In this document: in pieces, positions 1 to 64,000 of the stretch | How positions within the stretch are numbered: position 1 is the stretch's first letter | Layout of the letters: the number at the start of each line of letters is the position of its first letter | Assembly: GCA_964291285.2 (NCBI GenBank) | Contig: OZ219789.1 | Coordinates: forward strand, 224,001-288,000 | From: Alphaproteobacteria bacterium | Lineage (GTDB): Bacteria > Pseudomonadota > Alphaproteobacteria > Bin95 | DNA length: 64,000 nucleotides | Direction of reading: 5' to 3' | Translations under genes and position numbers: made by a program | Notes under the pieces: model-generated | The model's database searches: none | Told to the model about the DNA's origin: nothing | What the model saw: the letters and a program-made list of their open reading frames with translations, nothing else

Positions 1-11
1 ACAACGAGATC

Positions 12-2153
12 ATGCCGTTTGTGGGCCCCTGTGCTCTAGAGGACGACGACTTTCCCTTCGAGATGATCAGCGACATTGCAACGGCAGAGAGCTGGCGCAA
101 GGAAATCCATCGCCCAATCTACCATATCCACAAATGGTGGGCGCACCGTCTGGGAACGGTTTTCCGGGCCGTCGCTCTCGGTGCGCTCACGCCTTCGGGG
201 ACGAATATACTTGATGCCTTTTACGGGAAGGTCCGGCTGAAAGACCGGGTGGTCTTCGACCCATTCATGGGCAGCGGAACCACTCTCGGCGAGGCACTCA
301 AGCTAGGGGCCCGGGCCGTCGGCCGCGATATCAATCCGGTCGCGCATTTCCTCGTACGCAACGCTCTTGCCGTTCATGACCGCCCGGCCGTCCTGGAGGC
401 TTTCGAGCATATCAGGCACGATGTGGCAGAGACCCTGAATGCCTATTACAAGACGACGCTTGAAGACGGCACCCGAGCAGATGTCCTTTATTTTTTCTGG
501 GTCAAGCAACTTGATTGTCCGGCATGCCGGACCCCTGTTGACCTTTTTTCATCCAGGATCTTCGCACGCCACACCTATCCCAAACGCCATCCAACGGTCC
601 AAGCCCTCTGCCCGTCCTGTGGCGGGGTGAACCCGGTTCGCTTCGATGCCCGGATCGTCACCTGCTTGCATTGCTCACACGCATTCGACCCGCAGGACGG
701 ACACGCCTGCGGACAGAAGGCCACCTGCCCGGCCTGTTCCCATCGCTTCCAGATCGCCAGAACCATCCGGGACAGCGGTGATCCACCCGCACACCGTCTC
801 TACGCCAAGCTTGTTCTGACTGCCGAGGGGGAAAAGCGCTATCTGGCCGCGACGGACGCGGACCACATGCTCTACCGGGAGGCATCGGCGGCCTTGGCGA
901 ACCGGGCCGACGCCTATCCGGTCGTTGCGATAACGCCCGGATACAATACCAACCAGGCTCTCGGCTACAACTACCGTTACTGGCATGAGATGTTCAACGA
1001 CCGCCAGTTGCTTTGCCTTTCGATTCTAGCCGAACGCATCCGCGCGCTTGCCGATCCCACGCTTCGGGAACTGTTCGCCTGCCTGTTTTCCGGGGTCCTG
1101 GAATTCAACAACATGTTCGCGTCGTTCAAGGGAGAGGGAACGGGGGCGGTACGTCACATGTTCGCCCACCACATCCTCAAGCCCGAGCGCGTTCCGCTGG
1201 AAGCAAATCTCTGGGGAACTCCGAAGAGTTCCGGCTCTTTCATGACGATGTTCGAAGGCCGCATTCACCGGGCGCTCGATTATGCCGACAACCCGTTCGA
1301 ACTGCAGCTCGTGCGCGGCAATGGCCGCAAGGCTACTGAGAAGGTCTACGGCCTTTCCGAGCCTCTGGGTTTCGATATCGCCGACAACTACGACGAGTTC
1401 GCACAGGGCCGGCGCGTCTATCTTTCCTGCGGCGATTCCGGCCGGACCGACATTCCGGACTGCTCGGTGGACGCCATCGTCACGGACCCCCCCTTCTTCG
1501 ACAACGTGCACTATTCGCAACTTGCTGATTTCTTCCATGTCTGGCAGCGCCATATACTGGGGGACGAGGGGACGAGACGATCCCCGACTACGCGATCCCC
1601 GGCCGAAGTGCAAAGCGCTGATGTTGCGGTATTCACCCGGAGGCTGTCGCGCGTTTGGGTCGAAGCCCATCGCGTGCTCACCGATGAGGGTGTGCTGGCC
1701 TTCACCTATCACCACTCACGCACCGAGGGTTGGCGTGCGGTTCTCTACGCGTTGATGGCGGCGGGCTTCGGCGTCACCGCCGCCCATCCGGTCAAGGCGG
1801 AAATGTCGGTAGCGATGCCCAAGCTTCAGGCGAAGGAGCCGATCGACCTCGATATAGTTCTGGTTTGCCGCAAGCGTGCCGGCTTGGCGATACGTAGATC
1901 GAACGGGGACATGTGGACAGCTGTCCTGCCGGTGGTATCCGGACAGGTCTTGCGGTTGAGAGAACGCGGGCGCAAGCTGAGCCGGAACGATATCCGCATC
2001 ATCGTGATGGCGCAATTGGTCCGTCAACTATCTCATCTGCCCACCCCGGAAGCTGCCTTGGTCCGTCTGGAGAGCAGCGGGCCGGAGGTGGAGGAAGCTA
2101 TCGAGCGCCTGCATCCTGCGACTGGAATCAATGCCGGCGGGACATGCTCGTGA
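12..2153 (+). CDS. Adenine-specific DNA methyltransferase with DUF1156-like N-terminus and Zn-ribbon insertion
   Basis: HKWWAHR N-terminal motif; motif I VFDPFMGSGTT; four CxxC pairs; motif IV TDPPF; stop overlaps the start of the next gene (GTGA). Confidence 0.85.
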   Translation: MPFVGPCALEDDDFPFEMISDIATAESWRKEIHRPIYHIHKWWAHRLGTVFRAVALGALTPSGTNILDAFYGKVRLKDRVVFDPFMGSGTTLGEALKLGARAVGRDINPVAHFLVRNALAVHDRPAVLEAFEHIRHDVAETLNAYYKTTLEDGTRADVLYFFWVKQLDCPACRTPVDLFSSRIFARHTYPKRHPTVQALCPSCGGVNPVRFDARIVTCLHCSHAFDPQDGHACGQKATCPACSHRFQIARTIRDSGDPPAHRLYAKLVLTAEGEKRYLAATDADHMLYREASAALANRADAYPVVAITPGYNTNQALGYNYRYWHEMFNDRQLLCLSILAERIRALADPTLRELFACLFSGVLEFNNMFASFKGEGTGAVRHMFAHHILKPERVPLEANLWGTPKSSGSFMTMFEGRIHRALDYADNPFELQLVRGNGRKATEKVYGLSEPLGFDIADNYDEFAQGRRVYLSCGDSGRTDIPDCSVDAIVTDPPFFDNVHYSQLADFFHVWQRHILGDEGTRRSPTTRSPAEVQSADVAVFTRRLSRVWVEAHRVLTDEGVLAFTYHHSRTEGWRAVLYALMAAGFGVTAAHPVKAEMSVAMPKLQAKEPIDLDIVLVCRKRAGLAIRRSNGDMWTAVLPVVSGQVLRLRERGRKLSRNDIRIIVMAQLVRQLSHLPTPEAALVRLESSGPEVEEAIERLHPATGINAGGTCS

Positions 2154-2587
2154 GTCTCGTTTGCGCCGTCTTCAGGGAATGCGTCCGCGCCATGCGCAAT
2201 GGCGTTCTTATCGAACGGGAAAGCCGTCGAGACAAGGAGTTTCACTTTCAGGACTGGTTTGGAGACCGTCTCGAAGGAATCGACGAGAAGTACGACGAAC
2301 CCAGCCGTAACACCTACCCCGACTTCAGGCTCGTGCGCCATGCGGAAGGCTATGAGGTCAAGGGGCTGGCCTACCCCGGACGCGATGCGGATTACGACTG
2401 CAATAGTCAGGTGCCTCGCGGCGAGCACAACGGACGCCAGATTTTCTATGTCTTCGGACGCTATCCGACACGGCCGGACGGTGACAGATACCCTGTTCTC
2501 GATCTGGTGATCTGTCACGGCAGCTTCCTGAACGCCGACAGTACCTATGTGCACCAAAACAAGAGTTTTCGCGGCTTCGGCAGCTAT
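2150..2587 (+). pseudogene. PD-(D/E)XK restriction endonuclease, N-terminal fragment (interrupted by IS21)
   Basis: YPDF...YEVKG catalytic motif; coupled to the MTase; the frame resumes after IS21 at duplicated AGCTAT. Confidence 0.75.
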
Positions 2588-2766
2588 TGCGGCGCGACAA
2601 TCAACTTGAGACTTCCGCGTCAATCAGGATGAGACGAGGGAAGGCGGCGGCCCGGAACGGAGGGAGGGCGTAGCCCGACTGTAGTTGCGGGCCGCCGGCT
2701 CGAAAAATTTCCTCCGGGCCTTCTGGCGGGATCGGCCGTTCGGGCGAACGTTGGTGCTTTTCCAAG

Positions 2767-7035
<4,269 letters not shown>

Positions 7036-7287
7036 CCCGAGGCCACCAGCTCGGCCGAACTGCCCTCACACTCACGGCCCGCGGGGATCGCCTCCGCGGG
7101 CCGCTTCATCTCCGGCCCACCGGACCGCCGCGACAATCAAAAATCCTCGGAACCTGTCGCGCCGCGACAATCAAAACCAAAAACCGCTTGCAATCCCCGC
7201 CGCGCGACACAATCCTCTCCCTCGTCGCTGCCGCCGGGAATCTCATCCTGATTGACGCGCGGCTCTCATCCAGATTGTCGCGCTATA

Positions 7288-7596
7288 AGCTATGGCGATA
7301 TCCTGATCCGGGATCGCAAGATGTATGTTGCGCCGACCCCGTTCGCACTGGCCGACGGCACGGCGCATCGCCGCACCCTGATCCTTCCGTCCGGCATTCC
7401 GGCAGACGACGATCTTGTCGAAATCGGGCGTCTCACACGGCGCGAAGTCGATCGCGTGGTCGTAAGCTACAACTTCGACCTGCGCACCAATGACCTCGTT
7501 GCGACTCTCGTCCCGAATCCCACGGCCGGTGCCGAACATGCTTTCAACGCCTATCGCATGAAAGACGATCCCGGCGGGCCGGTAGTGTTGCGTGAA
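7288..7596 (+). pseudogene. Restriction endonuclease, middle fragment (SYGDILIRDRK...VVLRE)
   Basis: Joins in frame with 2150-2587 once IS21 is removed; cut again by IS1380 at 7597. Confidence 0.75.
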
Positions 7597-7667
7597 CCTA
7601 AATCCGGCATTTGACGGGCTTGATCGCTGTCTCGGGGCGGTGTGAATGGTCGATTTCGGGGTGGATT

Positions 7668-8671
7668 TCAGCACGCGGGCGCGGCCCTGGGTGGCGGCAG
7701 CCAGGGTTGACACCCCGGTTCGCGGCCATGGAGGTATTTCCTGAGCGCTTCAGCGAGGATCCGGCGCCAGCGATCCCCGGCGCTCAACTGCTCCGCACTT
7801 TGCGTCAGCGACCGGAAGAAGTCGGCAATCCGCCGCAAGGCTGTGGCCACTGCCTGCCTGCGCCCATGATGGGAGTTCACCGTCAGCCTGGTCTGGCCGG
7901 CGTGGTGGGTCTGGCGGGCGACGCCGTGCAGGAGCAGCGGCCGGCTGGTGATCGCCTCGCGGTGGTGGTCGGGATCGGCGAGGCGCACGAACAGGCTCCA
8001 CCAGTTGTAAATGAGCGCGACCAGCCGGGCCATGTGCCGGCAGCGCGTCAGGTCGCGCGTGGTGAAGCCACCCCACTGGTTCTTCAACTCGTCGAAGCCG
8101 TTCTCCGCGTCTGCCCGGTCGCGGTAGAGCTGGGCCAGCGAGCGTATCTCCAGGTCCAGCGAGGTCGCCAGCACCGCGAACTCCCACACCCCGGTGCCAG
8201 GCTGCGCCTCGGTCCAGAACAGCTCGCCCTGGGCCTTGTCGCCACGCGTCAGCGCCAGCGTCGCCGGAAGCCGGCGGCGCAGCACCACAACCCGGCGCGT
8301 CCGGCTCCAGCCGTGCAGACGCAGATCGGCCCCGATCCCCGACCAGCCCTGGCCTGCATCCTCCCAGCCGTCCCGCGCCATCAGACGCTCGGCAAGCCGG
8401 CGCGCCCCCTTCGTCAGGCGCAGCTTGAACAGATAGTCCAGACCCGCAGCCTCGCACGACGCCATGTTGGCCTCGTTGCCCCAGTCCTTGTCGCCCCGCA
8501 CCAGACGCGGCCAGCGATCCCGACCGAGACGGTCGAGCAACGCCCACAAGGACGGCGCCGCGCGCCTCGAATGGTGATGGTTGCCCGGCGCCACCTCGAC
8601 ATCCAGAACAAGCCGCGTGCCCGCCATCAGGAACGCATGGCAGGCATGCGAGGGGCGGCCCGGCTTCTTCG
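7668..8671 (-). pseudogene. IS1380 transposase C-terminal part
   Basis: KKPGRPSH, VRGDKDWG, YRDRADAENGFDELK motifs; continues the N-terminal part at 10827-11388. Confidence 0.85.
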
Positions 8672-8886
8672 TGTCAATGGCAGCCGAAAATTGCGCATTT
8701 TTGGCAAGTGAAAATTGCTCACTTTTGTCTTTGATCCCTTTCGCCCGGCACGGTGCTTGGGGGGTGGGCCTCGATGGAGCTGTGGGTAACCGGGTTGGCG
8801 CAGCGACCGCCGCGAGTCTGGCGGCGACAACCCGGTTATCCATAGCGGGCGGCGGTCACCGTTGCCGTTTTTGCTCCGGGCGGGGA

Positions 8887-9684
8887 TCACGCGGCGGCCC
8901 TCTTGCGTCGCCGGTCCGAGCCGGACTGCAGCAGGTTCTGATGATCGCGCATCCGGTAGGAGTTCCCCCGGATGTTGACGATGTGGCAGTGGTGGACCAG
9001 GCGGTCGATGAGAGCCGCCGCCATGACCTCGTCGCCGAGCACGCCGCCCCAGTCCTCGAAGCCCTTGTTCGAGGTCAGCACGGTCGATGCCTTCTCGTGC
9101 CTGGCGTTGATGAGCTGGAAGAAGAGCACGGCGCCGTCCTGGTTGACGGGCAGGTAGCCGATCTCGTCGACCACCAGCAGCGCCGGGTGTGTGAGCACGC
9201 GCAGCCGGTGGGACAGGTTGCCGGCGGCCTTGGCCTCGGTGAGGGAGTCGATCAGCCCTGCGAGCGTGCCGTAGTAGACGCGCCGTCCAGCTTCGGCCGC
9301 GGCGATCGCGAGGCTTATGGCCAGATGCGTTTTGCCGACCCCGGGCGGACCAAGCAGGATCACGTTCTCGCGGCGGTCGACGAAGCCGAGCTCGTGCAGG
9401 CTCTCGATCTGCTCGCGCTTGATGCTGGGCTGGAAGGCGAAGTCGAACTGGTCGAGCGTCTTCACCGCGGGCAGCCTGGACGAGCGCATGGCGGTCTGGA
9501 GCCTGCGGTTGTTGCGGAGCACGATCTGGGCGTTCAGCAACTGCTGGATGGCCTCGGCCGCGGTGATCGAGCCGCCGTCGGCTTCGGACAGGATGCCGTC
9601 GACGGCCTCCAGCGCGCCGGGCATCTTCAGGTCGGCCAGCATCGCCCGCAGCCTGTCGCGCCGGCTCGGCGCCGGGGGCTTCAT
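8887..9684 (-). CDS. istB: IS21 helper ATPase IstB
   Basis: ATG at 9684 (MKPPAPS); GPPGVGKT, LVVDE, DRLVHH, GNSYR. Confidence 0.93.
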   Translation of the reverse strand: MKPPAPSRRDRLRAMLADLKMPGALEAVDGILSEADGGSITAAEAIQQLLNAQIVLRNNRRLQTAMRSSRLPAVKTLDQFDFAFQPSIKREQIESLHELGFVDRRENVILLGPPGVGKTHLAISLAIAAAEAGRRVYYGTLAGLIDSLTEAKAAGNLSHRLRVLTHPALLVVDEIGYLPVNQDGAVLFFQLINARHEKASTVLTSNKGFEDWGGVLGDEVMAAALIDRLVHHCHIVNIRGNSYRMRDHQNLLQSGSDRRRKRAAA

Positions 9685-10703
9685 TGCAGCGCCTCCGCAT
9701 AGACGCTGAGCGGGCGCCGTTCGACCTCCACACTTGTCGGAAAGCGCCGTCGTGCGGGCTCCGGAGCCTGGCGGAGGCCGAGACGCCGGTAGGGAGAGAT
9801 GGCCAGGGGGCGAAGCGCCGCCCGTTCGTCGCGCTCGAAGCGGTCGACGGGGCGTTCCCCGGTCGTGGCGTGCCGGCGAACGTTGGCCGTACCCTCCAGC
9901 CAGCCCGCGGCCTGTTGGTTGAGATCGTCGTCGTTCGCGAAGCTGCGTCCGTAGAAGAAGCTCTCGCGGATGTAGCGGATCGGACGCTCCACCTTGCCCT
10001 TCGTCCGGGCCCGACAGGGGCGGCACGAGCGGGGCATGAACCCCCAGTGCGTGGCGAAGCGCAGGAACTCCGCGTTGAGCACCAGGCCGCCGGCGCCGGT
10101 GCGGTCGTCGGACAGCACCACCGCGCGCATCTGGTCGAACAGCAGCTCCTCCGGAACCCCGCCGAACCGACCGAAGGCGCTCTCCAGTCCCTCCATCAGC
10201 ACTGCCATCGTCTGCCGGGGGAAGAACCGCAGCCACAGAAGCCGGGAGTAGCCCAGCACCACCACCAGGGCATGACGCCGGCCCCAGGGAAGCCGGAACG
10301 TCCCGAAGTCCACCTGGCCCTGGCGACCCGCCGGCGTCTCGAACCGCACCACCGCCTCGACCGGCTCGCGCGGCCGCGTCGCACGCACATAGTCCAGCAC
10401 GCGGCGATAGCCGCCCGGGTAGCCCGCCGCGCGAACCTCGTCGAACAGACGCTTCGCCGAGAGCTTCGGGAACTCCTCAAGGCGCGCGTCGATGATCCCC
10501 TTGTAGGGATCCAGCTTGTGAGCCACCGGGGGGCGCGGCGCATAACCTCGCGGGCCGGCCGACAGATCACGGTCCAGTTGGCCCGTCTCGATCCAGTAAT
10601 GGATCGTGCGCCGGTTCACCCCGAACCGGCGCGACAGCTCCGCCTTCGAAACGCCCTGGTCCAGATAGTGCTTCAACAACATCCTCGTCTCCCATCCATA
10701 CAT
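9681..10703 (-). CDS. istA: IS21 transposase IstA
   Basis: N-terminal HTH; RFET.AGRQGQVDFG, LFDQMR, TKGKVER motifs. Confidence 0.93.
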   Translation of the reverse strand: MYGWETRMLLKHYLDQGVSKAELSRRFGVNRRTIHYWIETGQLDRDLSAGPRGYAPRPPVAHKLDPYKGIIDARLEEFPKLSAKRLFDEVRAAGYPGGYRRVLDYVRATRPREPVEAVVRFETPAGRQGQVDFGTFRLPWGRRHALVVVLGYSRLLWLRFFPRQTMAVLMEGLESAFGRFGGVPEELLFDQMRAVVLSDDRTGAGGLVLNAEFLRFATHWGFMPRSCRPCRARTKGKVERPIRYIRESFFYGRSFANDDDLNQQAAGWLEGTANVRRHATTGERPVDRFERDERAALRPLAISPYRRLGLRQAPEPARRRFPTSVEVERRPLSVYAEALQ

Positions 10704-10826
10704 CCGCGCGCCGCACCCCGCTCCGTTGGCAAAGCCAACAGAGCGGCCCGACGCATCTTCAGCGACAAGCCAAAAGTGAGAAATTTCGGGTTGCCAGAAA
10801 TGGGAAACTTACGGGTGCCACCAACA

Positions 10827-11388
10827 GCTTCGGGTTGTAGCTCACAACCGCCCCCTCCTGACGACCGTAAAGCGGCTTGATCGTCGTGTCGCAGTCCAGA
10901 ACCCACGGCTCCCTCAGCAGCGGACGGACCACCTCGTCCAGATGGCCCTGAAGCCACGATGTGCCGGCCTCCGCACCGATCCGCTCCAGACCGCGCCGCA
11001 CCGAATCCTCGCTCGCAACCTTGTCCATTCCCAACAGCGCAGGGTTCACCCCGTCGCCGCGCAACGACGTGATGTGCGCATACCGCGATTGCCCCGCCAG
11101 AACCGACAGCAGCACCGTACCCAAGACATCCCGCTTCGACGGCGCGTTCGGGCTCGTGTACCGCAGCGGGCAGTCCGCAACCAAAGCGTCAAAGCGACCG
11201 CTCACCTTCAGGTATTCCGCGAAAAACGCCAGATGGCCCAGCGGCGTCACCGCCGCATCAGGGTCCCATTCCACATGAACCGCGCCGCCGAAGGTGTCCA
11301 CCTTCACCGACGCTCGGGCGACATCCCGCACAGCGCCAGGACAGTCACCCACAGGGTGAGCCTCTTCGGCCCCTGAAAAGCCGCTCAT
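10827..11388 (-). pseudogene. IS1380 transposase N-terminal part
   Basis: VTPLG, WVLDCDTTIKPLYGRQEGAVVSYNPK; junction restores YNPKKPGRPS. Confidence 0.85.
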
Positions 11389-11451
11389 ATCCGCAGACTA
11401 CAAGCGATTCGGCGAGGCCCCGCCATCCTCAACTGCCGGATTTAGGGTGAA

Positions 11452-11501
11452 CATTCCCGTGAGCTCGCCGAGCGTACTGTCCGGAATCGGTTTGGTGATT
11501 A
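11452..11501 (+). pseudogene. Restriction endonuclease C-terminal tail (HSRELAERTVRNRFGD)
   Basis: In frame after removal of IS1380; TAG stop restored when IS630 is removed. Confidence 0.6.
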
Positions 11502-12741
11502 TACCAAGCGCGGTTCGAATTGACTCATTGTTCCAACATGTTGTGTTGAGGTGAGGTGTTGAGGTGAGGTGCCGGACAACGTTGATAGAGTGATGTCAGG
11601 CAGTCTTGGGGTTGGAGGATGATGATGGGTGCGGCGACGCCGATAACCTGGACGGAGCATGGATCGGACGATCTCCATGATCTGGCGAAGCGCTGCGGTG
11701 AGGCGAAGCAAGCCTGTCGGGGGCGTGCGATCGCGATGATCATGGATGGGGCGTCGCGCACGGAGGCGGCGCGGGCGCAGGGCATGGAGCTTCAAGTTCT
11801 GCGCGACTGGGTGCTGCGCTACAATGCGGAGGGGTTCGAGGGGCTTGCGGATCGTCCTCGCGGGGGCAGCGATGGTCGGTTGACGGAGGCTCGGATTGCC
11901 GAGATCGGGTTGTGGGTCGAGGCGGGTCCCGATCTTGAGCGGGACGGTGTCACGCGCTGGCGGGTTCAGGACATCATACGGAAAATCGAGGAGGCCTTCG
12001 GGGTCATTTATACGGAGAGCGGCGCCCGTATGATGCTCCGAAGGGCCGGGTTTCGTTTTGTCTCGGGACGGCCGGTCCACCCCAGGGCCGACGCGGAGCG
12101 GCAGGGGGCGTTCGTGGCGGACTTCGAGGCAAGGGTGACGTCGATGCTCAGTTCCGAGGCGCTGGCGGGCCCGATCGAAATCTGGTTCCAGGACGAGGCG
12201 CGCATCGGCCAGAAAGGGATGACGACGCGCGTCCGGGCGCGCGGGAGGCAACGTCCGCGCATCGTGCGCGACCATCGCTATGGCTATGTCTATCTGTTCG
12301 GCGCCACCTGCGCACAGCGCGGCGTCGGCATCGCCGATGTGGCGGACAGGGCGAACACGGCGGCGATGAACGAGCATCTGGCGGCGATCGGCGCGGCCGT
12401 GGCGCCGGGTGCGCACGGCGTGGTCATACTGGACGGGGCAGGCTGGCATCGCTCGGGCGACCTTCTCGTCCCCCCCCAATCTGACGCTCCTGCATCTGCC
12501 GCCATACAGTCCGGAACTCAATCCCATGGAGCAGATCATACCGGTCCTGAAATCGAACCGCTTCGCCAACCGTGTGTTCAAGGATGTCGCCGCCCTGAGA
12601 GAAGCCTGCCGGACGGCATGGCAATGGCTCATCGAGCAACCCGACATCATCACCAAAACAACCCGGCGAAGCTGGGCCGTCGCACCATCGTGACGATCCC
12701 CACGACCCAATGCATCGGTCTATATGACTTGCGGTTGGTAT
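11502..12741 (+). mobile_element. IS630-family element
   Basis: Ends TACCAA.../...TTGGTAT, flanked by TA at 11500-11501 and 12742-12743. Confidence 0.82.
11619..12693 (+). pseudogene. IS630 transposase, frameshifted at a poly-C run near 12470-12478
   Basis: WFQDEARIG and ILDGAGWH in one frame; LPPYSPELNPME in another. Confidence 0.8.
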
Positions 12742-13018
12742 TAGCGCGCTGCCGTGTGCGTGACGTGATTCGTTGGCCTGGTAGCGATCCGGTGGGTTTG
12801 AAAACCCGCTGTTCGGCAGTTCCGGCTGTGACCGCGTTCGCAGGAACCGGCGCGTGGCGGAGGGCGCACCCAGGTCGTTCCGTGCGGCAATCGGGGTGTG
12901 TTGCCGACGCTCAAGACCACGAATGAAGTGGACCGGAACGGGGACGCTGCGGTCCAGACCTCGGGCGATGAAGCGGGATCGGCCTGTCCGGGATCGAGCA
13001 GCGCCGCGGTGCGGAGAC

Positions 13019-13369
13019 TTACCCGGTGTCATTGTCCGCGAGCGTGGACGGGGCGGTGAGAACGCCATCGGCAGGCCTCTCCGCATCGGGGTCCGGCACG
13101 ATCGTCGAGATGAACTCCCGGATTTCCCGGACTTCGGCTTGGCGTCCGTCGGCGATGAGGCCTCGGGCGATGGCCTGGGCGGCGAACAGCGAGGCCCGGG
13201 CCACCTTGATTTCGGCCCCTGTGCCGGGCCATTCGCGCCGGTCGAGAGCCTGGATGGCGAGCTCGACGACGAGCCGATTGGGCGAAACCTGCCGCTCCCT
13301 GGCCGCCGTTTCGATACGCTTCCATTGGTCTGCGGTGACCCGGATGTTCTTCTGGAGTGATGATGCCAT
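13019..13369 (-). CDS. Ribbon-helix-helix protein, putative relaxosome accessory factor (TrwA/TraY-like)
   Basis: QKNIRV strand followed by two helices; transcribed away from the oriT-like site. Confidence 0.6.
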   Translation of the reverse strand: MASSLQKNIRVTADQWKRIETAARERQVSPNRLVVELAIQALDRREWPGTGAEIKVARASLFAAQAIARGLIADGRQAEVREIREFISTIVPDPDAERPADGVLTAPSTLADNDTG

Positions 13370-13497
13370 GCGGTTTCACCCGTTCTTGCGTGTGGATTCG
13401 CTAGAGTTCCGGTTCGGGTTCTGTCAGATCCCCGGGGCCGCGCGGCCCCCGGTCGTCCGGCGTGGCGGGGCGAAGTCGCGGGCGAACGCGGCCTTCG

Positions 13498-13522
13498 GAC
13501 AGCTACCGGACCGGTAGCTGTC
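13498..13522. promoter_or_regulatory. Perfect palindrome GACAGCTACCGG-A-CCGGTAGCTGTC
   Basis: 12-bp arms, 1-nt spacer, between the RHH gene and the oriT-like site. Confidence 0.5.
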
Positions 13523-13781
13523 ATGGTGCAGCGTATGCGAGGGCGATACCAGACTGGTAGTTTCGCAGGAGCAAGTCCATATCCAGCGGGGGCGGAAGGG
13601 GCCTCCATGTCCGACGGAATGCGGAAGAGCGGCGCCCAACCTCCTGATATCGCGCATGTGTTTGCAGCAAACACGGGAGCTACCAATCCGGTGCGACCTT
13701 TCCCGGCGTGACAGGAGCGGACAGACCTGCGCCCGCCCGCGGCATGGGCGGCCACAGCGGACACGGGCAGCCATGGCAACG

Positions 13782-13808
13782 CCTGCATCAAGGATGCGTC
13801 GGGTGTGA
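13782..13808 (+). other. Putative MOBF-type oriT/nic site, copy 1 (predicted nick 13806/13807)
   Basis: GCATC-AAG-GATGC hairpin followed by GTCGGGTGT^G; resembles F (TGCGTGGGGTGT^G) and the R388 hairpin-nic layout; identical copy at 35792. Confidence 0.65.
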
Positions 13809-14585
13809 CGGTAAAACTCCGAACGGAGTCGAGATCGGGCGAGGTTGCCCTGCACACCACCATCTCCTGAAACGCCAGCGTCACAAGGGACGGGAGCCGT
13901 CGCGGCGATTGAGCGAGACGACCGGTCCGCGATCTTCGAGCGCGTTCCGCGTTGTCGTCCGGTCGCAGAGGTAACAGAACGCGGCGCGGCGTGCAAACGG
14001 CGGAGGGCAGTCTTCACACATGGCGCACCGGAGCCGGCGGCGTTACCTCGGCGGCACGGGCGCCGCCGCACATGTTCCGCGGAGCCGAAGGACGCCGCGC
14101 ACATGTTACCGCGATGCAAGCGTGCTCGACGAAAGCGGGGCTGTTCAGGGTGATCGCGTGCTGCTCACACATTACCGCAGACGCAGACGGGGATGGCGCA
14201 CCCGTTACCGCGGCTTCAGCCGCGCGGGTGCGGTGACGGTTGCGATAGCCGTTGCGATCGGAGGCGCCGACGGCGGCGCCTGCACGACTGCGGGCAGCGG
14301 TGCGAAGCACGGTGTCGTGCCGGTCCGGCAGCAGCGCCGGCAGTGGGCGGGTCAGCAGTGCCTGCGGCACTGCGCCGGGCCCGGCGCAGCCCGCGATGCA
14401 CCCATGCGAAGCATGGTGCAGCGGCGCGTGACGCGGCAGCCCCGGATCGCAGTCCGGGGCAGGCTCCTCACGAACGCGGCGCGAAGCGCGCGCGAGGCGT
14501 AGCTGTCGCGCGACGGGTGTGCGCATACGGAGACGGACCGCGCCGCCGCCGGAGCGGAGACGACGCGGCCCGTGGGTGCTGCGTG

Positions 14586-15512
14586 TCAGGCGGCGCAGCG
14601 CATGACCGGGATGCCGAACTGCTTCGCCTTGTCGACGAGGTTGTCGGTGATGCCGGAGCCGGGGAAGGCGATGACGCCCTTGGGCAGGAGGTTGAGCAGT
14701 TCGTCGTTGCGGCGGAAGGGTGCGGCGCGTCCGTGGCGGTCCCAGTCGGGCTTGCAGACGACCTGGTGGACGCCGTTGCGCTCTGCCCAGCGCGCCGCGA
14801 TCTTCTCGACGCCGGGACCGCCGCCATGCACGAGCACGAGGTCGGCATACCTGGCGCGGACCTTGTCGAGGCGCTCGATGACTGCCGCCGGGTTTGCGAT
14901 GTCCTTTCCGCCGGCGATGGCGACCAGTGTGCCCTGGGGCAGGTGAGCCTGTGTCTTGCGGTCCTTTCGGGCGCGGACGAAGTCGCGGGCGTCGATGGCA
15001 GCGGAGGTCAGATGTCCGGTCTGGCTGGCGTGGCTGCCGCGCCGGGGCCGCCATGTGTCGCCGGTGTCTGCGCGGTAGGCTTCAGCGGCTTCGTCGCGCA
15101 AGGTCTCGAAGGCGTCGCGGCGTGCGGTGAGGCACTGTGCGCGGTCGGTCGTGAGTTCCAGTTCGAGGGACCTGATCTCGGAGCCGTCCTGGGTGCGCTG
15201 GAGGTCCTGGAGTTCGGGGATGAGCCTGTCGGCAGCGCGGTCGAGGCGCTGCGTCTGGGCGTGGAGCATGTTGACGAAGCCCCAGAGCAGGCTCTCGCGT
15301 TCGTCTGCCATCTGGTATCCGTCGGGCGCGACGCCCTGGCTGAGGATGCGGAAGGCTTCGGTGACGGCGGCGATGGCCTCGTCTTCGTCCCAGACCTCGC
15401 GGTTGTCGAACTCGTCGCGCTCCGGGGTTGCGCCGAAGAGAGCGGCGTTGTCGCAGACGATCGCGGTTGCGGACTGCGCTGCGGTTTCGGTGATGTCGGT
15501 ATGGAAGGTCAT
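14586..15512 (-). CDS. DUF2493 (SLOG-family) domain protein, copy 1
   Basis: VAIAGG, LVHGG.PGVE, AAPFRRN, IAFPGSGIT motifs. Confidence 0.8.
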   Translation of the reverse strand: MTFHTDITETAAQSATAIVCDNAALFGATPERDEFDNREVWDEDEAIAAVTEAFRILSQGVAPDGYQMADERESLLWGFVNMLHAQTQRLDRAADRLIPELQDLQRTQDGSEIRSLELELTTDRAQCLTARRDAFETLRDEAAEAYRADTGDTWRPRRGSHASQTGHLTSAAIDARDFVRARKDRKTQAHLPQGTLVAIAGGKDIANPAAVIERLDKVRARYADLVLVHGGGPGVEKIAARWAERNGVHQVVCKPDWDRHGRAAPFRRNDELLNLLPKGVIAFPGSGITDNLVDKAKQFGIPVMRCAA

Positions 15513-15900
15513 GTCGTTTTCCTTTCGGTTTCACGTTCGGGGCCGATCCCCGCTGTGATGTCCTGTCGGGACACGCGCGCGGACCGCAGCCACCGGGGCC
15601 GGAATGAATGGCCTGGCGGGATGCGCGAGTGGTGCGGGCGCACAAGCGAGCGTGAGCGAGTGCGGAGCCACGGTCGCGCATCCCGCCAGGCCTAGGCGCT
15701 TGCGCCGTTTCATTCCGAGTCCCGGCCGGAACGGAGCGCCAGCGGAGTGGAGGACCCCGCAGGGGTTGGCGGAGGGAGCACGTGTGGCACGATTGGAGAT
15801 CACAGCGGGGTGGCGTATTTCTCTCGCCCTGCACGGACCCCATCGTCGTTTCGTCCCGGCACGGCGCCGGGAAGGATTTCCGGCCCTGCCCGCCTTTGCG

Positions 15901-16128
15901 TCAGTTCCACAGGGGATGGGAGTCGACCCGCTGCCGGGCGGTCTCGCGGATGCGGGCGCGGTCGTGGAGATAGACGGGCCCGCGCGGGTCTTCGTCGAGG
16001 TGTATGGCGAACACCCTGCGCCCCGGCCGGATGCTGTCGTCGAAGGCGTGGACGTCTCCGACATGGTCGCCGTCCCGGTAGATGCGGGATTCGTCGGGGG
16101 CAATGCGGCGGAAGGAGATGGTGCTCAT
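15901..16128 (-). CDS. 75-aa hypothetical protein (MSTISFRRIAPDES...), copy 1
   Basis: ORF conserved in both module copies; similarity ends at the ATG. Confidence 0.7.
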   Translation of the reverse strand: MSTISFRRIAPDESRIYRDGDHVGDVHAFDDSIRPGRRVFAIHLDEDPRGPVYLHDRARIRETARQRVDSHPLWN

Positions 16129-16187
16129 CGGGTTCTCCGGGTAGCGTGACGGGTGCGCGAGCGGGCTCCCTCTCCTCCTCGCGCGGT

Positions 16188-16742
16188 TCACCCGCTTTCC
16201 AGCCTCGCTCCCACTCCCGTATGCGCCGCGGCGAGACTCGAACCTGCCCGCATGAGAAAAGGGCCGGCGCGCGAGGCGCCGACCCTGTGGGGAGGGAAGA
16301 ACGGGAAGCTCTGGAACGGGATATGGTCGCCGTCCATCGGGTCGCCGCCGCCCGCCTCGTCCGGGCCGGGCTGCGCGGCGTTGCCGTTCGCCTTGTCGAG
16401 GAACTGCACGCGCCCACCCGGGACCAGCAGGATCTCGGTCGAGAAGCGGTCGGAGTCCTCGCCCGGCTTCGACCAGCGCCGGGTCTGGAGCTTGCCGTCG
16501 ATGTAGACCAGCCGGCCCTTCGTGGCGTGCCTGGCGAGCATGTCGATCAGCCCGTCCTGGAAGGTCACGACCCGGTGCCACTCGGTCCTGTCGATCCGCT
16601 CGCCGCTGCCGTTCCGGTCGATGTAGCTCTCGTCGGTGGCAACGCTCAGATTGGCCACGCGGCCGCCGTTCTGCAGGTGGTTGATGGTGACGTCCGCGCC
16701 GAGGCGGCCGATGATCTGCACCTTGTTCAGTCCGAATGCCAT
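16188..16742 (-). CDS. ssb: Single-stranded DNA-binding protein with apparent stop-loss extension
   Basis: LNKVQIIGRLGAD, TEWHRV, IDGKLQTR motifs; internal DHIPF tip. Confidence 0.92.
   Translation of the reverse strand: MAFGLNKVQIIGRLGADVTINHLQNGGRVANLSVATDESYIDRNGSGERIDRTEWHRVVTFQDGLIDMLARHATKGRLVYIDGKLQTRRWSKPGEDSDRFSTEILLVPGGRVQFLDKANGNAAQPGPDEAGGGDPMDGDHIPFQSFPFFPPHRVGASRAGPFLMRAGSSLAAAHTGVGARLESG
16257..16285 (-). terminator. Intrinsic terminator after the ancestral ssb stop
   Basis: GGGTCGGCGC-loop-GCGCCGGCCC-TTTT on the minus strand. Confidence 0.55.
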
Positions 16743-17324
16743 GACAATTCTCCTTCATGGACGAGTTGATGACGATGGGTTGCGAACGACCGGAGCCGGG
16801 GTCACTCCCCCGAACCCCCGCCCGTTCAATCTCTTCAGGCCCTGCTCCCCTCTATGCCGCCGGAGGGAGCGACGCCGCCGGGTTCCGGGGCTCCGCCGGG
16901 TCCTGGAGGGACATCCCGAACGCCGGTTCCGGGAAGAGGCTCGCGAAGCCGTGCTCCGGACAGGCCGCGCCCCTGTCGGGGCAGCTGTAGGTGACGGTCG
17001 TAAAAGGCGCTTATTTGCTGGCGTTGCGCGTTTTTGCGGGGCGTGATGATCGCAGTGATTGTGGCGCCGCGGTGTTTACGACGGGGGCCGGGGACGGAAG
17101 GAGGGCGTAGCCCGACTGGAGTCGCCGGCCCCCGTCGCGTTGATATTTTCGCCTGCCGAGGGGAGGGTGTCCTGGCGCTGTCGGCGAGGGTCGCCGGGCT
17201 GCGCGAGGGAGTAGACTCGGTCCGGTGAGAACGATGCCGCGCCGGCCCCGTTTGCTAGGTGGCAACGACCGGCGCGGCGGATCGCGGCCAGGCGAGCGCC
17301 GCCATCGCCGCCCGGGACAGTATG

Positions 17325-18266
17325 TCAGGTCCAGGCGGTGAAGGAGGCGGTGACGGGGGCGTCGGCGACGATCTCGACGCGGTTGCGGTCGAGCTTCCCG
17401 AAGGCGAGGCAGAGGGCGACATCGGCCGGATCGTCGAACGGGCCGTGCTCGCGGCCGGTCTCCAGTTCGATCACGGTCCAGACCGGCTCGTGGACCGGGA
17501 TGCCCCTGAAATGCGCCGACCCTTGATACGACCTCTCGGCACAGGGCGCACAGCGCGCGGCCCCCTGTGACGGCGCCCCGCAGGCCGTGCACAGGCCGGC
17601 GGCCCGGCGTCGGGCGTACAACTGCCGCGAGCGCGCGTTCTTGCGCTCCGGGTTGTGGCTGGCCTTTTCGATGGCGGCGCAGGGGCCGCAGCGCGAGAGG
17701 CCGTCGAAGGCCGGCTGCCCGCAGCGTGTGCAGCGGCCCGCGGTCCTGCGTTCGTCATATTGCCGCCGTTCCGCCGCCTGCCTCCTGTCCCTGCAGGGCT
17801 GGCAGGTGGTTCCGCACTCGACGGGGGGACGCTTGCCGCAGCGGATGCAGAGGCCGGCCCCGGTCCTTGCCTTCTGGCGGCGCCTGCTCTTGAGGCGGGC
17901 GGCCTTGCGTTTCGCCTCCGCATTGGCGCCGCCATAGGGCAGCCCGGCGGCCTTGCAGGCGGCGTAGCGGGCGCGGTCGTCCGCGCGGCGCTTCTCCAAA
18001 CATGCCTCGCACGACGCGCGGCCCTTCACGGCCGGCGCATTGCCGCAGCGGGTGCAGAGGCCTTTGGCGGCCCTTTGTTCCCTCTTGCTGCGAGTGCGCT
18101 GGCGCTCGGACTGCCGGACGGTTTCGGGTCTCTTCGCGGCGGACCCGGCGCAGACGCTGCGCCCCGGCGCGGGCGGGACCTTGCCGCAGCGCGGACACAG
18201 GCCTTGGGCGATACGCTTGCGCTCGCGGGCCTTGCGGACTTCCGGGTCCCGGCAAGCCATGGCCAT
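17325..18266 (-). CDS. Basic protein with five tandem Cys4 zinc-finger-like repeats
   Basis: G(L/R)CxxCG-x(7-9)-CxxC repeated five times (first one degenerate); GAGGAG RBS. Confidence 0.75.
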   Translation of the reverse strand: MAMACRDPEVRKARERKRIAQGLCPRCGKVPPAPGRSVCAGSAAKRPETVRQSERQRTRSKREQRAAKGLCTRCGNAPAVKGRASCEACLEKRRADDRARYAACKAAGLPYGGANAEAKRKAARLKSRRRQKARTGAGLCIRCGKRPPVECGTTCQPCRDRRQAAERRQYDERRTAGRCTRCGQPAFDGLSRCGPCAAIEKASHNPERKNARSRQLYARRRAAGLCTACGAPSQGAARCAPCAERSYQGSAHFRGIPVHEPVWTVIELETGREHGPFDDPADVALCLAFGKLDRNRVEIVADAPVTASFTAWT

Positions 18267-18326
18267 TCTCCTCGTCGATGATGCGGGGTCGGGCGGGAGA
18301 CGCCCGGCCGGCGGCGGGCCGGCCGG

Positions 18327-18568
18327 GCGTCCGGGACGATCAGCCGCGCTGGCGGCGGTCGGCGAAGATCCCGAGGCTGCGCCAGCCCCACAGCTGCACC
18401 CCGCAATGCCGCAGTCTGACCCCCGTCGCGATGATGATCTCGTCCCGGGCCGGACGTATCTCCTCAAGCGCCTTCGCGGTGACGATCGTGCCCCGGGCCT
18501 TGCGACGGCCCTCGCATGCCGTGCCGCCGGACCGGACGGGAACGATCTCGCCGTCGGCCTTCGAGACG
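18327..18568. repeat. ~240-bp direct repeat, copy 1 (copy 2 ~22408-22649)
   Basis: Near-identical sequence from CGTCC.GACGATCAGCC to GGCCTTCGAGAC. Confidence 0.88.
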
Positions 18569-18666
18569 TAGCGTTCGACGACATAACGGTCGTCCTCAAG
18601 ACCGCCGCCGACGAAATGGATGAGATAGGTGCGCGCGTCGCCGCGCGGTGCGATTGCTGCCTGCAT
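18340..18666 (-). CDS. Hypothetical protein
   Basis: AAGGAG RBS; 3' portion duplicated at ~22410-22650. Confidence 0.55.
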   Translation of the reverse strand: MQAAIAPRGDARTYLIHFVGGGLEDDRYVVERYVSKADGEIVPVRSGGTACEGRRKARGTIVTAKALEEIRPARDEIIIATGVRLRHCGVQLWGWRSLGIFADRRQRG

Positions 18667-18896
18667 CGTGCCGTGCTCCTTCGACAGGTGAATGGGAACG
18701 GCGGCAGCGCCCCCTCCCTCCGGAGCGCCGACCGCCGCCCCACTCACGGCCAGACCTCGCCTCCTGCCGGTGGAAGACGCGTGGATGGAGACGCCGGCAG
18801 GACGGCCATGCACCGGACAGGAGCGCGGCGCGAGTTGAAAAGCCACACCGGGCATCATAAAAGGAGGCATGAAGGCGGATGTGCGCGAGGCTCGGG

Positions 18897-19279
18897 TTGC
18901 AGACGTTCAAGACCAGGGCGTTCGCCCGTTTCGCCGACCGCGAGGGGCTGGAGGATGAGGCATTGTGCGAGGCCGTCCGGCGCGCCGGGGAGGGGCTGGT
19001 CGACGCCGACCTCGGTGGCGGCGTCATCAAGCAGCGCATCGCCCGCAAGGGCGGCGGCCGGTCCGGAGGGTTCCGCACGATCGTGCTGTTCCGTCGAGGC
19101 GAACTGGCGTTCTTCGTGCACGGGTTTGCGAAGAGCGCCCGGGCAACATCCGGCGCAAGGAACTTTCGGGGCTGCGATTGCTGGCAAACGAGTATCTGGC
19201 GCTGGATGCGGCGGGTCTTGCGGTCGCGCAGGCGACTGGATCGATAATCGAGGTGGAATGCGATGACCGGGCAGCATGA
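18897..19279 (+). pseudogene. RelE/ParE (HigB-like) toxin, frameshifted near 19140
   Basis: FKTRAFARFA, DADLGGGVIKQR, GRSGGFRT, GFAKS; the C-terminus GNIRRKEL...IIEV is in another frame. Confidence 0.8.
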
Positions 19280-19580
19280 GAGCGAGGTGCTGGCTTCGGT
19301 GCACGAGGCGGCGCTCGGCCTGGCCGAAGCGGGCGTGATGTCGAAACGGACCATGCGGAAGTTCGACGAGATGTGCCTCACGCCCGTCAAGGAGATGACG
19401 CCGGAAGACATTCGCGCGCTTCGGCTGCGCGAGAACGCGAGCCAGGCGGTGTTCGCGCGCTACCTCAACGTGACGACGGGTCTTGTGAGCCAGTGGGAGC
19501 GCGGCGAGAAGCACCCCCGCGGCACCTCTCTGAAGCTGCTGACGCTGGTGGAGAAGAACGGTCTCGGTGCGGTCGCGTGA
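19263..19580 (+). CDS. XRE/HigA-like HTH antitoxin
   Basis: IRALRLRENASQAVFARYLNV..GLVSQWERGEKHP. Confidence 0.85.
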   Translation: MTGQHESEVLASVHEAALGLAEAGVMSKRTMRKFDEMCLTPVKEMTPEDIRALRLRENASQAVFARYLNVTTGLVSQWERGEKHPRGTSLKLLTLVEKNGLGAVA

Positions 19581-19655
19581 AAACACGCACCGATCGCGCC
19601 TCCGCCCTGCGCAACCGGGGCGTACTCGAGTTCGACATGACCAGGCAGTTGCACC

Positions 19656-20417
19656 GTGGGCGCTGAATCGGCAATCGAGTGGACCGACGCAACGTGGAAT
19701 CCGGTGACGGGCTGCACGAAGATCACCCGCGGCTGTGACCACTGCTACGCGGAGCGCTTCGCCGAGCGATGGCGCGGTGTTCCCGGGCACCCCTATGAGC
19801 AGGGATTCGACCTGCGACAGTGGCCGTCGCGGCTCGATCAGCCCGCACGATGGCGCAAGCCGCGAATGATCTTCGTCAATTCCATGAGCGACCTGTTTCA
19901 CAAGAAGGTAGATCGGAGCTTTGTCGACAGCGTATTCGAAACGATGGAGGTCGTGGACAGGCACGTCTATCAGATCCTGACAAAACGCAGTTCGCTCATG
20001 AGGAACTACTTGCGACGCCGGTACGCCGACGGTTCGGCTCCCCACCACATATGGTGCGGAGTTTCCGTTGAAGACAGCTCGGCAACTGCAAGAATCGAAC
20101 ATTTGCGAACGGCGCCGGCGGCGGTGCGGTTCCTCTCGATTGAGCCGCTCCTGGGTCCCGTCGGAAACATCGACCTGGACGGGATTTCCTGGGTGATTGT
20201 AGGAGGAGAAAGCGGCCCGCAGGCCCGACCCATGCAACCGGAATGGGTCCGGGACATCCGCGACCTCTGCGCACGTGCTGGCGTGCCGTTCTTCTTCAAG
20301 CAGTGGGGCGGGCAAACGCCGAAGGCCGGCGGCCGCAAGCTGGAGGGAATGGAGCATAACGCAATGCCCGGGCTACTGACCGAGAAGGACGACCATGCCG
20401 TTCAAATGGCACCCTGA
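19656..20417 (+). CDS. DUF5131 (phage Gp37/Gp68) family protein
   Basis: IEWTDATWNPVTGCTKITRGCDHCYA, FVNSMSDLFH, WVIVGGESG, FFFKQWGG. Confidence 0.93.
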   Translation: MGAESAIEWTDATWNPVTGCTKITRGCDHCYAERFAERWRGVPGHPYEQGFDLRQWPSRLDQPARWRKPRMIFVNSMSDLFHKKVDRSFVDSVFETMEVVDRHVYQILTKRSSLMRNYLRRRYADGSAPHHIWCGVSVEDSSATARIEHLRTAPAAVRFLSIEPLLGPVGNIDLDGISWVIVGGESGPQARPMQPEWVRDIRDLCARAGVPFFFKQWGGQTPKAGGRKLEGMEHNAMPGLLTEKDDHAVQMAP

Positions 20418-21648
20418 CGACCCACCGCCGTCCATCGAACCGCATAGCAAGGCGAAACTGGAGGTTTTGCGCAGCTATCTTCGAGCGTACTACGACAGGC
20501 TGAACGTGAATCCCGTCCGAGAGGAGTTCAAGCTAGACCTTATTGACGGGTTTGCGGGCGGAGGTCTATTCCTTGATGAAACTGCCGAAGTTTCGGGCAC
20601 ACCCTTGGTCATGCTCGAAGAAACCGAAAGGGCGAGCGTCCGGCTAAACAAGAAGCGCGCGAAACAACTTCACATCGATTGCAGGTTCTGTTTTGTCGAT
20701 AAGGAGGAGGCGCATACGGACCATCTGCGAAAGATCATCAGAGAGCGTGGCCATCGCGTCGATGATGACAGGATCGTCATCAGAAACGGCCTCTTCGAGA
20801 ATGAGGTCGAGGGCATCATCAATTCAGTTCGACAGCGGCAACCCCGTTCCGGGCGCGCGATTTTCCTTCTCGACCAGACCGGGTTCTCGCAGGTGCAACT
20901 CTCGCTCGTGTCTCGGATTTTTAGTGAGTTGCCAGCGGCCGAAGTGATACTGACTTTTGCAGCCGATGCTCTCGTCAACCACTTGGCGGAAACTCCACAG
21001 ATCGCCAAGATGGCAGTACCGCTTCAGTTGACCGATTCGCAGATTTATGACCTGATCCGGAAAAGAGACGGAGACGGCGGCAGAGCGCTTGTGCAAAGAA
21101 CGCTGCGCAACCACGTCCGGATAGTAACCGGCGCAATCTACGATACGCCTTTTTTCATTCGGCCACGGCAGTCAAGGCGCGCTTTATGGTTTCTCCATCT
21201 TTCAAGGCACCCAACGGCGCGCGACGTGATGATTCAACGGCATTGGGACATTCAGAATACCTTCGAACACTACGGACGGGGGGATTTCGGTATGTTGGGC
21301 TGGGATGCCTTGAAGAACTCGGATACCCTTCCGTTGTTCCAGTTCGGTGAACTCGATGAGAGGCAAATGCGAACGGAGCTGTTGGACTCTCTTCCTCGGG
21401 AGCTGTCCGGGCTGGTGTCTGAACACCCTGTCACCATGGACGCCGTGCGGCATATGCTTGCGAACCGGACGGCTGCGCGATTCTCCGATCTGGATCAAGT
21501 CATTGTGAGGCTCGTGCGGGAAGGAGAGTTCGAAATCGTCAATGAGGAAGGCAAGGTGAGGCCTCGGTCAGTTCAGCGATTGGCTCCAACAGATCGTTTG
21601 GCGCTTCCGTCCACGCTGTTGCTCCCGGGGCTGTCTCGCCGAGCATGA
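20395..21648 (+). CDS. tcmP: Three-Cys-motif partner protein (TcmP-like, SAM-binding fold)
   Basis: HSKAKLEVLRSYL, LIDGFAGGG, FLLDQTGF; overlaps the DUF5131 gene. Confidence 0.82.
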   Translation: MPFKWHPDDPPPSIEPHSKAKLEVLRSYLRAYYDRLNVNPVREEFKLDLIDGFAGGGLFLDETAEVSGTPLVMLEETERASVRLNKKRAKQLHIDCRFCFVDKEEAHTDHLRKIIRERGHRVDDDRIVIRNGLFENEVEGIINSVRQRQPRSGRAIFLLDQTGFSQVQLSLVSRIFSELPAAEVILTFAADALVNHLAETPQIAKMAVPLQLTDSQIYDLIRKRDGDGGRALVQRTLRNHVRIVTGAIYDTPFFIRPRQSRRALWFLHLSRHPTARDVMIQRHWDIQNTFEHYGRGDFGMLGWDALKNSDTLPLFQFGELDERQMRTELLDSLPRELSGLVSEHPVTMDAVRHMLANRTAARFSDLDQVIVRLVREGEFEIVNEEGKVRPRSVQRLAPTDRLALPSTLLLPGLSRRA

Positions 21649-21796
21649 AACATCGTAAGCAACGAATTGGATCTGTGCAGGTCCTTGCACCGGGGTGCAT
21701 CGTTGAATCCACGGATCCGCGAGTGGGATATCCGCGCGTATGCGATAGCCACACAGGCGGCGTCCGGGCGGTCGTGGCGCATTTGAGGCGCGTGCC

Positions 21797-22345
21797 ATGA
21801 CAGTGGCCCGGATGAACCTCGAACTTGCGGAGAGACCGAGCGCGCGTATCATCCTTGTGCGCATCCGCGGGGAAAGCCGCGATGAGGCCGAGAAGGGACG
21901 CTGGTTCGAACAGTTGTTCATGCGGGTTGCGCTTCAGGAGCCGGAATTGTTGAGACTAAGGGCATCTGGCGCCGGGCAGAGTGGCCCGAGCGTGAGACGC
22001 TCACCGGTCTTGATGGACGAGATATCGGGATCGATCTGATGGCGCGGGGCACCTCTGGTGAGTGGGTCGCCATTCAGTGCAAGCGCTATGACGACCGGCA
22101 TGTACTCGGCAAGAGCGGGATCGACAAGTTTCTCGGCGACTCGCAGCAGCCAGTCTTCCGACTGCGGTGGGTCATGGCGACTTGCAGTTGGGGGCCGAAT
22201 GCGAAGCGTGCGATCCAGATTGCCCATCCCGAAATCAGGCAGATCGACTTCAGGCAGTATCTCGACATTCAGGTCAAGGAGCAGGGTGCAAAACGCCCGG
22301 CGCAGGAGCCATGGCCGCTCCAGGCCGATGCGATAGATGCTGCTC
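21797..22345 (+). pseudogene. Type ISP RM-like remnant (Mrr-type nuclease plus helicase Q-motif start)
   Basis: EKGRWFEQL, DIGIDL, AIQCK, PWPLQADAI; frameshift near 21950; truncated before the repeat. Confidence 0.7.
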
Positions 22346-22407
22346 CGGGTCGGGGTGGAATACGGCTGGCGGAGGTCAGGCCGGCGGTGGACCGCGTCGG
22401 GCCGGCA

Positions 22408-22649
22408 GGACGTCCAGACGATCAGCCGCGCTGGCGGCGGTCGGCGAAGATCCCGAGGCTGCGCCAGCCCCACAGCTGCACCCCGCAATGCCGCAGCCTG
22501 ACCCCCGTCGCGATGATGATCTCGTCCCGGGCCGGCCGCATCTCCTCAAGCGCCTTCGCGGTGACGATCGTGCCCCGGGCCTTGCGACGGCCCTTGCGTG
22601 CCGTGCCGCCAGACTGGACGAGAACGATCTCGCCGTCGGCCTTCGAGAC
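22408..22649. repeat. ~240-bp direct repeat, copy 2 (3' fragment of the 18340-18666 gene)
   Basis: Matches 18327-18568. Confidence 0.88.
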
Positions 22650-22729
22650 ATGGCTCGCGCCCGAAGCGGTGTGGTCGATGCCGATCCGGGCGGCGGCGTG
22701 ATATGGCGTCGGGTGATGGAGAGGGCCGC

Positions 22730-25700
22730 GTGACCATCGAGAATCCCTTCCAGGGCCAGTTGTTCGCTGACGGCTTTCTCTGCGAAGCGATTGCCGAATC
22801 GGAAGACTGGAAGGCGTTCGACGATGCGGCGCTCGACAAGCTCCGGGCGGATCTGCGCGCCCTGTTCGACGGGTTCCCGGCGGACAGGGCGCCCAACGAG
22901 GCCCAGACCGAGACCGACCTGATCCGCCCGGTGCTGGAACGGCTCGGCTGGGCGGCGAGCCTCTGGCAGCAAAGGCTTTCGGCCCACGGACGCACGCATG
23001 TGCCGGACGGCCTGCTGTTCGCCGACGACGCGGCCAAGGACCGCGCCAACCGCCTGCCGGAGCAGGACCGCTACCGCCACGGCCTCTCCATCGTGGAATG
23101 CAAGCGCTGGGGCCGTCCGCTCGACCGGCGTTCGGGCGCAGACGGCATCGAGGCCGCGCCCGCGACGCAGATGCTGAGCTATCTCGGCCGCGCGGACGTG
23201 ATGACGGAAGGCGGGCTGCGCTGGGGCATTCTCACCGACGGCGCGGTCTGGCGGCTCTACTGGTGGGGCGCGCGCTCGGTCGCGGAGCAGTTCTTCGAAG
23301 TCGATCTGGCCGACGTGCTGGACCTGCCGGGCCGCAACGAGGGCCTGTTCGCGCTCGACGAAGAGGCGCGGCGGCACTGGCTCCGGGTCTTCGCGCTCGT
23401 CTTCCGGCCGGAAGCCTTCCTGCCGGGCGAACCCGACGGGCGCAGCTTCCATCTGCGCGCGATAGAGGAAGGCCGGCTCTACGAGGCGAAGGTCGCGAAG
23501 GACCTGTCCGGGCTGGTGTTCGGCGAGGCATTTCCCAGGCTGGCGGGCGCAATCGCCGGGGCCGCACCGGATGCGCCTCTGGACGAAGTGCGCGAGGCCG
23601 CACTGGTGCTGCTCTACCGGCTCATGTTCGTGCTCTATGCGGAGGACCGCGGCCTGCTGCCCGTGCGCGATCCAAGCTATGACTATGCGCTGCGCGAGCG
23701 GGTGCGCAAGGATGTCGGCCGGCGCAAGGATGCGGGCGACGCCTTTTCGATCGTGGCGGCGAACTACTGGTCTGCCCTGGACGACCTCTGCCGGATTATC
23801 GACGGCGGCGACGCCTCCATCGGCCTGCCCGCCTATGACGGAGGCCTGTTCGATGCCGAGCGCGCGCCGCTGCTGGCGCGGGTCCGGCTTCCCGATGCGG
23901 TCATGGCCGACATCGTCGATGCGCTCTCCTTCCGGCGCGGGCCGGACGGGCGGCGCTATATCAACTACCGCGAACTCGGCGTGCAGCAGCTCGGCTCGAT
24001 CTACGAGCGGCTGGTGGAGCGCGAACTGGTGCGCGAGGAAGGCGAAATCCGCATACGCCCCAACCCGTTCGTGCGCAAGGACTGGGGCAGCTACTACACG
24101 CCGGACGATCTTGTGGGCCTCGTTATCAACGAGGCAGTCGGGCCGCTGGTCGAGGCCCGTCGCGAGGCGTTCCGCGAAGCGGCGGACAAGGGCGCGCAAC
24201 CGGGGGAACTCGCCCGTCTCGATCCGGCGGAGAAAATCCTCGAACTCCGGGTGTGCGACCCGGCGATGGGCTCCGGGCATTTCCTCGTCAATCTGGTTGA
24301 CTGGCTCGCCGACCGCATCATCGAGGCGATGGCGAAGGCCGAGGAGCTCTCGGGCGGCTATGCCTCGCCGCTCGCCGGGCGGATCGAGGATATCCGCCGG
24401 ACCATCCTTGCCAATGCCGAGGCGGAGGGCTGGACCGTCGATGCGTCGCGGCTCGACGACCGCCATATCGTGCGCCGCATGGTGCTCAAGCGCTGCATCT
24501 ACGGCGTGGACAAGAACCCGATGGCGGTCGAACTCGCCAAGGTATCGCTCTGGCTGCACACCTTCACCGTCGGCGCGCCGCTGTCCTTCCTCGACCACCA
24601 TCTGCGCTGCGGCGACAGCCTGTTCGGCGCCTGGGTGCGGACGGGCATCGACCGAGCGGCCGAATACGATGCGCCGCTGCTGCTGCACGGGCCGATGCAG
24701 GCCGCCGTCGGCGCGGCGGAAGACATGCGCACCGTGGAGGCGCTGACCGACGCCGAGATCGCGGAAGTGCGCCAGTCCGCCGAGACCTTCGCCCTAGTGG
24801 AGGAAAGTACCGGTCCGCTCGACGCGTTCCTGTCCCTCGTGCATGCCCTCGACTGGCTGGCCGTTCGCAGCAAGGAGGACAAGGCGGCGCTCCGGGCCTT
24901 CTTCGACGGGCAATTCGGCGATCCGGTCGAGGTTGCGCTTGGCGAAACCGACGCCTCGAACGGCAGGCCGGAGGCGCAGCGTTTCGCCGAATTGCTGGCG
25001 CAGGCGCGGACGCTCATCGGCGAGGAACGCTTCTTCAACTGGCAGGCGGCCTTTCCCGGCGTCTGGACAAACCTCGAGAGCGTGGAGCGCCGGGGCGGTT
25101 TCGACGCCGTGATCGGCAACCCGCCGTGGGAGCGGATGAAGCTGCAACAGGTGGAATGGTTCGCGGCCCGCCGCCCGGAGATCGCCCATGCGCCGCGCGC
25201 CGCAGACCGCAAGCGCATGGTCGCCGCGCTGGAAACGGCCGGCGACCCGCTGGCGGCGGATTACGACCGGGCGCAGCAACGCACCGACGCCGCCATGAGG
25301 AATGCACGTTGCGGCGGCGATTACCCGCTGCTATCCGGCGGCGACATCAACCTCTATTCGCTCTTCGTGGAGCGCGCGATGGCGCTGGCGAAGCCCGAGG
25401 GCAAGGTCGGGTTGGTCGTGCCGTCCGGCATCGCGTCCGACAGGACGGCGGCGCGCTTCTTCAAGGGCGTCGCGACGGAAAGCCGGTTGCAGGCGCTCTA
25501 CGATTTCGAGAACCGGCGCACACGCTACAAGGAACTGCCCTTTTTCCCCGATGTCGATAGCCGCTTCAAATTCTGCGTATTCCTTGCAAGCCCGTCGCCG
25601 CTTCCCGGCGATGCGCAATGCGCCTTCTTCCTTCAGGACGTGAAGGAACTGAAGGACCCGGATCGCCGCTTCCCGCTGGGCGCGGCCGATTTCGCCCGTG

Positions 25701-26785
25701 TCAACCCGAACACCGGCACCGCGCCCATCTTCCGCTCCCGCCGCGATGCGGAACTTACAACTGCGATCTATGGCCGCCTGCCCGTGCTTGTGGACCGTTC
25801 CTCCGGCAAGCCCGTCAAGGCGTGGCCGGTAAAATATGTGCGGATGTTCGACATGACGAACGACTCCGGCCTGTTCCGCACCCGCGCGGAACTGGAAGAG
25901 AAGGAAGGCGCATGGCCCATCGGCGGCAACCGCTTCGACAGCCCTTCCGGCCAGTGGGTCCCGCTCTATGAAGGCAAGATGGTGCAGACGTTCGACCACA
26001 GGGCAGCGGGCGTGGTCGTCAATCCGGACAATCTCCACCGCCCGGCGCAACCCGAGCCGGCGACCATCGAACGACACCGGGACCCGGACTGGCTGCCTCA
26101 CCCACAATTTTGGGTTTTAGCGAGCGACACTGACCAGCCGAAAACCCCGTTTTTTCTTGGCTTCAAACATGTAACTTCGGTAACCAATGTCCGCTCTATG
26201 ATTGCCGCATTGATTCCCCGCGCCGGCGCAGGAAACTCTTTGCCATTGCTCATGGGCAACGATAATCGACCGTTATTTGCCGGGTTGGCGGCTACAATCG
26301 TTTCAAATCTGAATTCACTGCCGTTCGACTTTGTTTTGAGACAAAAGGTCCAAGGACAGAACCTGAACTGGTTCATCCTTGAACAGCTCCCCGTCGTGCC
26401 GCCGGAGCGTTACGAGGCGGTGCGCTTCGGGCCGAAGACGGCGGCGGAGATCGTGCGCGAGGCGGTGCTGGAGCTGACCTATACGGCGCATGACATGGCG
26501 CCCTTCGCCCGCGACATGGGCCATGTGGACGAGGCGGGCGAGGCGCTGCCGCCCTTCCGCTGGAACGAGAACCGGCGGTTGATGCTGCGTGCGAAGCTGG
26601 ACGCTCTCTATTTCTACCTCTACGGCGTCGCCGACCGCGACGATATCCGCTACATCTACTCCACCTTCCCCATCGTCGAGCGAGAGGAGGAACAGGCGTG
26701 GGGCCACTACCGTTCCCGCGACCTCTGCCTCGCCTGGATGAATGCGCTGGACGCCGGAAAACCCGACGCAGAAGTTCATCTGTGA
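22730..26785 (+). CDS. Type IIG (Eco57I-like) fused restriction-modification enzyme
   Basis: VPDG...IVECK nuclease; GSYYTP; CDPAMGSGHF; VIGNPPW; C-terminal TRD; GTG start with GGAGAGG RBS. Confidence 0.9.
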   Translation: MTIENPFQGQLFADGFLCEAIAESEDWKAFDDAALDKLRADLRALFDGFPADRAPNEAQTETDLIRPVLERLGWAASLWQQRLSAHGRTHVPDGLLFADDAAKDRANRLPEQDRYRHGLSIVECKRWGRPLDRRSGADGIEAAPATQMLSYLGRADVMTEGGLRWGILTDGAVWRLYWWGARSVAEQFFEVDLADVLDLPGRNEGLFALDEEARRHWLRVFALVFRPEAFLPGEPDGRSFHLRAIEEGRLYEAKVAKDLSGLVFGEAFPRLAGAIAGAAPDAPLDEVREAALVLLYRLMFVLYAEDRGLLPVRDPSYDYALRERVRKDVGRRKDAGDAFSIVAANYWSALDDLCRIIDGGDASIGLPAYDGGLFDAERAPLLARVRLPDAVMADIVDALSFRRGPDGRRYINYRELGVQQLGSIYERLVERELVREEGEIRIRPNPFVRKDWGSYYTPDDLVGLVINEAVGPLVEARREAFREAADKGAQPGELARLDPAEKILELRVCDPAMGSGHFLVNLVDWLADRIIEAMAKAEELSGGYASPLAGRIEDIRRTILANAEAEGWTVDASRLDDRHIVRRMVLKRCIYGVDKNPMAVELAKVSLWLHTFTVGAPLSFLDHHLRCGDSLFGAWVRTGIDRAAEYDAPLLLHGPMQAAVGAAEDMRTVEALTDAEIAEVRQSAETFALVEESTGPLDAFLSLVHALDWLAVRSKEDKAALRAFFDGQFGDPVEVALGETDASNGRPEAQRFAELLAQARTLIGEERFFNWQAAFPGVWTNLESVERRGGFDAVIGNPPWERMKLQQVEWFAARRPEIAHAPRAADRKRMVAALETAGDPLAADYDRAQQRTDAAMRNARCGGDYPLLSGGDINLYSLFVERAMALAKPEGKVGLVVPSGIASDRTAARFFKGVATESRLQALYDFENRRTRYKELPFFPDVDSRFKFCVFLASPSPLPGDAQCAFFLQDVKELKDPDRRFPLGAADFARVNPNTGTAPIFRSRRDAELTTAIYGRLPVLVDRSSGKPVKAWPVKYVRMFDMTNDSGLFRTRAELEEKEGAWPIGGNRFDSPSGQWVPLYEGKMVQTFDHRAAGVVVNPDNLHRPAQPEPATIERHRDPDWLPHPQFWVLASDTDQPKTPFFLGFKHVTSVTNVRSMIAALIPRAGAGNSLPLLMGNDNRPLFAGLAATIVSNLNSLPFDFVLRQKVQGQNLNWFILEQLPVVPPERYEAVRFGPKTAAEIVREAVLELTYTAHDMAPFARDMGHVDEAGEALPPFRWNENRRLMLRAKLDALYFYLYGVADRDDIRYIYSTFPIVEREEEQAWGHYRSRDLCLAWMNALDAGKPDAEVHL

Positions 26786-26815
26786 ATTACTGCCCGACTG
26801 TAGATTGGGCCACTA

Positions 26816-27667
26816 GGTTCAATCGACATACAGGATTCCCTGGGAAGACATTATGTGATTCATGACGCTCCAACTGATTTTCGGTTGGAGTTGGGCGTAT
26901 GGTGAAGCGCTATGAGCTGACGGATGCGCAGTGGGTCCGCATCGAAGGTCTGCTTCTGGGCAAGCCGGGCGATCCGGGGCGTTCGGGAGCAGACAACCGG
27001 TTGTTCGTCAACGCGGTTCTGTGGGTGCTTCGTTCGGGCGCCCACTGGCACGACCTGCCGCCGCGCTATGGGAAGTGGAAGTCGGTGCACAAGCGTTTCA
27101 CACGCTGGGCCAAAGTGGGCGTGTGGGAGAGGGTGTTCGATACCCTGACGGCGGATCGCGACAATGGCTATCTCATGCTCGACAGCACCATCGTGCGCGC
27201 GCATCAACAGGCGGCGACCGGAAAAGGGGGGGCCGGGATCAGGCTCTGGGGCGTTCCAGAGGCGGACTGACGACCAAAATACACATCGCCTGCGACACTC
27301 TCGGACGACCGCTCCGCGTGATCCTCTCGCCCGGACAGGCCGGCGACGCGCCAAAGGCCCTGGCGTTGATGGAGGGGTTTCGGCCCCGCCATGTGCTCGC
27401 CGACGCTGCTTACGACGCCAATGCCATCCGCAACCGCATCGCCGACATCGAGGCCGAGGCCGTCATCCCCTGCAATCCAACGCGAAAGCGTCTCATCGGC
27501 TATGACGCCGAAATCTACAAACACCGAAACCGCATCGAGCGCTACTTCAACAAGATCAAACACTTCCGCCGCATCGCAACCCGATACGACCGAAAAGCAA
27601 TATACTTCCTCGCCTTCATACACATCGCTTCTGCTATCCTCTGGATGCGATGAATGTCGATTCTGCC
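26816..27667 (+). mobile_element. IS5 family (IS427-like) element
   Basis: IRs GG(TTC/CAG)AATCGACAT; TA duplication in CTAG context. Confidence 0.88.
26899..27653 (+). CDS. IS5 transposase, orfA/orfB joined by probable -1 frameshift
   Basis: RYELTDAQW, LDSTIVRAH, slippery AAAAGGGGGG, GRSRGGLTTKIH, YKHRNRIE. Confidence 0.85.
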
Positions 27668-27865
27668 TAGCGCTCATCCAGACCGAAAAATCCCGGTGCA
27701 CGCCTCGAAATCTCCTCGTCACTGCCATATAGAAATTCTATCTCATACGGAGCGAAATTGCACAGTCTTGAGAGACCCCATACGCTACTGGGGTCGATAA
27801 TATTACCGGGTGCCCCGTGCCCCGTGCGTGAGGAAGGCGCCAAATGAACGACGGTGCAATTCGCA

Positions 27866-30800
27866 ATGCCTGAACTGATTGCAGACGGCCCGGACATTCC
27901 GGCGCGCCTCCTGAACGGGCTGGACGACGGCAATGTCGTTTTCTTCTGCGGCGCCGGGGTCTCGATGGCAGAAGGGTCTGACCTGCCAAGCTTCAAAGCC
28001 CTCGTGAAACATGTATATGATGCCAACCACATCGAAGCCGATCCCGCCGAACGGCAAGCGCTATGTAGCGGGGCCTGGGACAGGGCGCTCGGGCTTCTGG
28101 AACGCCGCCTGGGCGCGAACCACTTGCGGCGCGCGGTCATCGACCGGCTTTCTCGACCGCCATGCGGTGACCTGAAACTCCACAAGGCATTGCTCGAGCT
28201 GTCGCGGACTGAACGCGGCGTCCGACTTGTCACCACCAATTTCGACAACCGCTTTGCCGAAGCGGTGGAAGAGGTCGATGCCGCGCCCCGGCTTCCGATA
28301 CCCAAGCGTCATGACTGGTCGAGCCTGGTGCACCTGCACGGCCGCATCGCACCGAAGGAGGATAGCTCGAACCTGGTGCTGACCGCGGCAGATTTCGGGC
28401 GCGCATATCTGACCGAGCGCTGGGCGGCGAGGTTCGTCACCGAACTGTTTCGCGAATTCTCGGTCGTCTTCGTCGGCTACAGCCTCGACGATCCTGTCAT
28501 GGGGTACATGGTCGACGCCCTTGCCGCCGAGCGGTCAAAGGGCGCGGGCTTCAGAACGGCCTGGGCATTCGCCGCCATGGATGGTTCCGAAGCCGGGATA
28601 TCCAGGGCGCGTGACGCCTGGGTCGCGAAGAATGTCGAACCGATCCTCTATGACGAGCGGGACGGACACCGCCTTCTCGCAGACACACTGATTGAATGGG
28701 CGCGGATCCGAAGCGATCCCCTTCGAGCCCGTTCCCGGATCGCCATCGACGAGATTAACAAGATGCCGGCCGGGCCGGTTGTGGAACGGGTCGTCTGGGC
28801 GCTACAGGACGCATCGGCCGCCAGGGCGCTTGCCGAAGCCCCTCCCATGTCGAACGAGGAGGACCATGCAAAGTTCGAGAAGTGGCTCGACATGTTCGCG
28901 GAAAAGGGTCTGCTGCGCTCTGCCGCTAACGGGACGGACCGGCATCTCGTAGATACCGGTCTCGAATCGGTGAATCCCTACAATCTGGATACGACAAGGC
29001 ATCATCTCTCGGTTTGGCTGGCCAGACATCTGCATGTGCCGCAACTGCTGGCCTGGGCGCTTCGGAACGGCGGTCATCTTCACCCTCATCTTCGCCAGCA
29101 GGTCGAGGGCCGTCTGGCTGAGCAGGCTTCCGCGCCTCCGGACATTCCCGACAGGCTGCGACTGCTCTGGACCGTTCTTCTGGGCAAAAGGCCCGATGAT
29201 CCCTGGAACGGGCGCTGGTTCTCCGACCGTCATCGGGCCGCGACGTCCCCCGACGAACGCAGGCTCATCGAGGACAAGGTCATGGAGAGTATCCGGCCGC
29301 GTCTCGTCGTCCGACCGGGTCTTTCCTTGAGACGGGAATTATCTCTGAATTACGAAAATCCTCCGCAAGCGCCGCAGCCCATCGATACATGCGGACATCT
29401 CGAATTGACGTCGGCATGCGACGGGGTTTGGGCGCTATTCAAGGCTATTCTCGATGACCACGAAGTGCTTTCGAGACACGCCGAGACGCTGACCGATCAT
29501 CTCGAACACGCCCTTTCCCTGGGTAAGGCCGATGGCAATGTCTGCCAGCGGTCGTACCTGTATCGGCCGTCGATCGCGTCCCACGAGCAAAACAACGGTT
29601 CCGACAACTGGACCCGCCTCATCGATCTGGCGCGGGACAGTTATCTTGCGCTGGTTCCCGACGAGAGCCCACGCGCGTACAATCTTCTCCTTCGCTGGGC
29701 GGACTCCGAAGAGCCGCTGTTCGGGAGGCTGGCGCTGCACGCGCTGACCGAAAACCCGAGAGCCGATATTCGGCTTGCCCGGAAACTGCTTCTGGGAGGT
29801 CGAAACCCCGGTCTCTGGGACTGCGACATGCGGCGCGAAACGATGCGTTTTCTGAGATTGGCGGGCAAGCGGTTACCCCGGGATCTCCGCAGCGACATCA
29901 TTGACGCAATTCACGCCGGACCGAAATCGAATAAAATCCGGGAATCCTTCGGCAGTGACGAAGGGTTGCGCAAAGAACAGGCATTGTTCCTGTACAAGAT
30001 GGACATATCCGGGGTAAATCTGAACAAGAAATCAAGAGCGATGGCTGAAACAATAGCCCCGAAAGCGGAGGGAATAGAGGAAGATCCCGACGAATTTCTT
30101 GGGGAGGTAAAGTATGAACGAAGCGGTATCAAGGATTATGCGCCCAAGCATCTCCTCAAGGGTTCAGTCGAAGACATCGTGGTGGAACTCAAGTCCGATC
30201 AGCTCGGTCAGAAGAAACTTCAGGGGCTGGCTGCCCGGAAACCGGTAAAGGTTGTTTCCGCACTGCGGCGACTCGGTAAACAGGGCGAATGGCCTGCACG
30301 GTACTGGCGGGAATTCCTCTGGGAGCTGCCGGAACCAAAGTACCCGGCGAGATTGCATGCCTGTGCGGCAAGAATCCTTGCCGAGGCTCCCGGCGAACTG
30401 TTCGGCGAGGCAGCGTCCGCCGTCGCGGGTTTCGTGAAACAGCTTGCGGACGCATGGGGAACCGATCGGGAAGCCGAATTCGGTGTCCTTTGGACGAAAT
30501 CCTGGACCGGAAAGGGCGAGGGCGGATCGGAGATGGCCGACCGGGACGAAACCCTGACGAACGCCTTGAACCATCCGGCCGGAAAGCTGGCGGAAGCGGC
30601 ATTGACCCGGCTGTCGAAATACGAATTGCGAGCCGGAGCGGGATTCCCCGCACCGGTCCGGCCGTATTTCGACGCCATGGCCGAAGACCCGCTCGGGCAT
30701 CCAGGCCGCGTGCGTCTGGCGACCAGATTGCGCCCGCTGTTTGCGGTCGACCCCGAGTGGACCCGGCGGCACCTGATCGCACGCCTCGCCTGCCTGAAGT

Positions 30801-31220
30801 CACAGGAAGCTGTCGACCTATGGTCTGCATACAGCTGGTCGCCAGGTCTGGGTCCGGACCTCCTGAAAGCCATCAGGGCGCCGTTTCTCGAAATCCTGCG
30901 CGACGACAGGCTGGAAGACCGGAGAATGTGCCGATTGAGAGACCTGTTCATGGCGGTCTGCCTTGATGCGCCGGGAGATCTGACTGAGAAAGAGATTCGC
31001 GACATTGTCGACCCCATGCCCGAACAAGGGCTGGAGACTGTGCTTGGGAGCCTGATGTGGCGTCTCGCCGGGACGCCTGACGAGCGGCGGCGGATATGGA
31101 ACAAGAAATTGTACCCTTGGCTTTGCGAGCACTGGCCCCGAGAGCAGGAACGCAATACCGGAACAACATCGGAAATCATACTGGAAATGCTTGCGGAGTG
31201 CGGCGACGCATTTCCTCAGG
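27866..31220 (+). pseudogene. Dsr1-like defence-associated sirtuin (SIR2_2 NADase), main part, interrupted by IS256
   Basis: GPDIP..VVFFCGAGVS, VTTNFD, LVHLHG, FVGYSLDDP; long helical C-terminus. Confidence 0.82.
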
Positions 31221-32672
31221 GATCGTGTCCCGAGCCGTGGTGTAAGAGCCTGGCGCCCGTGGCGGTGTCCGGCGGGTAGGGCCGGTAGGCTCAGGCTGCC
31301 ACGGCGGGCAGCTTGACGGTTGCATTGTCGCTCACGGGAGCGATGGATTCCAGCGTTACGTATCTGGCTCTCTGGACGGCCCATTCGTCGTTCTGCTCGA
31401 GCAGGATGGCACCGATCAGGCGGGTGATGGCGTTCTCGTTGGGGAAGATGCCGACGGTGTTGGTGCGCCGCTTGATCTCGCCATGGAGGCGTTCGAGCGG
31501 GTTTGTGGAGTGCAGCTTGGCGCGATGCGCGGCCGGGAAGGTCATGTAGGCGAGAACATCGTGCTCGGCCTCGTCCATGATGGCGGCGAGCTTCGGCGCC
31601 TTGGGCCTGAGCTGGTCGGCGACCTGGCGCCACTGGGCGGAGGCGCTGTCTGCATCCTCCTGGGCGAAGGCGGTGGTGACGAAGGCGGAGACGACGCGCC
31701 GGCCCTGCTTGCCGGCATGGGCGAGCAGGTTGCGCATGAAATGCACGCGGCATCTCTGCCATGTGGCGCCGAGGATGCGGGTCGCGGCGGCCTTCAGGCC
31801 CTTGTGGTCGTCGGAGATCACCAGCTTGACGCCGCGCAGGCCGCGCCGGGCGAGCGAGCGCAGGAAGTCGGTCCAGAAGGTCTCGGCCTCGGACGCGCCG
31901 ATCGCCATGCCGAGCACCTCGCGCCGGCCCTGGTCGTTGACCGCCACCGCGATGGTGACCGCGACCGAGACGATGCGCCCGGCCTCGCGCATCTTCACAT
32001 AGGTCGCGTCCAGCCACAGATACGGCCAGTCGCCCTCCAGCGGCCGGTCGAGGAAGTCGCGGATCTTGTCGTCGATCTCGCCGCACAGCCTGGACACCTG
32101 GCTCTTGGAGATGCCCGACATGCCCATCGCCTGCACCAGGTCGTCGACCGAGCGGGTGGATACGCCCTTGATGTAGGCCTCCTGGATCACCGCCGTCAGC
32201 GCCTTCTCCGCCATCCGCCGCGGCTCAAGGAAGCCCGGGAAGTAGCTCCCCTTGCGCAGCTTCGGGATCTTCAGCTCGACCGTGCCGGCGCGCGTCTCCC
32301 AGACCCGGTCGCGGTAGCCGTTGCGGTGCGTGATCCGGTCCGGCGAACGCTCGCCGTGCCCGGCGCCCGCAAGGCCCTCAACCTCAAGCGCCATCAGACG
32401 CGCGGCCGTGAACCCGATCATCTCGCGAAGCAGATCGGCGTCGGAACTCTTCTCCAACAGCGCCCGCAGGGTCATCATGTCGGTGGTGGTCATCGTGGTA
32501 CTCCTCCGGTCGGATGGACTGTGGAAGCCCAACCCTACCGGCACCGCGATGGTCATCCGCTATGGATAAGTGGCCCGCCGCCGCCAGACTCCAGACGGTC
32601 GCGGCGGCGGGCCACTTACCCACAGCTACCGATGGTGGCTCCAGCTCCTACACCACGCCTGGGGGCACGACC
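31221..32672 (-). mobile_element. IS256-family element
   Basis: IRs G(A/G)TCGTG...CGTGGTGTA; 8-bp TSD TCCTCAGG (31213-31220, 32673-32680). Confidence 0.93.
31291..32493 (-). CDS. IS256 transposase
   Basis: [45 protein letters not shown]. Confidence 0.95.
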
Positions 32673-32931
32673 TCCTCAGGCGGCGGAATGGTGGCTGACA
32701 TATTTGCGGCCCGTGGAAGGCAATGGCCTCTTTGTTCTCAACAGGAGTGGCTGCGCGCGACAGCATCCGGAGTCATTGCTCAAGGTGCTGAAAAAGGTAA
32801 TCCATGCTGATGTTCTGCGAGCCTATAACAAGACTGCTCTCAAGGAATTGCTCGACGCTGTGTGCGCCAGGAATTGCGAAATTTCTGGCGATCTTCGGTT
32901 TCAAAAGTTGTACGGAATCGCCACACAATGA
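32673..32931 (+). pseudogene. Separated C-terminal ~85 aa of the Dsr1-like protein
   Basis: PQAAEWWLTYL...LYGIATQ; in frame with the main part once IS256 is removed. Confidence 0.75.
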
Positions 32932-33131
32932 GCAGGCGCGGGCAAGGGCAGCATCGGCGTCTTCTTGCGCCGGGCCGGGATCCGCCATAAGCCGCCCGTA
33001 TCGCCGGGACGCCGCAGAGCCGGATCGACGCACTCCTTACCTGAACCGGCGGGACCACCGGCAACCTGATCGGGGCGCATGGCAAAGACCCCGCCTGACC
33101 CTCCCCGATCAGCTCGACGCCCGCGACAAAC

Positions 33132-34481
33132 TCAGATCTCGATACCCTGCGGTCTTCGGTGGATGCTTGCATCCGATCGCTCCGGATCCCCGGTTCTGCC
33201 CCGAAGAGGAACCCCCTCCCTCTCTGGCGCGGTTGGCTTTCCGGGACCCGGGAACCCGGGCATGGCAGCCGACACATCGCCGTGCTCCGCCTTGTCCGAC
33301 AGTGGGGGCGGTTCCGCCCTGTACCCCATTGCTCGCGCGATGACGGCCGCAGCCTGCGCGGCGGCGTCGCGCAGCGCGCCATCGTCGAGATGGGCGTAGA
33401 TCGCGGTGGTCTCCCGCTTGCGGTGTCCGAGCAGCCGTCCGACCGTGGTGAGCCCGACGCCGTTCATGACGCCCTGCGAGGCCCAGGTGTGGCGGCAGTC
33501 GTGGATGCGAAGGCCCGGAAGCCCCGCCTCGTCGCGGATACCGCACCAGAAGGTGTAGAGCCTTGCCGGTGTGAGGATCTCGGGGAACACCCGCTCCCGG
33601 CCATCCGGTCGCGGCAGCGCCTCGACCAGCCTTGCCGCTTCGGGTCCGAGCCAGATGGTGCGCGGGCCGGTCTTGGAGTCTTCGATGCGCGCGCTCGCGC
33701 CGTCTCCGGCCAGCTCACCGATCTCGTCCCACCTGAGGTTGATGACTTCGGAGAGCCGCGCTCCGGTCAGGGTCAGCAGCCGGATGGCCGCCACCGGCCA
33801 GGGGTGTTCCTCCCGGTGGCGGTCGAGCACCGCGCCGAGACGCTCCAGCTCTTCGCGGCTGAGGTAGCGCGCGACGGGCTTGCGGGGGTTCTTCACGATG
33901 TTGGCGCAGGCATCGGGGACATGCTCGCCGATGTCACCCCACTGCCGGGCCGTCCCGAGCATGGCGCGGAGTATCTCGAAGGCGCGGTTGGCCGCGCCGG
34001 GCCTGTCCGCGCTGGCGGCGTCGAACCATGCCGAGACCCGCGCATGGTCGATGGCGTCGAGCCGGAGCCTGCCGAAGTGCGGCATCAGGCGGTTCTTCAT
34101 GTAGCTATCGAAGGTCTTGAGCGAGGACGGCTTCCAGCGGTGTTTCCGCCGCGAGCGGTAACGGGCGGCGAAGTCCCGGAACAGCGGCGCCTTCTCCTTG
34201 CGCGGCGGCGTCACGTCCTCGCCGCCCCACAGGCGGGCGAGCACGGCCGCGCCTTCCCGGCGGGCCGCGTCGAGAGGCAGTTCGGGGAAACGCCCGAGGG
34301 TGATCTTGCGCATGCGTCCCCGGACGCGGGTCTGGACGATCCAGGACCGGACGCCGGAGGGCTGCACCCTGACCCCGAAATGCGCCAGCAGATTGTCCCA
34401 CAGGGTGTATTCCCGTTCCGCCGGCTTGGCGGCGGCGACGGCCTTCACGGTGAGCCGGACACGATGCCTGCCGCCGCTCAT
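33132..34481 (-). CDS. Tyrosine integrase 2 (Arm-binding domain + catalytic domain)
   Basis: TGARLSE, DSKTG, IHDCRH, LLGH, TAIY; ATGA overlap with integrase 1. Confidence 0.9.
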   Translation of the reverse strand: MSGGRHRVRLTVKAVAAAKPAEREYTLWDNLLAHFGVRVQPSGVRSWIVQTRVRGRMRKITLGRFPELPLDAARREGAAVLARLWGGEDVTPPRKEKAPLFRDFAARYRSRRKHRWKPSSLKTFDSYMKNRLMPHFGRLRLDAIDHARVSAWFDAASADRPGAANRAFEILRAMLGTARQWGDIGEHVPDACANIVKNPRKPVARYLSREELERLGAVLDRHREEHPWPVAAIRLLTLTGARLSEVINLRWDEIGELAGDGASARIEDSKTGPRTIWLGPEAARLVEALPRPDGRERVFPEILTPARLYTFWCGIRDEAGLPGLRIHDCRHTWASQGVMNGVGLTTVGRLLGHRKRETTAIYAHLDDGALRDAAAQAAAVIARAMGYRAEPPPLSDKAEHGDVSAAMPGFPGPGKPTAPEREGVPLRGRTGDPERSDASIHRRPQGIEI

Positions 34482-35614
34482 CGCCCGCTCTCCTTCCCGG
34501 TCATGGCCTCGTGGACGATGCCGGAGATGCGCCCGGCCGCCTCGCGGACATGCTCGTCGGCGAGATGGGCGTAGCGTTCGGTGGAGGCGGTGTCGGCATG
34601 GCCGAGCAGGCGGCCGACGGTGTAGAGGTCGAGGCCGCTCATCACGGCATGGGAGGCGAAGGTATGCCGGCAGTCGTGGATGCGCACATCGTCCAGCCCG
34701 GCGAGACCGCGCAGCTTCTGCCAGCGCAGGCCGAGGTCGGTCATCGGGCCGTCGCCCTTCCCGTTCGGGAAGACGAAGCGTCCCTCGCGCGGCAGGCCAT
34801 TCAGGACGGCCCGCGCGGGCGGGGGAAGCTGGAGCGCCTTCGGTCCGGTCTTGGAGTCCGGCAACACCGCGCGGGTGTCCCGTATCCAGTCCCATTGCAG
34901 GCCGGCGATCTCGGACGACCGGGCGCCGGTGAACAGCAGCAGGCGGATGGCGGCGGCGGCCTGCCGGTCCTCCGCATGGTCGAGGACGAAACCGAGGCGC
35001 TTCAACTCGTCCAGGGACAGGAACCGCTCGCGCGGCGCCGTCCTGTAGCGCCGCATGTTGCGGCAGGGGTTGGAGCCCTGCGGGCGAAGGTCCCACAGCT
35101 CCGCCTGCCGCATCATCACCGAGAGCACCGGCAGGGTCCGGTTGGCGCTGCCGGGGGTTCCGCTGAGGGAATCGAACCAGCGCCGCACATCGGCGCGGTC
35201 GATCTTCGCGACGGGCATCGCGCCGAAGAAGGGCACGAGGCGGCGCTCGATCAGATGGGCGTTAGCCTTCCTCGTGGAGGGTTTCCAGCGCCGCCCCTGG
35301 CGGCGCATGAAGTCGGCCGCGAAGTCGGCGAACAGCGGCCCGGTCTCGCGGTCGGCTTTGGCTTCGGCGATGGCGGCAATGGCCTTCTCCCTCGCCTCGG
35401 CGGCGGTCATGTCGTCGGTCGTGCCGAGGATCGCCCTGGGCACGCCGAACTGGCGTGAGGTCCGGACGAAGAAGGTCTTCGTCCCGTTCCCGGCGACGGT
35501 GAAGCCGAAGGCGGGCAGGTCCCTGTCGATGACGGTCAGGCCGTATCGTCCGGGTTTCTTCTCCCTGAAGGTGCGGCGGACCGTCCGCTCGTTGACGGGG
35601 GCATGGATGCGCAT
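34478..35614 (-). CDS. Tyrosine integrase 1 (Arm-binding domain + catalytic domain)
   Basis: TGARSSE, DSKTG, IHDCRH, LLGH, TERY. Confidence 0.9.
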   Translation of the reverse strand: MRIHAPVNERTVRRTFREKKPGRYGLTVIDRDLPAFGFTVAGNGTKTFFVRTSRQFGVPRAILGTTDDMTAAEAREKAIAAIAEAKADRETGPLFADFAADFMRRQGRRWKPSTRKANAHLIERRLVPFFGAMPVAKIDRADVRRWFDSLSGTPGSANRTLPVLSVMMRQAELWDLRPQGSNPCRNMRRYRTAPRERFLSLDELKRLGFVLDHAEDRQAAAAIRLLLFTGARSSEIAGLQWDWIRDTRAVLPDSKTGPKALQLPPPARAVLNGLPREGRFVFPNGKGDGPMTDLGLRWQKLRGLAGLDDVRIHDCRHTFASHAVMSGLDLYTVGRLLGHADTASTERYAHLADEHVREAAGRISGIVHEAMTGKESGR

Positions 35615-35791
35615 GGGCGTGTCTCCGTTGTCTGTTCCCTCGGGCGCCGTCCGTCCCGGGGGAACGGAACGGCGCTCCTGAACGGACAACGCGACCCGCG
35701 CGCGGGACCGCGGTCAGAGGCCGGGCCAGGCCCAACCGCCTGTCACGCAACGGAAAACTGCCGACCGATGCACACCGGCCGGGCCTCGCTC

Positions 35792-35818
35792 CCTGCATCA
35801 AGGATGCGTCGGGTGTGA
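35792..35818 (+). other. Putative MOBF-type oriT/nic site, copy 2 (predicted nick 35816/35817)
   Basis: 27/27 identical to 13782-13808 with dissimilar immediate flanks. Confidence 0.65.
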
Positions 35819-36260
35819 GAACCGAGGCCGCCCCGGGCGGTCCGAAGCGGCCTGATTTGCTGCATTGACGTTGGGGGGATCGACGCCGGCGAGAGCGGCG
35901 GAGGGGAGCCGCCGCGGCGTGTGAGCGGCGGGCTGTGCGGCCGGAGGTGCAGGCAGTCGTGCGCAGCACGCTGCCGAAGGCTCGGGCGGTCATGTCCGCA
36001 CGGGTGCGGACAGCGTTGCACGGCGTGGTGCGGAGCGCGGTGTGCGGCGGAGCCGTCACCGGCGAGGCACGGAATGCAGCGGCGGCGAGCCGGGGCGGTG
36101 CCCGCAGCCGGCGCAGCCGGCCAGGGCGAGCGGGGCGCGTTCGCCGACGAGCGCGGTGCGCAGCGCCGGCGCGAGGAGACCGTTGCGGTCCGGCGGGCGG
36201 TGTGCGCATACGAAAACGGGCCACGCCGGAGCGACGACATGGCCCGTCGAGGTGCTGCGG

Positions 36261-37187
36261 TCAGGCGGCGCAGCGCTGCACGGGGATGCCGAGGCTGCGG
36301 GCCTTGTCGACGAGGTTGTCGGTGATGCCGGAGCCGGGGAAGGCGATGACGCCCTTCGGCAGGAGGTTGAGCAGTTCGTCGTTGCGGCGGAAGGGTGCGG
36401 CGCGACCGTGGCGGTCCCAGTCGGGCTTGCAGACGACCTGGTGGACGCCGTTGCGCTCTGCCCAGCTTGCGGCGATCTTCTCGACGCCGGGGCCGCCGCC
36501 GTGGACGAGCACCATGTCGGCATACTTGGCGCGGACCTTGTCGAGGCGCTCGATGACGGCCGCCGGGTTTGCGATGTCCTTGCCGCCGGCGATGGCGACG
36601 AGGGTTCCCTGGGGCAGGTGAGCCTGTGTCTTGCGGTCCTTTCGGGCGCGGACGAAGTCGCGGGCGTCGATGGCAGCGGAGGTCAGATGTCCGGTCTGGC
36701 TGGCGTGGCTGCCGCGCCGGGGCCGCCATGTGTCGCCGGTGTCTGCGCGGTAGGCTTCGGCGGCTTCGTCGCGGAGAGTCTCGAAGGCGTCGCGGCGTGC
36801 GGTGAGGCACTGTGCGCGGTCGGTCACGAGTTCCAGTTCCAGCGACCTGATCTCGGAGCCGTCCTGTGTGCGCTGGAGGTCCTGGAGTTCGGGGGTGAGC
36901 CTGTCGGCGGCGCGGTCGAGGCGCTGTGTCTGGGCGTGGAGCATGTTGACGAAGCCCCAGAGGAGGTGTTCGCGTTCGTCGGCCATCTGGTATCCGTCGG
37001 GCGCGACGCCCTGGCTGAGGATGCGGAAGGCTTCGGCGACGGCGGCGATGGCATCGTCCTCGTCCCAGACGTCGCGGGTGTCGAACTCGTCGCGCTCCGG
37101 GGTTGCGCCGAAGAGTGCGGCGTTGTCGCAGACGATCGCGGTTGCGGACTGCGCTGCGGTTTCGGTGGTATCGGTATGGAAGGTCAT
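36261..37187 (-). CDS. DUF2493 (SLOG-family) domain protein, copy 2
   Basis: Near-identical to 14586-15512. Confidence 0.8.
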   Translation of the reverse strand: MTFHTDTTETAAQSATAIVCDNAALFGATPERDEFDTRDVWDEDDAIAAVAEAFRILSQGVAPDGYQMADEREHLLWGFVNMLHAQTQRLDRAADRLTPELQDLQRTQDGSEIRSLELELVTDRAQCLTARRDAFETLRDEAAEAYRADTGDTWRPRRGSHASQTGHLTSAAIDARDFVRARKDRKTQAHLPQGTLVAIAGGKDIANPAAVIERLDKVRAKYADMVLVHGGGPGVEKIAASWAERNGVHQVVCKPDWDRHGRAAPFRRNDELLNLLPKGVIAFPGSGITDNLVDKARSLGIPVQRCAA

Positions 37188-37561
37188 GTGGTTTTCCTTT
37201 CGGTTTTCACGTTCGGGGCCGATCCCCGTTGTGATGTCCTGTCGGGGCACGCGCGCGCAGCAGAAGCACCCGGGCGTAGAAGCTCCTGGGCGGAGTGGTG
37301 CGGAAAGTCGGCGAGTGGTGCGGAAGATCGCCCTGCGATCTTCACGGTCGTCGACTTTCACGGTCCGCCCTTGGAGCTTCTTGCCCGGGCCGCAGGGAGC
37401 GGAGCGACCGGAGGACCCCGCAGGGGTTGCTGTCGCGAGCACGTGTGACACGATTGGAGATCACAGCGGGGTGGCGTATTTCTCTCGCCCTGCACGGACC
37501 CCATCGTCGTTTCGTCCCGGCACGGCGCCGGGAAGGATTTCCGGCCCTGCCCGCCTTTGCG

Positions 37562-37789
37562 TCAGTTCCACAGGGGATGGGAGTCGACCCGCTGCCGGGC
37601 GGTCTCGCGGATGCGGGCGCGGTCGTGGAGATAGACGGGGCCGCGCGGGTCTTCGTCGAGGTGTATGGCGAACACCCTGTGCCCCGGCCGGGTGCTGTCG
37701 TCGAAGGCGTGGACGTCTCCGACATGATCGCCGTCCCGGTAGATGCGGGATTCGTCGGGGGCGATGCGGCGGAAGGAGATGGTGCTCAT
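37562..37789 (-). CDS. 75-aa hypothetical protein, copy 2
   Basis: Near-identical to 15901-16128; ATGA overlap with the DUF4326 gene. Confidence 0.7.
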   Translation of the reverse strand: MSTISFRRIAPDESRIYRDGDHVGDVHAFDDSTRPGHRVFAIHLDEDPRGPVYLHDRARIRETARQRVDSHPLWN

Positions 37790-38142
37790 GACGCGCCTCC
37801 TTCCGTCCGGCCGGTGTTGCGCTGCGCCAGCTGCCCAAATGCCCATTCCGCGGCCCGGGCGAGGACATCGCCGTGGCAGGGCAGCGGCTCGCACCAGCAG
37901 GCGAGCCAGCAGCCGTCCAGTTCGGCCAAATCTTCGAGGGTAATCTCGCCCGCGCGGATGCGGCGCCAGAGGTCGGCGCGATAGCGGGCGATTGCCTGCG
38001 CGCGGTCCTGCCCGGTGCCGATGCGGAACGGATTGCCCCACCTGGTGCGGCGGTCGATCAGAACGGTGTTGTCGACGACCTGCGCGTATTCAAACGCCTC
38101 GCGCAGCCGGGGCTCGGTCTTCAGGTTGACGACGGCTTTCAT
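37786..38142 (-). CDS. DUF4326 domain protein
   Basis: IDR.TRWGNPF and LACWC.PLPCHGDVL signatures. Confidence 0.85.
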   Translation of the reverse strand: MKAVVNLKTEPRLREAFEYAQVVDNTVLIDRRTRWGNPFRIGTGQDRAQAIARYRADLWRRIRAGEITLEDLAELDGCWLACWCEPLPCHGDVLARAAEWAFGQLAQRNTGRTEGGAS

Positions 38143-39180
38143 GGACTCCCTCCACTCCTCGGGTCGGCTTGCCCGACCCTCCGCTCTCCTCTTCCTCCCC
38201 CGGACCGGGAGCCCGCTCCGGCCTGCGGGCCGGAGGCGCAGGAGGGGGTGCGGAACAGCGGCGCGAAGCGGGCGCGGAGCGTTGCCGGGCCGAGGGCGAC
38301 GAGGTCGTCGTTGAAATCGTTGCCGGCGGGCAGGATGACGGTGGCGGCGACGCCCGCCCGCGCGCAGCGCCGGGCGAGGCGTTCGGCCGCGAGCGCGCCG
38401 TGCTTGTCATTGTCCTGCGCGATGACCAGCCGCGCGAGACCGGGCGGCGGCGCGAACGCGCCGAGGCTCCCGGCCGAGAGCGCGGCGGCGGCCGTGATCT
38501 CGGGCACGGCGGTGACCAGCGAGAGGACCGTCTCGATGCCCTCGCCGACGACGAGCGGCGCGTGGCCGGCAGGCGCGCCGAAGCGCACCGCGAGGCCGTG
38601 GATTCGGCCGAGCGCCTTGCGCGGCGCGGCGATGTCCGCCTTGGCGGGTGCGCGGGGATCGAGCCAGGTGCGCTGCACGCCGAGGATGGCGCCGTCGCCG
38701 CCGGTGACGGCGGCGACCAGCGCCGGGAAGCGGCGCACTGCCGGGCCTTCGCGGTAGCGAAGCTCCGGGTGATAGCGCAGCGCCGCGAAGCGGCAGCGCG
38801 CGAGCCCGCGCGCGTGGAGATAACGCTCGGCGTGGGTGTCGGCGATGGCGCGGCAGCGCCGCCACAGGCGGCGGGCAGTCTCTGTCGCGTCCCAGGGCGC
38901 GTCCGGGGCTCCCGGATACCCGGAACAGGTCCGGGCACTGTCCGGGGCAGGCTTCAGGGCGAGGAAAGCGCGCGCCTCGTCGAGCGCCGCGCGCAGCGTC
39001 GGCGCGCCCGAGCGGTAGCGGACCAGATCGAGCAGGTCGCCGTGCGTGCCCCGGGCCGCATCGGTCCACTTGCCCGGCGTGCCGGGTCCGGAGAGGCGGA
39101 CGAAGAGCGAGCGTCCGCGGGCGCCGTCGAGGTCGCCGCAGATCCAGTAGCGCCCCTGCCGGCGGCCATGGGGCAGATAG
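38139..39180 (-). pseudogene. TOPRIM-domain primase-like protein, 5'-truncated by IS1634
   Basis: GKWTD..HGDLLDL, GVQRTWL, VVGEGIET, IAQDND, DFND; no start codon before the IS. Confidence 0.8.
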
Positions 39181-39331
39181 CCCGACTTCCGCAACTCGGC
39201 TTGAGAATCGACTGATTTGACGGTTTTCCGGCGCGAGAAGTGTCGGATTTCGGTGCAGTACCTCTCGGGACCGGCTTGTAGTGCCGACCTACCCCCTTGA
39301 TCGGGCTGGCGAAGATCCGGACGCTGCGCTG

Positions 39332-41080
39332 ATGTTCGTGCGCTGCAAGAGACGCTTCAAGGACGGCAAGGAGCACCGCTACTGGAGCGTTGTGGAGAAC
39401 GTCCGGGTCCACGGCGGTCGGGTTGTTCAGCGTCAGGTGCTCTATCTCGGGGAGATCAACGACAGCCAGCGAGCGGCGTGGTGCCGCTCGATCGAGGTGG
39501 TGGAGGGCAAGTCGCGATCACGGCAGATGGCGCTGTTTCCCGAGGACCGGGAGGCGCCGGCGCTGACTTGCGAAGTGGTGAAGATCGACCTCTCGCAGGT
39601 GGCGCTTCACGACCCGCGCCAGTGGGGGGCGTGCTGGCTGGCGCTGTCCTTGTGGGACCGCCTGGACCTGGACCGCTTCTGGGAAGAGCGGCTGCCGGCG
39701 AGCCGGCAAGGCACGCGGTGGCTGGACATCCTGAAGATCCAGGTCTGCTACCGGCTGATCGACCCGGGCAGCGAGTGGCGCCTTCACCGTCACTGGTATG
39801 AGCACAGCGCGCTTCGCGATCTTCTGGGTGGCGAGCGGGCGATCGCCGACGACACACTCTATCGCTGTCTCGACAAGCTGCTGGCGCACAAGCAGGGCTT
39901 CTTCTCGTTTCTGCGCGACCGCTGGGCGACGCTGTTCGAGGCGCGCTTCGACGTGCTGCTCTACGACCTGACCTCGACCTACTTCGAGAGCGATCCGCCG
40001 TTCGATGACAAGCGCCGCTTCGGCTACAGCCGGGACAAGCGGCCCGACTGCGTGCAGGTGGTGATCGCCCTGATCGTTACGCCGCAGGGCTTTCCGCTGG
40101 CCTATGAGGTGATGCCGGGCAACACCTCCGACGACACCACGCTGGCGGCGTTCCTCAAGAAGATCGAGGATCAGTATGGCCGCTCCGAGCGGGTGTGGAT
40201 CATGGACCGCGGCATCCCCACCGAGGAGACGCTGGCCGCGATGCGCGAGGGCGAGGCGCCGGTGCGCTACCTGGTGGGCACGCCCAAGGGCCGGCTGACG
40301 CGGCTCGAGAAGGTGTTCCTGGGCCTGCCCTGGCAGGAGGTGCGCCAGTCCGTGACTGTCAAGCTTCTGGTCGAGGATGGCGAGCTCTACGTCCTGGTGC
40401 GCAGCGAGGGGCGGCAGGTGAAGGAACGCGGCATGCGCCGGCGCCGGCTGAAGAGGCTGTGGCGTCGATTGGCCGAGTTGCAAGGGCAGTCGAACAGCCG
40501 GGATCAGTTGTTGCTCAAGCTCGGCGCCGCCAGGAAGGAGGCCGGCCGGGCCTGGAGCCTGGTCGACATCACCGTGCCCGGGACCGACAGCGAACTCGCC
40601 GCCAACGGCTTCTCATTCCGCCTGCAGCGCGACCGGCTGCGCCAGGTCCGCCGCCGCGAGGGCCGTTACCTGCTGCGATCCAACATGGTCGCCGAAGACC
40701 CCGCCACGCTGTGGCATCTGTACATGCAGCTCGTCGAGATCGAGCAGGCGTTCAAGGAACTCAAGCACGACCTCGCGATCCGCCCCATCTTCCATCAGCG
40801 CCAAGAGCGCATCGAGGCGCATATCTTCGTCTCGTTCATCGCCTACTGCCTGCTGGTGACCCTGAAGAACCTCGCCCGGCCGCGCGCCCCGGGCCTCACC
40901 CCACGCGCCATCCTTGAGGCCTTCGCCACCATCCAGATGGTGGACGTCCATCTGCCAACCACCGACGGCCGGCACCTCGTCCTGCCGCGCCACACCCGGC
41001 CGAACAAGGAGCACGAGCTACTGCTGCAACAGCTCGGCATGACCTGGCCGCAGCAACCCGCACCCCGGATCTCCGCCTGA
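39332..41080 (+). CDS. IS1634-family transposase
   Basis: KDGKEHRYWSVVE, LYDLTSTYFE, GYSRDKRPD, IMDRGI, IEQAFKELK. Confidence 0.93.
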   Translation: MFVRCKRRFKDGKEHRYWSVVENVRVHGGRVVQRQVLYLGEINDSQRAAWCRSIEVVEGKSRSRQMALFPEDREAPALTCEVVKIDLSQVALHDPRQWGACWLALSLWDRLDLDRFWEERLPASRQGTRWLDILKIQVCYRLIDPGSEWRLHRHWYEHSALRDLLGGERAIADDTLYRCLDKLLAHKQGFFSFLRDRWATLFEARFDVLLYDLTSTYFESDPPFDDKRRFGYSRDKRPDCVQVVIALIVTPQGFPLAYEVMPGNTSDDTTLAAFLKKIEDQYGRSERVWIMDRGIPTEETLAAMREGEAPVRYLVGTPKGRLTRLEKVFLGLPWQEVRQSVTVKLLVEDGELYVLVRSEGRQVKERGMRRRRLKRLWRRLAELQGQSNSRDQLLLKLGAARKEAGRAWSLVDITVPGTDSELAANGFSFRLQRDRLRQVRRREGRYLLRSNMVAEDPATLWHLYMQLVEIEQAFKELKHDLAIRPIFHQRQERIEAHIFVSFIAYCLLVTLKNLARPRAPGLTPRAILEAFATIQMVDVHLPTTDGRHLVLPRHTRPNKEHELLLQQLGMTWPQQPAPRISA

Positions 41081-41292
41081 CGGCACACGGCGCCGCCTCT
41101 CCGTTCGCCGCCTTGTAGTGCCGACCCTCGGGGAGACGATCAAGGCTATTCAATGAGTTATACCAACGGTCGTTGATTGGAACCTATAGCAGAGCCGCCC
41201 TCCGCAGCTCGCCTCCTGAGCCGAGGCCTCCTACTGCAAGAGGTAATCTCCGCCGAGAGAGGCTAATCGGTTCTTATCTGTGGCCGGTGGTA

Positions 41293-41366
41293 TTAGCATC
41301 CTCATGACCCCCGAGTTGCGGAAGTCGGGTTAGCATCCTCATGACCCCCGAGTTGCGGAAGTCGGG
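41293..41366. repeat. 2 x 37-bp tandem repeat of the IS right end
   Basis: TTAGCATCCTCATGACCCCCGAGTTGCGGAAGTCGGG twice. Confidence 0.93.
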
Positions 41367-41504
41367 TTAGGTAAGGCCGGTCAAGCTCCCCAAGACGGCA
41401 AGCAGGAGGACCAAGCAGGAGGACATAGCCGAGAAGACGGTAAATGTGGAAATAGAACCGAGGGCCACGTGCGGAGTTGGACGATGATGCCCGGAAGTAG
41501 AGCG

Positions 41505-42287
41505 CTATTGCAGCAGCTGGCGGATTCGATCTTGCCAGCTTTTGGTATGGATAATCCTGTGTCGATGTAGATTGCCCTGAAGGATTTCACCCTTTGTCAT
41601 TTGCGATAGCTGATGCCATTCGAGGTCGAAGACATAGGTGGCGTTATCGAGCATGCTGCTTTCCAGGACAGCAAGGCCCTTCGTCTTGAATATGTAGGCG
41701 ACATACGATCTGAAGCCTTGCTCGCCGATATAGACTTCGTCGGGCGAGGAGGAGGCAAGTGTCTCGTGGCGGAAGAGGACCGGGGCGGATTCGCGTGGAC
41801 TGCGGGATTCGAGAGTATCGATGACATGTTGGCGGACGCGGCTCAAAGGATGCTGGCCGGGGGGCAGGAGGGTCCAATTAACGTGGCGAATGGTGGGCGA
41901 TGGTTCGGGGTCGGGAAGCGCCGCCATTTCGTCTGGTTCAGGAGCGTTTTGGTATTGCTCGCCGATTGGGTCGGGGCTGGAAGGGCCGGTATATTCGAGC
42001 CAGGACGGGTCGATGTCCTCTTTGGTGAAGCGCTTTTTATCTAGGATGAGCGATACGAGGTGGCGGCGCTGGTCTCTGCATTCCGGTGAGGGGCAGATGG
42101 CGACGAGCCCCCAAGGATAGCGACCGTCGGCGGCCGCTTTGGTGTCATAGGCCTCGATGCGGAGCCAGCCCGGTTCGGCGTAGCATGGACTTCGGCAGAG
42201 AGAGCAGGACATGTGGCCCGACACGGTCTGCTTCCCGAGGAGGGACTCGATTTCATGCAGGCCGCGGGGACATTCCAATTTGCGCAT
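41505..42287 (-). CDS. Hypothetical protein with Cys-rich N-terminus
   Basis: 260-aa ORF co-oriented downstream of the RM gene; CSLC and CPSPEC. Confidence 0.65.
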   Translation of the reverse strand: MRKLECPRGLHEIESLLGKQTVSGHMSCSLCRSPCYAEPGWLRIEAYDTKAAADGRYPWGLVAICPSPECRDQRRHLVSLILDKKRFTKEDIDPSWLEYTGPSSPDPIGEQYQNAPEPDEMAALPDPEPSPTIRHVNWTLLPPGQHPLSRVRQHVIDTLESRSPRESAPVLFRHETLASSSPDEVYIGEQGFRSYVAYIFKTKGLAVLESSMLDNATYVFDLEWHQLSQMTKGEILQGNLHRHRIIHTKSWQDRIRQLLQ

Positions 42288-42363
42288 GTCGGAGGGGTCG
42301 ATTCGGGTGGGGGATAGAATAGTGTGCGGCTATGTGGGGAGCAATCAGGCGGCGGATTGGTTG

Positions 42364-45300
42364 CTAGGGGTCGGCGTGATCGGGAAGTATCTGGCGTACT
42401 GCGTCATCGATCTGGGCAAAGACGCCGCGTTCCTGGAGAAGATCGCGAATGCGATTGGACGTCGCAATTTGGCCAAGGCGTCCTTCTGCGGTTTCAATGA
42501 AGCGGCTTGCGATGGTTTCAGCGCGGGCGCAGAGGGCCGCGAGTTCCAGGTGAAGGGGGTCGTCTGGGTCGTAGCGGGGGATGGGAATGGCGCGCCAGGG
42601 GTTGTTGGTGAAGTGACGGCCACTGGTTCGGGAACCGACATAGGCGCGGTGTAGGGATGGAGCGTTGAGGAGTGCCACGAGAAAAGCGGCCTCGCCGGCG
42701 CTGGCTGCTGTGAAATAGTGGAGAGTGTGCTGGAGGATGATAGTGCCGGGAGGAATCCTGGCGGCTCGCATAATGTCTCCGGAAGTGGGGTGGAGGACCA
42801 ATGTCCGGTGTACGCGCTGGGGAACAAGCTGAACGGAGAGCCCGCCATTATAGTCGAGGCGTTCGATCAGGGTCTTCGGAGTGCTCCGGCCTTGTCCGCG
42901 GTGTTCCTGGTAGATGTGGTCGAGGTCCTGCCAGAAATCTGAATGGCGTTCGGGGACCGTCTCAAGAGTTCCGCGGGCGGTTGTTGGGATAATGGCCTTG
43001 GGAACCGCAGGATTGACCACGAAGGCGAAGAGTTCGTTGGACGTGAGGAGGTTACGAATCCATCGACGGCGGACGGTGCCCCTGTTGGTCGGCACCGTGT
43101 GCCAGGGTTTCTGTCTCGATGGCGCTGTTGTGACGGTTCGATAGCCTGCTCCGGCGCCTGGGAGGACGTCATGAATTACGCTCAGGACTTTTGGGGTGAT
43201 GGTGGCGCCCTGTCGAAAAAGGGGCGCGTTATTGTCATCAAGGAAAGAGGATGGGCGTTTGGGGAGAGGTCTTGGAGCCGGGCGGAAGGTGAGGAATTGA
43301 AGGGCCTCGGCGAACCCCATGTCGGCGGTGGGTTTGCTTTGCGGCGCTGTGACGACAATGCGAGGCGAGTTTCTCGGGACTAGGTTTCTGGACCGTCTTG
43401 TCTCGAACAGGACGCAGCAACGGCGGGCGTCGCCGGAACCGAATGGCTGGACGGCCTCAAGGTCGAATGATTGCGCGAGGAGCGATTGATGCCATTGGCG
43501 AAAGCGGGTCCAGCCGCCGCCTGTGAGGGCGGATTTCTTCACGATCCATGCGGCGGGATTACGCGCAGGCTCTGCAAGGTACAGTTCGCGGGCACGTTTC
43601 ACGAAGAGCTGGGCGATATCGAAATGCGGAGCGTCGCGGCCGCCCGTCCAGAGTTCCATGTCGCGGTCGGCGAAGTCTTCAAGGGCGCGCTTGCGATTCT
43701 CGACCTGAATTTCTGCCATGGAAACCCATGGGGGATTAGCGACGATACGGTTGACCTTCTGCTCTCTGAGACGGAGAGGTCCGGTCGTGTTGGAGATGTA
43801 CCAGGTCCAGACGGAGTTGCCTTCGCGTTCGATGATGGTGGTGAACGAGGCATGGCAGGCTTCCATGGCGGCGCGGTCCGGGAGGGGGACGCTCTGCGCA
43901 ATGTCGTCCGGAAGGGGTAGATGGTTCGCGGCGGCGTTGACAAGGCGCCGGAGGTTGTCCGCGAAGGCTGGCTGCTCAATGAAAGATCGAGGAAGCAGGA
44001 TTTCCCCGCCTCGTGGGGTGGATATGCGAATTTCGCCGTTTCGGGGGCGGAAGAGCGAGGACTCGTCGTCGGAGTTCACGAGCAGGGAGTCGCCTTCGTA
44101 GATCCGGATCGAGGATTTGCCGTCCGGCGGTTCGGCGGGAAGGGCCCGGAGCAGGGTGGCGCGGGAGATCTCGGCAGCGACAGGATGAACATCGATGCCG
44201 TTGACCAGGCGAGCGACGACCGCGGCCTTGCGGGGCGCGCTGTGGTCCGCGAGGAGAGGGCTGCGCAGGAGGCGTTGGGCAGCGAAATAAAGGAAGGTGC
44301 CGGAGCCGCAGGCGGGATCGAGAACGCCGACGCCGTCGAGTTCAGCGCGGCTGTTTTCGGCAGCTAATGCGGATCGGACGGCGGAGCGGCACCAGGCATC
44401 GTCGAGGACCTGTTCGACGAGAAGGGCGGCCAGCCAGTCTGGGGTATAGTACTCGCCGAATGCTTTGCGATCTTGCTCGCCGACGAAGCGTTCGTAGAGT
44501 GGTCGAAGAACGTCGCCGCGTTGGCGCCGCCATTCATATTCGTGGACCTGGTTCAGAAGATTCTGCGCCCAACGGCGTCCTCGGCCGGTGGCGAGTGTCC
44601 ATGACACGAATCCGTCGCCCAGGATGATGGCCGGGTCAGGGTCGGTAGCTGGCGTCGCGAGTGTATGGATGACGCCTCTGGCAAGGGCGACCAGGAAAGA
44701 GTGGGTGACGAAGAGGCGATGGCGCGCGGCGTCGCCTTCGGGTTCCATGCTGGAGGTTCGCAGCATTTCCAGCCAGAGCTGGGTCTTCGTGTCGGTCTCG
44801 GCGAGCTGGCGGCCTTGAAGACTCTCATAGATGTCTCGAAGGTTGTCGTGGGCCGGCTGAAAGATCGGGAGGGGGTTGGGCGGTATCCAAGGTCTGCCGA
44901 TCGGTTCGACGTCGAGAAGCGGGAGGATGCGGTGAAGGAGGTCGTTAGCGTCGCGAGGCCGGAACGAGTCGAGAGTGTGCTGGGCGATGGCGCCGCGGGC
45001 ATGGTCGTAACGCCATGCATGCCATATGCGGCCATCGGTGAGGATTCCGGTCCAGTGGCGGTCGGGTTGATCATCGAGCGGTAGGCGGTTCTGTTCGTCT
45101 TCCAGTTCGCTCAGGAGGTATCGCTCGAGTTGTTGGAACGGGGTCTCGTTGTTGTAGGTAGGCTGAGGTCGATGTGGGTCGTCGGCGAGGCCATCGGATT
45201 TGGTCTCGATGAATAGGCGACGGCGTGGAAGGTACAAGTCGGCTGGTCCCGCTGGGGTCCGATAGGTGATCCGGTTGTCGATATCAAAGGAGTCGAGGAG

Positions 45301-45399
45301 TCGGCCGATGTCCTGGCGGATGTTGTCTTCAGGGCGGTTGCGGGGAGCATTCAGAAGGCGCTGGGCGCTGGCGAGTTGGCTTTGAGTGGGTGGTGGCAT
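42364..45399 (-). CDS. Type IIG-like fused nuclease/N6-adenine methyltransferase
   Basis: PADL...FIETK nuclease; GEYYTP; VLDPACGSGTF; VANPPW; C-terminal TRD-like region. Confidence 0.85.
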   Translation of the reverse strand: MPPPTQSQLASAQRLLNAPRNRPEDNIRQDIGRLLDSFDIDNRITYRTPAGPADLYLPRRRLFIETKSDGLADDPHRPQPTYNNETPFQQLERYLLSELEDEQNRLPLDDQPDRHWTGILTDGRIWHAWRYDHARGAIAQHTLDSFRPRDANDLLHRILPLLDVEPIGRPWIPPNPLPIFQPAHDNLRDIYESLQGRQLAETDTKTQLWLEMLRTSSMEPEGDAARHRLFVTHSFLVALARGVIHTLATPATDPDPAIILGDGFVSWTLATGRGRRWAQNLLNQVHEYEWRRQRGDVLRPLYERFVGEQDRKAFGEYYTPDWLAALLVEQVLDDAWCRSAVRSALAAENSRAELDGVGVLDPACGSGTFLYFAAQRLLRSPLLADHSAPRKAAVVARLVNGIDVHPVAAEISRATLLRALPAEPPDGKSSIRIYEGDSLLVNSDDESSLFRPRNGEIRISTPRGGEILLPRSFIEQPAFADNLRRLVNAAANHLPLPDDIAQSVPLPDRAAMEACHASFTTIIEREGNSVWTWYISNTTGPLRLREQKVNRIVANPPWVSMAEIQVENRKRALEDFADRDMELWTGGRDAPHFDIAQLFVKRARELYLAEPARNPAAWIVKKSALTGGGWTRFRQWHQSLLAQSFDLEAVQPFGSGDARRCCVLFETRRSRNLVPRNSPRIVVTAPQSKPTADMGFAEALQFLTFRPAPRPLPKRPSSFLDDNNAPLFRQGATITPKVLSVIHDVLPGAGAGYRTVTTAPSRQKPWHTVPTNRGTVRRRWIRNLLTSNELFAFVVNPAVPKAIIPTTARGTLETVPERHSDFWQDLDHIYQEHRGQGRSTPKTLIERLDYNGGLSVQLVPQRVHRTLVLHPTSGDIMRAARIPPGTIILQHTLHYFTAASAGEAAFLVALLNAPSLHRAYVGSRTSGRHFTNNPWRAIPIPRYDPDDPLHLELAALCARAETIASRFIETAEGRLGQIATSNRIRDLLQERGVFAQIDDAVRQILPDHADP

Positions 45400-45512
45400 C
45401 GGCTGAATGTCCTGATTTGCACTGTCAACGTATAGCGGGGGGTTGGGCGGGCAGCAAAGTCGGCTTCAGGACTTGGGCGGCCGGAATTTTGAGAAAGAAG
45501 AGGTCGACATTA

Positions 45513-46388
45513 GGTTCTGTGGACGGATTTGATCAAGATGAAGGCGGCGGCGAGGGCAACGAAAGAACTGAAGTTTGTGGCGGTCTTTTCGCAGCGCAGG
45601 GAGATGCATTTGAAGCGTTTCAGCTTGCCGACGGCCTGCTCGATACGGGCCTGTCCCCTGTAGAGCGCCCTTGCGAAGCGCTTTGGCCTGCTTTTGTTGT
45701 TTCTCCGGTAGGGAAAGACGGTCAGGGAGCCTCCTTTCCGGGCGAGTCGGCGGTTTCCGGCGCTGTCATAGCCCTTGTCGGCGACGATGGCGCGGGGCCG
45801 GACATCGGGGCCGATGTCCATCAGGGTCTCGAAATGCGGACTGTCGGCCGGCTCACCGCCGGTCAGGTCGAAGGCGATCAGCAGGCCGTCGAAATCGGTC
45901 TTCATCTGGATCTTGGTGCTGAAACCGCCCCGCGAGCGTCCAAGCGCCTGACCCCGCTGCCCCCTTTTGCGCCGGCCGCCGATACATGCGCGCGGGTCAC
46001 CGTCGAATCGAACATCTGAACCAGATGCGCCGTGCTGCTCAAATCCGCCAGCGTGGCGGAAAAGTCCTCGAACACCCCGGACCGGCTCAGACGGTGAAAA
46101 CGCCGCCATACCGTGTTCCAGTGTCCGAACCGCTCCGGCAGCGCCCGCCAGGTGATGTTGTGAACCGCAAAAAAAGTGCAGCGCCTCCAGAAACAGCCGG
46201 TCGTCCTTCGCCTTCGCGCCCCGTCTCGGAAGGCATAGCCGGAAAACCTCCAGCGCCACCTCCCAGTCTCCATCCGTCATCTTCGTCGACATCAACGAAA
46301 CCCCCGAAGCGCCGACGCCTCATGATTCAGACAAATCCTTGTCCGGGAATCCCTGAACACCCCCCTGAGTCAATACATCCACAGGGCC
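45513..46388 (-). mobile_element. IS5 family (IS427-like), copy A; orfA carries an extra frameshift
   Basis: IRs GG..CTGTGGA.G; TA duplication; A7 at 46169-46175 where copy B has AAAGAA. Confidence 0.88.
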
Positions 46389-48673
46389 TAGGCACCCTGC
46401 TGTTGCTCCGTACTGGCTTGCCGCGGCGCCCAATGCTTCGAAGTGCGCATGTCGATCCAGTCGCAATGTAGTTCAAGACGGATTTCATCATCACCCTCGG
46501 GGACTATGAAACGCTTCAACGGCTTGGGTATTGGAAAGTAAAGACCACCGTATACTTCTTGTAGCAAGCGATCCAACTGGATCGCACCCTCAGCCCTGAC
46601 AGTACCTGCGATGTTGGCCGCCACCACTTCGTCAAGACGTATTTCGTACTGAAAAGCCGCACTCACAGCGTCTGAAACGACATATAGAATCTTGTTTCCG
46701 GCCCACACAACTCCGCGCCCCTCGCACTCCGGCAATAAATCGCCATACGCGCTAAAGGCCGTATCGGGCAGGCGAATATAGTAGCCTGCCAAGCTTGTAG
46801 TTCCCTGATCGTCAACGATCTGTAGTATCCGCGGATATCGCTTACCCGGCTGTGGGTTTGTTTCAGCTTGCGCGCCGCCAGTACCACCGACATTCACAAC
46901 CTCCACATCCGACCGAGTAAAGACTTGCCGGCGCCCTCCCTTATGCACCACCCCAATATCGTCCTTGAGGAGGACCCAAAGTTCGGACCGCCGCTTGGCA
47001 AGCAGTTCAAGATTAAGCGCCCCATCACCGAAAAACCGTGGGCTCCATTTCTTGAGCGAAGGTCCTAGGTACTCACGACAAAATGTACCGATTAAAGAAT
47101 ATAGGATTTGTGTGAACCCTAATTCCGTCAGCTTTGCGACTTCTTGATGCCGGACATCAACAAAGATATCTATGGCTTTGCTGCCGCCACGTTCCTTGAC
47201 GAATACCGGAATATCTTCGGTGAGCTTGCCGGCTATCAGCCGAAAATCCCTGACCTCGTAGGATTTCGAAATATTCAGTTCTAGTTCGCTCAGAAATACC
47301 TTTTCGAACCGGCTCAGCTCTTGGTAGTGCTCCACGCAGTCGATTATGCCGTCAAACGGTTTGGCATCGCAGAATTGTTCCAGATAACGCCGTTCCGCGT
47401 TTTGCCGCTGACGGTCGGAGGCGAGCAGGACCACCAGATGCCCGCGCGCCTGCATGATCTGATTCAACGCTTGCTTCTGCGCGACGCCGAAATACACACG
47501 GACTCCGCCCTGTTCTGCCCTCTGCCGAATGTAACCGAGTGAACTCTCCGACCCGTCCGCCAGCCGCACCTTTACGTTTCCGAGACGCTCAACTAGTCCG
47601 TTCCTGAGAATATAGCGGAATACCCTCGTGTGTTGTGCAATCCGCTCGGGCGTTTCCAAAACGGCCTCGATCGCGGCCTTCTCCAATGTGAGTACGATAC
47701 GTCCCAGGAGGCTGGTTGTTTCCGAGTCGAGGGAATCTCGCCCCGCCGTCGGGACGAACCGGTCACAATCAAGACGCCCCGAAGCGCCGATCGTACTGCC
47801 GATCTGAGTCGCACACAGTTTGAATCCTCGTTTAAACACGTCGATCAGACCGTTCTCGAAACGCAGATGCCCGGTCAGACCGATGGGCTCACCTCCGATT
47901 CCGAGCCCTTCGATCACAACCACAAGGGCATGTCCGCGATCTTCGAACATTCGCCCGGATATGGCCAGATCACCGTTCTGCCACTCTTGCGCCCCGGCTC
48001 CGACCTCGGAAAAGTTCTCACGGTCCTCAATTTCCGACAACCGACCCTGGGACACCTTCTGCCCATTGAAGTATATTGCCGTCGGCACGAACCGCACAAA
48101 ATCTCTGAGATAGCCGCGAAGCTGTTCAACGTCTGGCGGTAAACGCAAATGACCGGTTACCATCGTTCCGCGGGGTGCGACCAAGTCAGACTTTTCCATC
48201 GTTACTGATGGTATAGTTGTCCCGGCGGCGCGAATATCTTGTTCCGACAGTCGTGTCAAAGTGCCCTGAGAGGAGGTTTCATTCTGCGATATGACTTCCA
48301 GCACGTCGCACACCCCAAAATTTGCAAAGCCTCCAATACCGAAGGTGCCGACGCAGCCCGCCGCGACGGCTTCAGGATTTCTTTTTCCACTGGCTCCCAT
48401 CGTCCAGAAATAGTTTTGAACGTCGCCGGGCGACATTCCGATTCCATTGTCACGCACGACAATCGTCTGGTTCTCGACTGTGATATCGATCTTGTAGCGG
48501 GCGTCGTTCGTCTCCGCGCCATCGCGATGTGCTTGGATACGTATCGCATCCACCGCGTTCTGCACGTTTTCGCGCACGAATGCGAGAGGCGTTTCGTATA
48601 TCTGCTTCGAAATAATCCGCAGGACGCTCTCGAAATCGATCCCTGCCGGGAATGATGTATGTCCGTCACTCAC
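46388..48673 (-). CDS. Hsp90/HtpG-like GHKL ATPase with uncharacterised C-terminus
   Basis: RENVQNAVDA, DNGIGM, GTFGIGG, RGT motifs. Confidence 0.85.
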   Translation of the reverse strand: MSDGHTSFPAGIDFESVLRIISKQIYETPLAFVRENVQNAVDAIRIQAHRDGAETNDARYKIDITVENQTIVVRDNGIGMSPGDVQNYFWTMGASGKRNPEAVAAGCVGTFGIGGFANFGVCDVLEVISQNETSSQGTLTRLSEQDIRAAGTTIPSVTMEKSDLVAPRGTMVTGHLRLPPDVEQLRGYLRDFVRFVPTAIYFNGQKVSQGRLSEIEDRENFSEVGAGAQEWQNGDLAISGRMFEDRGHALVVVIEGLGIGGEPIGLTGHLRFENGLIDVFKRGFKLCATQIGSTIGASGRLDCDRFVPTAGRDSLDSETTSLLGRIVLTLEKAAIEAVLETPERIAQHTRVFRYILRNGLVERLGNVKVRLADGSESSLGYIRQRAEQGGVRVYFGVAQKQALNQIMQARGHLVVLLASDRQRQNAERRYLEQFCDAKPFDGIIDCVEHYQELSRFEKVFLSELELNISKSYEVRDFRLIAGKLTEDIPVFVKERGGSKAIDIFVDVRHQEVAKLTELGFTQILYSLIGTFCREYLGPSLKKWSPRFFGDGALNLELLAKRRSELWVLLKDDIGVVHKGGRRQVFTRSDVEVVNVGGTGGAQAETNPQPGKRYPRILQIVDDQGTTSLAGYYIRLPDTAFSAYGDLLPECEGRGVVWAGNKILYVVSDAVSAAFQYEIRLDEVVAANIAGTVRAEGAIQLDRLLQEVYGGLYFPIPKPLKRFIVPEGDDEIRLELHCDWIDMRTSKHWAPRQASTEQQQGA

Positions 48674-48677
48674 CCTA

Positions 48678-49552
48678 GGTCCTGTGGACGGATTTGATCA
48701 AGATGAAGGCAGCGGCGAGTGCGACGAAGGAGCTGAAGTTTGTGGCGGTCTTTTCGCAGCGCAGGGCGATGCGTTTGAAGCGTTTGAGCTTGCCGACGGC
48801 CTGTTCGATGCGCGCCCGTCCTCTGTAGAGCGCGCTTGCGAAGCGCTTTGGCCTGTTTTTGATGTTCTTCCGGTAGGGAATGACGGTCAGGGCGCCTCTT
48901 TTCCGGGCGAGTTGGCGGTTTCCGGCGCTGTCATAGCCCTTGTCGGCGACGATGGCGCGGGGCCGGACATCGGGGCCGATGTCCATCAGGGTCTCGAAAT
49001 GCGGACTGTCGGCTGCCTCGCCGCCGGTCAGGTCGAAGGCGATCGGCAGGCCGTCGAAATCGGTCTTCAGGTGGATTTTGGTGCTGAAACCGCCCCGCGA
49101 GCGTCCAAGCGCCTGACCCTGCTGCCCCCTTTTGCGCCGGCCGCCGATACATGCGCGCGGGTCACGGTCGAATCGAACATCTGAACCAGGTGCGCCGTGC
49201 TGCTCAAATCCGCCAGCGTGGCGAAAAAGTCCTCGAACACCCCTGAACGGCTCAGACGGTGAAAACGCCGCCATACCGTATTCCAGTGCCCGAACCGCTC
49301 CGGCAGCGCCCGCCAGGTGATGTTGTGAACCGCAAAGAAGTGCAGCGCCTCCAGAAACAGACGGTCGTCCTTCGCCTTCGCACCCCGCCTCGGAAGGCAA
49401 AGCCGGAAAACCTCCAGCGCAACCTCCCAGTCTCCATTCGTCATCTTCGTCGACATCAACGAAACCCCCGAATCGCCGACGCCTCATGATTCAGACAAAT
49501 CCTCGCACGGGAATCCCTGAACACGCTCCTGAGTCAATACGTCCACAGGGCC
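48678..49552 (-). mobile_element. IS5 family (IS427-like), copy B; transposase ~48675-49456 with programmed frameshift
   Basis: Highly similar to copy A; TA duplication; AAAAGGGGG slippery site. Confidence 0.9.
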
Positions 49553-51333
49553 TAGCGTCTTTCCGCTGTTTCAGCTTCTAGTTGCTTCCTAAAGTCTTTG
49601 TCACCTGTCGCTTCGACGATTCTCTGACCGATTTCCGAAAAATACTCCCGTTTATCCGGAAACTGTTTCAATCCGCCAAGGACTACTTCTTTCGCCTCAT
49701 CATTGTTTCCTCTATCTGCGAGTAGAATAGATAGATTCGCTGCATCACTGAACTCCGCCAACTCCGTATTTGCGATGGATTGATACAGCTCTATAGCTTC
49801 ATCCCTTTCGCTCAACTCTTCTGAGTTCGCCAGACTCCGTGCCTTCATTCTCATAGCTAGGGTACGCATTCCCGGGTCATGCGATCCCGTATGGCGTTCT
49901 GCTTGCTCCCGTAACTGGATCCAGTCTTCTTCAGCCGCCAGCTCCGCCAGCAACATACTCGTATGCGAAAACGCCTTTGCGGGCCTCGCCGCCGCCAGCG
50001 CCCGTGCATCTCCTTCCTGTGCCTCCAGTCGATCACGAAGCTTCGCGTCTCCCTCGCAAAGTTGATGCAGTTCCGCGTCATATGCCGCCACCAAGTCGCC
50101 ATATCGAGCGAATATCTCCGCGAGCGGTACATGCTTATAGAGCACACGCAATACGTTTCGAAAACTCAGAAATGCTTCCGTCTTCTGCTTCAGATCGATG
50201 TCGGGCAATCCTTGCAAAACAGCAAATGAGGCAAAGGAATACCCGTTTTCAACCGGGATTACGACGTCTGCCTTCTGCTCAAGTATAAGAGGAGACAAGT
50301 AGTATGAATGACTTGAGGTGCAAGAATCATAGGTAAGCATTGCCTGAGCCAATTCGCCCACATTACAGATGTCCGTGGGTATGACTTCGATCCGGTATTC
50401 TCTTACTGACTCGCTCGAAAATAAACCGGATGATGGTTTGTATTGAAATACTTCGACCTGGCGTGCCGCCCGCAAAAGATCCAACGTCACGAATGAGTAG
50501 CTGTTGTGCGACTGCCGGGTCTCGAAAGAGGCGCCTGCAGCAAGTGTCAAACAACCCATTCCCTGTACACCTGTTACCCGTGCTTCGGGCTCATGCAGGT
50601 GCCCGCAATGCAAAAAGTGGCAAGTTTCTTCAATCCGATTCATCGCAGTTCTACGGTCAAAATCTTGCAACAAATGCAAGGGGTGATGTGTCATCGCTAT
50701 CACAATATGCACCGGGTCATTGCCTTGCTGCGCAAGATTGCAACCGCCAATCACCTGCCTTTCACCAACAAGCAGCTTACCCTGATCGTCAGGCCCGCCG
50801 TGAGCGAGCCACGCGGAATCCAACCCAATAACCGCGAACCTGACATCCTCGATCGTGAGCCACGACACATAACCCAGACCGTCATCCGTCGGTATACGCT
50901 CCTGTTTCGAAAAATAGTCCTGCTGGAAACGCCTGTAATTCTCTTGGCGCTGAAGCAGAGTTGCTAGATCCTCGCCCCCTGCTAGGATCGCATCCACGCT
51001 GCTTGGATCGCGCAGAGTGGCGCGAGCGCCGCTGAAGCAAAGGCGCTGTCGGTCACGATCAATGTCATGATTGCCGGGAATGCAATATACCCGTTCCTTC
51101 TCGACGCGCGATGCGGAGCACAGCTCATCGAAGAATGTAGAGGCCAACGCATATTCCTCAGACTTTCCAGAAAATGCGATGTCACCCGTCAGCAAAATAA
51201 AGTCCGCTGTCGTCCCTCGGGCACGTTGGTCCTTGATCCGCTCGCACATCGCCGTCAGTACAACGTCCTGAGACCACTCAGCGCTTTCGCTCAGGTGAAT
51301 GTCCGAAATGTGTAGCCAACTGATGGGACGCAC
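49552..51333 (-). CDS. Calcineurin-like metallophosphoesterase with helical/TPR-like C-terminus
   Basis: SDIH, TGD, PGNHD, THH, CGHLH motifs; GTG start with GGAAGAGG RBS. Confidence 0.87.
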   Translation of the reverse strand: MRPISWLHISDIHLSESAEWSQDVVLTAMCERIKDQRARGTTADFILLTGDIAFSGKSEEYALASTFFDELCSASRVEKERVYCIPGNHDIDRDRQRLCFSGARATLRDPSSVDAILAGGEDLATLLQRQENYRRFQQDYFSKQERIPTDDGLGYVSWLTIEDVRFAVIGLDSAWLAHGGPDDQGKLLVGERQVIGGCNLAQQGNDPVHIVIAMTHHPLHLLQDFDRRTAMNRIEETCHFLHCGHLHEPEARVTGVQGMGCLTLAAGASFETRQSHNSYSFVTLDLLRAARQVEVFQYKPSSGLFSSESVREYRIEVIPTDICNVGELAQAMLTYDSCTSSHSYYLSPLILEQKADVVIPVENGYSFASFAVLQGLPDIDLKQKTEAFLSFRNVLRVLYKHVPLAEIFARYGDLVAAYDAELHQLCEGDAKLRDRLEAQEGDARALAAARPAKAFSHTSMLLAELAAEEDWIQLREQAERHTGSHDPGMRTLAMRMKARSLANSEELSERDEAIELYQSIANTELAEFSDAANLSILLADRGNNDEAKEVVLGGLKQFPDKREYFSEIGQRIVEATGDKDFRKQLEAETAERR

Positions 51334-51698
51334 CTCAGCTGGCCTCTTCCCAAAGCAACCTTGCGTCCCAGCAACCCCCAATGGCTCCAAGCAAGTCTAA
51401 GTGCAGCGACGCACGCGACTCTACGGTCCTCAACGGTTCATCAACGATAAACAGCAATGTGTCGTGCCGGGCGATGTGCTCGTCTGTTCCCAACAGCTGC
51501 CCGTCAATCATCTTGCTGCTTGTTTTGGAAGGTCGGGGGTGGCGCAGACGGTGGCCGTGCATCAAACCGTTATGACGGCTGGATTTCTTGCGAGATGCCG
51601 TTCGCGTCGAAACGGGCGGTGTCTTCGAGCGGCAATCGGCCGAATTCATCATGCGGCCCCTCCTGTCCCCGCTTGACCCCGAGCGCCGGGCACGCCGG

Positions 51699-51983
51699 TC
51701 ACGACCCGCCTGCGTTCACGGCATCCCGCAACGGCTTGCCGGCCTTGAAGGTCGGTGCGGTCGAGGCGGGGATTTCCATGCTCTCTCCGGTCCTCGGATT
51801 GCGCGCCGTACGCGCCGGGCGCGCCCTGGTTTCGAAGGTGCCAAATCCAAGGATTCGCACGTCCTCGCCATTTGCCAGGGCTTCACCGATCACCTCGAAC
51901 AGGCCTTCCACCGCATTCTTCGCAGCGGCTTTCGTCATTCCCGCCCGGTCCGCGAGGCGCTCGCCCAGCTCCGACTTGTTCAT
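51699..51983 (-). CDS. HU-family DNA-binding protein
   Basis: MNKSEL, GFGTF, ARNPRTGE, PTFKAGK.LRDAVN. Confidence 0.95.
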   Translation of the reverse strand: MNKSELGERLADRAGMTKAAAKNAVEGLFEVIGEALANGEDVRILGFGTFETRARPARTARNPRTGESMEIPASTAPTFKAGKPLRDAVNAGGS

Positions 51984-52149
51984 TCTTGCGCTCCCATGCC
52001 TGTCATCACCGGCTCGCCGTCCGCCTGAGTAGCATGTTGCGCCATTCTGCGCGATATGCCTCGCGTTGGGACCGTCGCGCGTCCGCGCATGGGCGGCACG
52101 TTTGGGAACGGCGTGTTACGGTCGCGGCGACGTGTTGGCGGGGGGAACG

Positions 52150-52575
52150 ATGCCGGACGACAAGGAACTCCGGGAGAAGCTTGCCAAGGTCGAAGCGCTG
52201 TTCCGGCGGGCCGGCAGTCCGGGAGAGCAGGCCGCCGCCGGAGCCGCGATGGACCGGCTGCGCGGCCGGCTCGGCGCCCCCGACGGGGATGGCGGGCCGG
52301 AAACCGAGCTCAGGTTCTCGCTGCCCGACGCCTGGTCGGTCCGGCTGTTCGTCGCCGTCTGCCGCAAGCACGGCCTGCGCCCCTTCCGCTATACGCGGCA
52401 ACGGCGGACGACGGTCATCGTGCGCGCCCGCGAGCGGCATTTCGACCGCGTGGTTTGGGCGGAGTTCGGCCGGCTTCACACCGAACTCCAACTCTACTTC
52501 CAGGACGTTACCGACCACCTGATTACCCGCGCCATGGGCTCGGACGGCGACGACAGCAACATCGGGCAGCGGTAG
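52150..52575 (+). CDS. Hypothetical protein (DUF2786-like N-terminal helix)
   Basis: LREKLAKVEALF..AGSPGEQAAA pattern. Confidence 0.6.
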   Translation: MPDDKELREKLAKVEALFRRAGSPGEQAAAGAAMDRLRGRLGAPDGDGGPETELRFSLPDAWSVRLFVAVCRKHGLRPFRYTRQRRTTVIVRARERHFDRVVWAEFGRLHTELQLYFQDVTDHLITRAMGSDGDDSNIGQR

Positions 52576-52590
52576 CCGCCTGAAACAGCC

Positions 52591-52854
52591 TCACTCTCCG
52601 GCGGGTTCGACGATTACGCGCCCGCGTCCCCGGCGAACGATGTAACCGCCCCGCCGGATCGCGAGCTTTCCATCCTGGATCATGCCGTACAACGTATCGG
52701 CAATGATATCGGCATTCACGTCGGTTTCCGGCGCCTCGACCGCCTGGTCGAGCCATTTTGCGAACGCTTCGTCGGCAATCGCAGGGCCCAGGGATTTCCG
52801 AAGCGCGTTGAGTTTCCGGAGCTGGCCCTTCTTCAGGCTGGATTCATCGATCAT
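52591..52854 (-). CDS. Small hypothetical protein
   Basis: AGGAGA RBS; protein-like composition. Confidence 0.6.
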   Translation of the reverse strand: MIDESSLKKGQLRKLNALRKSLGPAIADEAFAKWLDQAVEAPETDVNADIIADTLYGMIQDGKLAIRRGGYIVRRGRGRVIVEPAGE

Positions 52855-53133
52855 GCAGAACTCTCCTGTTCCGGATTGCAACATCCGCGGCAGTTAAACC
52901 GCGATTCGCTCCAGGATGTAATATCCGAGTCGTCTTCCGCAGAAATTCAGTTGCGCCGCCGCCAATCGCCGCATTAACGAACTCGCATATGTCCACCTTG
53001 TCGGGCCCGGCGCCGGAGACGGGGCGTGACGAAGGCCGTCACCTGCACCCCCGTCACAAAAAACGCGGCGTCGGCATCACAATCCTCGTCGCGCGAGCGG
53101 AACCGGGCCGGGTCTATCGTTCCCGCCCGCCCG

Positions 53134-53835
53134 TCAATGGGCGCCGCAGCAGCGCCCGTACGTCCGGCCCGATCCGCAGGGGCAAGGCTCGTCAGGGCCG
53201 GCCTTGCGCCCGAATGACGGCGCGTCGCCGCTGTCGAACCCGGCATCCGGCGGACCGACCGTTGCGCGTTCCGTCATTTGCCGGGACCTGGTCCATGCGT
53301 TCAGCTTGCGCACGAACTCCGGGATCAGGCCCGGCGCCATCAGGTCGAGTTCGTTCCCGGCCTCTTCCGTGAACTCCAGCCGGCCGTAGCTGAAGTCGTT
53401 CAGGGTGACGATCATGCCGAGCGACGTTGTCGCCTCCCTGTCGCCGCTGAGAGCGATCGCCTCCCATGCGTCCGGGCGCAGCCGCATGGCCCGTTCGAAC
53501 CCGTCGACCCAGGGTTCCCAGAGGATCTCGCCGTCGTCGGGGTCGAACTCCAGGACGGGTGCGTAGTCTTCCGGCGCCTCCGCCAGTTCCCGGGCGATCC
53601 GGTTGTAATGCCCCATCACAGCCCCGATCACCGCCTCGGCCCCGGCGGTATCGGCGAATGCGTGCTCTTCTCCCCAGATCCCCGGCAGCCATTCCGAGGG
53701 CGTGACCATGTCGGGGCAGACGATCAGGGCGGCGACATAGCCGTCCAGCCCGGCGACGGTCATGGCGTCGCGCCCGGCGGAAATGGCGCAGAGAAGCTCG
53801 TCCAGCCGGTCGAGATCGGGATCCGCATCGTTCAT
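53134..53835 (-). CDS. UPF0149/YecA family protein with SEC-C motif
   Basis: LDGYVAAL..CP..V.PSEWLP.IWG; CPCGSGRTYGRCC. Confidence 0.88.
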   Translation of the reverse strand: MNDADPDLDRLDELLCAISAGRDAMTVAGLDGYVAALIVCPDMVTPSEWLPGIWGEEHAFADTAGAEAVIGAVMGHYNRIARELAEAPEDYAPVLEFDPDDGEILWEPWVDGFERAMRLRPDAWEAIALSGDREATTSLGMIVTLNDFSYGRLEFTEEAGNELDLMAPGLIPEFVRKLNAWTRSRQMTERATVGPPDAGFDSGDAPSFGRKAGPDEPCPCGSGRTYGRCCGAH

Positions 53836-54106
53836 GGCCGGCAGTTATCCGCACCCGGTCACGATGGTCAATGCCGCCCTCGCGTTCCCGTCGCCAACCC
53901 CGCCAATTGGCCGTGTCGCGCCCGGCGCCATCCCGTCCAGGGCCGACGGATGCCACGGCGCCTGCCCGGTTCCGAAGTCCTTCCGGATGCACATCGGCAT
54001 TCCCGGCGCGGCGCCAACCGACCGCCGCCGAGCACCCGCCCGCATCCGACCGCCGGGAGGCAAAGGCCGGCGCCGGGCGGGCAGGTTTCGAATGAAGGAG
54101 GCCGGC

Positions 54107-54595
54107 ATGGCCCAGCGCCCCGACCCCACCGAACGCGCCGCCCGTATTCTCGCCGAGCGCGGCCCCGAGGACCGGCTCGACGCCTTCATGATGCTGACCG
54201 GCCAGGAGTATCTCTGGCGCATGCAGGGACCCGAACGGAACAGCCCCGGCGCGGACTTCGCCGAGGCCGTCCGCCGCTACGAGGCGGATACCGGCAGGGT
54301 CCTGGCCCGGCAAGCGCGCCCGCCGAGCTTCGGCGTCGTGCGGTATTACCGCCCGGACCGCACCCGCGAGGTGGCGGTCTGGCTCGGCGGGCGCATGCTC
54401 GACTGGATATCGACCCGCGGGCGCGGCCGGCGGACGGATGCCATATGGAGCCTCGGCGCGCTGCCGATTGTGCTGGGCCTTTCGTACCGGGAGATGTGCG
54501 CGGAGCCGCTGCGCCCGCTCGCCGACGCCGAACGCCGCATCACCGAACTCGCCTATGTCCACCTGGTCGATCCCGGCGCCGGAGACGGGCCGTGA
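54107..54595 (+). CDS. Hypothetical protein
   Basis: AAGGAGG RBS; GC3-rich frame. Confidence 0.6.
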   Translation: MAQRPDPTERAARILAERGPEDRLDAFMMLTGQEYLWRMQGPERNSPGADFAEAVRRYEADTGRVLARQARPPSFGVVRYYRPDRTREVAVWLGGRMLDWISTRGRGRRTDAIWSLGALPIVLGLSYREMCAEPLRPLADAERRITELAYVHLVDPGAGDGP

Positions 54596-54672
54596 CGAAC
54601 GCGCTCTGCGAAACGTCGGCGCAACGCGGCAGTGAGCGGCTCCGACCGAACGGCAACTCCACCGTCCAGGAG

Positions 54673-55341
54673 ATGACAGACATGCAGACCGTCCATCCCT
54701 CGCCCGGAGCCGTCCGCCTCGCCATGGCGCGCATCCGGCGCGCCGTCGACGCCCATGGCGGCGACTGCGAAGCCCCCCTGGACTGGGGCATCGTGCGCCG
54801 CGACGGCTGCCGCACGATCGCCTGCCATGGCGGCTGGTATGCGCTCGGCCGCCTGATGGACCATGCGGCGGTGAGCTGGCGGCGCGACGCGGATTTCCCC
54901 CCGGACGATGCCGGCGAGACCCTGATGGCCGCCAGGTCCGACGGGACGGTGACGCCGCTCATGTATTTCGAGGGCGGCCATGCGCTGGCGCGCGACCTGG
55001 GGTTCATTAACGCGCCCGCGCTGAAGGGGTGGGCGGAGCGCCACCCGGAGATCTGGGGCTGCCGCGGCGGCGAGCGGATGTTCGCCGGCGACGGGGCCAT
55101 GGCCTTCGACCGGCCACCCCATACCCCGGTCCGGGTGTGCGAGATCGTGGACTGGTGGCTTGCGGTGGCGGACCGGCTGGACGCGGCGATCCCGGTGCAT
55201 CGCGAGCGGGCGGACGCGCTGGCCGCGCTCGGCCGCCACGACGCCGCGGCGCAGGACGCCATTGCGGTCGAACCCTGCCCGGACGGCTGGCGGCTGGTGC
55301 GCCGGCCGTATCCGATGAACCTTCCATCCCTGCACGGCTGA
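54673..55341 (+). CDS. Hypothetical protein
   Basis: GC3-rich frame; CRTIACHGGW motif. Confidence 0.6.
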   Translation: MTDMQTVHPSPGAVRLAMARIRRAVDAHGGDCEAPLDWGIVRRDGCRTIACHGGWYALGRLMDHAAVSWRRDADFPPDDAGETLMAARSDGTVTPLMYFEGGHALARDLGFINAPALKGWAERHPEIWGCRGGERMFAGDGAMAFDRPPHTPVRVCEIVDWWLAVADRLDAAIPVHRERADALAALGRHDAAAQDAIAVEPCPDGWRLVRRPYPMNLPSLHG

Positions 55342-55552
55342 CGGCGTTCCTCCCGGACCTGCGGCCCCGGACGCCGCTTCCGGTCCCCGCCCCGGCGCGC
55401 GCCGCCGCCGTGCCTCCGCAGCCCGCCCTGCCGGCTGCGCCGTCCGGAGGGGAGCATGGCGGCGGTCCCGGGCGGCGCGGACGCGGGCCGGCGGGAGTCG
55501 CTCGCCGAACCCCGCTTCCGTGCATTTCCACACACCATTGACGGAGGTTCGC

Positions 55553-57991
55553 ATGAACTTCATCGCCCCCGGGGCCGGGCCGCTCATCCGGGAGATCCCG
55601 CTCTCCCGGCTCGCGCTCGCGCCCGAGAACGTCCGCAAGACCCCGCCCGACCCCCGGGCCGACGCCGAGCTCAAGGCCTCGATCGCCGCCCTCGGGCTGC
55701 TGGAGAACCTCGTCGTCCGCGCCGATGAGCCCGACGAGGATGGCGCCGAGCGGTACGCCGTGGTGGCCGGCGGGCGCCGCTTCAGGGCCATGCAGGCGCT
55801 GGTCGAGGACAAGGTGTTCGATGCCGACCATCCAGTGCCCTGCCTGGTCAAGAGCGAGGTCGAACCCGCCGAGATCTCGCTCGCCGAGAACGTCATCCGC
55901 GTGCCGATGCACCCCGCCGACCAGGTGGTGGCGTTCACGAAGCTGGCCGACGCCGGCCAGTCGGTATCCGCCATCGCGGCACGGTTCGGCGCATCCGAGC
56001 GCATCGTCGAGCAGCGGCTGCGCCTCGGCAACGCCGCGCCGGAACTGCTGGACGCCTACCGGGCCGGCGAGATCGACCTCGAAGTGCTGAAGGCCTTCGC
56101 CGTCACGACCGACCGGGAGCGCCAGATGGCGGCCTGGGAGCACGTATCCGGTCAAGGCTACCGCCCGTCGGCCTGGCAGGTGAAGCGCCTGCTGACCGGG
56201 GAGCGGGTGCCGGGCGCCACGGCGATCGCCCGCTTCGTCGGCGTCGAGGCCTATGAGGCCGCCGGCGGCACCGTCATGCGCGACCTGTTCGCGCGGAACG
56301 ACGAGAGCGGCCTCTGGTTCGAGGACCCGGTGCTGCTGGAGAAGCTGGCGACGCAGAAGCTCCAGGCGGCGGCCGACGAGCTGGCGACCCGCTGGAAGTG
56401 GGCCACGGCCATGGTCGAGGTCGACTGGAGCGACACCGCCAGCTGCGGCCGCATCGAGCCCGAGCCCGGCACGCCGACCGAGGAGGAGCAGGCCGAGATC
56501 GCCAGGCTGGAAGCCCGGCAGGCGGAACTCGCCGAGCTCGACGACGAGGAGTGGACCGGGGAGCTGGTCTCCGAAGCCGAGGCCATCGAGACCCGCCTCG
56601 ACGAGATCGCGGGCGCCGTCGATGCCCGCGCGGTGTTCCGCCGCGAGGACTTCGCGATGGCGGGCTGCATCGTCACCGTCGGCCATGACGGCGCGATGCA
56701 GGTCATCCAGGGGTTGGTGAAGCCCGAGGACATGCCGAAGCCGGAAGAGACCGGCGGCGCCGGTTCCCCGGCCGCCAACGGTCACGACCCGAATGCCATG
56801 ACCCACGGCGTCCACACCGGCGGTCCTGGCGTTCACACCGCCGGTTCGCCGGTCTCGACCCCGATGGCGCCGCCGCGCGACCGCGAGGCCGAGGCGCGCA
56901 AGGAGGCGGGCGTCGGCATCGGCCTTGCCGACGATCTGCGGCATATCCGGACGGCGCTCATCAAGGCCTATCTCGCCGGCGACTTCGACGCCGCCTTCGA
57001 CCTCGTGGTGTTCCAGATGGGGCGCTCCGTGTTCACCCGCGGCTATACGCCCCACGCGCTCGACATCGCCATCCGCGAGACCGCCGACCGGCCGACCACC
57101 CGCATGAACGACGCCGGTTTCGCGGACTGGTCGCCGGGCGAGGCGACGCTGGAAGACCGCTCGGGCCTGTCGATGGACTGGCTGGAGATCGAGGACGACG
57201 GCGAGTCCTTCGCCGCGCTGCGGGCGCTGCCCCAGGCGGAGAAGCAGGCGCTGTTCGCCGCCTGCGTCGCGAGGACGGTGAAGCCCCAGCTCGCCTTCGA
57301 GCCCGAGGCGCGTCCCGAGCTCGAAGCCACCGTAGCCCGGCTGGATATCGAGTTCGCGAAGCAGGTCCGCCCGACGGCGGCGATGCTGTGGTCGCGGATC
57401 GCCAAGAACCGCATCCTCGACATCGCCCGCACGGTGTTCGGCATCGCCTGGGCCTCGGCGCGCGCCAAGACCAGGAAGCCGGTGCTGGCCGAGGCGATGG
57501 AGACCGCGTTCGCGGCCGGCGCCACGCCGGCCGGACTGAGCGCCGGGATGCACGCGGCCGCGCTCGCCTGGACCCCGCCCGGCTTCAGAGCGTTCGATAC
57601 CGGGCGCATCGGCGACGTGGTGGACCATGCGGCGGTGGAGGCGCAGCCGGCGCCGGACGCCGTTGAGGCTTCCGCCGAATCGGAACCCGGGGAACCGACC
57701 GTCGATACTGCGGCCGGGCAGGAAGGCGCGCCGCCCGCCGGCAATGGCCATGCGGCGGAGGCCGCGCCGGAACCGGAGCCGTCGCAGGGCAATGGCGCGC
57801 ATACCGGCAACGGCGCCGCCGAAACGGTCGATTCCGGGCCGGGCGCCGAACCCGGCGACGCCGCCGAGGCCGATCCCGATCCGACCCTCGCGGGCGGGCC
57901 GGACGGCATCGCGGCGACCGGTCCGGTCAACGGCCACGCCCCGCCCGCGGACCCGGCGGATATCCCCGAGTTCCTCCGCCGCGTCCACTGA
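55553..57991 (+). CDS. Long ParB/Spo0J-domain protein of the conjugative leading-region type
   Basis: LKASI...GLLENL, VVAGGRR, SLAEN..R.PMHPAD; acidic tail ending DIPEFLRRVH; GGAGG RBS. Confidence 0.85.
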   Translation: MNFIAPGAGPLIREIPLSRLALAPENVRKTPPDPRADAELKASIAALGLLENLVVRADEPDEDGAERYAVVAGGRRFRAMQALVEDKVFDADHPVPCLVKSEVEPAEISLAENVIRVPMHPADQVVAFTKLADAGQSVSAIAARFGASERIVEQRLRLGNAAPELLDAYRAGEIDLEVLKAFAVTTDRERQMAAWEHVSGQGYRPSAWQVKRLLTGERVPGATAIARFVGVEAYEAAGGTVMRDLFARNDESGLWFEDPVLLEKLATQKLQAAADELATRWKWATAMVEVDWSDTASCGRIEPEPGTPTEEEQAEIARLEARQAELAELDDEEWTGELVSEAEAIETRLDEIAGAVDARAVFRREDFAMAGCIVTVGHDGAMQVIQGLVKPEDMPKPEETGGAGSPAANGHDPNAMTHGVHTGGPGVHTAGSPVSTPMAPPRDREAEARKEAGVGIGLADDLRHIRTALIKAYLAGDFDAAFDLVVFQMGRSVFTRGYTPHALDIAIRETADRPTTRMNDAGFADWSPGEATLEDRSGLSMDWLEIEDDGESFAALRALPQAEKQALFAACVARTVKPQLAFEPEARPELEATVARLDIEFAKQVRPTAAMLWSRIAKNRILDIARTVFGIAWASARAKTRKPVLAEAMETAFAAGATPAGLSAGMHAAALAWTPPGFRAFDTGRIGDVVDHAAVEAQPAPDAVEASAESEPGEPTVDTAAGQEGAPPAGNGHAAEAAPEPEPSQGNGAHTGNGAAETVDSGPGAEPGDAAEADPDPTLAGGPDGIAATGPVNGHAPPADPADIPEFLRRVH

Positions 57992-58012
57992 CCGCCACGG
58001 CGGCCATCGAGA

Positions 58013-58051
58013 CGCCCCGCCGGGTTCGCCGCCCGGCGGGGCGCTTTCTTT
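58013..58051 (+). terminator. GC-rich hairpin with pyrimidine tail
   Basis: CGCCCCGCCGGG / CCCGGCGGGGCG followed by CTTTCTTT. Confidence 0.55.
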
Positions 58052-58074
58052 CCGCATGTCACGGAGGGTCCCGC

Positions 58075-59853
58075 ATGAGCCCCACCGCAGCACCGCTCCC
58101 GCCGACCATACGCGCGCGCATCCATGAGAGCGCCGTCAGGCGGGTCACCCGCATCTATTCCGCCTCACTGGCCGACATTTTCGCCGAGACCCTGCAAAAC
58201 AGCCGCCGAGCCGGCGCCGCGCGGGTGCGTATGTCCGTTTCCGCTCCCGTCGCCCGGCCGGACGAAATCCCCTCCACGACGGAGGACACGCCGGTCACTG
58301 TCACCGTGTCCGACGACGGCGCGGGCATCGCCGATCCCGCCGTGCTGCTGAGCTTCGGCGAGAACGGCTGGTCCGACGAGCTGGTCCGGCGCGAGGACGC
58401 CGCCGGCTTCGGCTTCGCCAGCCTGGCGCGCCGCGGCTGCACCGTCACCTCGCGCCCGCGTTCTCCGGACGGCGAGGTTCTGCGCAGCTGGACGGTTGAA
58501 CTGGCCCCGGCGCATTTCCTGGGAGAGGCCGACGCCGAGGTGCATCCCGATACCGATGCGCCGTTTCCGCACGGGACGGTAATTTCGTTCGAGGCGACCG
58601 AGTCCGCCGGCGCGATCCGCAACGCGGCCGAGAACGCCGCCCGGCATTACCCCCTTCCGGTCCTCTTCGAGGACGGTACGGAAGGCGGCGCCGGTGCCGG
58701 GGAGCTGCCGCGCCGCGCGTTTCTCGATGGGGCCGTCCATGCCGAGGTTTGGCGCGGCCTCGCGTTCGGTGTCTTCCGGAGCCGCCATCGCGGCTACAAC
58801 GACCCCGACCTCAACTTCTTCGGCCTCACCCTGCCGGTCGGGCTTCCCGCGGTCGAGACCGTCCACGGCCCGGTCTGGAGCGTATGTGCCGACATCCAGG
58901 ACTGCCCCGAGCTGGAGCTGGTCCTGCCGGCCCGCAAGGAGGCGGTCGGGAACGCCTTCCTGGACGAAATGCGCGAAGCCGCGCGGCTCGCCGCCTACCG
59001 CGCCATGGCCGCCGACCCAGACCCGCGCCCCGTCTTCCGGGACTGGACGCGGGCGCGCGAGGCCGGCATCGGGATCGCGCCGCCGCCGGCCCTGCTGCGG
59101 CCCTGGCGGCCCTCCGTCGCCGATGTCAACGACTGGCGCGATCCGGCGAAGCTCGCCGCCGCCGGCCCCGACGCCTTGGTCATGGCCTGCGACCCGGAGC
59201 CGCCGGAGGCGCAGGCACTCTGGCGCGCCGCCGAACGCGCCGGCATCGCTCAGCACCTGTTCGAGACCGACCGCAGGCTGGAGGGCTATGGCTGGTATGA
59301 CGGGCCCGATCGGGTGGCGGACATCGCCGTCCGGGTTGCCGCCGAAGGCAAATGGATGGCGCTCGACGAGTACCCGCTGCCCGAGACGTCGCGTTCACCG
59401 GCCGCGCCGCTGCCCTCCCGGCCCGCCGCCATCCGTTTCGAGCTCGCCGTCCGTCCGGCATCGGGTCCGGCGCGCACCCTCGACCTGCCGGCCGATCTTG
59501 TCTTCGCCGGGGAGGCCTGGGGCTGGATCGACGACACCATGCCGCTGGTGGCCGTGGACAGCGCCCTCCAGCCGCACGAGCTGGCAGAGCTGCTCAGGGC
59601 CGGGTTCTTCTCGCCGTCGGACGAGGCCGACTCGGACAGCTGGGAGACCCAGCGCGACCGGTTCGACGAGCAGGCGCTGCATCTGGCGACCCGCCTGCTG
59701 CTGTCCGACGACGAGGCCTGCCGGACCTCCATCGCCGAGGCGGTCCGCCGCGAGCTGATCTGGCTCGCCCCGCGCGACCGCACCGTCGACATCCGCATCC
59801 GCCGGCCCGACGTGGCCGTGACCCTCGGCGCCGCCGCGGAGGCCGTGTCGTGA
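58075..59853 (+). CDS. GHKL (HATPase_c) domain ATP-binding protein
   Basis: ETLQNSRRAG, DDGAGI, GFGFASL, HGT. Confidence 0.8.
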   Translation: MSPTAAPLPPTIRARIHESAVRRVTRIYSASLADIFAETLQNSRRAGAARVRMSVSAPVARPDEIPSTTEDTPVTVTVSDDGAGIADPAVLLSFGENGWSDELVRREDAAGFGFASLARRGCTVTSRPRSPDGEVLRSWTVELAPAHFLGEADAEVHPDTDAPFPHGTVISFEATESAGAIRNAAENAARHYPLPVLFEDGTEGGAGAGELPRRAFLDGAVHAEVWRGLAFGVFRSRHRGYNDPDLNFFGLTLPVGLPAVETVHGPVWSVCADIQDCPELELVLPARKEAVGNAFLDEMREAARLAAYRAMAADPDPRPVFRDWTRAREAGIGIAPPPALLRPWRPSVADVNDWRDPAKLAAAGPDALVMACDPEPPEAQALWRAAERAGIAQHLFETDRRLEGYGWYDGPDRVADIAVRVAAEGKWMALDEYPLPETSRSPAAPLPSRPAAIRFELAVRPASGPARTLDLPADLVFAGEAWGWIDDTMPLVAVDSALQPHELAELLRAGFFSPSDEADSDSWETQRDRFDEQALHLATRLLLSDDEACRTSIAEAVRRELIWLAPRDRTVDIRIRRPDVAVTLGAAAEAVS

Positions 59854-60191
59854 CCCGGGCCTGGACTGTGCAGGCCGGGTATATGGCCCACCACGCCAAC
59901 ACCGTCACGGTCGAGGCCGGGAGCCTTGAGGAAGCCCTCGAAAAGGCCATCGGCGCCGCCAACGAGGACGCCGCCGGCTGGCGCAGCACCGACCATGTCA
60001 CCGACACCCATGTCGATGCGGTCTGCGAGGGCGCCGGCGGCGATCCGTGGGGCGAAGGGTCGCTCCCTGTCCCGGACCGCTTCGCCGAAGGCGGCGAGCC
60101 GCCGCTGGTGACCGTGTGGCTCGGTCCGGACGGCAGGCCCGCCGCCCGCGTCGAGGGCGGCAGGGCCCGGGTCCGCATCCTCGACGGCTGA
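59850..60191 (+). CDS. Hypothetical protein
   Basis: GTGA overlap with the upstream gene. Confidence 0.6.
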   Translation: MTRAWTVQAGYMAHHANTVTVEAGSLEEALEKAIGAANEDAAGWRSTDHVTDTHVDAVCEGAGGDPWGEGSLPVPDRFAEGGEPPLVTVWLGPDGRPAARVEGGRARVRILDG

Positions 60192-60283
60192 CCGGCTGCC
60201 GGGCCGCCGCCATTCCATCCACCCCGAAGCCGCCCCGCCGCCGTCCCGGACCGGGGCGGCTCGCCATGAGGGAGACCGCAACC

Positions 60284-60505
60284 ATGAAGCTCGACGCCAT
60301 GCCCGCCGCGAACACCCCATTCATCGCGCCTGCTCCGGGGGAGCCCGGTGATGAAGCGCAAAAACGCGCCATCGCCGATGCCGTCTGGACCGACCTGCTC
60401 TGGCTGATGCCGCCCGACCGCACCGTCACGGTCACCGTCCGCGACGGCAATGTCGCGGTCGATCTCGGCTCGCCCGGCCCGATGCCGGAGACCCCGGTCA
60501 ACTGA
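60284..60505 (+). CDS. Small protein resembling the C-terminus of the 58075-59853 ATPase
   Basis: AIADAVWTDLLWLMPPDRTVTVTVR vs SIAEAVRRELIWLAPRDRTVDIRIR. Confidence 0.55.
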   Translation: MKLDAMPAANTPFIAPAPGEPGDEAQKRAIADAVWTDLLWLMPPDRTVTVTVRDGNVAVDLGSPGPMPETPVN

Positions 60506-60676
60506 CCGCGCAGGCCGCACCCGGTTCCCGATCCGGCGCCGCCGCCGGCCCATCGGGCCCGCCGCCGGTTCCGCTCCCCCCGGAGTGGTGGCCGGCCTGC
60601 CGGGGGCGCCGGGCGGGCAGGGCGCGGGAGCGTTCCGGCCCGCCGCACACCCGTTTACCCCGCCGGGAGACAACCC

Positions 60677-61063
60677 ATGGAACTGCTTACCCCCGAACTT
60701 CGCGAGCAGCTGATCGCCAACGGCAGGAACCCCGACAGAGACAGGGTTCCGCTCGTCAAGTGGTTCAACCCCGCCGGCGCCGGCACCTGGCTGATCGTCG
60801 ACGCCGATCCGGAGGACCCCGATATCCATTTCGGGCTCATGGATCTGGGTTTCGGCACCCCGGAGCTCGGCAGTGTCCGCCTGTCCGAACTGGAGGCCTT
60901 CGAGGGTCCGTTCGGCCTCGGCATCGAGCGGGACCTCTGGTTCCAGCCGGCCCACCCGATCGGCGTCTACGCCGAAGCCGCGCGCCGCGCCGGGCGCATC
61001 GTGGAGCTCGGGCCGGAACTCGACGCGGCCGCCCGCAGCCGCACAAGTCCTGCCGGCGCCTGA
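60677..61063 (+). CDS. DUF2958 domain protein
   Basis: PLVKWFNPAGAGTWL, FGLMDLGFG.PELGSV.LSEL, IERDLWF. Confidence 0.88.
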   Translation: MELLTPELREQLIANGRNPDRDRVPLVKWFNPAGAGTWLIVDADPEDPDIHFGLMDLGFGTPELGSVRLSELEAFEGPFGLGIERDLWFQPAHPIGVYAEAARRAGRIVELGPELDAAARSRTSPAGA

Positions 61064-61146
61064 TCCCCTTGCCCAGCCCGGTTTCGCGCCCCGTCCCCCG
61101 GCTCGCGGGCCGGGGCGCTTTCCTTTCCCGATCACGGAGACCGCCC

Positions 61147-61479
61147 ATGCCCGATCCCGCGATTGCCGCCGCGCCCGCCGGCGCGCCGCCGCCGATGCAC
61201 CCGATGGACCCGCGCCGGGGCGAGGACCTCTCGCCCATGTTCGCGGCGTTCCTCTGCTGGCTGCTTGGCCTCGAACCCATGACCACGCCGGCCATCACCG
61301 GGATATCCGTCGCCGGCGAGTCGGTGCTGGCCGCCACCACCGACGACCCGTTCTTCAACGCCCATCTGGGATCGGTGGATGACTTCGAGCGCAACCTGCG
61401 CGGCTGGGGCGAGGCCTGCGGCGCCGACGCGTCCAACATCGACGGCCTCGTCGACAGTATGAGGAGAGCCGGGCGATGA
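61147..61479 (+). CDS. Hypothetical protein
   Basis: GGAGA RBS; ATGA overlap with the next gene. Confidence 0.55.
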   Translation: MPDPAIAAAPAGAPPPMHPMDPRRGEDLSPMFAAFLCWLLGLEPMTTPAITGISVAGESVLAATTDDPFFNAHLGSVDDFERNLRGWGEACGADASNIDGLVDSMRRAGR

Positions 61480-61778
61480 GCTTCCCGGACTTGCCCGCCC
61501 GGTACGACCGCCACCGCGCAGCGCTCGACATCGTCGATCCGGGGGCCTGCAACCCGTCCGGCGTCGCGCTCGCGCTCCACGCCGCCTGCCGGCAGGCCAT
61601 CGCGGAGGGGGTCTCCCAGCGCGACGACCCCGCCATCCGCCTGATCGGCCTCCAGATCGCCTCGCTGCTCCATGTCGACCGCATCCTCGACGGCGACGAA
61701 TACGGGCGGCTGGTCGAGCAATGCACCGCCCGCGCTGCCGAGCGCGAACACGCCGCCAACCGGGAGATTGCCGCATGA
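61476..61778 (+). CDS. Hypothetical protein
   Basis: Translationally coupled on both sides. Confidence 0.6.
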   Translation: MSFPDLPARYDRHRAALDIVDPGACNPSGVALALHAACRQAIAEGVSQRDDPAIRLIGLQIASLLHVDRILDGDEYGRLVEQCTARAAEREHAANREIAA

Positions 61779-62524
61779 GCCCGCAGGACAGGCCCGGACC
61801 GGGTTTCGACGAGATGCCGCTGTTGGACATGCCGGCGGGCCCGGCCTCGGTCCGGGAGGCCGTGAGCCGCCGCCGGCTCCGGGCCCGGTTCCTGCGCGCC
61901 GGGCGCGACGCCGTCGACGACCGAGACCTGCTGGAGCTGCTGCTCGCCGGGCGTCAGGGCGTGTACGACGCCGGGGCGCTGGCCGGGTGCCTGCTCGACA
62001 TGTTCGGCGCCGCGCCGCGCGTCCTCGCCGCGCGGCCGGACCGGCTGCGCACGGTGCCCGGCCTCTCCGAGGACGCCCTCGCCGCCCTCAAGGCCGCCGA
62101 GGCGCTCGGCATCCGCATGGCTCGGCAGGCCGTTCCCGCCGCCGTGCGCCCCTCCCTCTGCAACTATTCCGAGGTCATCGACTATTGCCGCACCCTCGCC
62201 GGCCATCGCGAGGTCGAGCAATTCCACGTGCTGTATCTGGACCGGAAGAACAGGCTCATCGCCGACCGCCTGCACCAGCAGGGCACGGTCTGCCACACCC
62301 CGGCCTATCCGCGCGAGATCTGCGTGCGCTGCCTCGAACTTCAGGCCAGCGGGGTCATAGCCGTACACAATCACCCGTCGGGCGATCCCATACCGTCCAG
62401 GGCCGATATCGACATGACCGGCCGCATCCGCGACGCGCTGAAGATGATCGGGGTCACCCTGCTCGACCATCTCATCGTCACGCCGACCGGCACGGTCAGC
62501 TTCCAGTCGCGCGGCCTGCTCTGA
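61775..62524 (+). CDS. radC: RadC family JAB-domain protein
   Basis: E.FHVLYLD.KNRLI, YPREI, HNHPSGDP.PS.AD, LLDHLIV. Confidence 0.93.
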   Translation: MSPQDRPGPGFDEMPLLDMPAGPASVREAVSRRRLRARFLRAGRDAVDDRDLLELLLAGRQGVYDAGALAGCLLDMFGAAPRVLAARPDRLRTVPGLSEDALAALKAAEALGIRMARQAVPAAVRPSLCNYSEVIDYCRTLAGHREVEQFHVLYLDRKNRLIADRLHQQGTVCHTPAYPREICVRCLELQASGVIAVHNHPSGDPIPSRADIDMTGRIRDALKMIGVTLLDHLIVTPTGTVSFQSRGLL

Positions 62525-62618
62525 CGGGCCGCGCCGGCGCCCCGGCGCCCGCAATCCGGCCCTCGCGCAATCGCGCCGAGGGTCGCTGTCCGTTTCATCC
62601 CACCGAGGACAACCGGCC

Positions 62619-63425
62619 ATGACACCGTTTCCCGACCCTTCCCTCCAACGCGCCGATTGCCGGACGGCCTCGACGACGGCCCTTGCCGAGCGGCCGCCGA
62701 TCGTCACGCCGGCAGACATCTGCAACGATGCGATCGCGCTGCTGGAAGCCGGCTGGACCCAGGAGGGCGCGCTCGACGCCGAAGGCCGGTCCTGCAACGC
62801 GCTCTCGCCGCACGCCAGGCGCTTCTCCCTCGACGCTGCCATCCGCCGCGCCGCTTACGACCTCGGGGGACGGCATTTCCGCGACCGGCTGGACCCCGGC
62901 GATACCGCGGGCGACGCGCTGCGCGCCCTGGCCGGCCATCTCCTCGCCATGCTGCGCAAGGCGCTGCCGGCCGGTCCGCCGGAACTCACCGTGTTCGACG
63001 AGGTCTGCGACTCGCAGGAGCTCGCCGTCGCCGTACTCCGGTCGGCCCGCGCCTCCCTCCCGGAATATCCCGGCCTCCGGCCCCGAACGGCAACGAAGCG
63101 CAGGCGCCCGGGCGTGCATGCCTTCCTGGTCGAGGGCGAGGAGGCGGCCATCCTGCAGAGGGACGGGCAGTATTGGCGCATCCACGGCTTCGGCGAGGCC
63201 GGGCGCTGCCATGCCGCCACCACGCTCGCCGGGGTCCGGCGCTATTGCGAGATCTTCGCCTTCGCCGAAGCCGAGAAGACCCGGAAATACCGGATCGAAA
63301 AGCGCCGGCGCATCGCCCGGCTGCTCGCCGCCGACCGCTCGCCCGGTGTCTGGCGCGAGGTGCGGCGCATCCTCGAAAACCCGCTCGATCCCGACCCGCC
63401 GGCCGCCGCCTCTCCGCACGAATGA
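62619..63425 (+). CDS. Hypothetical protein
   Basis: GAGGA RBS; GC3-rich frame. Confidence 0.55.
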   Translation: MTPFPDPSLQRADCRTASTTALAERPPIVTPADICNDAIALLEAGWTQEGALDAEGRSCNALSPHARRFSLDAAIRRAAYDLGGRHFRDRLDPGDTAGDALRALAGHLLAMLRKALPAGPPELTVFDEVCDSQELAVAVLRSARASLPEYPGLRPRTATKRRRPGVHAFLVEGEEAAILQRDGQYWRIHGFGEAGRCHAATTLAGVRRYCEIFAFAEAEKTRKYRIEKRRRIARLLAADRSPGVWREVRRILENPLDPDPPAAASPHE

Positions 63426-63485
63426 AACACGGCAGGGACGCCCCGCGCCGCCCATCCCCGTCTCCCGACACCTGAAGGAGCCGCC

Positions 63486-64000
63486 ATGCTTCACAGGATC
63501 ACCGGCCGCGCCACGAAGTGCGGCCCCTCCGCGATTTCCGCGATCGCCGGCGTGCCGACCCACGAGGCCGCGGCCGTCATCCGCCGCCTGTTCGACCGGC
63601 GCTCGGTCAACGGCGTCTTCATGGACGAGCTCGCCGCCGCGCTCGCCGAGTTCGGCTGGACGCCGGACTACGCCATCCGCCATCCGAAGCTTCGCGACCG
63701 CCGTTTCGCGCGCAGCGAGGAGGCCTGGGAGCGGATCTTCGCCGGCGTCCCCTCCGACGAGTGCGCCATGACGCTCGGCACGTTCCTCGACCCCGCGCCG
63801 GCCGGAACCTGGGCGATCTCGGCGAGCAACCATTTCATCGCCTATGCCGACGGCTTCGTCGCGGACTCTGGTGCCTGGGTTGAGCGCAAACCCCGCCCGT
63901 GGTTCCGCGCCGATCCCGACTGCGACCGGGTCGCAAGACGGCGCATCCGTGAGGCCGTCCGGTTCGTGCGCGCCGCCCCCGGCGACGCCCGCCGCAACCC
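63486..64000 (+). CDS. Partial ORF, possible papain-like/C39-like peptidase (runs off the window)
   Basis: AAGGAG RBS; MLHRITGRATKCGPSAISAIAG...SNHFIAYADGFVADS; absent from the supplied ORF track. Confidence 0.55.
   Translation, partial: MLHRITGRATKCGPSAISAIAGVPTHEAAAVIRRLFDRRSVNGVFMDELAAALAEFGWTPDYAIRHPKLRDRRFARSEEAWERIFAGVPSDECAMTLGTFLDPAPAGTWAISASNHFIAYADGFVADSGAWVERKPRPWFRADPDCDRVARRRIREAVRFVRAAPGDARRN

Follow-up and report, generated by a model that had tools for sequence, protein, structure and literature searches.

Insertion of one mobile element into the transfer origin (oriT) of another has been described in streptococci. The IME_oriT elements, as presented by Libante et al. 2020 (PMC7563843), are integrase-bearing mobilisable elements with cargo, which lie between direct repeats in the oriT stem-loop/nic of resident conjugative elements; they measure 2.7-10.9 kb, occur in Firmicutes, target MobT (Rep_trans) ICEs, and both encode and need their own relaxase. 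The iOriT islands, or 'minimal hitchers', are reported to carry an integrase and an oriT, to have no relaxase or T4SS and to depend on co-resident conjugative elements, their limits being ordinary att sites at chromosomal positions of six species of gamma- and beta-proteobacteria (bioRxiv 10.64898/2026.01.13.699239). Relaxase TrwC of R388 carries out oriT-specific recombination and integration, for which a 17-bp nic core suffices as target and which the RHH accessory protein TrwA stimulates; in the account given in PMC3264647 this is a laboratory reaction of one plasmid relaxase, and no natural cassette is described there.

The 64,000-nt stretch of DNA analysed here (the window) holds a 22-kb segment that can be compared with each of these systems. 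Like an iOriT island, the segment has integrases at one end (33132-35689), 27-bp direct repeats at both ends, and contains no relaxase, coupling protein or T4SS; unlike those islands, its attachment core coincides with a putative oriT nic region, and its target appears to be the oriT of another element. Like the IME_oriT elements, it seems to be inserted within an oriT stem-loop/nic, both junctions falling inside the site, but it is 22 kb long, has a MOBF-type target, brings its own oriT copy and leading-region genes and carries two integrases. As it encodes no relaxase domain, and thus no Rep_trans relaxase related to that of IME_SagLMG15084_oriT, it is an analogue of the IME_oriT elements, not a member. 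Two putative oriTs in direct repeat bounding a segment recall TrwC recombination, whereas here integrases are present and the candidate catalysts are two. With P4-type integrase genomic islands the segment shares defence cargo, an att a short way upstream of int and, at one end, enzymes with Arm-DNA-bind_3 and Phage_integrase domains; it differs in its two tandem integrases and in a target that would be an oriT, not a tRNA gene. No tRNA or tmRNA that might serve as target of a P4-type integrase was found in the window. Our main reading, to which we give a probability of roughly 55%, is that the 27-bp repeat is a MOBF nic region, and that the island integrates by an integrase into the nic of a resident oriT and is mobilised in trans.

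The paired 27-base sites and their neighbours

The site CCTGCATCAAGGATGCGTCGGGTGTGA occurs exactly at two positions in the window, both on the + strand and 22,010 bp apart, and no other match with up to 3 mismatches was found elsewhere in the window. Chance would be expected to yield about none, as 0 of 100 shuffles gave any match. The immediate flanks of the two copies are dissimilar on the left and on the right, as the sequence-only reading had described. A 1.7-kb homologous block (14470-16128 versus 36147-37789, 89%) starts 662 bp to the right of copy 1 and 329 bp to the right of copy 2. The sites and adjoining features are as follows.

13019-13369, - strand: 116-aa ORF directed away from copy 1 (Pfam NikA-like, E 0.038 and 0.032; RHH_4, E 0.14)
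13782-13808, + strand: site copy 1, left junction (exact match); distal arm GCATC 13785-13789, loop AAG 13790-13792, proximal arm GATGC 13793-13797, GTCGGGTGT 13798-13806; predicted nic between 13806 and 13807
13807-35816, + strand: nic-to-nic unit of 22,010 bp, a putative integrase-bearing, relaxase-less island (IME / 'iOriT' type)
14586-15512, - strand: DUF2493 (YspA/SLOG), first gene of the island leading arm, toward copy 1 (Pfam YAcAr, 4e-23)
16188-16742, - strand: SSB, leading arm (Pfam SSB, 3.3e-23)
35792-35818, + strand: site copy 2, right junction (exact match), anatomy as copy 1; predicted nic between 35816 and 35817
35817-39194, - strand: putative resident leading region, its oriT apparently occupied by the island (Pfam)
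36261-37451, - strand: resident DUF2493 (Pfam)
37786-38142, - strand: resident DUF4326 (Pfam)
38139-39194, - strand: resident Toprim primase (Pfam)
39281-41080: IS4-type element ending the resident leading region

The genes to the right of each site point at it, all on the - strand, in agreement with the earlier reading: DUF2493 and SSB at copy 1, and DUF2493, DUF4326 and the Toprim primase at copy 2. Its statement that no relaxase is visible was likewise borne out among the 64 window ORFs scanned, and Pfam detected no relaxase, T4CP or T4SS domain among the scanned ORFs of 13.8-35.8 kb. Copy 2 lies 103 bp upstream of the start codon of the integrase gene intB, in divergent orientation.

An RHH gene had also been said to point away from copy 1. 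The 116-aa ORF indeed has this orientation, but its RHH assignment is below threshold, both in Pfam (NikA-like, E 0.03-0.04) and in a profile comparison against PDB sequences (MazE7, E 0.026). A fold search with AF2 on five sequences gave a pLDDT of 61 with helices at 13-26 and 30-44, and Foldseek returned no PDB structure at E <= 0.001. The ORF is present at 5 of 5 sites with that left flank, one copy being truncated, and homologs lie at equal distance from the sites in the relative G011, where the order RHH-like gene, site, DUF2493 is uninterrupted. Judging from these comparisons, it is probably an RHH relaxosome-accessory-like protein of the resident oriT.

Likeness of the sites to MOBF nic regions

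The F nic sequence used for comparison was GCGTGGGGTGT^G, as given in PMC2504302. The 12-mer in the window agrees with F nic TTTGCGTGGGGTGT^GG at 11 of 12 positions, and its GTG variant, which occurs in the genome and the genus, is identical to the F sequence (12/12), the window copy being one base off. According to the description of R388 in PMC4176350, its nic consists of a 5-nt proximal arm, 9 nt and a purine; TrwC requires the proximal arm plus the 9 nt and a +1 purine, leaves the loop free and tolerates changes at position 20.

The sequence-only reading had proposed a search for further copies of the 27-mer. The genome (G000) has 15 at up to 3 mismatches, 10 of them exact, spread over all 5 contigs, and 20 genome sites share one design: a 5-bp hairpin with a 3-nt loop, GTSKGGTGT and then a purine. 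Among the 67 GTSKGGTGT matches in G000, stem pairing is bimodal, with 5/5 pairs directly upstream in 20, 4 in one and 3 or fewer in 46. Genus-wide, GCNNC-NNN-GNNGC-GTSKGGTGT-R yielded 62 matches (20 in G000 and 42 in relatives) versus 2 control matches; of 16 other species in the genus, 11 have the design. The stems, of four types, are perfectly complementary in 60 of the 62 sites. At least 14 loop variants occur among the 41 distinct sites, all of which have a purine directly 3' of GGTGT. Stems thus covary in the genome and genus while loops are free, and this conservation pattern equals the requirement pattern of R388 TrwC, which supports a nic region. The site family, in which stems are of four types, loops number at least 14 and two positions are tolerant, offers a natural mutational series for MOBF nic recognition. 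In the plasmid collection the context of the 27-mer was not found; DUF2493 similarity there was at the gene level only (60-80% identity, 422 records, 259 predicted conjugative).

A search for a TrwC/MOBF relaxase, also suggested earlier, gave 21 TrwC-domain matches in G000 and no match to MobA_MobL or PF03432 relaxases. The relaxase closest to the window on the same contig is more than 200 kb off; on contig C1, the end of a TrwC gene and site C1:63192 downstream of it are 6.5 kb apart. About 970 bp separate TrwC from the site downstream of it in the relative G016, with TrwB and F-type tra genes before the site and DUF2493, DUF4326, SSB and then integrases after it, adjoining chromosomal genes. 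One part of what the earlier reading named as its refutation was that the 27-mer never lies beside MOBF relaxase loci in relatives; instead, the TrwC C-terminus is at most 1.5 kb to the left of the site in 8 of the relatives' 27 loci, and DUF2493 is on the right in 19 of 27. Of the 24 DUF2493 genes in G000, 20 are followed, after 436-874 bp, by a nic motif on the other strand.

The sequence GCGTSGGGTGT^G equals or nearly equals the F sequence (PMC2504302), and the sites share with the R388 oriT the 5-nt proximal hairpin arm 9 nt before nic, the free loop and the +1 purine (PMC4176350). The associated relaxases, with TrwC and AAA_30 domains, and the F-type T4SS also resemble the F/R388 systems. 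Differing from F and R388, the genus sites join an F-type nic sequence to an R388-type adjacent hairpin with a 3-nt loop; they lie in integrated elements downstream of the relaxase gene, not upstream of an accessory-relaxase operon; and 20 copies occur in one genome, most without a nearby relaxase. Each window copy combines a match to a MOBF recognition sequence 5' of the predicted nic, an inverted repeat beside the nic-proximal single-stranded stretch, kept in structure rather than in sequence, and leading-region genes 3' of the site transcribed toward it. The earlier assignment to an F/R388-like MOBF nic region is upheld by the 12-mer match, the hairpin geometry, the stem covariation and the position near TrwC in relatives; on these comparisons, the two 27-base sites are very probably start sites of conjugative DNA transfer.

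Boundaries, copies and genes of the 22-kb segment

Between the two sites, the following genes were annotated beyond the leading arm.

18879-19247, + strand: RelE/HigB-type toxin (Pfam RelE, 4.6e-34)
19263-19580, + strand: HTH antitoxin (Pfam HTH_3, 5.4e-7)
19656-21648, + strand: DUF5131 protein and partner, candidate defence pair PDC-M30/M41 (Pfam DUF5131, 2e-97; PADLOC PDC-M41B, 3.7e-101, and PDC-M30A, 8.3e-16)
22039-22701, + strand: Mrr-like nuclease piece (Pfam Mrr_cat_2)
22598-26785, + strand: 1395-aa type IIG restriction-modification / DrmMI-like enzyme (Pfam Eco57I; PADLOC DrmMI, 1.7e-85, and REase_MTase_IIG, 1.7e-59)
27854-31279, + strand: Dsr1, SIR2-domain defence protein (PADLOC Dsr1, 7e-162; Pfam SIR2_2, 2e-20)
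31291-32556, - strand: IS256-family (Mutator) transposase, inserted in the island (Pfam Transposase_mut, 8e-120)
33132-34481, - strand: int2, second P4-type tyrosine integrase, downstream of intB (Pfam Phage_integrase and Arm-DNA-bind_3, residues 215-572 of a long ORF; start approximate, since the longest ORF extends to 35096)
34478-35689, - strand: intB, P4-type tyrosine integrase at the island right end (Pfam)

A second copy of the island, at G000:C5:388675-419487, has block-wise identities of 91.8-97% to the first, and the homology stops 5 nt after the right 27-mer. The homology of the two copies begins 370 bp to the left of the left site, not at the site, so the left boundary rests on other left contexts. 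At 10 sites the core is followed by the 'cggtaaaactcc' arm, and these sites have six different left flanks; at 11 sites it is preceded by the intB arm, and their right flanks are of five kinds. By coordinates these arms form six pairs in G000, in direct orientation, 11-52 kb apart and with different flanks, and no TrwC match was found inside the six paired intervals. Partners are absent where expected for 4 of 10 left and 5 of 11 right junctions. Both island ends fall within the last few bases of the nic motif. The proposal that the segment between the sites behaves as one unit is thus sustained by the second copy, with its right boundary within 5 nt of the 27-mer, and by five other units bounded alike. 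On this comparative evidence, the 22-kb segment is very probably one copy of an integrase-carrying defence island inside the transfer origin of another element.

The relative G013 has two such units, of 27.3 and 24.1 kb, in which the left site has another hairpin than the integrase-side site, so that only GCGTGGGGTGT(A) is shared. The crossover is thereby confined to about 12 nt including nic, an interval compatible with either enzyme, relaxase or integrase; it is not narrowed further by the variants at positions S and K. A GTCT variant common to the integrase-side site C2:380362 and one other site, C3:117448, whose right flanks are 99.4-99.8% alike, was uninformative for crossover mapping because the closest flank relative carries GTGG and the varying position corresponds to R388 position 20, where any base is tolerated. 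No empty site combining the RHH flank, the 27-mer and the copy-2 right flank was found in G000. When four public runs, as short, mixed contigs, were compared with 12501-32500, the matches listed included neither a joint nor a loose end at the 27-mer.

All 11 intB copies in the genome are intact and share 98-100% amino acid identity, each adjoins a site, and their pN/pS of 0.23 indicates purifying selection. In all 6 orthologous int loci compared (four species, 76-100% identity), 115-119 nt separate the int start from the nic motif upstream of it, and the stems of these sites covary. The int2 N-terminus follows intB in G011 and G013 as well. A search for arm-type and core-type integrase repeats, by comparing 11-mers of four arms with one mismatch allowed, found only local palindromes and a shared downstream motif. 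At the integrase-side junction of G016 no such site was found, so not all integrases of these elements use it.

Proposed routes of insertion and transfer

The sequence-only reading had suggested that a relaxase could start at site 1 and stop at site 2. A TrwC-family enzyme alone would then begin at one site, end at the next and integrate the strand into a resident nic-like sequence, the integrases being cargo or serving another step. The unit does begin immediately behind one predicted nic and stop immediately ahead of the following one, the right flanks part at +1/+2 after GGGTGT, whereas hairpin and S position differ according to the left flank, and the genome has its 21 TrwC-domain matches; some left junctions retain just 9-13 nt of the site, which fits the relaxed acceptor-site needs of TrwC as reported in PMC3264647. 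We nevertheless consider this route unlikely. Two intact integrases are present and under purifying selection, their spacing from the site is fixed at 115-119 nt in four species, F TraI, whose nic sequence resembles these sites, cannot recombine oriT copies and relaxase integration is rare even in the laboratory, the last two points according to PMC3264647. No natural element of this kind was found in the literature searched, and it is doubtful that oriT copies here form the ends of natural conjugation-driven cassettes moving defence genes from nic to nic by a relaxase.

An arrangement of two related elements in tandem had been offered as a simpler reading, and half of it stands: a right-hand partner is present, but it is a resident leading region, the oriT of which seems to be occupied by the island. 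A plain tandem, in which an oriT-plus-leading module is shuffled by homologous recombination, IS activity and deletions with no site-specific insertion, would suit a region rich in IS elements, leading arms that are 82-99% alike and could serve as substrates for homologous recombination, and the many junctions without a partner. However, at no fewer than 10 left junctions and 11 right ones the breakpoints fall in the same ~12-27 nt, as they also do in G013. At the site, island arms are joined to unrelated DNA: to ABC transporter and YcaO genes in the case of C1:52119, and to a type ISP RM gene in those of C3:1423804 and C5:419487. Identity of 11-13 nt is too short for RecA-driven exchange, which also counts against a plain tandem and leaves it quite improbable. 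That the 27-mer is only an integrase att core, its nic likeness incidental and without a role in transfer, would agree with the integrase directly beside the site and with the direct repeats flanking the island; it seems highly improbable given that the site lies downstream of TrwC and before leading-region genes, with no adjoining integrase, in 8 of the relatives' 27 loci, that its 12-mer matches F nic (11/12 in the window copy, 12/12 in the GTG variant), and that its conservation obeys relaxase rules.

Insertion into resident oriTs by an integrase, with mobilisation in trans, is therefore favoured, the fixed integrase-site spacing in four species being the point that speaks for it. The site consists of a 5-bp hairpin, a free 3-nt loop and GTCGGGTGT, with the predicted cut after the last T, and its users in the genus would be conjugative elements that encode an F-type T4SS together with a relaxase of the TrwC family and TrwB as coupling protein. 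The island family appears to comprise relaxase-less elements with a DUF2493-SSB leading arm, variable defence cargo and two P4-type integrases at the far end, the attachment core overlapping the island's own putative oriT. The target here would be the nic region in a resident oriT that has the RHH-like gene on one side and the DUF2493-DUF4326-primase leading region on the other, and insertion would leave one full site at each side of the island. We infer that the integrases may excise a circle with one site (intB arm, 27-mer, DUF2493 arm), that a relaxase and T4SS acting in trans may nick the circle at this site and transfer it, and that the integrases may place it into another oriT. The leading arm would enter the recipient first and be read from the transferred strand. 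The island can thus probably be carried along by conjugative elements that lie in other parts of the genome.

If this holds, the island family would represent in proteobacteria, and with a MOBF-type oriT, what the IME_oriT elements are in streptococci, with the twist that it brings no relaxase, and instead a full copy of the host oriT, doubling as docking site, and its own leading-region genes. Each insertion would leave two working origins, the defence genes would sit where the first DNA entering a recipient would originate, and Dsr1, the type IIG RM enzyme and PDC-M30/M41 would have a route from one to another of the many conjugative elements that a single genome contains. The family also offers a concrete system for testing in nature the integrase activity of relaxases, known only from the laboratory. 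The right-flank type of copy 2 also follows sites with other left flanks, both in G000 and in the relative G007.

The 22-kb island and its paired 27-mer

Two exact copies of the 27-mer CCTGCATCAAGGATGCGTCGGGTGTGA were found on the forward strand, at 13782-13808 (copy 1) and 35792-35818 (copy 2), where they form the left and right junctions of a 22-kb defence island. No further match with up to three mismatches was found in the rest of the window, and none occurred in 100 shuffles. As the sequence-only reading had noted, the sequence immediately adjoining the two copies is unlike on either side. To the right of both copies lies a 1.7-kb block (14470-16128 and 36147-37789, 89% alike) whose start is 662 bp away from copy 1 and 329 bp away from copy 2; therefore, the 27-mer is a separately conserved island of sequence. 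Genes were assigned with Pfam and PADLOC as follows.

Features of the island and its flanks, from left to right
3-2153, DUF1156/HmaB-like methylase piece, left of copy 1
2.8-12.9 kb, dense IS elements, left of copy 1
13019-13369 (-), 116-aa RHH-like ORF, pointing away from copy 1
13782-13808 (+), copy 1
14586-15512 (-), DUF2493
16188-16742 (-), SSB
after SSB, 472-aa ORF without assigned family, in the leading arm (the DUF2493-SSB end of the island)
next, RelE/HTH pair
next, DUF5131 and partner (PADLOC PDC-M41B 3.7e-101, PDC-M30A 8.3e-16)
next, Mrr piece, then 1395-aa type IIG/DrmMI-like enzyme
next, IS5 piece
next, Dsr1 (PADLOC 7e-162)
next, IS256 transposase
about 33132-34481 (-), int2, P4-type integrase
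34478-35689 (-), intB, P4-type integrase
35792-35818 (+), copy 2, 103 bp upstream of the intB start
right of copy 2, DUF2493, DUF4326 and Toprim primase (all -), then IS4-type element

Sub-threshold matches and an N-terminal strand-helix-helix pattern suggest that the 116-aa ORF may encode an RHH protein. The 472-aa ORF gave faint zinc-ribbon hints as its sole Pfam result (E 0.44), and within it lie four copies (71-100%) of a 34-nt repeat (17705-18203). No relaxase, coupling-protein or T4SS domain was found by Pfam among the 64 window ORFs scanned, in agreement with the earlier statement that the window lacks a relaxase, and DUF2493, SSB, DUF4326 and primase genes to the right of the sites do all point toward them, as had been described. 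Leading-region genes usually have the transferred strand as their template, and (-) genes to the right of a (+) nick would be templated in this way. No tRNA or tmRNA gene was found within the window.

A 238-bp direct repeat (96%; 18335-18572 and 22417-22654, 4,082 bp start to start) encloses the toxin-antitoxin and DUF5131/PDC-M30 pairs together with the Mrr piece. In one public contig 18450 is linked to 22602, with roughly this segment missing, and the segment may represent a cargo module that can be lost or is duplicated.

A predicted MOBF nic region

The window is C5:224001-288000 of the source genome (G000; 6.1 Mb, five contigs, C1-C5). When up to three mismatches are allowed, the 27-mer occurs 15 times in this genome, on all five contigs, and ten of these copies are exact. 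The genome also has 21 TrwC-domain matches, all above the Pfam cut-off, one TrwC homologue being encoded at about 69.7-72.7 kb of C1; the sequence-only reading had proposed to look for both further copies and such a relaxase. No MobA_MobL or PF03432 match was found in this genome. The motif GTSKGGTGT, in which S and K are variable positions, has 67 matches in G000. Immediately upstream of 20 of them is a hairpin with a 3-nt loop and all five stem pairs formed; four pairs form at one match, and no more than three at the other 46. The stems of these 20 sites are GCATC/GATGC (17) or GCGCC/GGCGC (3), which is a doubly compensated change.

Genus-wide, the pattern GCNNC-NNN-GNNGC-GTSKGGTGT-R matched 62 sites, of which 20 are in G000 and the remaining 42 come from 11 of 16 other species, while a reversed control pattern gave two matches. 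Stems are perfectly complementary at 60 of the 62 (the other two have one G-T), the chance expectation for two free pairs being 1 in 16, and four types occur: GCATC/GATGC, GCACC/GGTGC, GCAGC/GCTGC and GCGCC/GGCGC. Among 41 distinct sites, 14 loops were counted, the base after GGTGT is always a purine (41/41), and information content falls to background on either side. A stricter site pattern had no match in the 20 genomes searched from two other genera of the family. In another species, four same-orientation sites with three stems (GCATC, GCACC, GCGCC/GGTGC) lie within 28 kb (G007:C3:3486454-3514655), suggesting arrays of several units.

The nick is predicted after GGGTGT, at the position marked in GTCGGGTGT^GA, the sequence that follows the hairpin. 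In the F oriT oligonucleotide, TTTGCGTGGGGTGT^GGTGCTTT, the nick falls after GGGGTGT, according to the available text of PMC2504302; the GTG variant of our site has the same 12-mer as F, and the window copy differs from it at one base. R388 TrwC, as described in the available text of PMC4176350, requires the proximal arm of 5 nt and the 9 nt after it, allows any hairpin loop and any base at position 20, tolerates changes in the distal arm, and requires a purine 3' of the nick, the bases beyond being free. Natural variation among the sites follows this pattern, S and K being positions 19 and 20. The site shares with R388 the geometry of 5 + 9 nt and then the break, and joins the nic sequence of F to the adjacent hairpin of R388. 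We infer that the site is a member of the MOBF kind of nic region and would be nicked.

The motif lies 436-874 bp past the stop of 20 of the 24 DUF2493 genes in G000, on the opposite strand. In relatives, 27 loci were compared, several of them short contig ends: TrwC lies within 1.5 kb left of the site at 8, and a 171-aa ORF at 12; DUF2493 lies to the right at 19, and the RHH-like ORF was seen at one. The 171-aa ORF beside TrwC-side sites has no family match. The species G016 shows the order F-type tra genes (TraU, TraN, TraH, TraG_N), TrwB, TrwC (1077 aa), 171-aa ORF in the opposite orientation, and then the site, some 970 bp downstream of TrwC; beyond it DUF2493, DUF4326, SSB, three unknown genes, HicAB and four integrases are all oriented back toward the site, and chromosomal genes come next. 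The four P4-type integrase genes are consecutive (L044:7369-12163) and close the conjugative element beside the chromosomal genes.

About +60 to +130 nt after nic, all leading-arm types in G000 and relatives carry a conserved motif (GGGGAATCGACGCCGGGGAACCCGGCGG...GAGCCGCCRCGGCG.TTGAGYG; in the window, e.g. 35878-35925 and 13888-13915), while the sequence between it and the predicted nick differs among arms. On the DNA that enters a recipient first, this motif could serve for binding or priming.

Junctions, units and the enzyme at the joints

In G000, the RHH-like-gene flank lies left of five sites, copy 1 included, and the intB flank left of eleven, including copy 2 and C5:300719, a GTG variant just outside the window. 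Other left flanks are TrwC-side (C1:63192), GCGCC-stem (three sites) or keep only 9-19 nt of the site. On the right, the arm 'cggtaaaactcc...' leading to the DUF2493 gene of the island follows ten sites. The intB-side sites have five other kinds of DNA on the right: three leading-region variants, one leading to a type ISP RM gene, and, at C1:52119, ABC-transporter, desaturase and YcaO genes. So one arm always comes after the site and the other always before it, while what lies beyond varies. Six direct-orientation pairs were found by coordinates, none with a TrwC match inside.

Direct-orientation site pairs in G000
C5:237782 to 259792, 22.0 kb (window; inner content compared)
C5:388675 to 419487, 30.8 kb (inner content compared)
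C4:261491 to 237323, 24.2 kb (ends examined)
C1:63192 to 52119, 11.1 kb (ends examined)
C5:333773 to 300719, 33 kb (by coordinates)
C2:432630 to 380362, 52 kb (by coordinates)

The C5:388675-419487 unit is 91.8-97% alike to the window unit block by block, with an extra 10 kb; the right-hand match ends 5 nt after the right 27-mer, and the left-hand match continues 370 bp past the site, within the RHH-like flank that both units share. At the expected place no partner was found for four left and five right junctions, perhaps because IS elements and repeats are so numerous. Among the matches listed from public runs holding window DNA, all short contigs, nothing was found at the junctions.

In the species G011, RHH-like gene, site and DUF2493 follow one another uninterrupted at two places, and the right flank of an intB-side site in this species is 79% like one of these. 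The G011 arrangements support the reading that 'RHH-like gene, oriT, leading region' would be the resident arrangement and the insertion target of the island.

The joints are probably made by the integrase (probability about 0.55), and we infer that the island could be excised and mobilised. In G000, intB has 11 intact copies (98-100% aa identity, pN/pS 0.23). At all six orthologous int loci in G000, G011, G007 and G013 (76-100% identity), the int start is preceded, at a distance of 115-119 nt, by the nic motif in the same orientation, and the stems covary across these loci; at more distant integrase loci (43-45% identity) the motif lies at 92-102 nt in 2 of 17. For a P4-type integrase, an att site just upstream of its own gene is the ordinary case. 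No integrase arm repeats were found around the site. It is very improbable that the 27-mer is an att site devoid of oriT function. In streptococcal integrative mobilisable elements (IME_oriT), the target of integrase-mediated insertion is the stem-loop in MobT ICE oriTs where the nick likely lies, according to the available text of PMC7563843.

In G013, two units of 27.3 and 24.1 kb each have int2, intB and the site at the right end, and the site followed by a related DUF2493 arm at the left. Hairpins differ between the left and the integrase-side site of each unit (GCATC-tt-GATGC and a GGTGC proximal arm, respectively), so the shared block is only GCGTGGGGTGT(A); the joint therefore lies within those ~12 nt, the predicted nick included. 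That no site-specific step acted at the joints is improbable. A relaxase is an unlikely maker of them. In its favour, the boundaries fall at the predicted nick to within the resolution of the data, and R388 TrwC can recombine copies of oriT and insert incoming DNA at a 17-bp core; against it, F TraI cannot do this, according to the available text of PMC3264647. A variant that seemed to place the crossover left of the nick proved uninformative.

Comparison with known elements and further observations

As an element, the island would work like an IME_oriT, but the defining feature of the latter, its own Rep_trans relaxase, is absent. The island fits the recently proposed iOriT class, relaxase-less integrative islands with an integrase and an oriT, as set out in the available text of bioRxiv 10.64898/2026.01.13.699239. 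No proteobacterial or MOBF-type island docking in an oriT and carrying an oriT copy was found in the literature searched; the claim of novelty reaches as far as that search, and supplementary tables of the cited papers may list similar elements.

A helicase (SNF2 + NOV_C), a DUF1156/HmaB-like methylase, a DUF499 ATPase and a PIN/Phd pair recur left of the RHH-like gene at the five RHH-flank sites (loci L011, L019 and L020; 3-2153 of the window), and an Hma-like defence system therefore seems to occupy the trailing end of these resident elements. ParB-like, DUF2958, RadC and DUF6197 genes (55520-64000) are part of an inverted leading region that continues (L047, G000:C5:288001-305000) with a Strawberry-notch-like helicase of 1505 aa, then SSB, primase, DUF4326 and DUF2493, as far as the intB-side site C5:300719(-), 12.7 kb past the window.

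Two IS5-family copies in direct orientation (45510-46295 and 48675-49487, 92-94% alike) flank the gene for a 761-aa HATPase_c_3 protein (46388-48673) in a composite-transposon-like arrangement, beside which lies a 612-aa metallophosphatase (PADLOC PDC-S60 2.6e-41). An exact tandem duplication of a 37-mer (41293-41366) and its inverted copy (83%; 39160-39199), just before the IS4-type transposase gene at 39281, are probably IS ends.

Follow-up and report, generated by a model that had tools for sequence, protein, structure and literature searches.

In the genome of an alphaproteobacterium, a metallophosphoesterase (MPE) gene and an Hsp90-like ATPase gene lie side by side, parted by an insertion sequence, within a stretch of 64,000 nucleotides—hereafter the window. 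This locus raises the question of whether the two genes form one unit, whether this unit serves in defence, and whether it is of a new kind. A first, sequence-only reading had proposed an undescribed defence system, in which an ATPase sensor or chaperone is coupled to an effector that degrades nucleotides or nucleic acids. Our analysis describes the pair as real and probably as a defence module, a member or variant of a kind that has already been predicted.

Gene layout and the IS-free allele

The features of the locus are collected in Table 1; the MPE gene, IS5-family copy B, the ATPase gene, copy A, and the Type IIG-like gene all lie on the minus strand. The GTG start assigned to MPE agrees with 23 homologs—each of which begins at the same MRP.xWLH—and an in-frame TTG upstream of it, at 51390, is an alternative start. 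The stop codon of the ATPase gene is TAG with copy A present and would be TAA without it.

Table 1. Features of the MPE–ATPase locus, with positions in the window
Feature	Position	Strand or placement	Basis
Type IIG-like gene	42364-45399	minus	PADLOC REase_MTase_IIG 9.4e-35
IS5-family copy A, 876 bp, TA duplication	45513-46388	on ATPase stop codon	sequence; DDE_Tnp_1 5e-16
Hsp90-paralog ATPase gene, 761 aa, GTG start	46388-48673	minus	ORF; Pfam HATPase_c_3 6.3e-10
Extra beta-rich C-terminal domain of ATPase, aa 581-742, beyond Hsp90 fold	46448-46933	minus	secondary structure; no fold assigned
Hsp90 middle and C-terminal-domain equivalents, aa 201-550	47024-48073	minus	VIA alignment; PTAGRDS motif
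ATPase aa 458-481 (plus 520, 525), predicted MPE-docking surface	47231-47302	minus	complex model
Hsp90-type N-terminal ATP-binding domain, aa 1-200	48074-48673	minus	Pfam, PDB sequence matches, motifs, VIA
IS5-family copy B, 875 bp, TA duplication, terminal inverted repeats	48678-49552	between MPE stop and ATPase start	sequence; DDE_Tnp_1 5.3e-20
MPE (metallophosphoesterase) gene, 593 aa, GTG start	49552-51333	minus	ORF; Pfam Metallophos 1.6e-12
MPE C-terminal helical half, aa 325-593, TPR-like repeats aa 504-572	49555-50361	minus	all-helical model; TPR profile
MPE aa 453-489, predicted ATPase-docking surface	49867-49977	minus	complex-model interface
MPE catalytic domain, aa 1-314	50392-51333	minus	AF2 model, pLDDT 88.7; Foldseek; PADLOC PDC-S60 N-terminus 2.6e-41

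Copies A and B are mutually just 92–94% identical, and the genome holds 13 more full-length copies that match copy B at about 100% identity. When copy B is excised in silico together with one TA, the MPE stop codon TAG is followed by a single G and the GTG start of the ATPase gene—the 1-nt spacing that the sequence-only reading had derived. This junction exists as such: in 3/3 runs from one study of the same organism, one contig per run passes straight from 48673/48675 to 49551/49553, and the 877 bases left out correspond to the IS (875) plus TA. The cassette has been split very recently here by an IS5-family insertion between the MPE and ATPase genes. Both ORFs are intact in this genome and the IS-free allele is present in the runs of the same organism, which means that an intact form of the pair exists in nature. 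The insertion removes the coupling of MPE and ATPase and probably lowers or abolishes their co-expression. Between 45300 and 52200, a promoter and terminator scan gave counts not above those of shuffled sequence, and no tRNA as integration site was found in the 64-kb window.

The two proteins and their predicted complex

Both sequence and fold identify the ATPase as a paralog of Hsp90 over its full length and, going by the matches listed, not as one of the MORC/MutL type. In a PDB sequence search, all of the best 60 matches are Hsp90 N-domains (best E 1.2e-11), and Foldseek aligns the protein with full-length Hsp90s at E of about 1e-20 over 650–700 columns. VIA gives Z of 19–20.5 to Hsp90s: TRAP1 N+M constructs align to residues 1–443 of the model, full-length Hsp90 chains to residues 1 to about 550, and the VIA rows span residues 2–551. 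The identity to Hsp90s is 12–17%. All of the 50 Foldseek and VIA matches listed are Hsp90s, with no MutL or MORC chain among them. As judged from sequence and model, the features of the Hsp90 family are present, i.e., a Bergerat-fold N-domain with its motifs (catalytic Glu, Asn box, DxGxG, and glycine-rich lid), and middle and C-terminal dimerisation domains in Hsp90 order. Across 27 sequences, E35, N39, D42, D75, G77, G79, and G109–G115 are invariant, and the ATP site is intact. R312, which is also invariant, lies inside an invariant PTAGRDS motif of the middle region and is a candidate for the catalytic arginine of Hsp90.

The ATPase is conserved with 52–84% identity across more than 10 phyla, at a mean column identity of 71%. 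Its additional C-terminal domain is conserved within the subfamily (60% mean pairwise identity); wider relatives—615–813 aa in length—match only profile positions from about 9 to 575. A search of the ESM Atlas with aa 576–745 yielded a best score of 0.77 and no lead, and an MEEVD-like tail is not conserved in the ATPase.

In MPE, a catalytic domain precedes an all-helical half, whose profile positions 504–572 match consensus TPR proteins at E 8e-13. Together with the Pfam matches of Table 1, this bears out the 593-aa metallophosphoesterase with a TPR-like part and the 761-aa GHKL ATPase of the first reading. The residues D11, H13, D51, N88-H89-D90, H216-H217, H245, and H247 are invariant, and the MPE active site is intact; the catalytic motifs of both proteins, which had been singled out for mutagenesis, are hence conserved. 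Variation within the pair is greatest in the C-terminal half of MPE, with 32–39% mean pairwise identity. High conservation of the ATPase next to a variable MPE C-half is not the pattern that is expected if the ATPase alone were a fast-evolving sensor.

For MPE and ATPase, the prediction is that they assemble into a complex. The complex model scores 0.64 versus 0.00 for the best of three controls; among solved complexes, 116 of 157 attain this score mark, as against 2 of 215 mismatched pairs, counts that hold only roughly here as custom alignments were used. At least 84% of the contacts are common to the runs, with a partner pLDDT of at least 77. On the side of MPE, the interface (aa 453–489) holds the nearly invariant residues L461, L465, W471, L474, and R480. 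On the side of the ATPase, L461 and E465 are invariant, F460, S462, E463, Y472, and E473 are nearly so, and VIA places the docking surface in the part that corresponds to the C-terminal domain (CTD) of Hsp90. In the model, a helical segment of the MPE C-half docks on the Hsp90-CTD-like part of the ATPase, so that the modelling that had been suggested along with the first reading comes out in favour of a complex. Solved complexes of Hsp90 with TPR co-chaperones exist, and the score could partly owe to this likeness.

Conservation, neighbours, and mobility

A tblastn search of public sequences retrieved 38 genome loci. An MPE homolog lies directly upstream of the ATPase in each of the 32 that hold the ATPase 5′ end, while the other six are 3′ ATPase fragments only; the co-occurrence of homologues, on which the sequence-only reading had made its proposal depend, is confirmed. 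The gene junction can be assessed in 26 loci with both ends, where the overlap is 4 or 8 nt in 24 and 38 nt in one, and a single locus shows a 3-nt gap. Within 2 kb, no other family is common to more than two of the 32 loci (677 ORFs). In these sequences, the pair is a strictly conserved, self-contained two-gene operon, which is usually translationally coupled and needs no third gene.

The gene order is also kept in two diverged subfamilies, one in a genome of the same genus (492 + 615 aa) and one on Pseudomonas aeruginosa megaplasmids (483 + 772 aa). One metagenomic fragment of 436 aa runs in frame from the MPE C-half into the ATPase. A full-length MPE–HATPase fusion was not found among the 120 longer MPE relatives listed, nor among the 150 representatives listed, none of which is above 813 aa; P0373 was rejected as such a form, with a 288-aa N-terminus that is unrelated. 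The family is large, its representative clusters numbering 190 at E <= 1e-30 and rising to 1291 at E <= 1e-10, and it occurs in more than 10 phyla. Interruption and decay of the pair recur: an IS or transposon is found in the window as well as in loci L022 and L023, and 3′ remnants are left in five loci.

In 19 of the 32 loci, the pair has defence or RM genes no further than 4.5 kb away, a count that is descriptive rather than a test and includes non-independent loci (one BREX context is common to L010, L011, and L024). As such, it agrees with the earlier expectation of homologues beside defence genes. Seven further loci of the 32 show mobile-element genes only. In L025 the pair is enclosed by a type I RM operon, in L032 it lies between an SNF2–NOV_C helicase and an HmaB methylase—i.e., Hma genes—and in L010 and L024 it stands behind BREX brxL. 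Conjugative megaplasmids carry it too, and integrases and transposases are among its neighbours, but it was not found in phage records or viral contigs. No ortholog of the pair was found in 40 relatives, and the GC content of the two genes is 0.51–0.57 versus 0.71–0.75 for the backbone, a difference that had correctly been noted before. Hence, the pair is accessory and horizontally moved.

Proposed function and related systems

Longer relatives of MPE—137 were found and 120 listed—match its first ~50% at 22–37% identity. Most of those listed join the MPE to NACHT, NB-ARC, AAA_16, nSTAND4, or KAP NTPase domains, and they often also carry TPR, FGE-sulfatase, WD40, or LRR regions; a minority bears only Metallophos families or none, and in one the MPE domain follows an EAD1 domain. 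The catalytic domain of MPE belongs to a clade that bacterial immune proteins of the STAND/NACHT type employ as their N-terminal effector. Traits of Calcineurin-CE are likewise found, namely intact metal-binding motifs and relatives that are conflict effectors, which makes MPE a candidate member of that clade.

We consider it fairly probable that the pair is a mobile two-gene conflict module, most likely anti-phage, in which an Hsp90-like switch holds an MPE effector until infection. The ATPase would take the place of the STAND NTPase as an ATP-driven conformational switch, which keeps MPE inactive until an infection cue arrives. This cue might be a protein of the phage that the ATPase accepts as a client, or a ligand that is sensed by the extra C-terminal domain of the ATPase or by the variable C-half of MPE. 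The ATPase would then release or activate MPE, and active MPE might degrade nucleotides or metabolites derived from them (dNTP/dNDP, NAD+, or cyclic nucleotides), thereby stopping phage replication by abortive infection.

Within a defence module, MPE could also be a direct DNA or RNA nuclease of the Mre11/SbcD kind, with the ATPase as a clamp or loader like GHKL ATPases on DNA, which we regard as unlikely. The fold neighbours of MPE include phosphodiesterases, nucleotidases, and more weakly Mre11/SbcD nucleases. The best Foldseek neighbour is the YydB model 9a6c_B (E 1.9e-21 over 468 columns, 16% identity), followed by Rv0805, GpdQ, SMPDL3A/B, purple acid phosphatases, and 5′-nucleotidases. 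Mre11 is a weaker neighbour at E 4e-6, and the N-termini of SbcD/Mre11 are weakly matched by the MPE profile (E 0.0017–0.0045). A nuclease would agree with these matches, with the PADLOC label "Endonuclease" of the CBASS-type effector model PDLC00736, which matches MPE at 8.2e-23, and with RM or helicase systems as frequent neighbours. However, the fold matches to Rv0805, GpdQ, SMPDL3A/B, NadN, and 5′-nucleotidase are stronger, and characterised conflict MPEs are described as acting on nucleotides. Moreover, by the matches listed, the ATPase bears the fold of Hsp90 and not of MutL, MORC, or topoisomerase, and a Pfam scan of the pair detected no DNA-binding domain.

Still less probable is a role outside of immunity, as a chaperone-regulated protein phosphatase or stress module—a PP5–Hsp90 analogue on mobile DNA that benefits the host or the element. 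Its parts would be at hand in a TPR-bearing calcineurin-like phosphoesterase and a full Hsp90 fold with the predicted docking on the CTD-equivalent region, and the high conservation of the ATPase resembles that of housekeeping chaperones. On the contrary, the distribution of the pair is patchy with the 40 relatives lacking it, it lies at low GC in IS-rich islands, and RM, Hma, and BREX loci are among those that enclose it. The catalytic domain of MPE is nearest to STAND-fused effectors and not to PPP protein phosphatases, and the genome carries a separate presumed htpG: contig C3 contains an open frame of 654 aa that matches with 31% identity over residues 15–136 and is taken to be the ordinary htpG of this genome.

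Slightly more doubtful again is an addiction (toxin–antitoxin-like) cassette that stabilises mobile elements, with MPE as the toxin and the ATPase keeping it folded or inactive. The tight coupling of the genes, their occurrence next to integrases and transposases as well as on conjugative megaplasmids, and the recurrent interruption and decay would suit this explanation, yet such traits are common to many defence systems, so that it overlaps with the main one. The IS between two intact ORFs is tolerated here, which is hard to square with a strict need for an antitoxin unless both genes are unexpressed.

Very improbable is that the pair is an accessory of the Type IIG-like RM gene, which adjoins it on the same strand: MutL/MORC-type GHKL ATPases were reportedly linked to RM systems by Iyer et al. 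(2008), but the ATPase has Hsp90s alone among its listed fold matches, copy A separates the pair from that gene, and the Type IIG protein and a neighbouring 260-aa ORF have homologs in 0/38 loci, which rules both out as system members. The Type IIG-like RM neighbour reported by the first reading is hence real at this locus and incidental to the pair.

For the preferred reading of an Hsp90-like switch on an MPE effector, a more specific form can be put forward tentatively, as a possibility that we would not call likely. A bacterial Hsp90 paralog would have turned into an immune switch, its CTD-equivalent bound to a TPR-bearing phosphoesterase as in Hsp90–PP5, and client capture of a phage protein or of a disturbance of proteostasis would free the nucleotide-degrading effector. 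If true, this would be chaperone-based pathogen sensing, distinct from the logic of STAND/NLR, CBASS, and RM systems, and the near-invariance of the ATPase across phyla might then reflect recognition of a very general infection feature. If the pair is phage-protective, it would offer the first experimentally tractable case in which an immune effector of prokaryotes is switched by an Hsp90-type chaperone—an idea so far only predicted by comparative genomics. The handles for experiments are catalytic residues in both proteins, a predicted interface of conserved residues, and a gene pair with no recurring third gene.

Among known systems, Tiamat (TmtA), MORC, and paraMORC resemble the pair in that a GHKL ATP-binding domain occurs in the setting of defence, and PADLOC gives the ATPase weak N-domain matches to TmtA (1.7e-5) and MzaB (5.9e-4). 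Tiamat differs by its DUF3684 and NOV_C/PD-(D/E)xK nuclease within one protein, neither of which is found in the pair, whereas the fold of the ATPase is that of Hsp90 throughout. With 761 aa versus profiles of 1302–1655 positions, the ATPase was rejected as TmtA. A Mre11–Rad50/SbcCD type was rejected as well: the ATPase is GHKL/Hsp90 and not ABC, and the similarity of MPE to Mre11/SbcD is weak. YydB of Bacillus subtilis, taken from the integrative YydD–YydB model, resembles MPE as its best structural neighbour and in being modelled with a partner protein, and differs by its low identity.

PP5 is activated via its TPR domain. The eukaryotic Hsp90–PP5 complex (PDB 8gae) likewise joins a complete fold of Hsp90—the matches of the ATPase include 8gae_A—to a TPR-bearing phosphoesterase of the calcineurin superfamily, and the predicted contact here lies on the equivalent of the Hsp90 C-terminal domain. 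However, PP5 bears its TPR at the N terminus and is a PPP protein phosphatase, and there is no conserved MEEVD-like tail in our pair. The likeness is probably convergent.

Similar MPE effectors have been validated in other architectures, namely DS-8 and DS-9. DS-8, a metallophosphatase joined to NACHT (DefensePredictor), is described as protecting against phages, with its MPE catalytic residues being required. By this description, and by profile for the PADLOC candidate PDC-S60 (2.6e-41, covering positions 4–309 of 1027 only), both share with the pair a homologous MPE catalytic domain as the N-terminal effector under an NTPase switch. In them, one protein also contains the P-loop STAND NTPase, whereas here a second gene supplies a GHKL/Hsp90 ATPase and a STAND domain is lacking. 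MPE was rejected as a member of PDC-S60 (MPE plus nSTAND_NTPase4, about 1000 aa): true members match to position ~850 and carry PF24406, and MPE bears the TPR half instead. In PUA-Cal-HAD (DS-9), which is likewise validated, a Calcineurin-CE effector depletes dNTPs and is preassembled with its partner (PMC12871103). Like the modelled complex here, this places a calcineurin-like conflict effector in a complex with a partner protein; unlike here, a PUA-like sensor binds m6-dAMP, the partner is a HAD phosphatase, and an Hsp90-like ATPase is not involved (PMC12871103). The pair has neither PUA nor HAD. The pair hence bears on the control of MPE effectors—such as those of DS-8 and PUA-Cal-HAD—by different upstream switches.

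The closest relation is to a kind of system known from prediction. Nicastro, Burroughs, Iyer, and Aravind (2023, NAR gkad879) reportedly predicted Hsp90-like defence proteins coupled to HD or Calcineurin-CE effectors. In the Tiamat preprint (2026), Nicastro et al. 2023 are summarised as predicting Hsp90-like defence proteins with HD or calcineurin-like effectors, as fusions with an N-terminal effector; in the tree of that preprint, Hsp90-like antiphage proteins group with Hsp90, apart from Tiamat/SACSIN and MORC. The attribute "undescribed" of the first reading is hence too strong, as the kind of pairing had already been predicted; PADLOC v2 contains no model of an MPE plus Hsp90-like pair. 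In the literature searched, this summary is the only mention of such a pair, with neither a name nor an experimental test found; Hsp90 and HtpG are absent from the DefensePredictor study, and Payne 2024 (embedded defences) gave no match.

As far as the preprint's summary goes, these predicted systems differ from ours in two respects: their effector is fused, whereas here it is a separate 593-aa protein with a TPR-bearing half, and their C-terminus is modular and fast-evolving, whereas that of our ATPase keeps its 60% identity within the subfamily. In the wider family, the ATPase C-termini do vary (lengths of 615–813 aa, with matches ending near 575), which resembles the predicted systems. Common to both, within the same bounds, are an Hsp90-type ATPase in the place of the STAND NTPase, a calcineurin-like effector, and a location in defence islands; the linkage of ATPase and effector takes the form of adjacent, mostly overlapping genes here, and runs in frame in one fragment.

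Conservation and neighbourhood of the two-gene module

The 593-aa metallophosphoesterase (MPE) gene and the 761-aa Hsp90-paralog ATPase gene downstream of it form a conserved, self-contained module. At least 893 ATPase homologs exist (70–96% identity among the matches listed). A scan limited to a single genome for each species yielded 38 loci, which belong to Alpha-, Beta- and Gammaproteobacteria, Nitrospirota, Acidobacteriota, Planctomycetota, Gemmatimonadota, Desulfovibrio, Chloroflexota, Spirochaetia, Poribacteria, Latescibacterota and further groups. The adjacency of both genes is obligate: an MPE homolog lies directly upstream in 32/32 loci that contain the ATPase 5' end (tblastn)—a count that includes MPEs cut by a contig end (L008, L017), present in two pieces (L016, L018, L033) or split by insertions (L022, L023). 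The pairing noted from the sequence alone recurs, and the feature is real. The other six loci carry just 3' fragments of the ATPase gene and lack an MPE; L020 reaches its contig end at that point, and L030, L035, L036, L037 and L038, where the available upstream sequence shows no MPE, look like decayed copies of the cassette. In 24 of the 26 loci with both gene ends readable, the genes overlap by 4 or 8 nt, with a 38-nt overlap and a 3-nt gap in one locus each. The 677 ORFs (≥60 aa) located up to 2 kb from the pair include no family common to more than two loci, and homologs of the window's Type IIG protein or of the 260-aa ORF adjoining it occur in 0/38 loci.

Searching 1.84 billion representatives with a profile returned 190 clusters at a cut-off of E ≤ 1e-30, rising to 1291 at E ≤ 1e-10. 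Many matches are ~770 aa long and match only profile positions ~9–575, so the C-terminus is divergent. In one 436-aa fragment the MPE C-half runs in frame into the ATPase; a full-length fusion is absent among the longer MPE relatives and ATPase representatives listed. Two further, more distant subfamilies share the architecture. In a genome of the same genus (G007, L041:11-3333), a 492-aa MPE overlaps by 4 nt a 615-aa HATPase_c_3 protein, 37% identical to the window's ATPase over the N-domain. Three conjugative megaplasmids of P. aeruginosa carry a gene annotated as metallophosphoesterase (483 aa) that abuts one for an "ATP-binding protein" (772 aa); the latter shares 26% identity with the window's ATPase and adjoins an ABC-three-component system; on one of them, pPUV-9 (L042:6550-10319), the pair also adjoins a YaaC-family gene. 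A Rhizobium plasmid carries a related ATPase preceded by a 152-aa ORF instead of an MPE. The related Hsp90-like protein P0373 (766 aa) bears a 288-aa extension at its N-terminus that matches no Pfam family, does not resemble the MPE and may be an alternative fused effector. In the ESM Atlas, a cluster of 668-aa HATPase_c_3 proteins, labelled 91% Viruses (Uroviricota), reaches a score of 0.98 against the ATPase, which hints that related Hsp90-like proteins may also be phage-borne; the phage records and viral contigs searched gave no match.

The module is accessory and mobile. It occurs once in the window's genome, and 40 relatives searched contain no ortholog, only the distant pair in G007. Its surroundings are rich in defence genes: Pfam was run on the 154 ORFs (≥150 aa) found up to 4.5 kb from the pair in 32 loci, and PADLOC on 24 selected ORFs, placing defence or restriction genes near the pair in 19/32 loci. 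Seven loci have integrase, transposase or plasmid-replication genes only, and six have neither these nor defence genes. These are raw counts that describe the neighbourhood and do not test it, and L010, L011 and L024 do not count as independent cases. In L025 (1533-15501), the pair sits within a type I restriction-modification (RM) operon (hsdM-fic-hsdS-[pair]-DUF7002-hsdR, fic being a Fic-like gene), and in L032 (1928-13479) it is flanked by an SNF2-NOV_C helicase on one side and an HmaB-type methylase (PADLOC 4.6e-112) on the other, hence inside an Hma-like system.

Defence or restriction genes near the pair
Locus	Genes
L001	Cas GSU0053/GSU0054
L003	TIR effector match
L005	CBASS HORMA + Cap17
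L006	GmrSD
L008	HKD-SNF2/DrmD
L010, L024	BREX PglZ/BrxL
L011	PglX
L015	Eco29kI + methylase
L016	DruE-like
L018	SIR2/PDC-S65, SacI, C5 methylase, ArdC
L019	Avs4/PDC-M54A-like
L021	type I RM, RES, PDC-S54
L025	type I RM
L026	Dsr1-like
L027	NOV_C + TerB
L028	methylase-HNH
L032	SNF2-NOV_C helicase + HmaB
L034	methylase

Interruption of the cassette in the window

In the window, the pair lies in an island (41.5-51.4 kb) with a GC content of 0.51–0.61 against 0.71–0.75 in the backbone, which bears out the low GC of both genes noted in the sequence-only reading. The same reading had placed the genes one base apart before insertion of the IS5-family copy B: once copy B and one TA are taken out, a single base indeed separates the MPE stop from the ATPase start. 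This junction is found in 3/3 sequencing runs (X1–X3; one study, same organism), in each of which one contig joins 48673/48675 to 49551/49553. The 877 bases skipped equal the IS plus its duplication, and the X1 contig is otherwise identical to the window; an intact IS-free allele exists in nature. Copy B has 13 other full-length copies at ~100% identity and three at 99%, spread over all five contigs of the 6.1-Mb genome, which also holds many partial copies of the IS5-family element; copies A and B are 94% identical. Copy number and identity of this family point to a recent transposition burst. Given the ~100% identical copies and the IS-free run contigs, copy B is either polymorphic at this site or came in between the genes very recently. 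In the window's genome, it removes the translational coupling of MPE and ATPase.

Features in and outside the low-GC island
Feature	Position	Strand	Basis or remark
MPE gene, 593 aa	49552-51333	-	GTG start; same first residues in all 23 aligned homologs
IS5-family copy B, 875 bp	48678-49552	-	sequence; TA duplication at flanks
ATPase gene, 761 aa	46388-48673	-	ORF
ATPase aa 546-580	46934-47038		most conserved ATPase stretch
IS copy A, placed on ATPase stop codon	45513-46388	-	sequence
Type IIG-like RM gene, 1011 aa	42364-45399	-	PADLOC REase_MTase_IIG 9.4e-35
Cys-rich 260-aa ORF after the Type IIG-like RM gene	both within 41505-45399	-	no Pfam/PADLOC family
Perfect 37-nt tandem duplication	41293-41366		overlaps right end of IS4-type element
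IS4-type element	39160-41366		599-aa DDE transposase, 40-nt inverted repeats

Interruptions of the cassette recur elsewhere, by an IS5-family element in L022 and a 4.3-kb transposon in L023. In L022 (6516-7363) the element breaking the MPE gene encodes DUF4096 and DDE_Tnp_1; in L023 (2928-7234) it carries an HTH protein and AAA_22 and AAA_25 ATPases.

Structure of the two proteins and their predicted complex

The ATPase is an Hsp90 paralog. Pfam detects only HATPase_c_3 (residues 35–147), and the best 60 PDB sequence matches are all Hsp90 N-domains (top E 1.2e-11). The AlphaFold2 model (mean pLDDT 75) matches full-length Hsp90s—TRAP1, Grp94, Hsc82, Hsp90-beta and an HtpG model—in Foldseek with E ~1e-20 over 650–700 columns, and Hsp90s in VIA-align with Z 19–20.5. 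Residues 1–443 align with Hsp90 N+M constructs and full-length chains align to ~550; hence, the protein has all three Hsp90 domains (N, middle and C-terminal) and, beyond them, an extra beta-rich one (~581–742), for which VIA-align of the model and an ESM Atlas part search gave no fold match. The ATP site is intact: E35, N39, D42, D75, G77, G79 and G109–G115, all of Hsp90 type, are invariant in a 27-sequence alignment, as is the PTAGRDS motif with R312. Conservation is uniformly strong (60–81% mean pairwise identity by region). It peaks at 81% in residues 546–580, where model confidence is very low (~30) and which lie outside the predicted interface.

The MPE model (pLDDT 88.7) comprises a catalytic domain (1–314) and an all-helical C-terminal half (325–590), of which positions 504–572 match consensus TPR proteins (E 8e-13). 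The metal-binding motifs are intact and invariant in 24 sequences (D11/H13, D51, N88-H89-D90, H216-H217, H245/H247). By fold, the YydB model of B. subtilis ranks first (Foldseek, E 1.9e-21), followed by the cyclic-nucleotide phosphodiesterase Rv0805, GpdQ, SMPDL3A/B, purple acid phosphatases and 5'-nucleotidases; Mre11 is a weaker match. The C-half is the variable part of the pair, with 32–39% mean pairwise identity.

Complex prediction of ATPase residues 12–742 with MPE residues 325–593 scored 0.64 (runs 0.64, 0.65, 0.63), while three controls reached 0.00 at best; the score mark is reached by 116/157 solved complexes and 2/215 mismatched pairs, a calibration that holds only roughly since custom alignments were used. 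At least 84% of contacts agree between runs, with partner pLDDT of at least 77. The predicted interface joins ATPase residues 458–481, 520 and 525—within the Hsp90 C-terminal-domain equivalent and including invariant L461 and E465—to MPE residues 453–489 with nearly invariant L461, L465, W471, L474 and R480. As a prediction, this supports binding of the MPE C-half to the ATPase. Solved Hsp90–TPR co-chaperone complexes exist, and some effect of this likeness on the score is possible.

Proposed mechanism and relation to known systems

Of 137 longer MPE relatives, the best 120 match only the first half of MPE (22–37% identity). Most of these carry NACHT, NB-ARC, AAA_16, nSTAND_NTPase4 or KAP NTPase domains, often together with TPR, FGE-sulfatase, WD40 or LRR regions; a minority has Metallophos families alone or no family, and none of the 120 has a HATPase family. 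The MPE–nSTAND4 form is PDC-S60 in PADLOC. According to passages of the DefensePredictor paper, DS-8 is a metallophosphatase–NACHT protein likened to SMPDL3A that protects E. coli and requires its catalytic residues, and DS-9 pairs a metallophosphatase homologous to that of DS-8 with a HAD phosphatase. The PUA-Cal-HAD preprint (PMC12871103) describes a Calcineurin-CE domain that turns dNDP into dNMP, can cleave NAD+ in vitro and makes dNTP pools collapse. The window's MPE domain thus falls in a class of immune effectors that has experimental backing.

The functional guess of the sequence-only reading, an ATPase sensor or chaperone coupled to a degrading effector, is reasonable. We propose that the Hsp90-like ATPase would be an ATP-driven switch, with the MPE held inactive until an infection cue; the MPE would then degrade nucleotides or related metabolites and infection would be aborted. 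Against a simple sensor role of the ATPase speaks its uniform conservation next to the variable MPE C-half. The C-half may hence itself serve as sensing surface or be what phage inhibitors exert pressure on.

No link between the locus and RM-associated MORCs was found, and the pair is not a member of PDC-S60 or Tiamat. PADLOC v2 has no model for an MPE plus Hsp90-like ATPase pair, and full-text literature searches and targeted look-ups found no experimental test of one. HSP90- and HSP70-related modules are reportedly presented as analogues of STAND NTPases in the abstract of Nicastro et al. 2023. To call the system undescribed, as the sequence-only reading did, is however overstated: an excerpt of the Tiamat preprint cites Nicastro et al. 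2023 for a prokaryotic Hsp90-like defence protein family. With the concept already in print, the locus is a new member of this predicted kind. It is widespread, compact and testable as a candidate case of chaperone-based immune switching. Unfused and TPR-bearing, it may form a variant of its own. Where the MPE–STAND proteins have a STAND NTPase, this pair has an Hsp90 paralog encoded by a separate gene.
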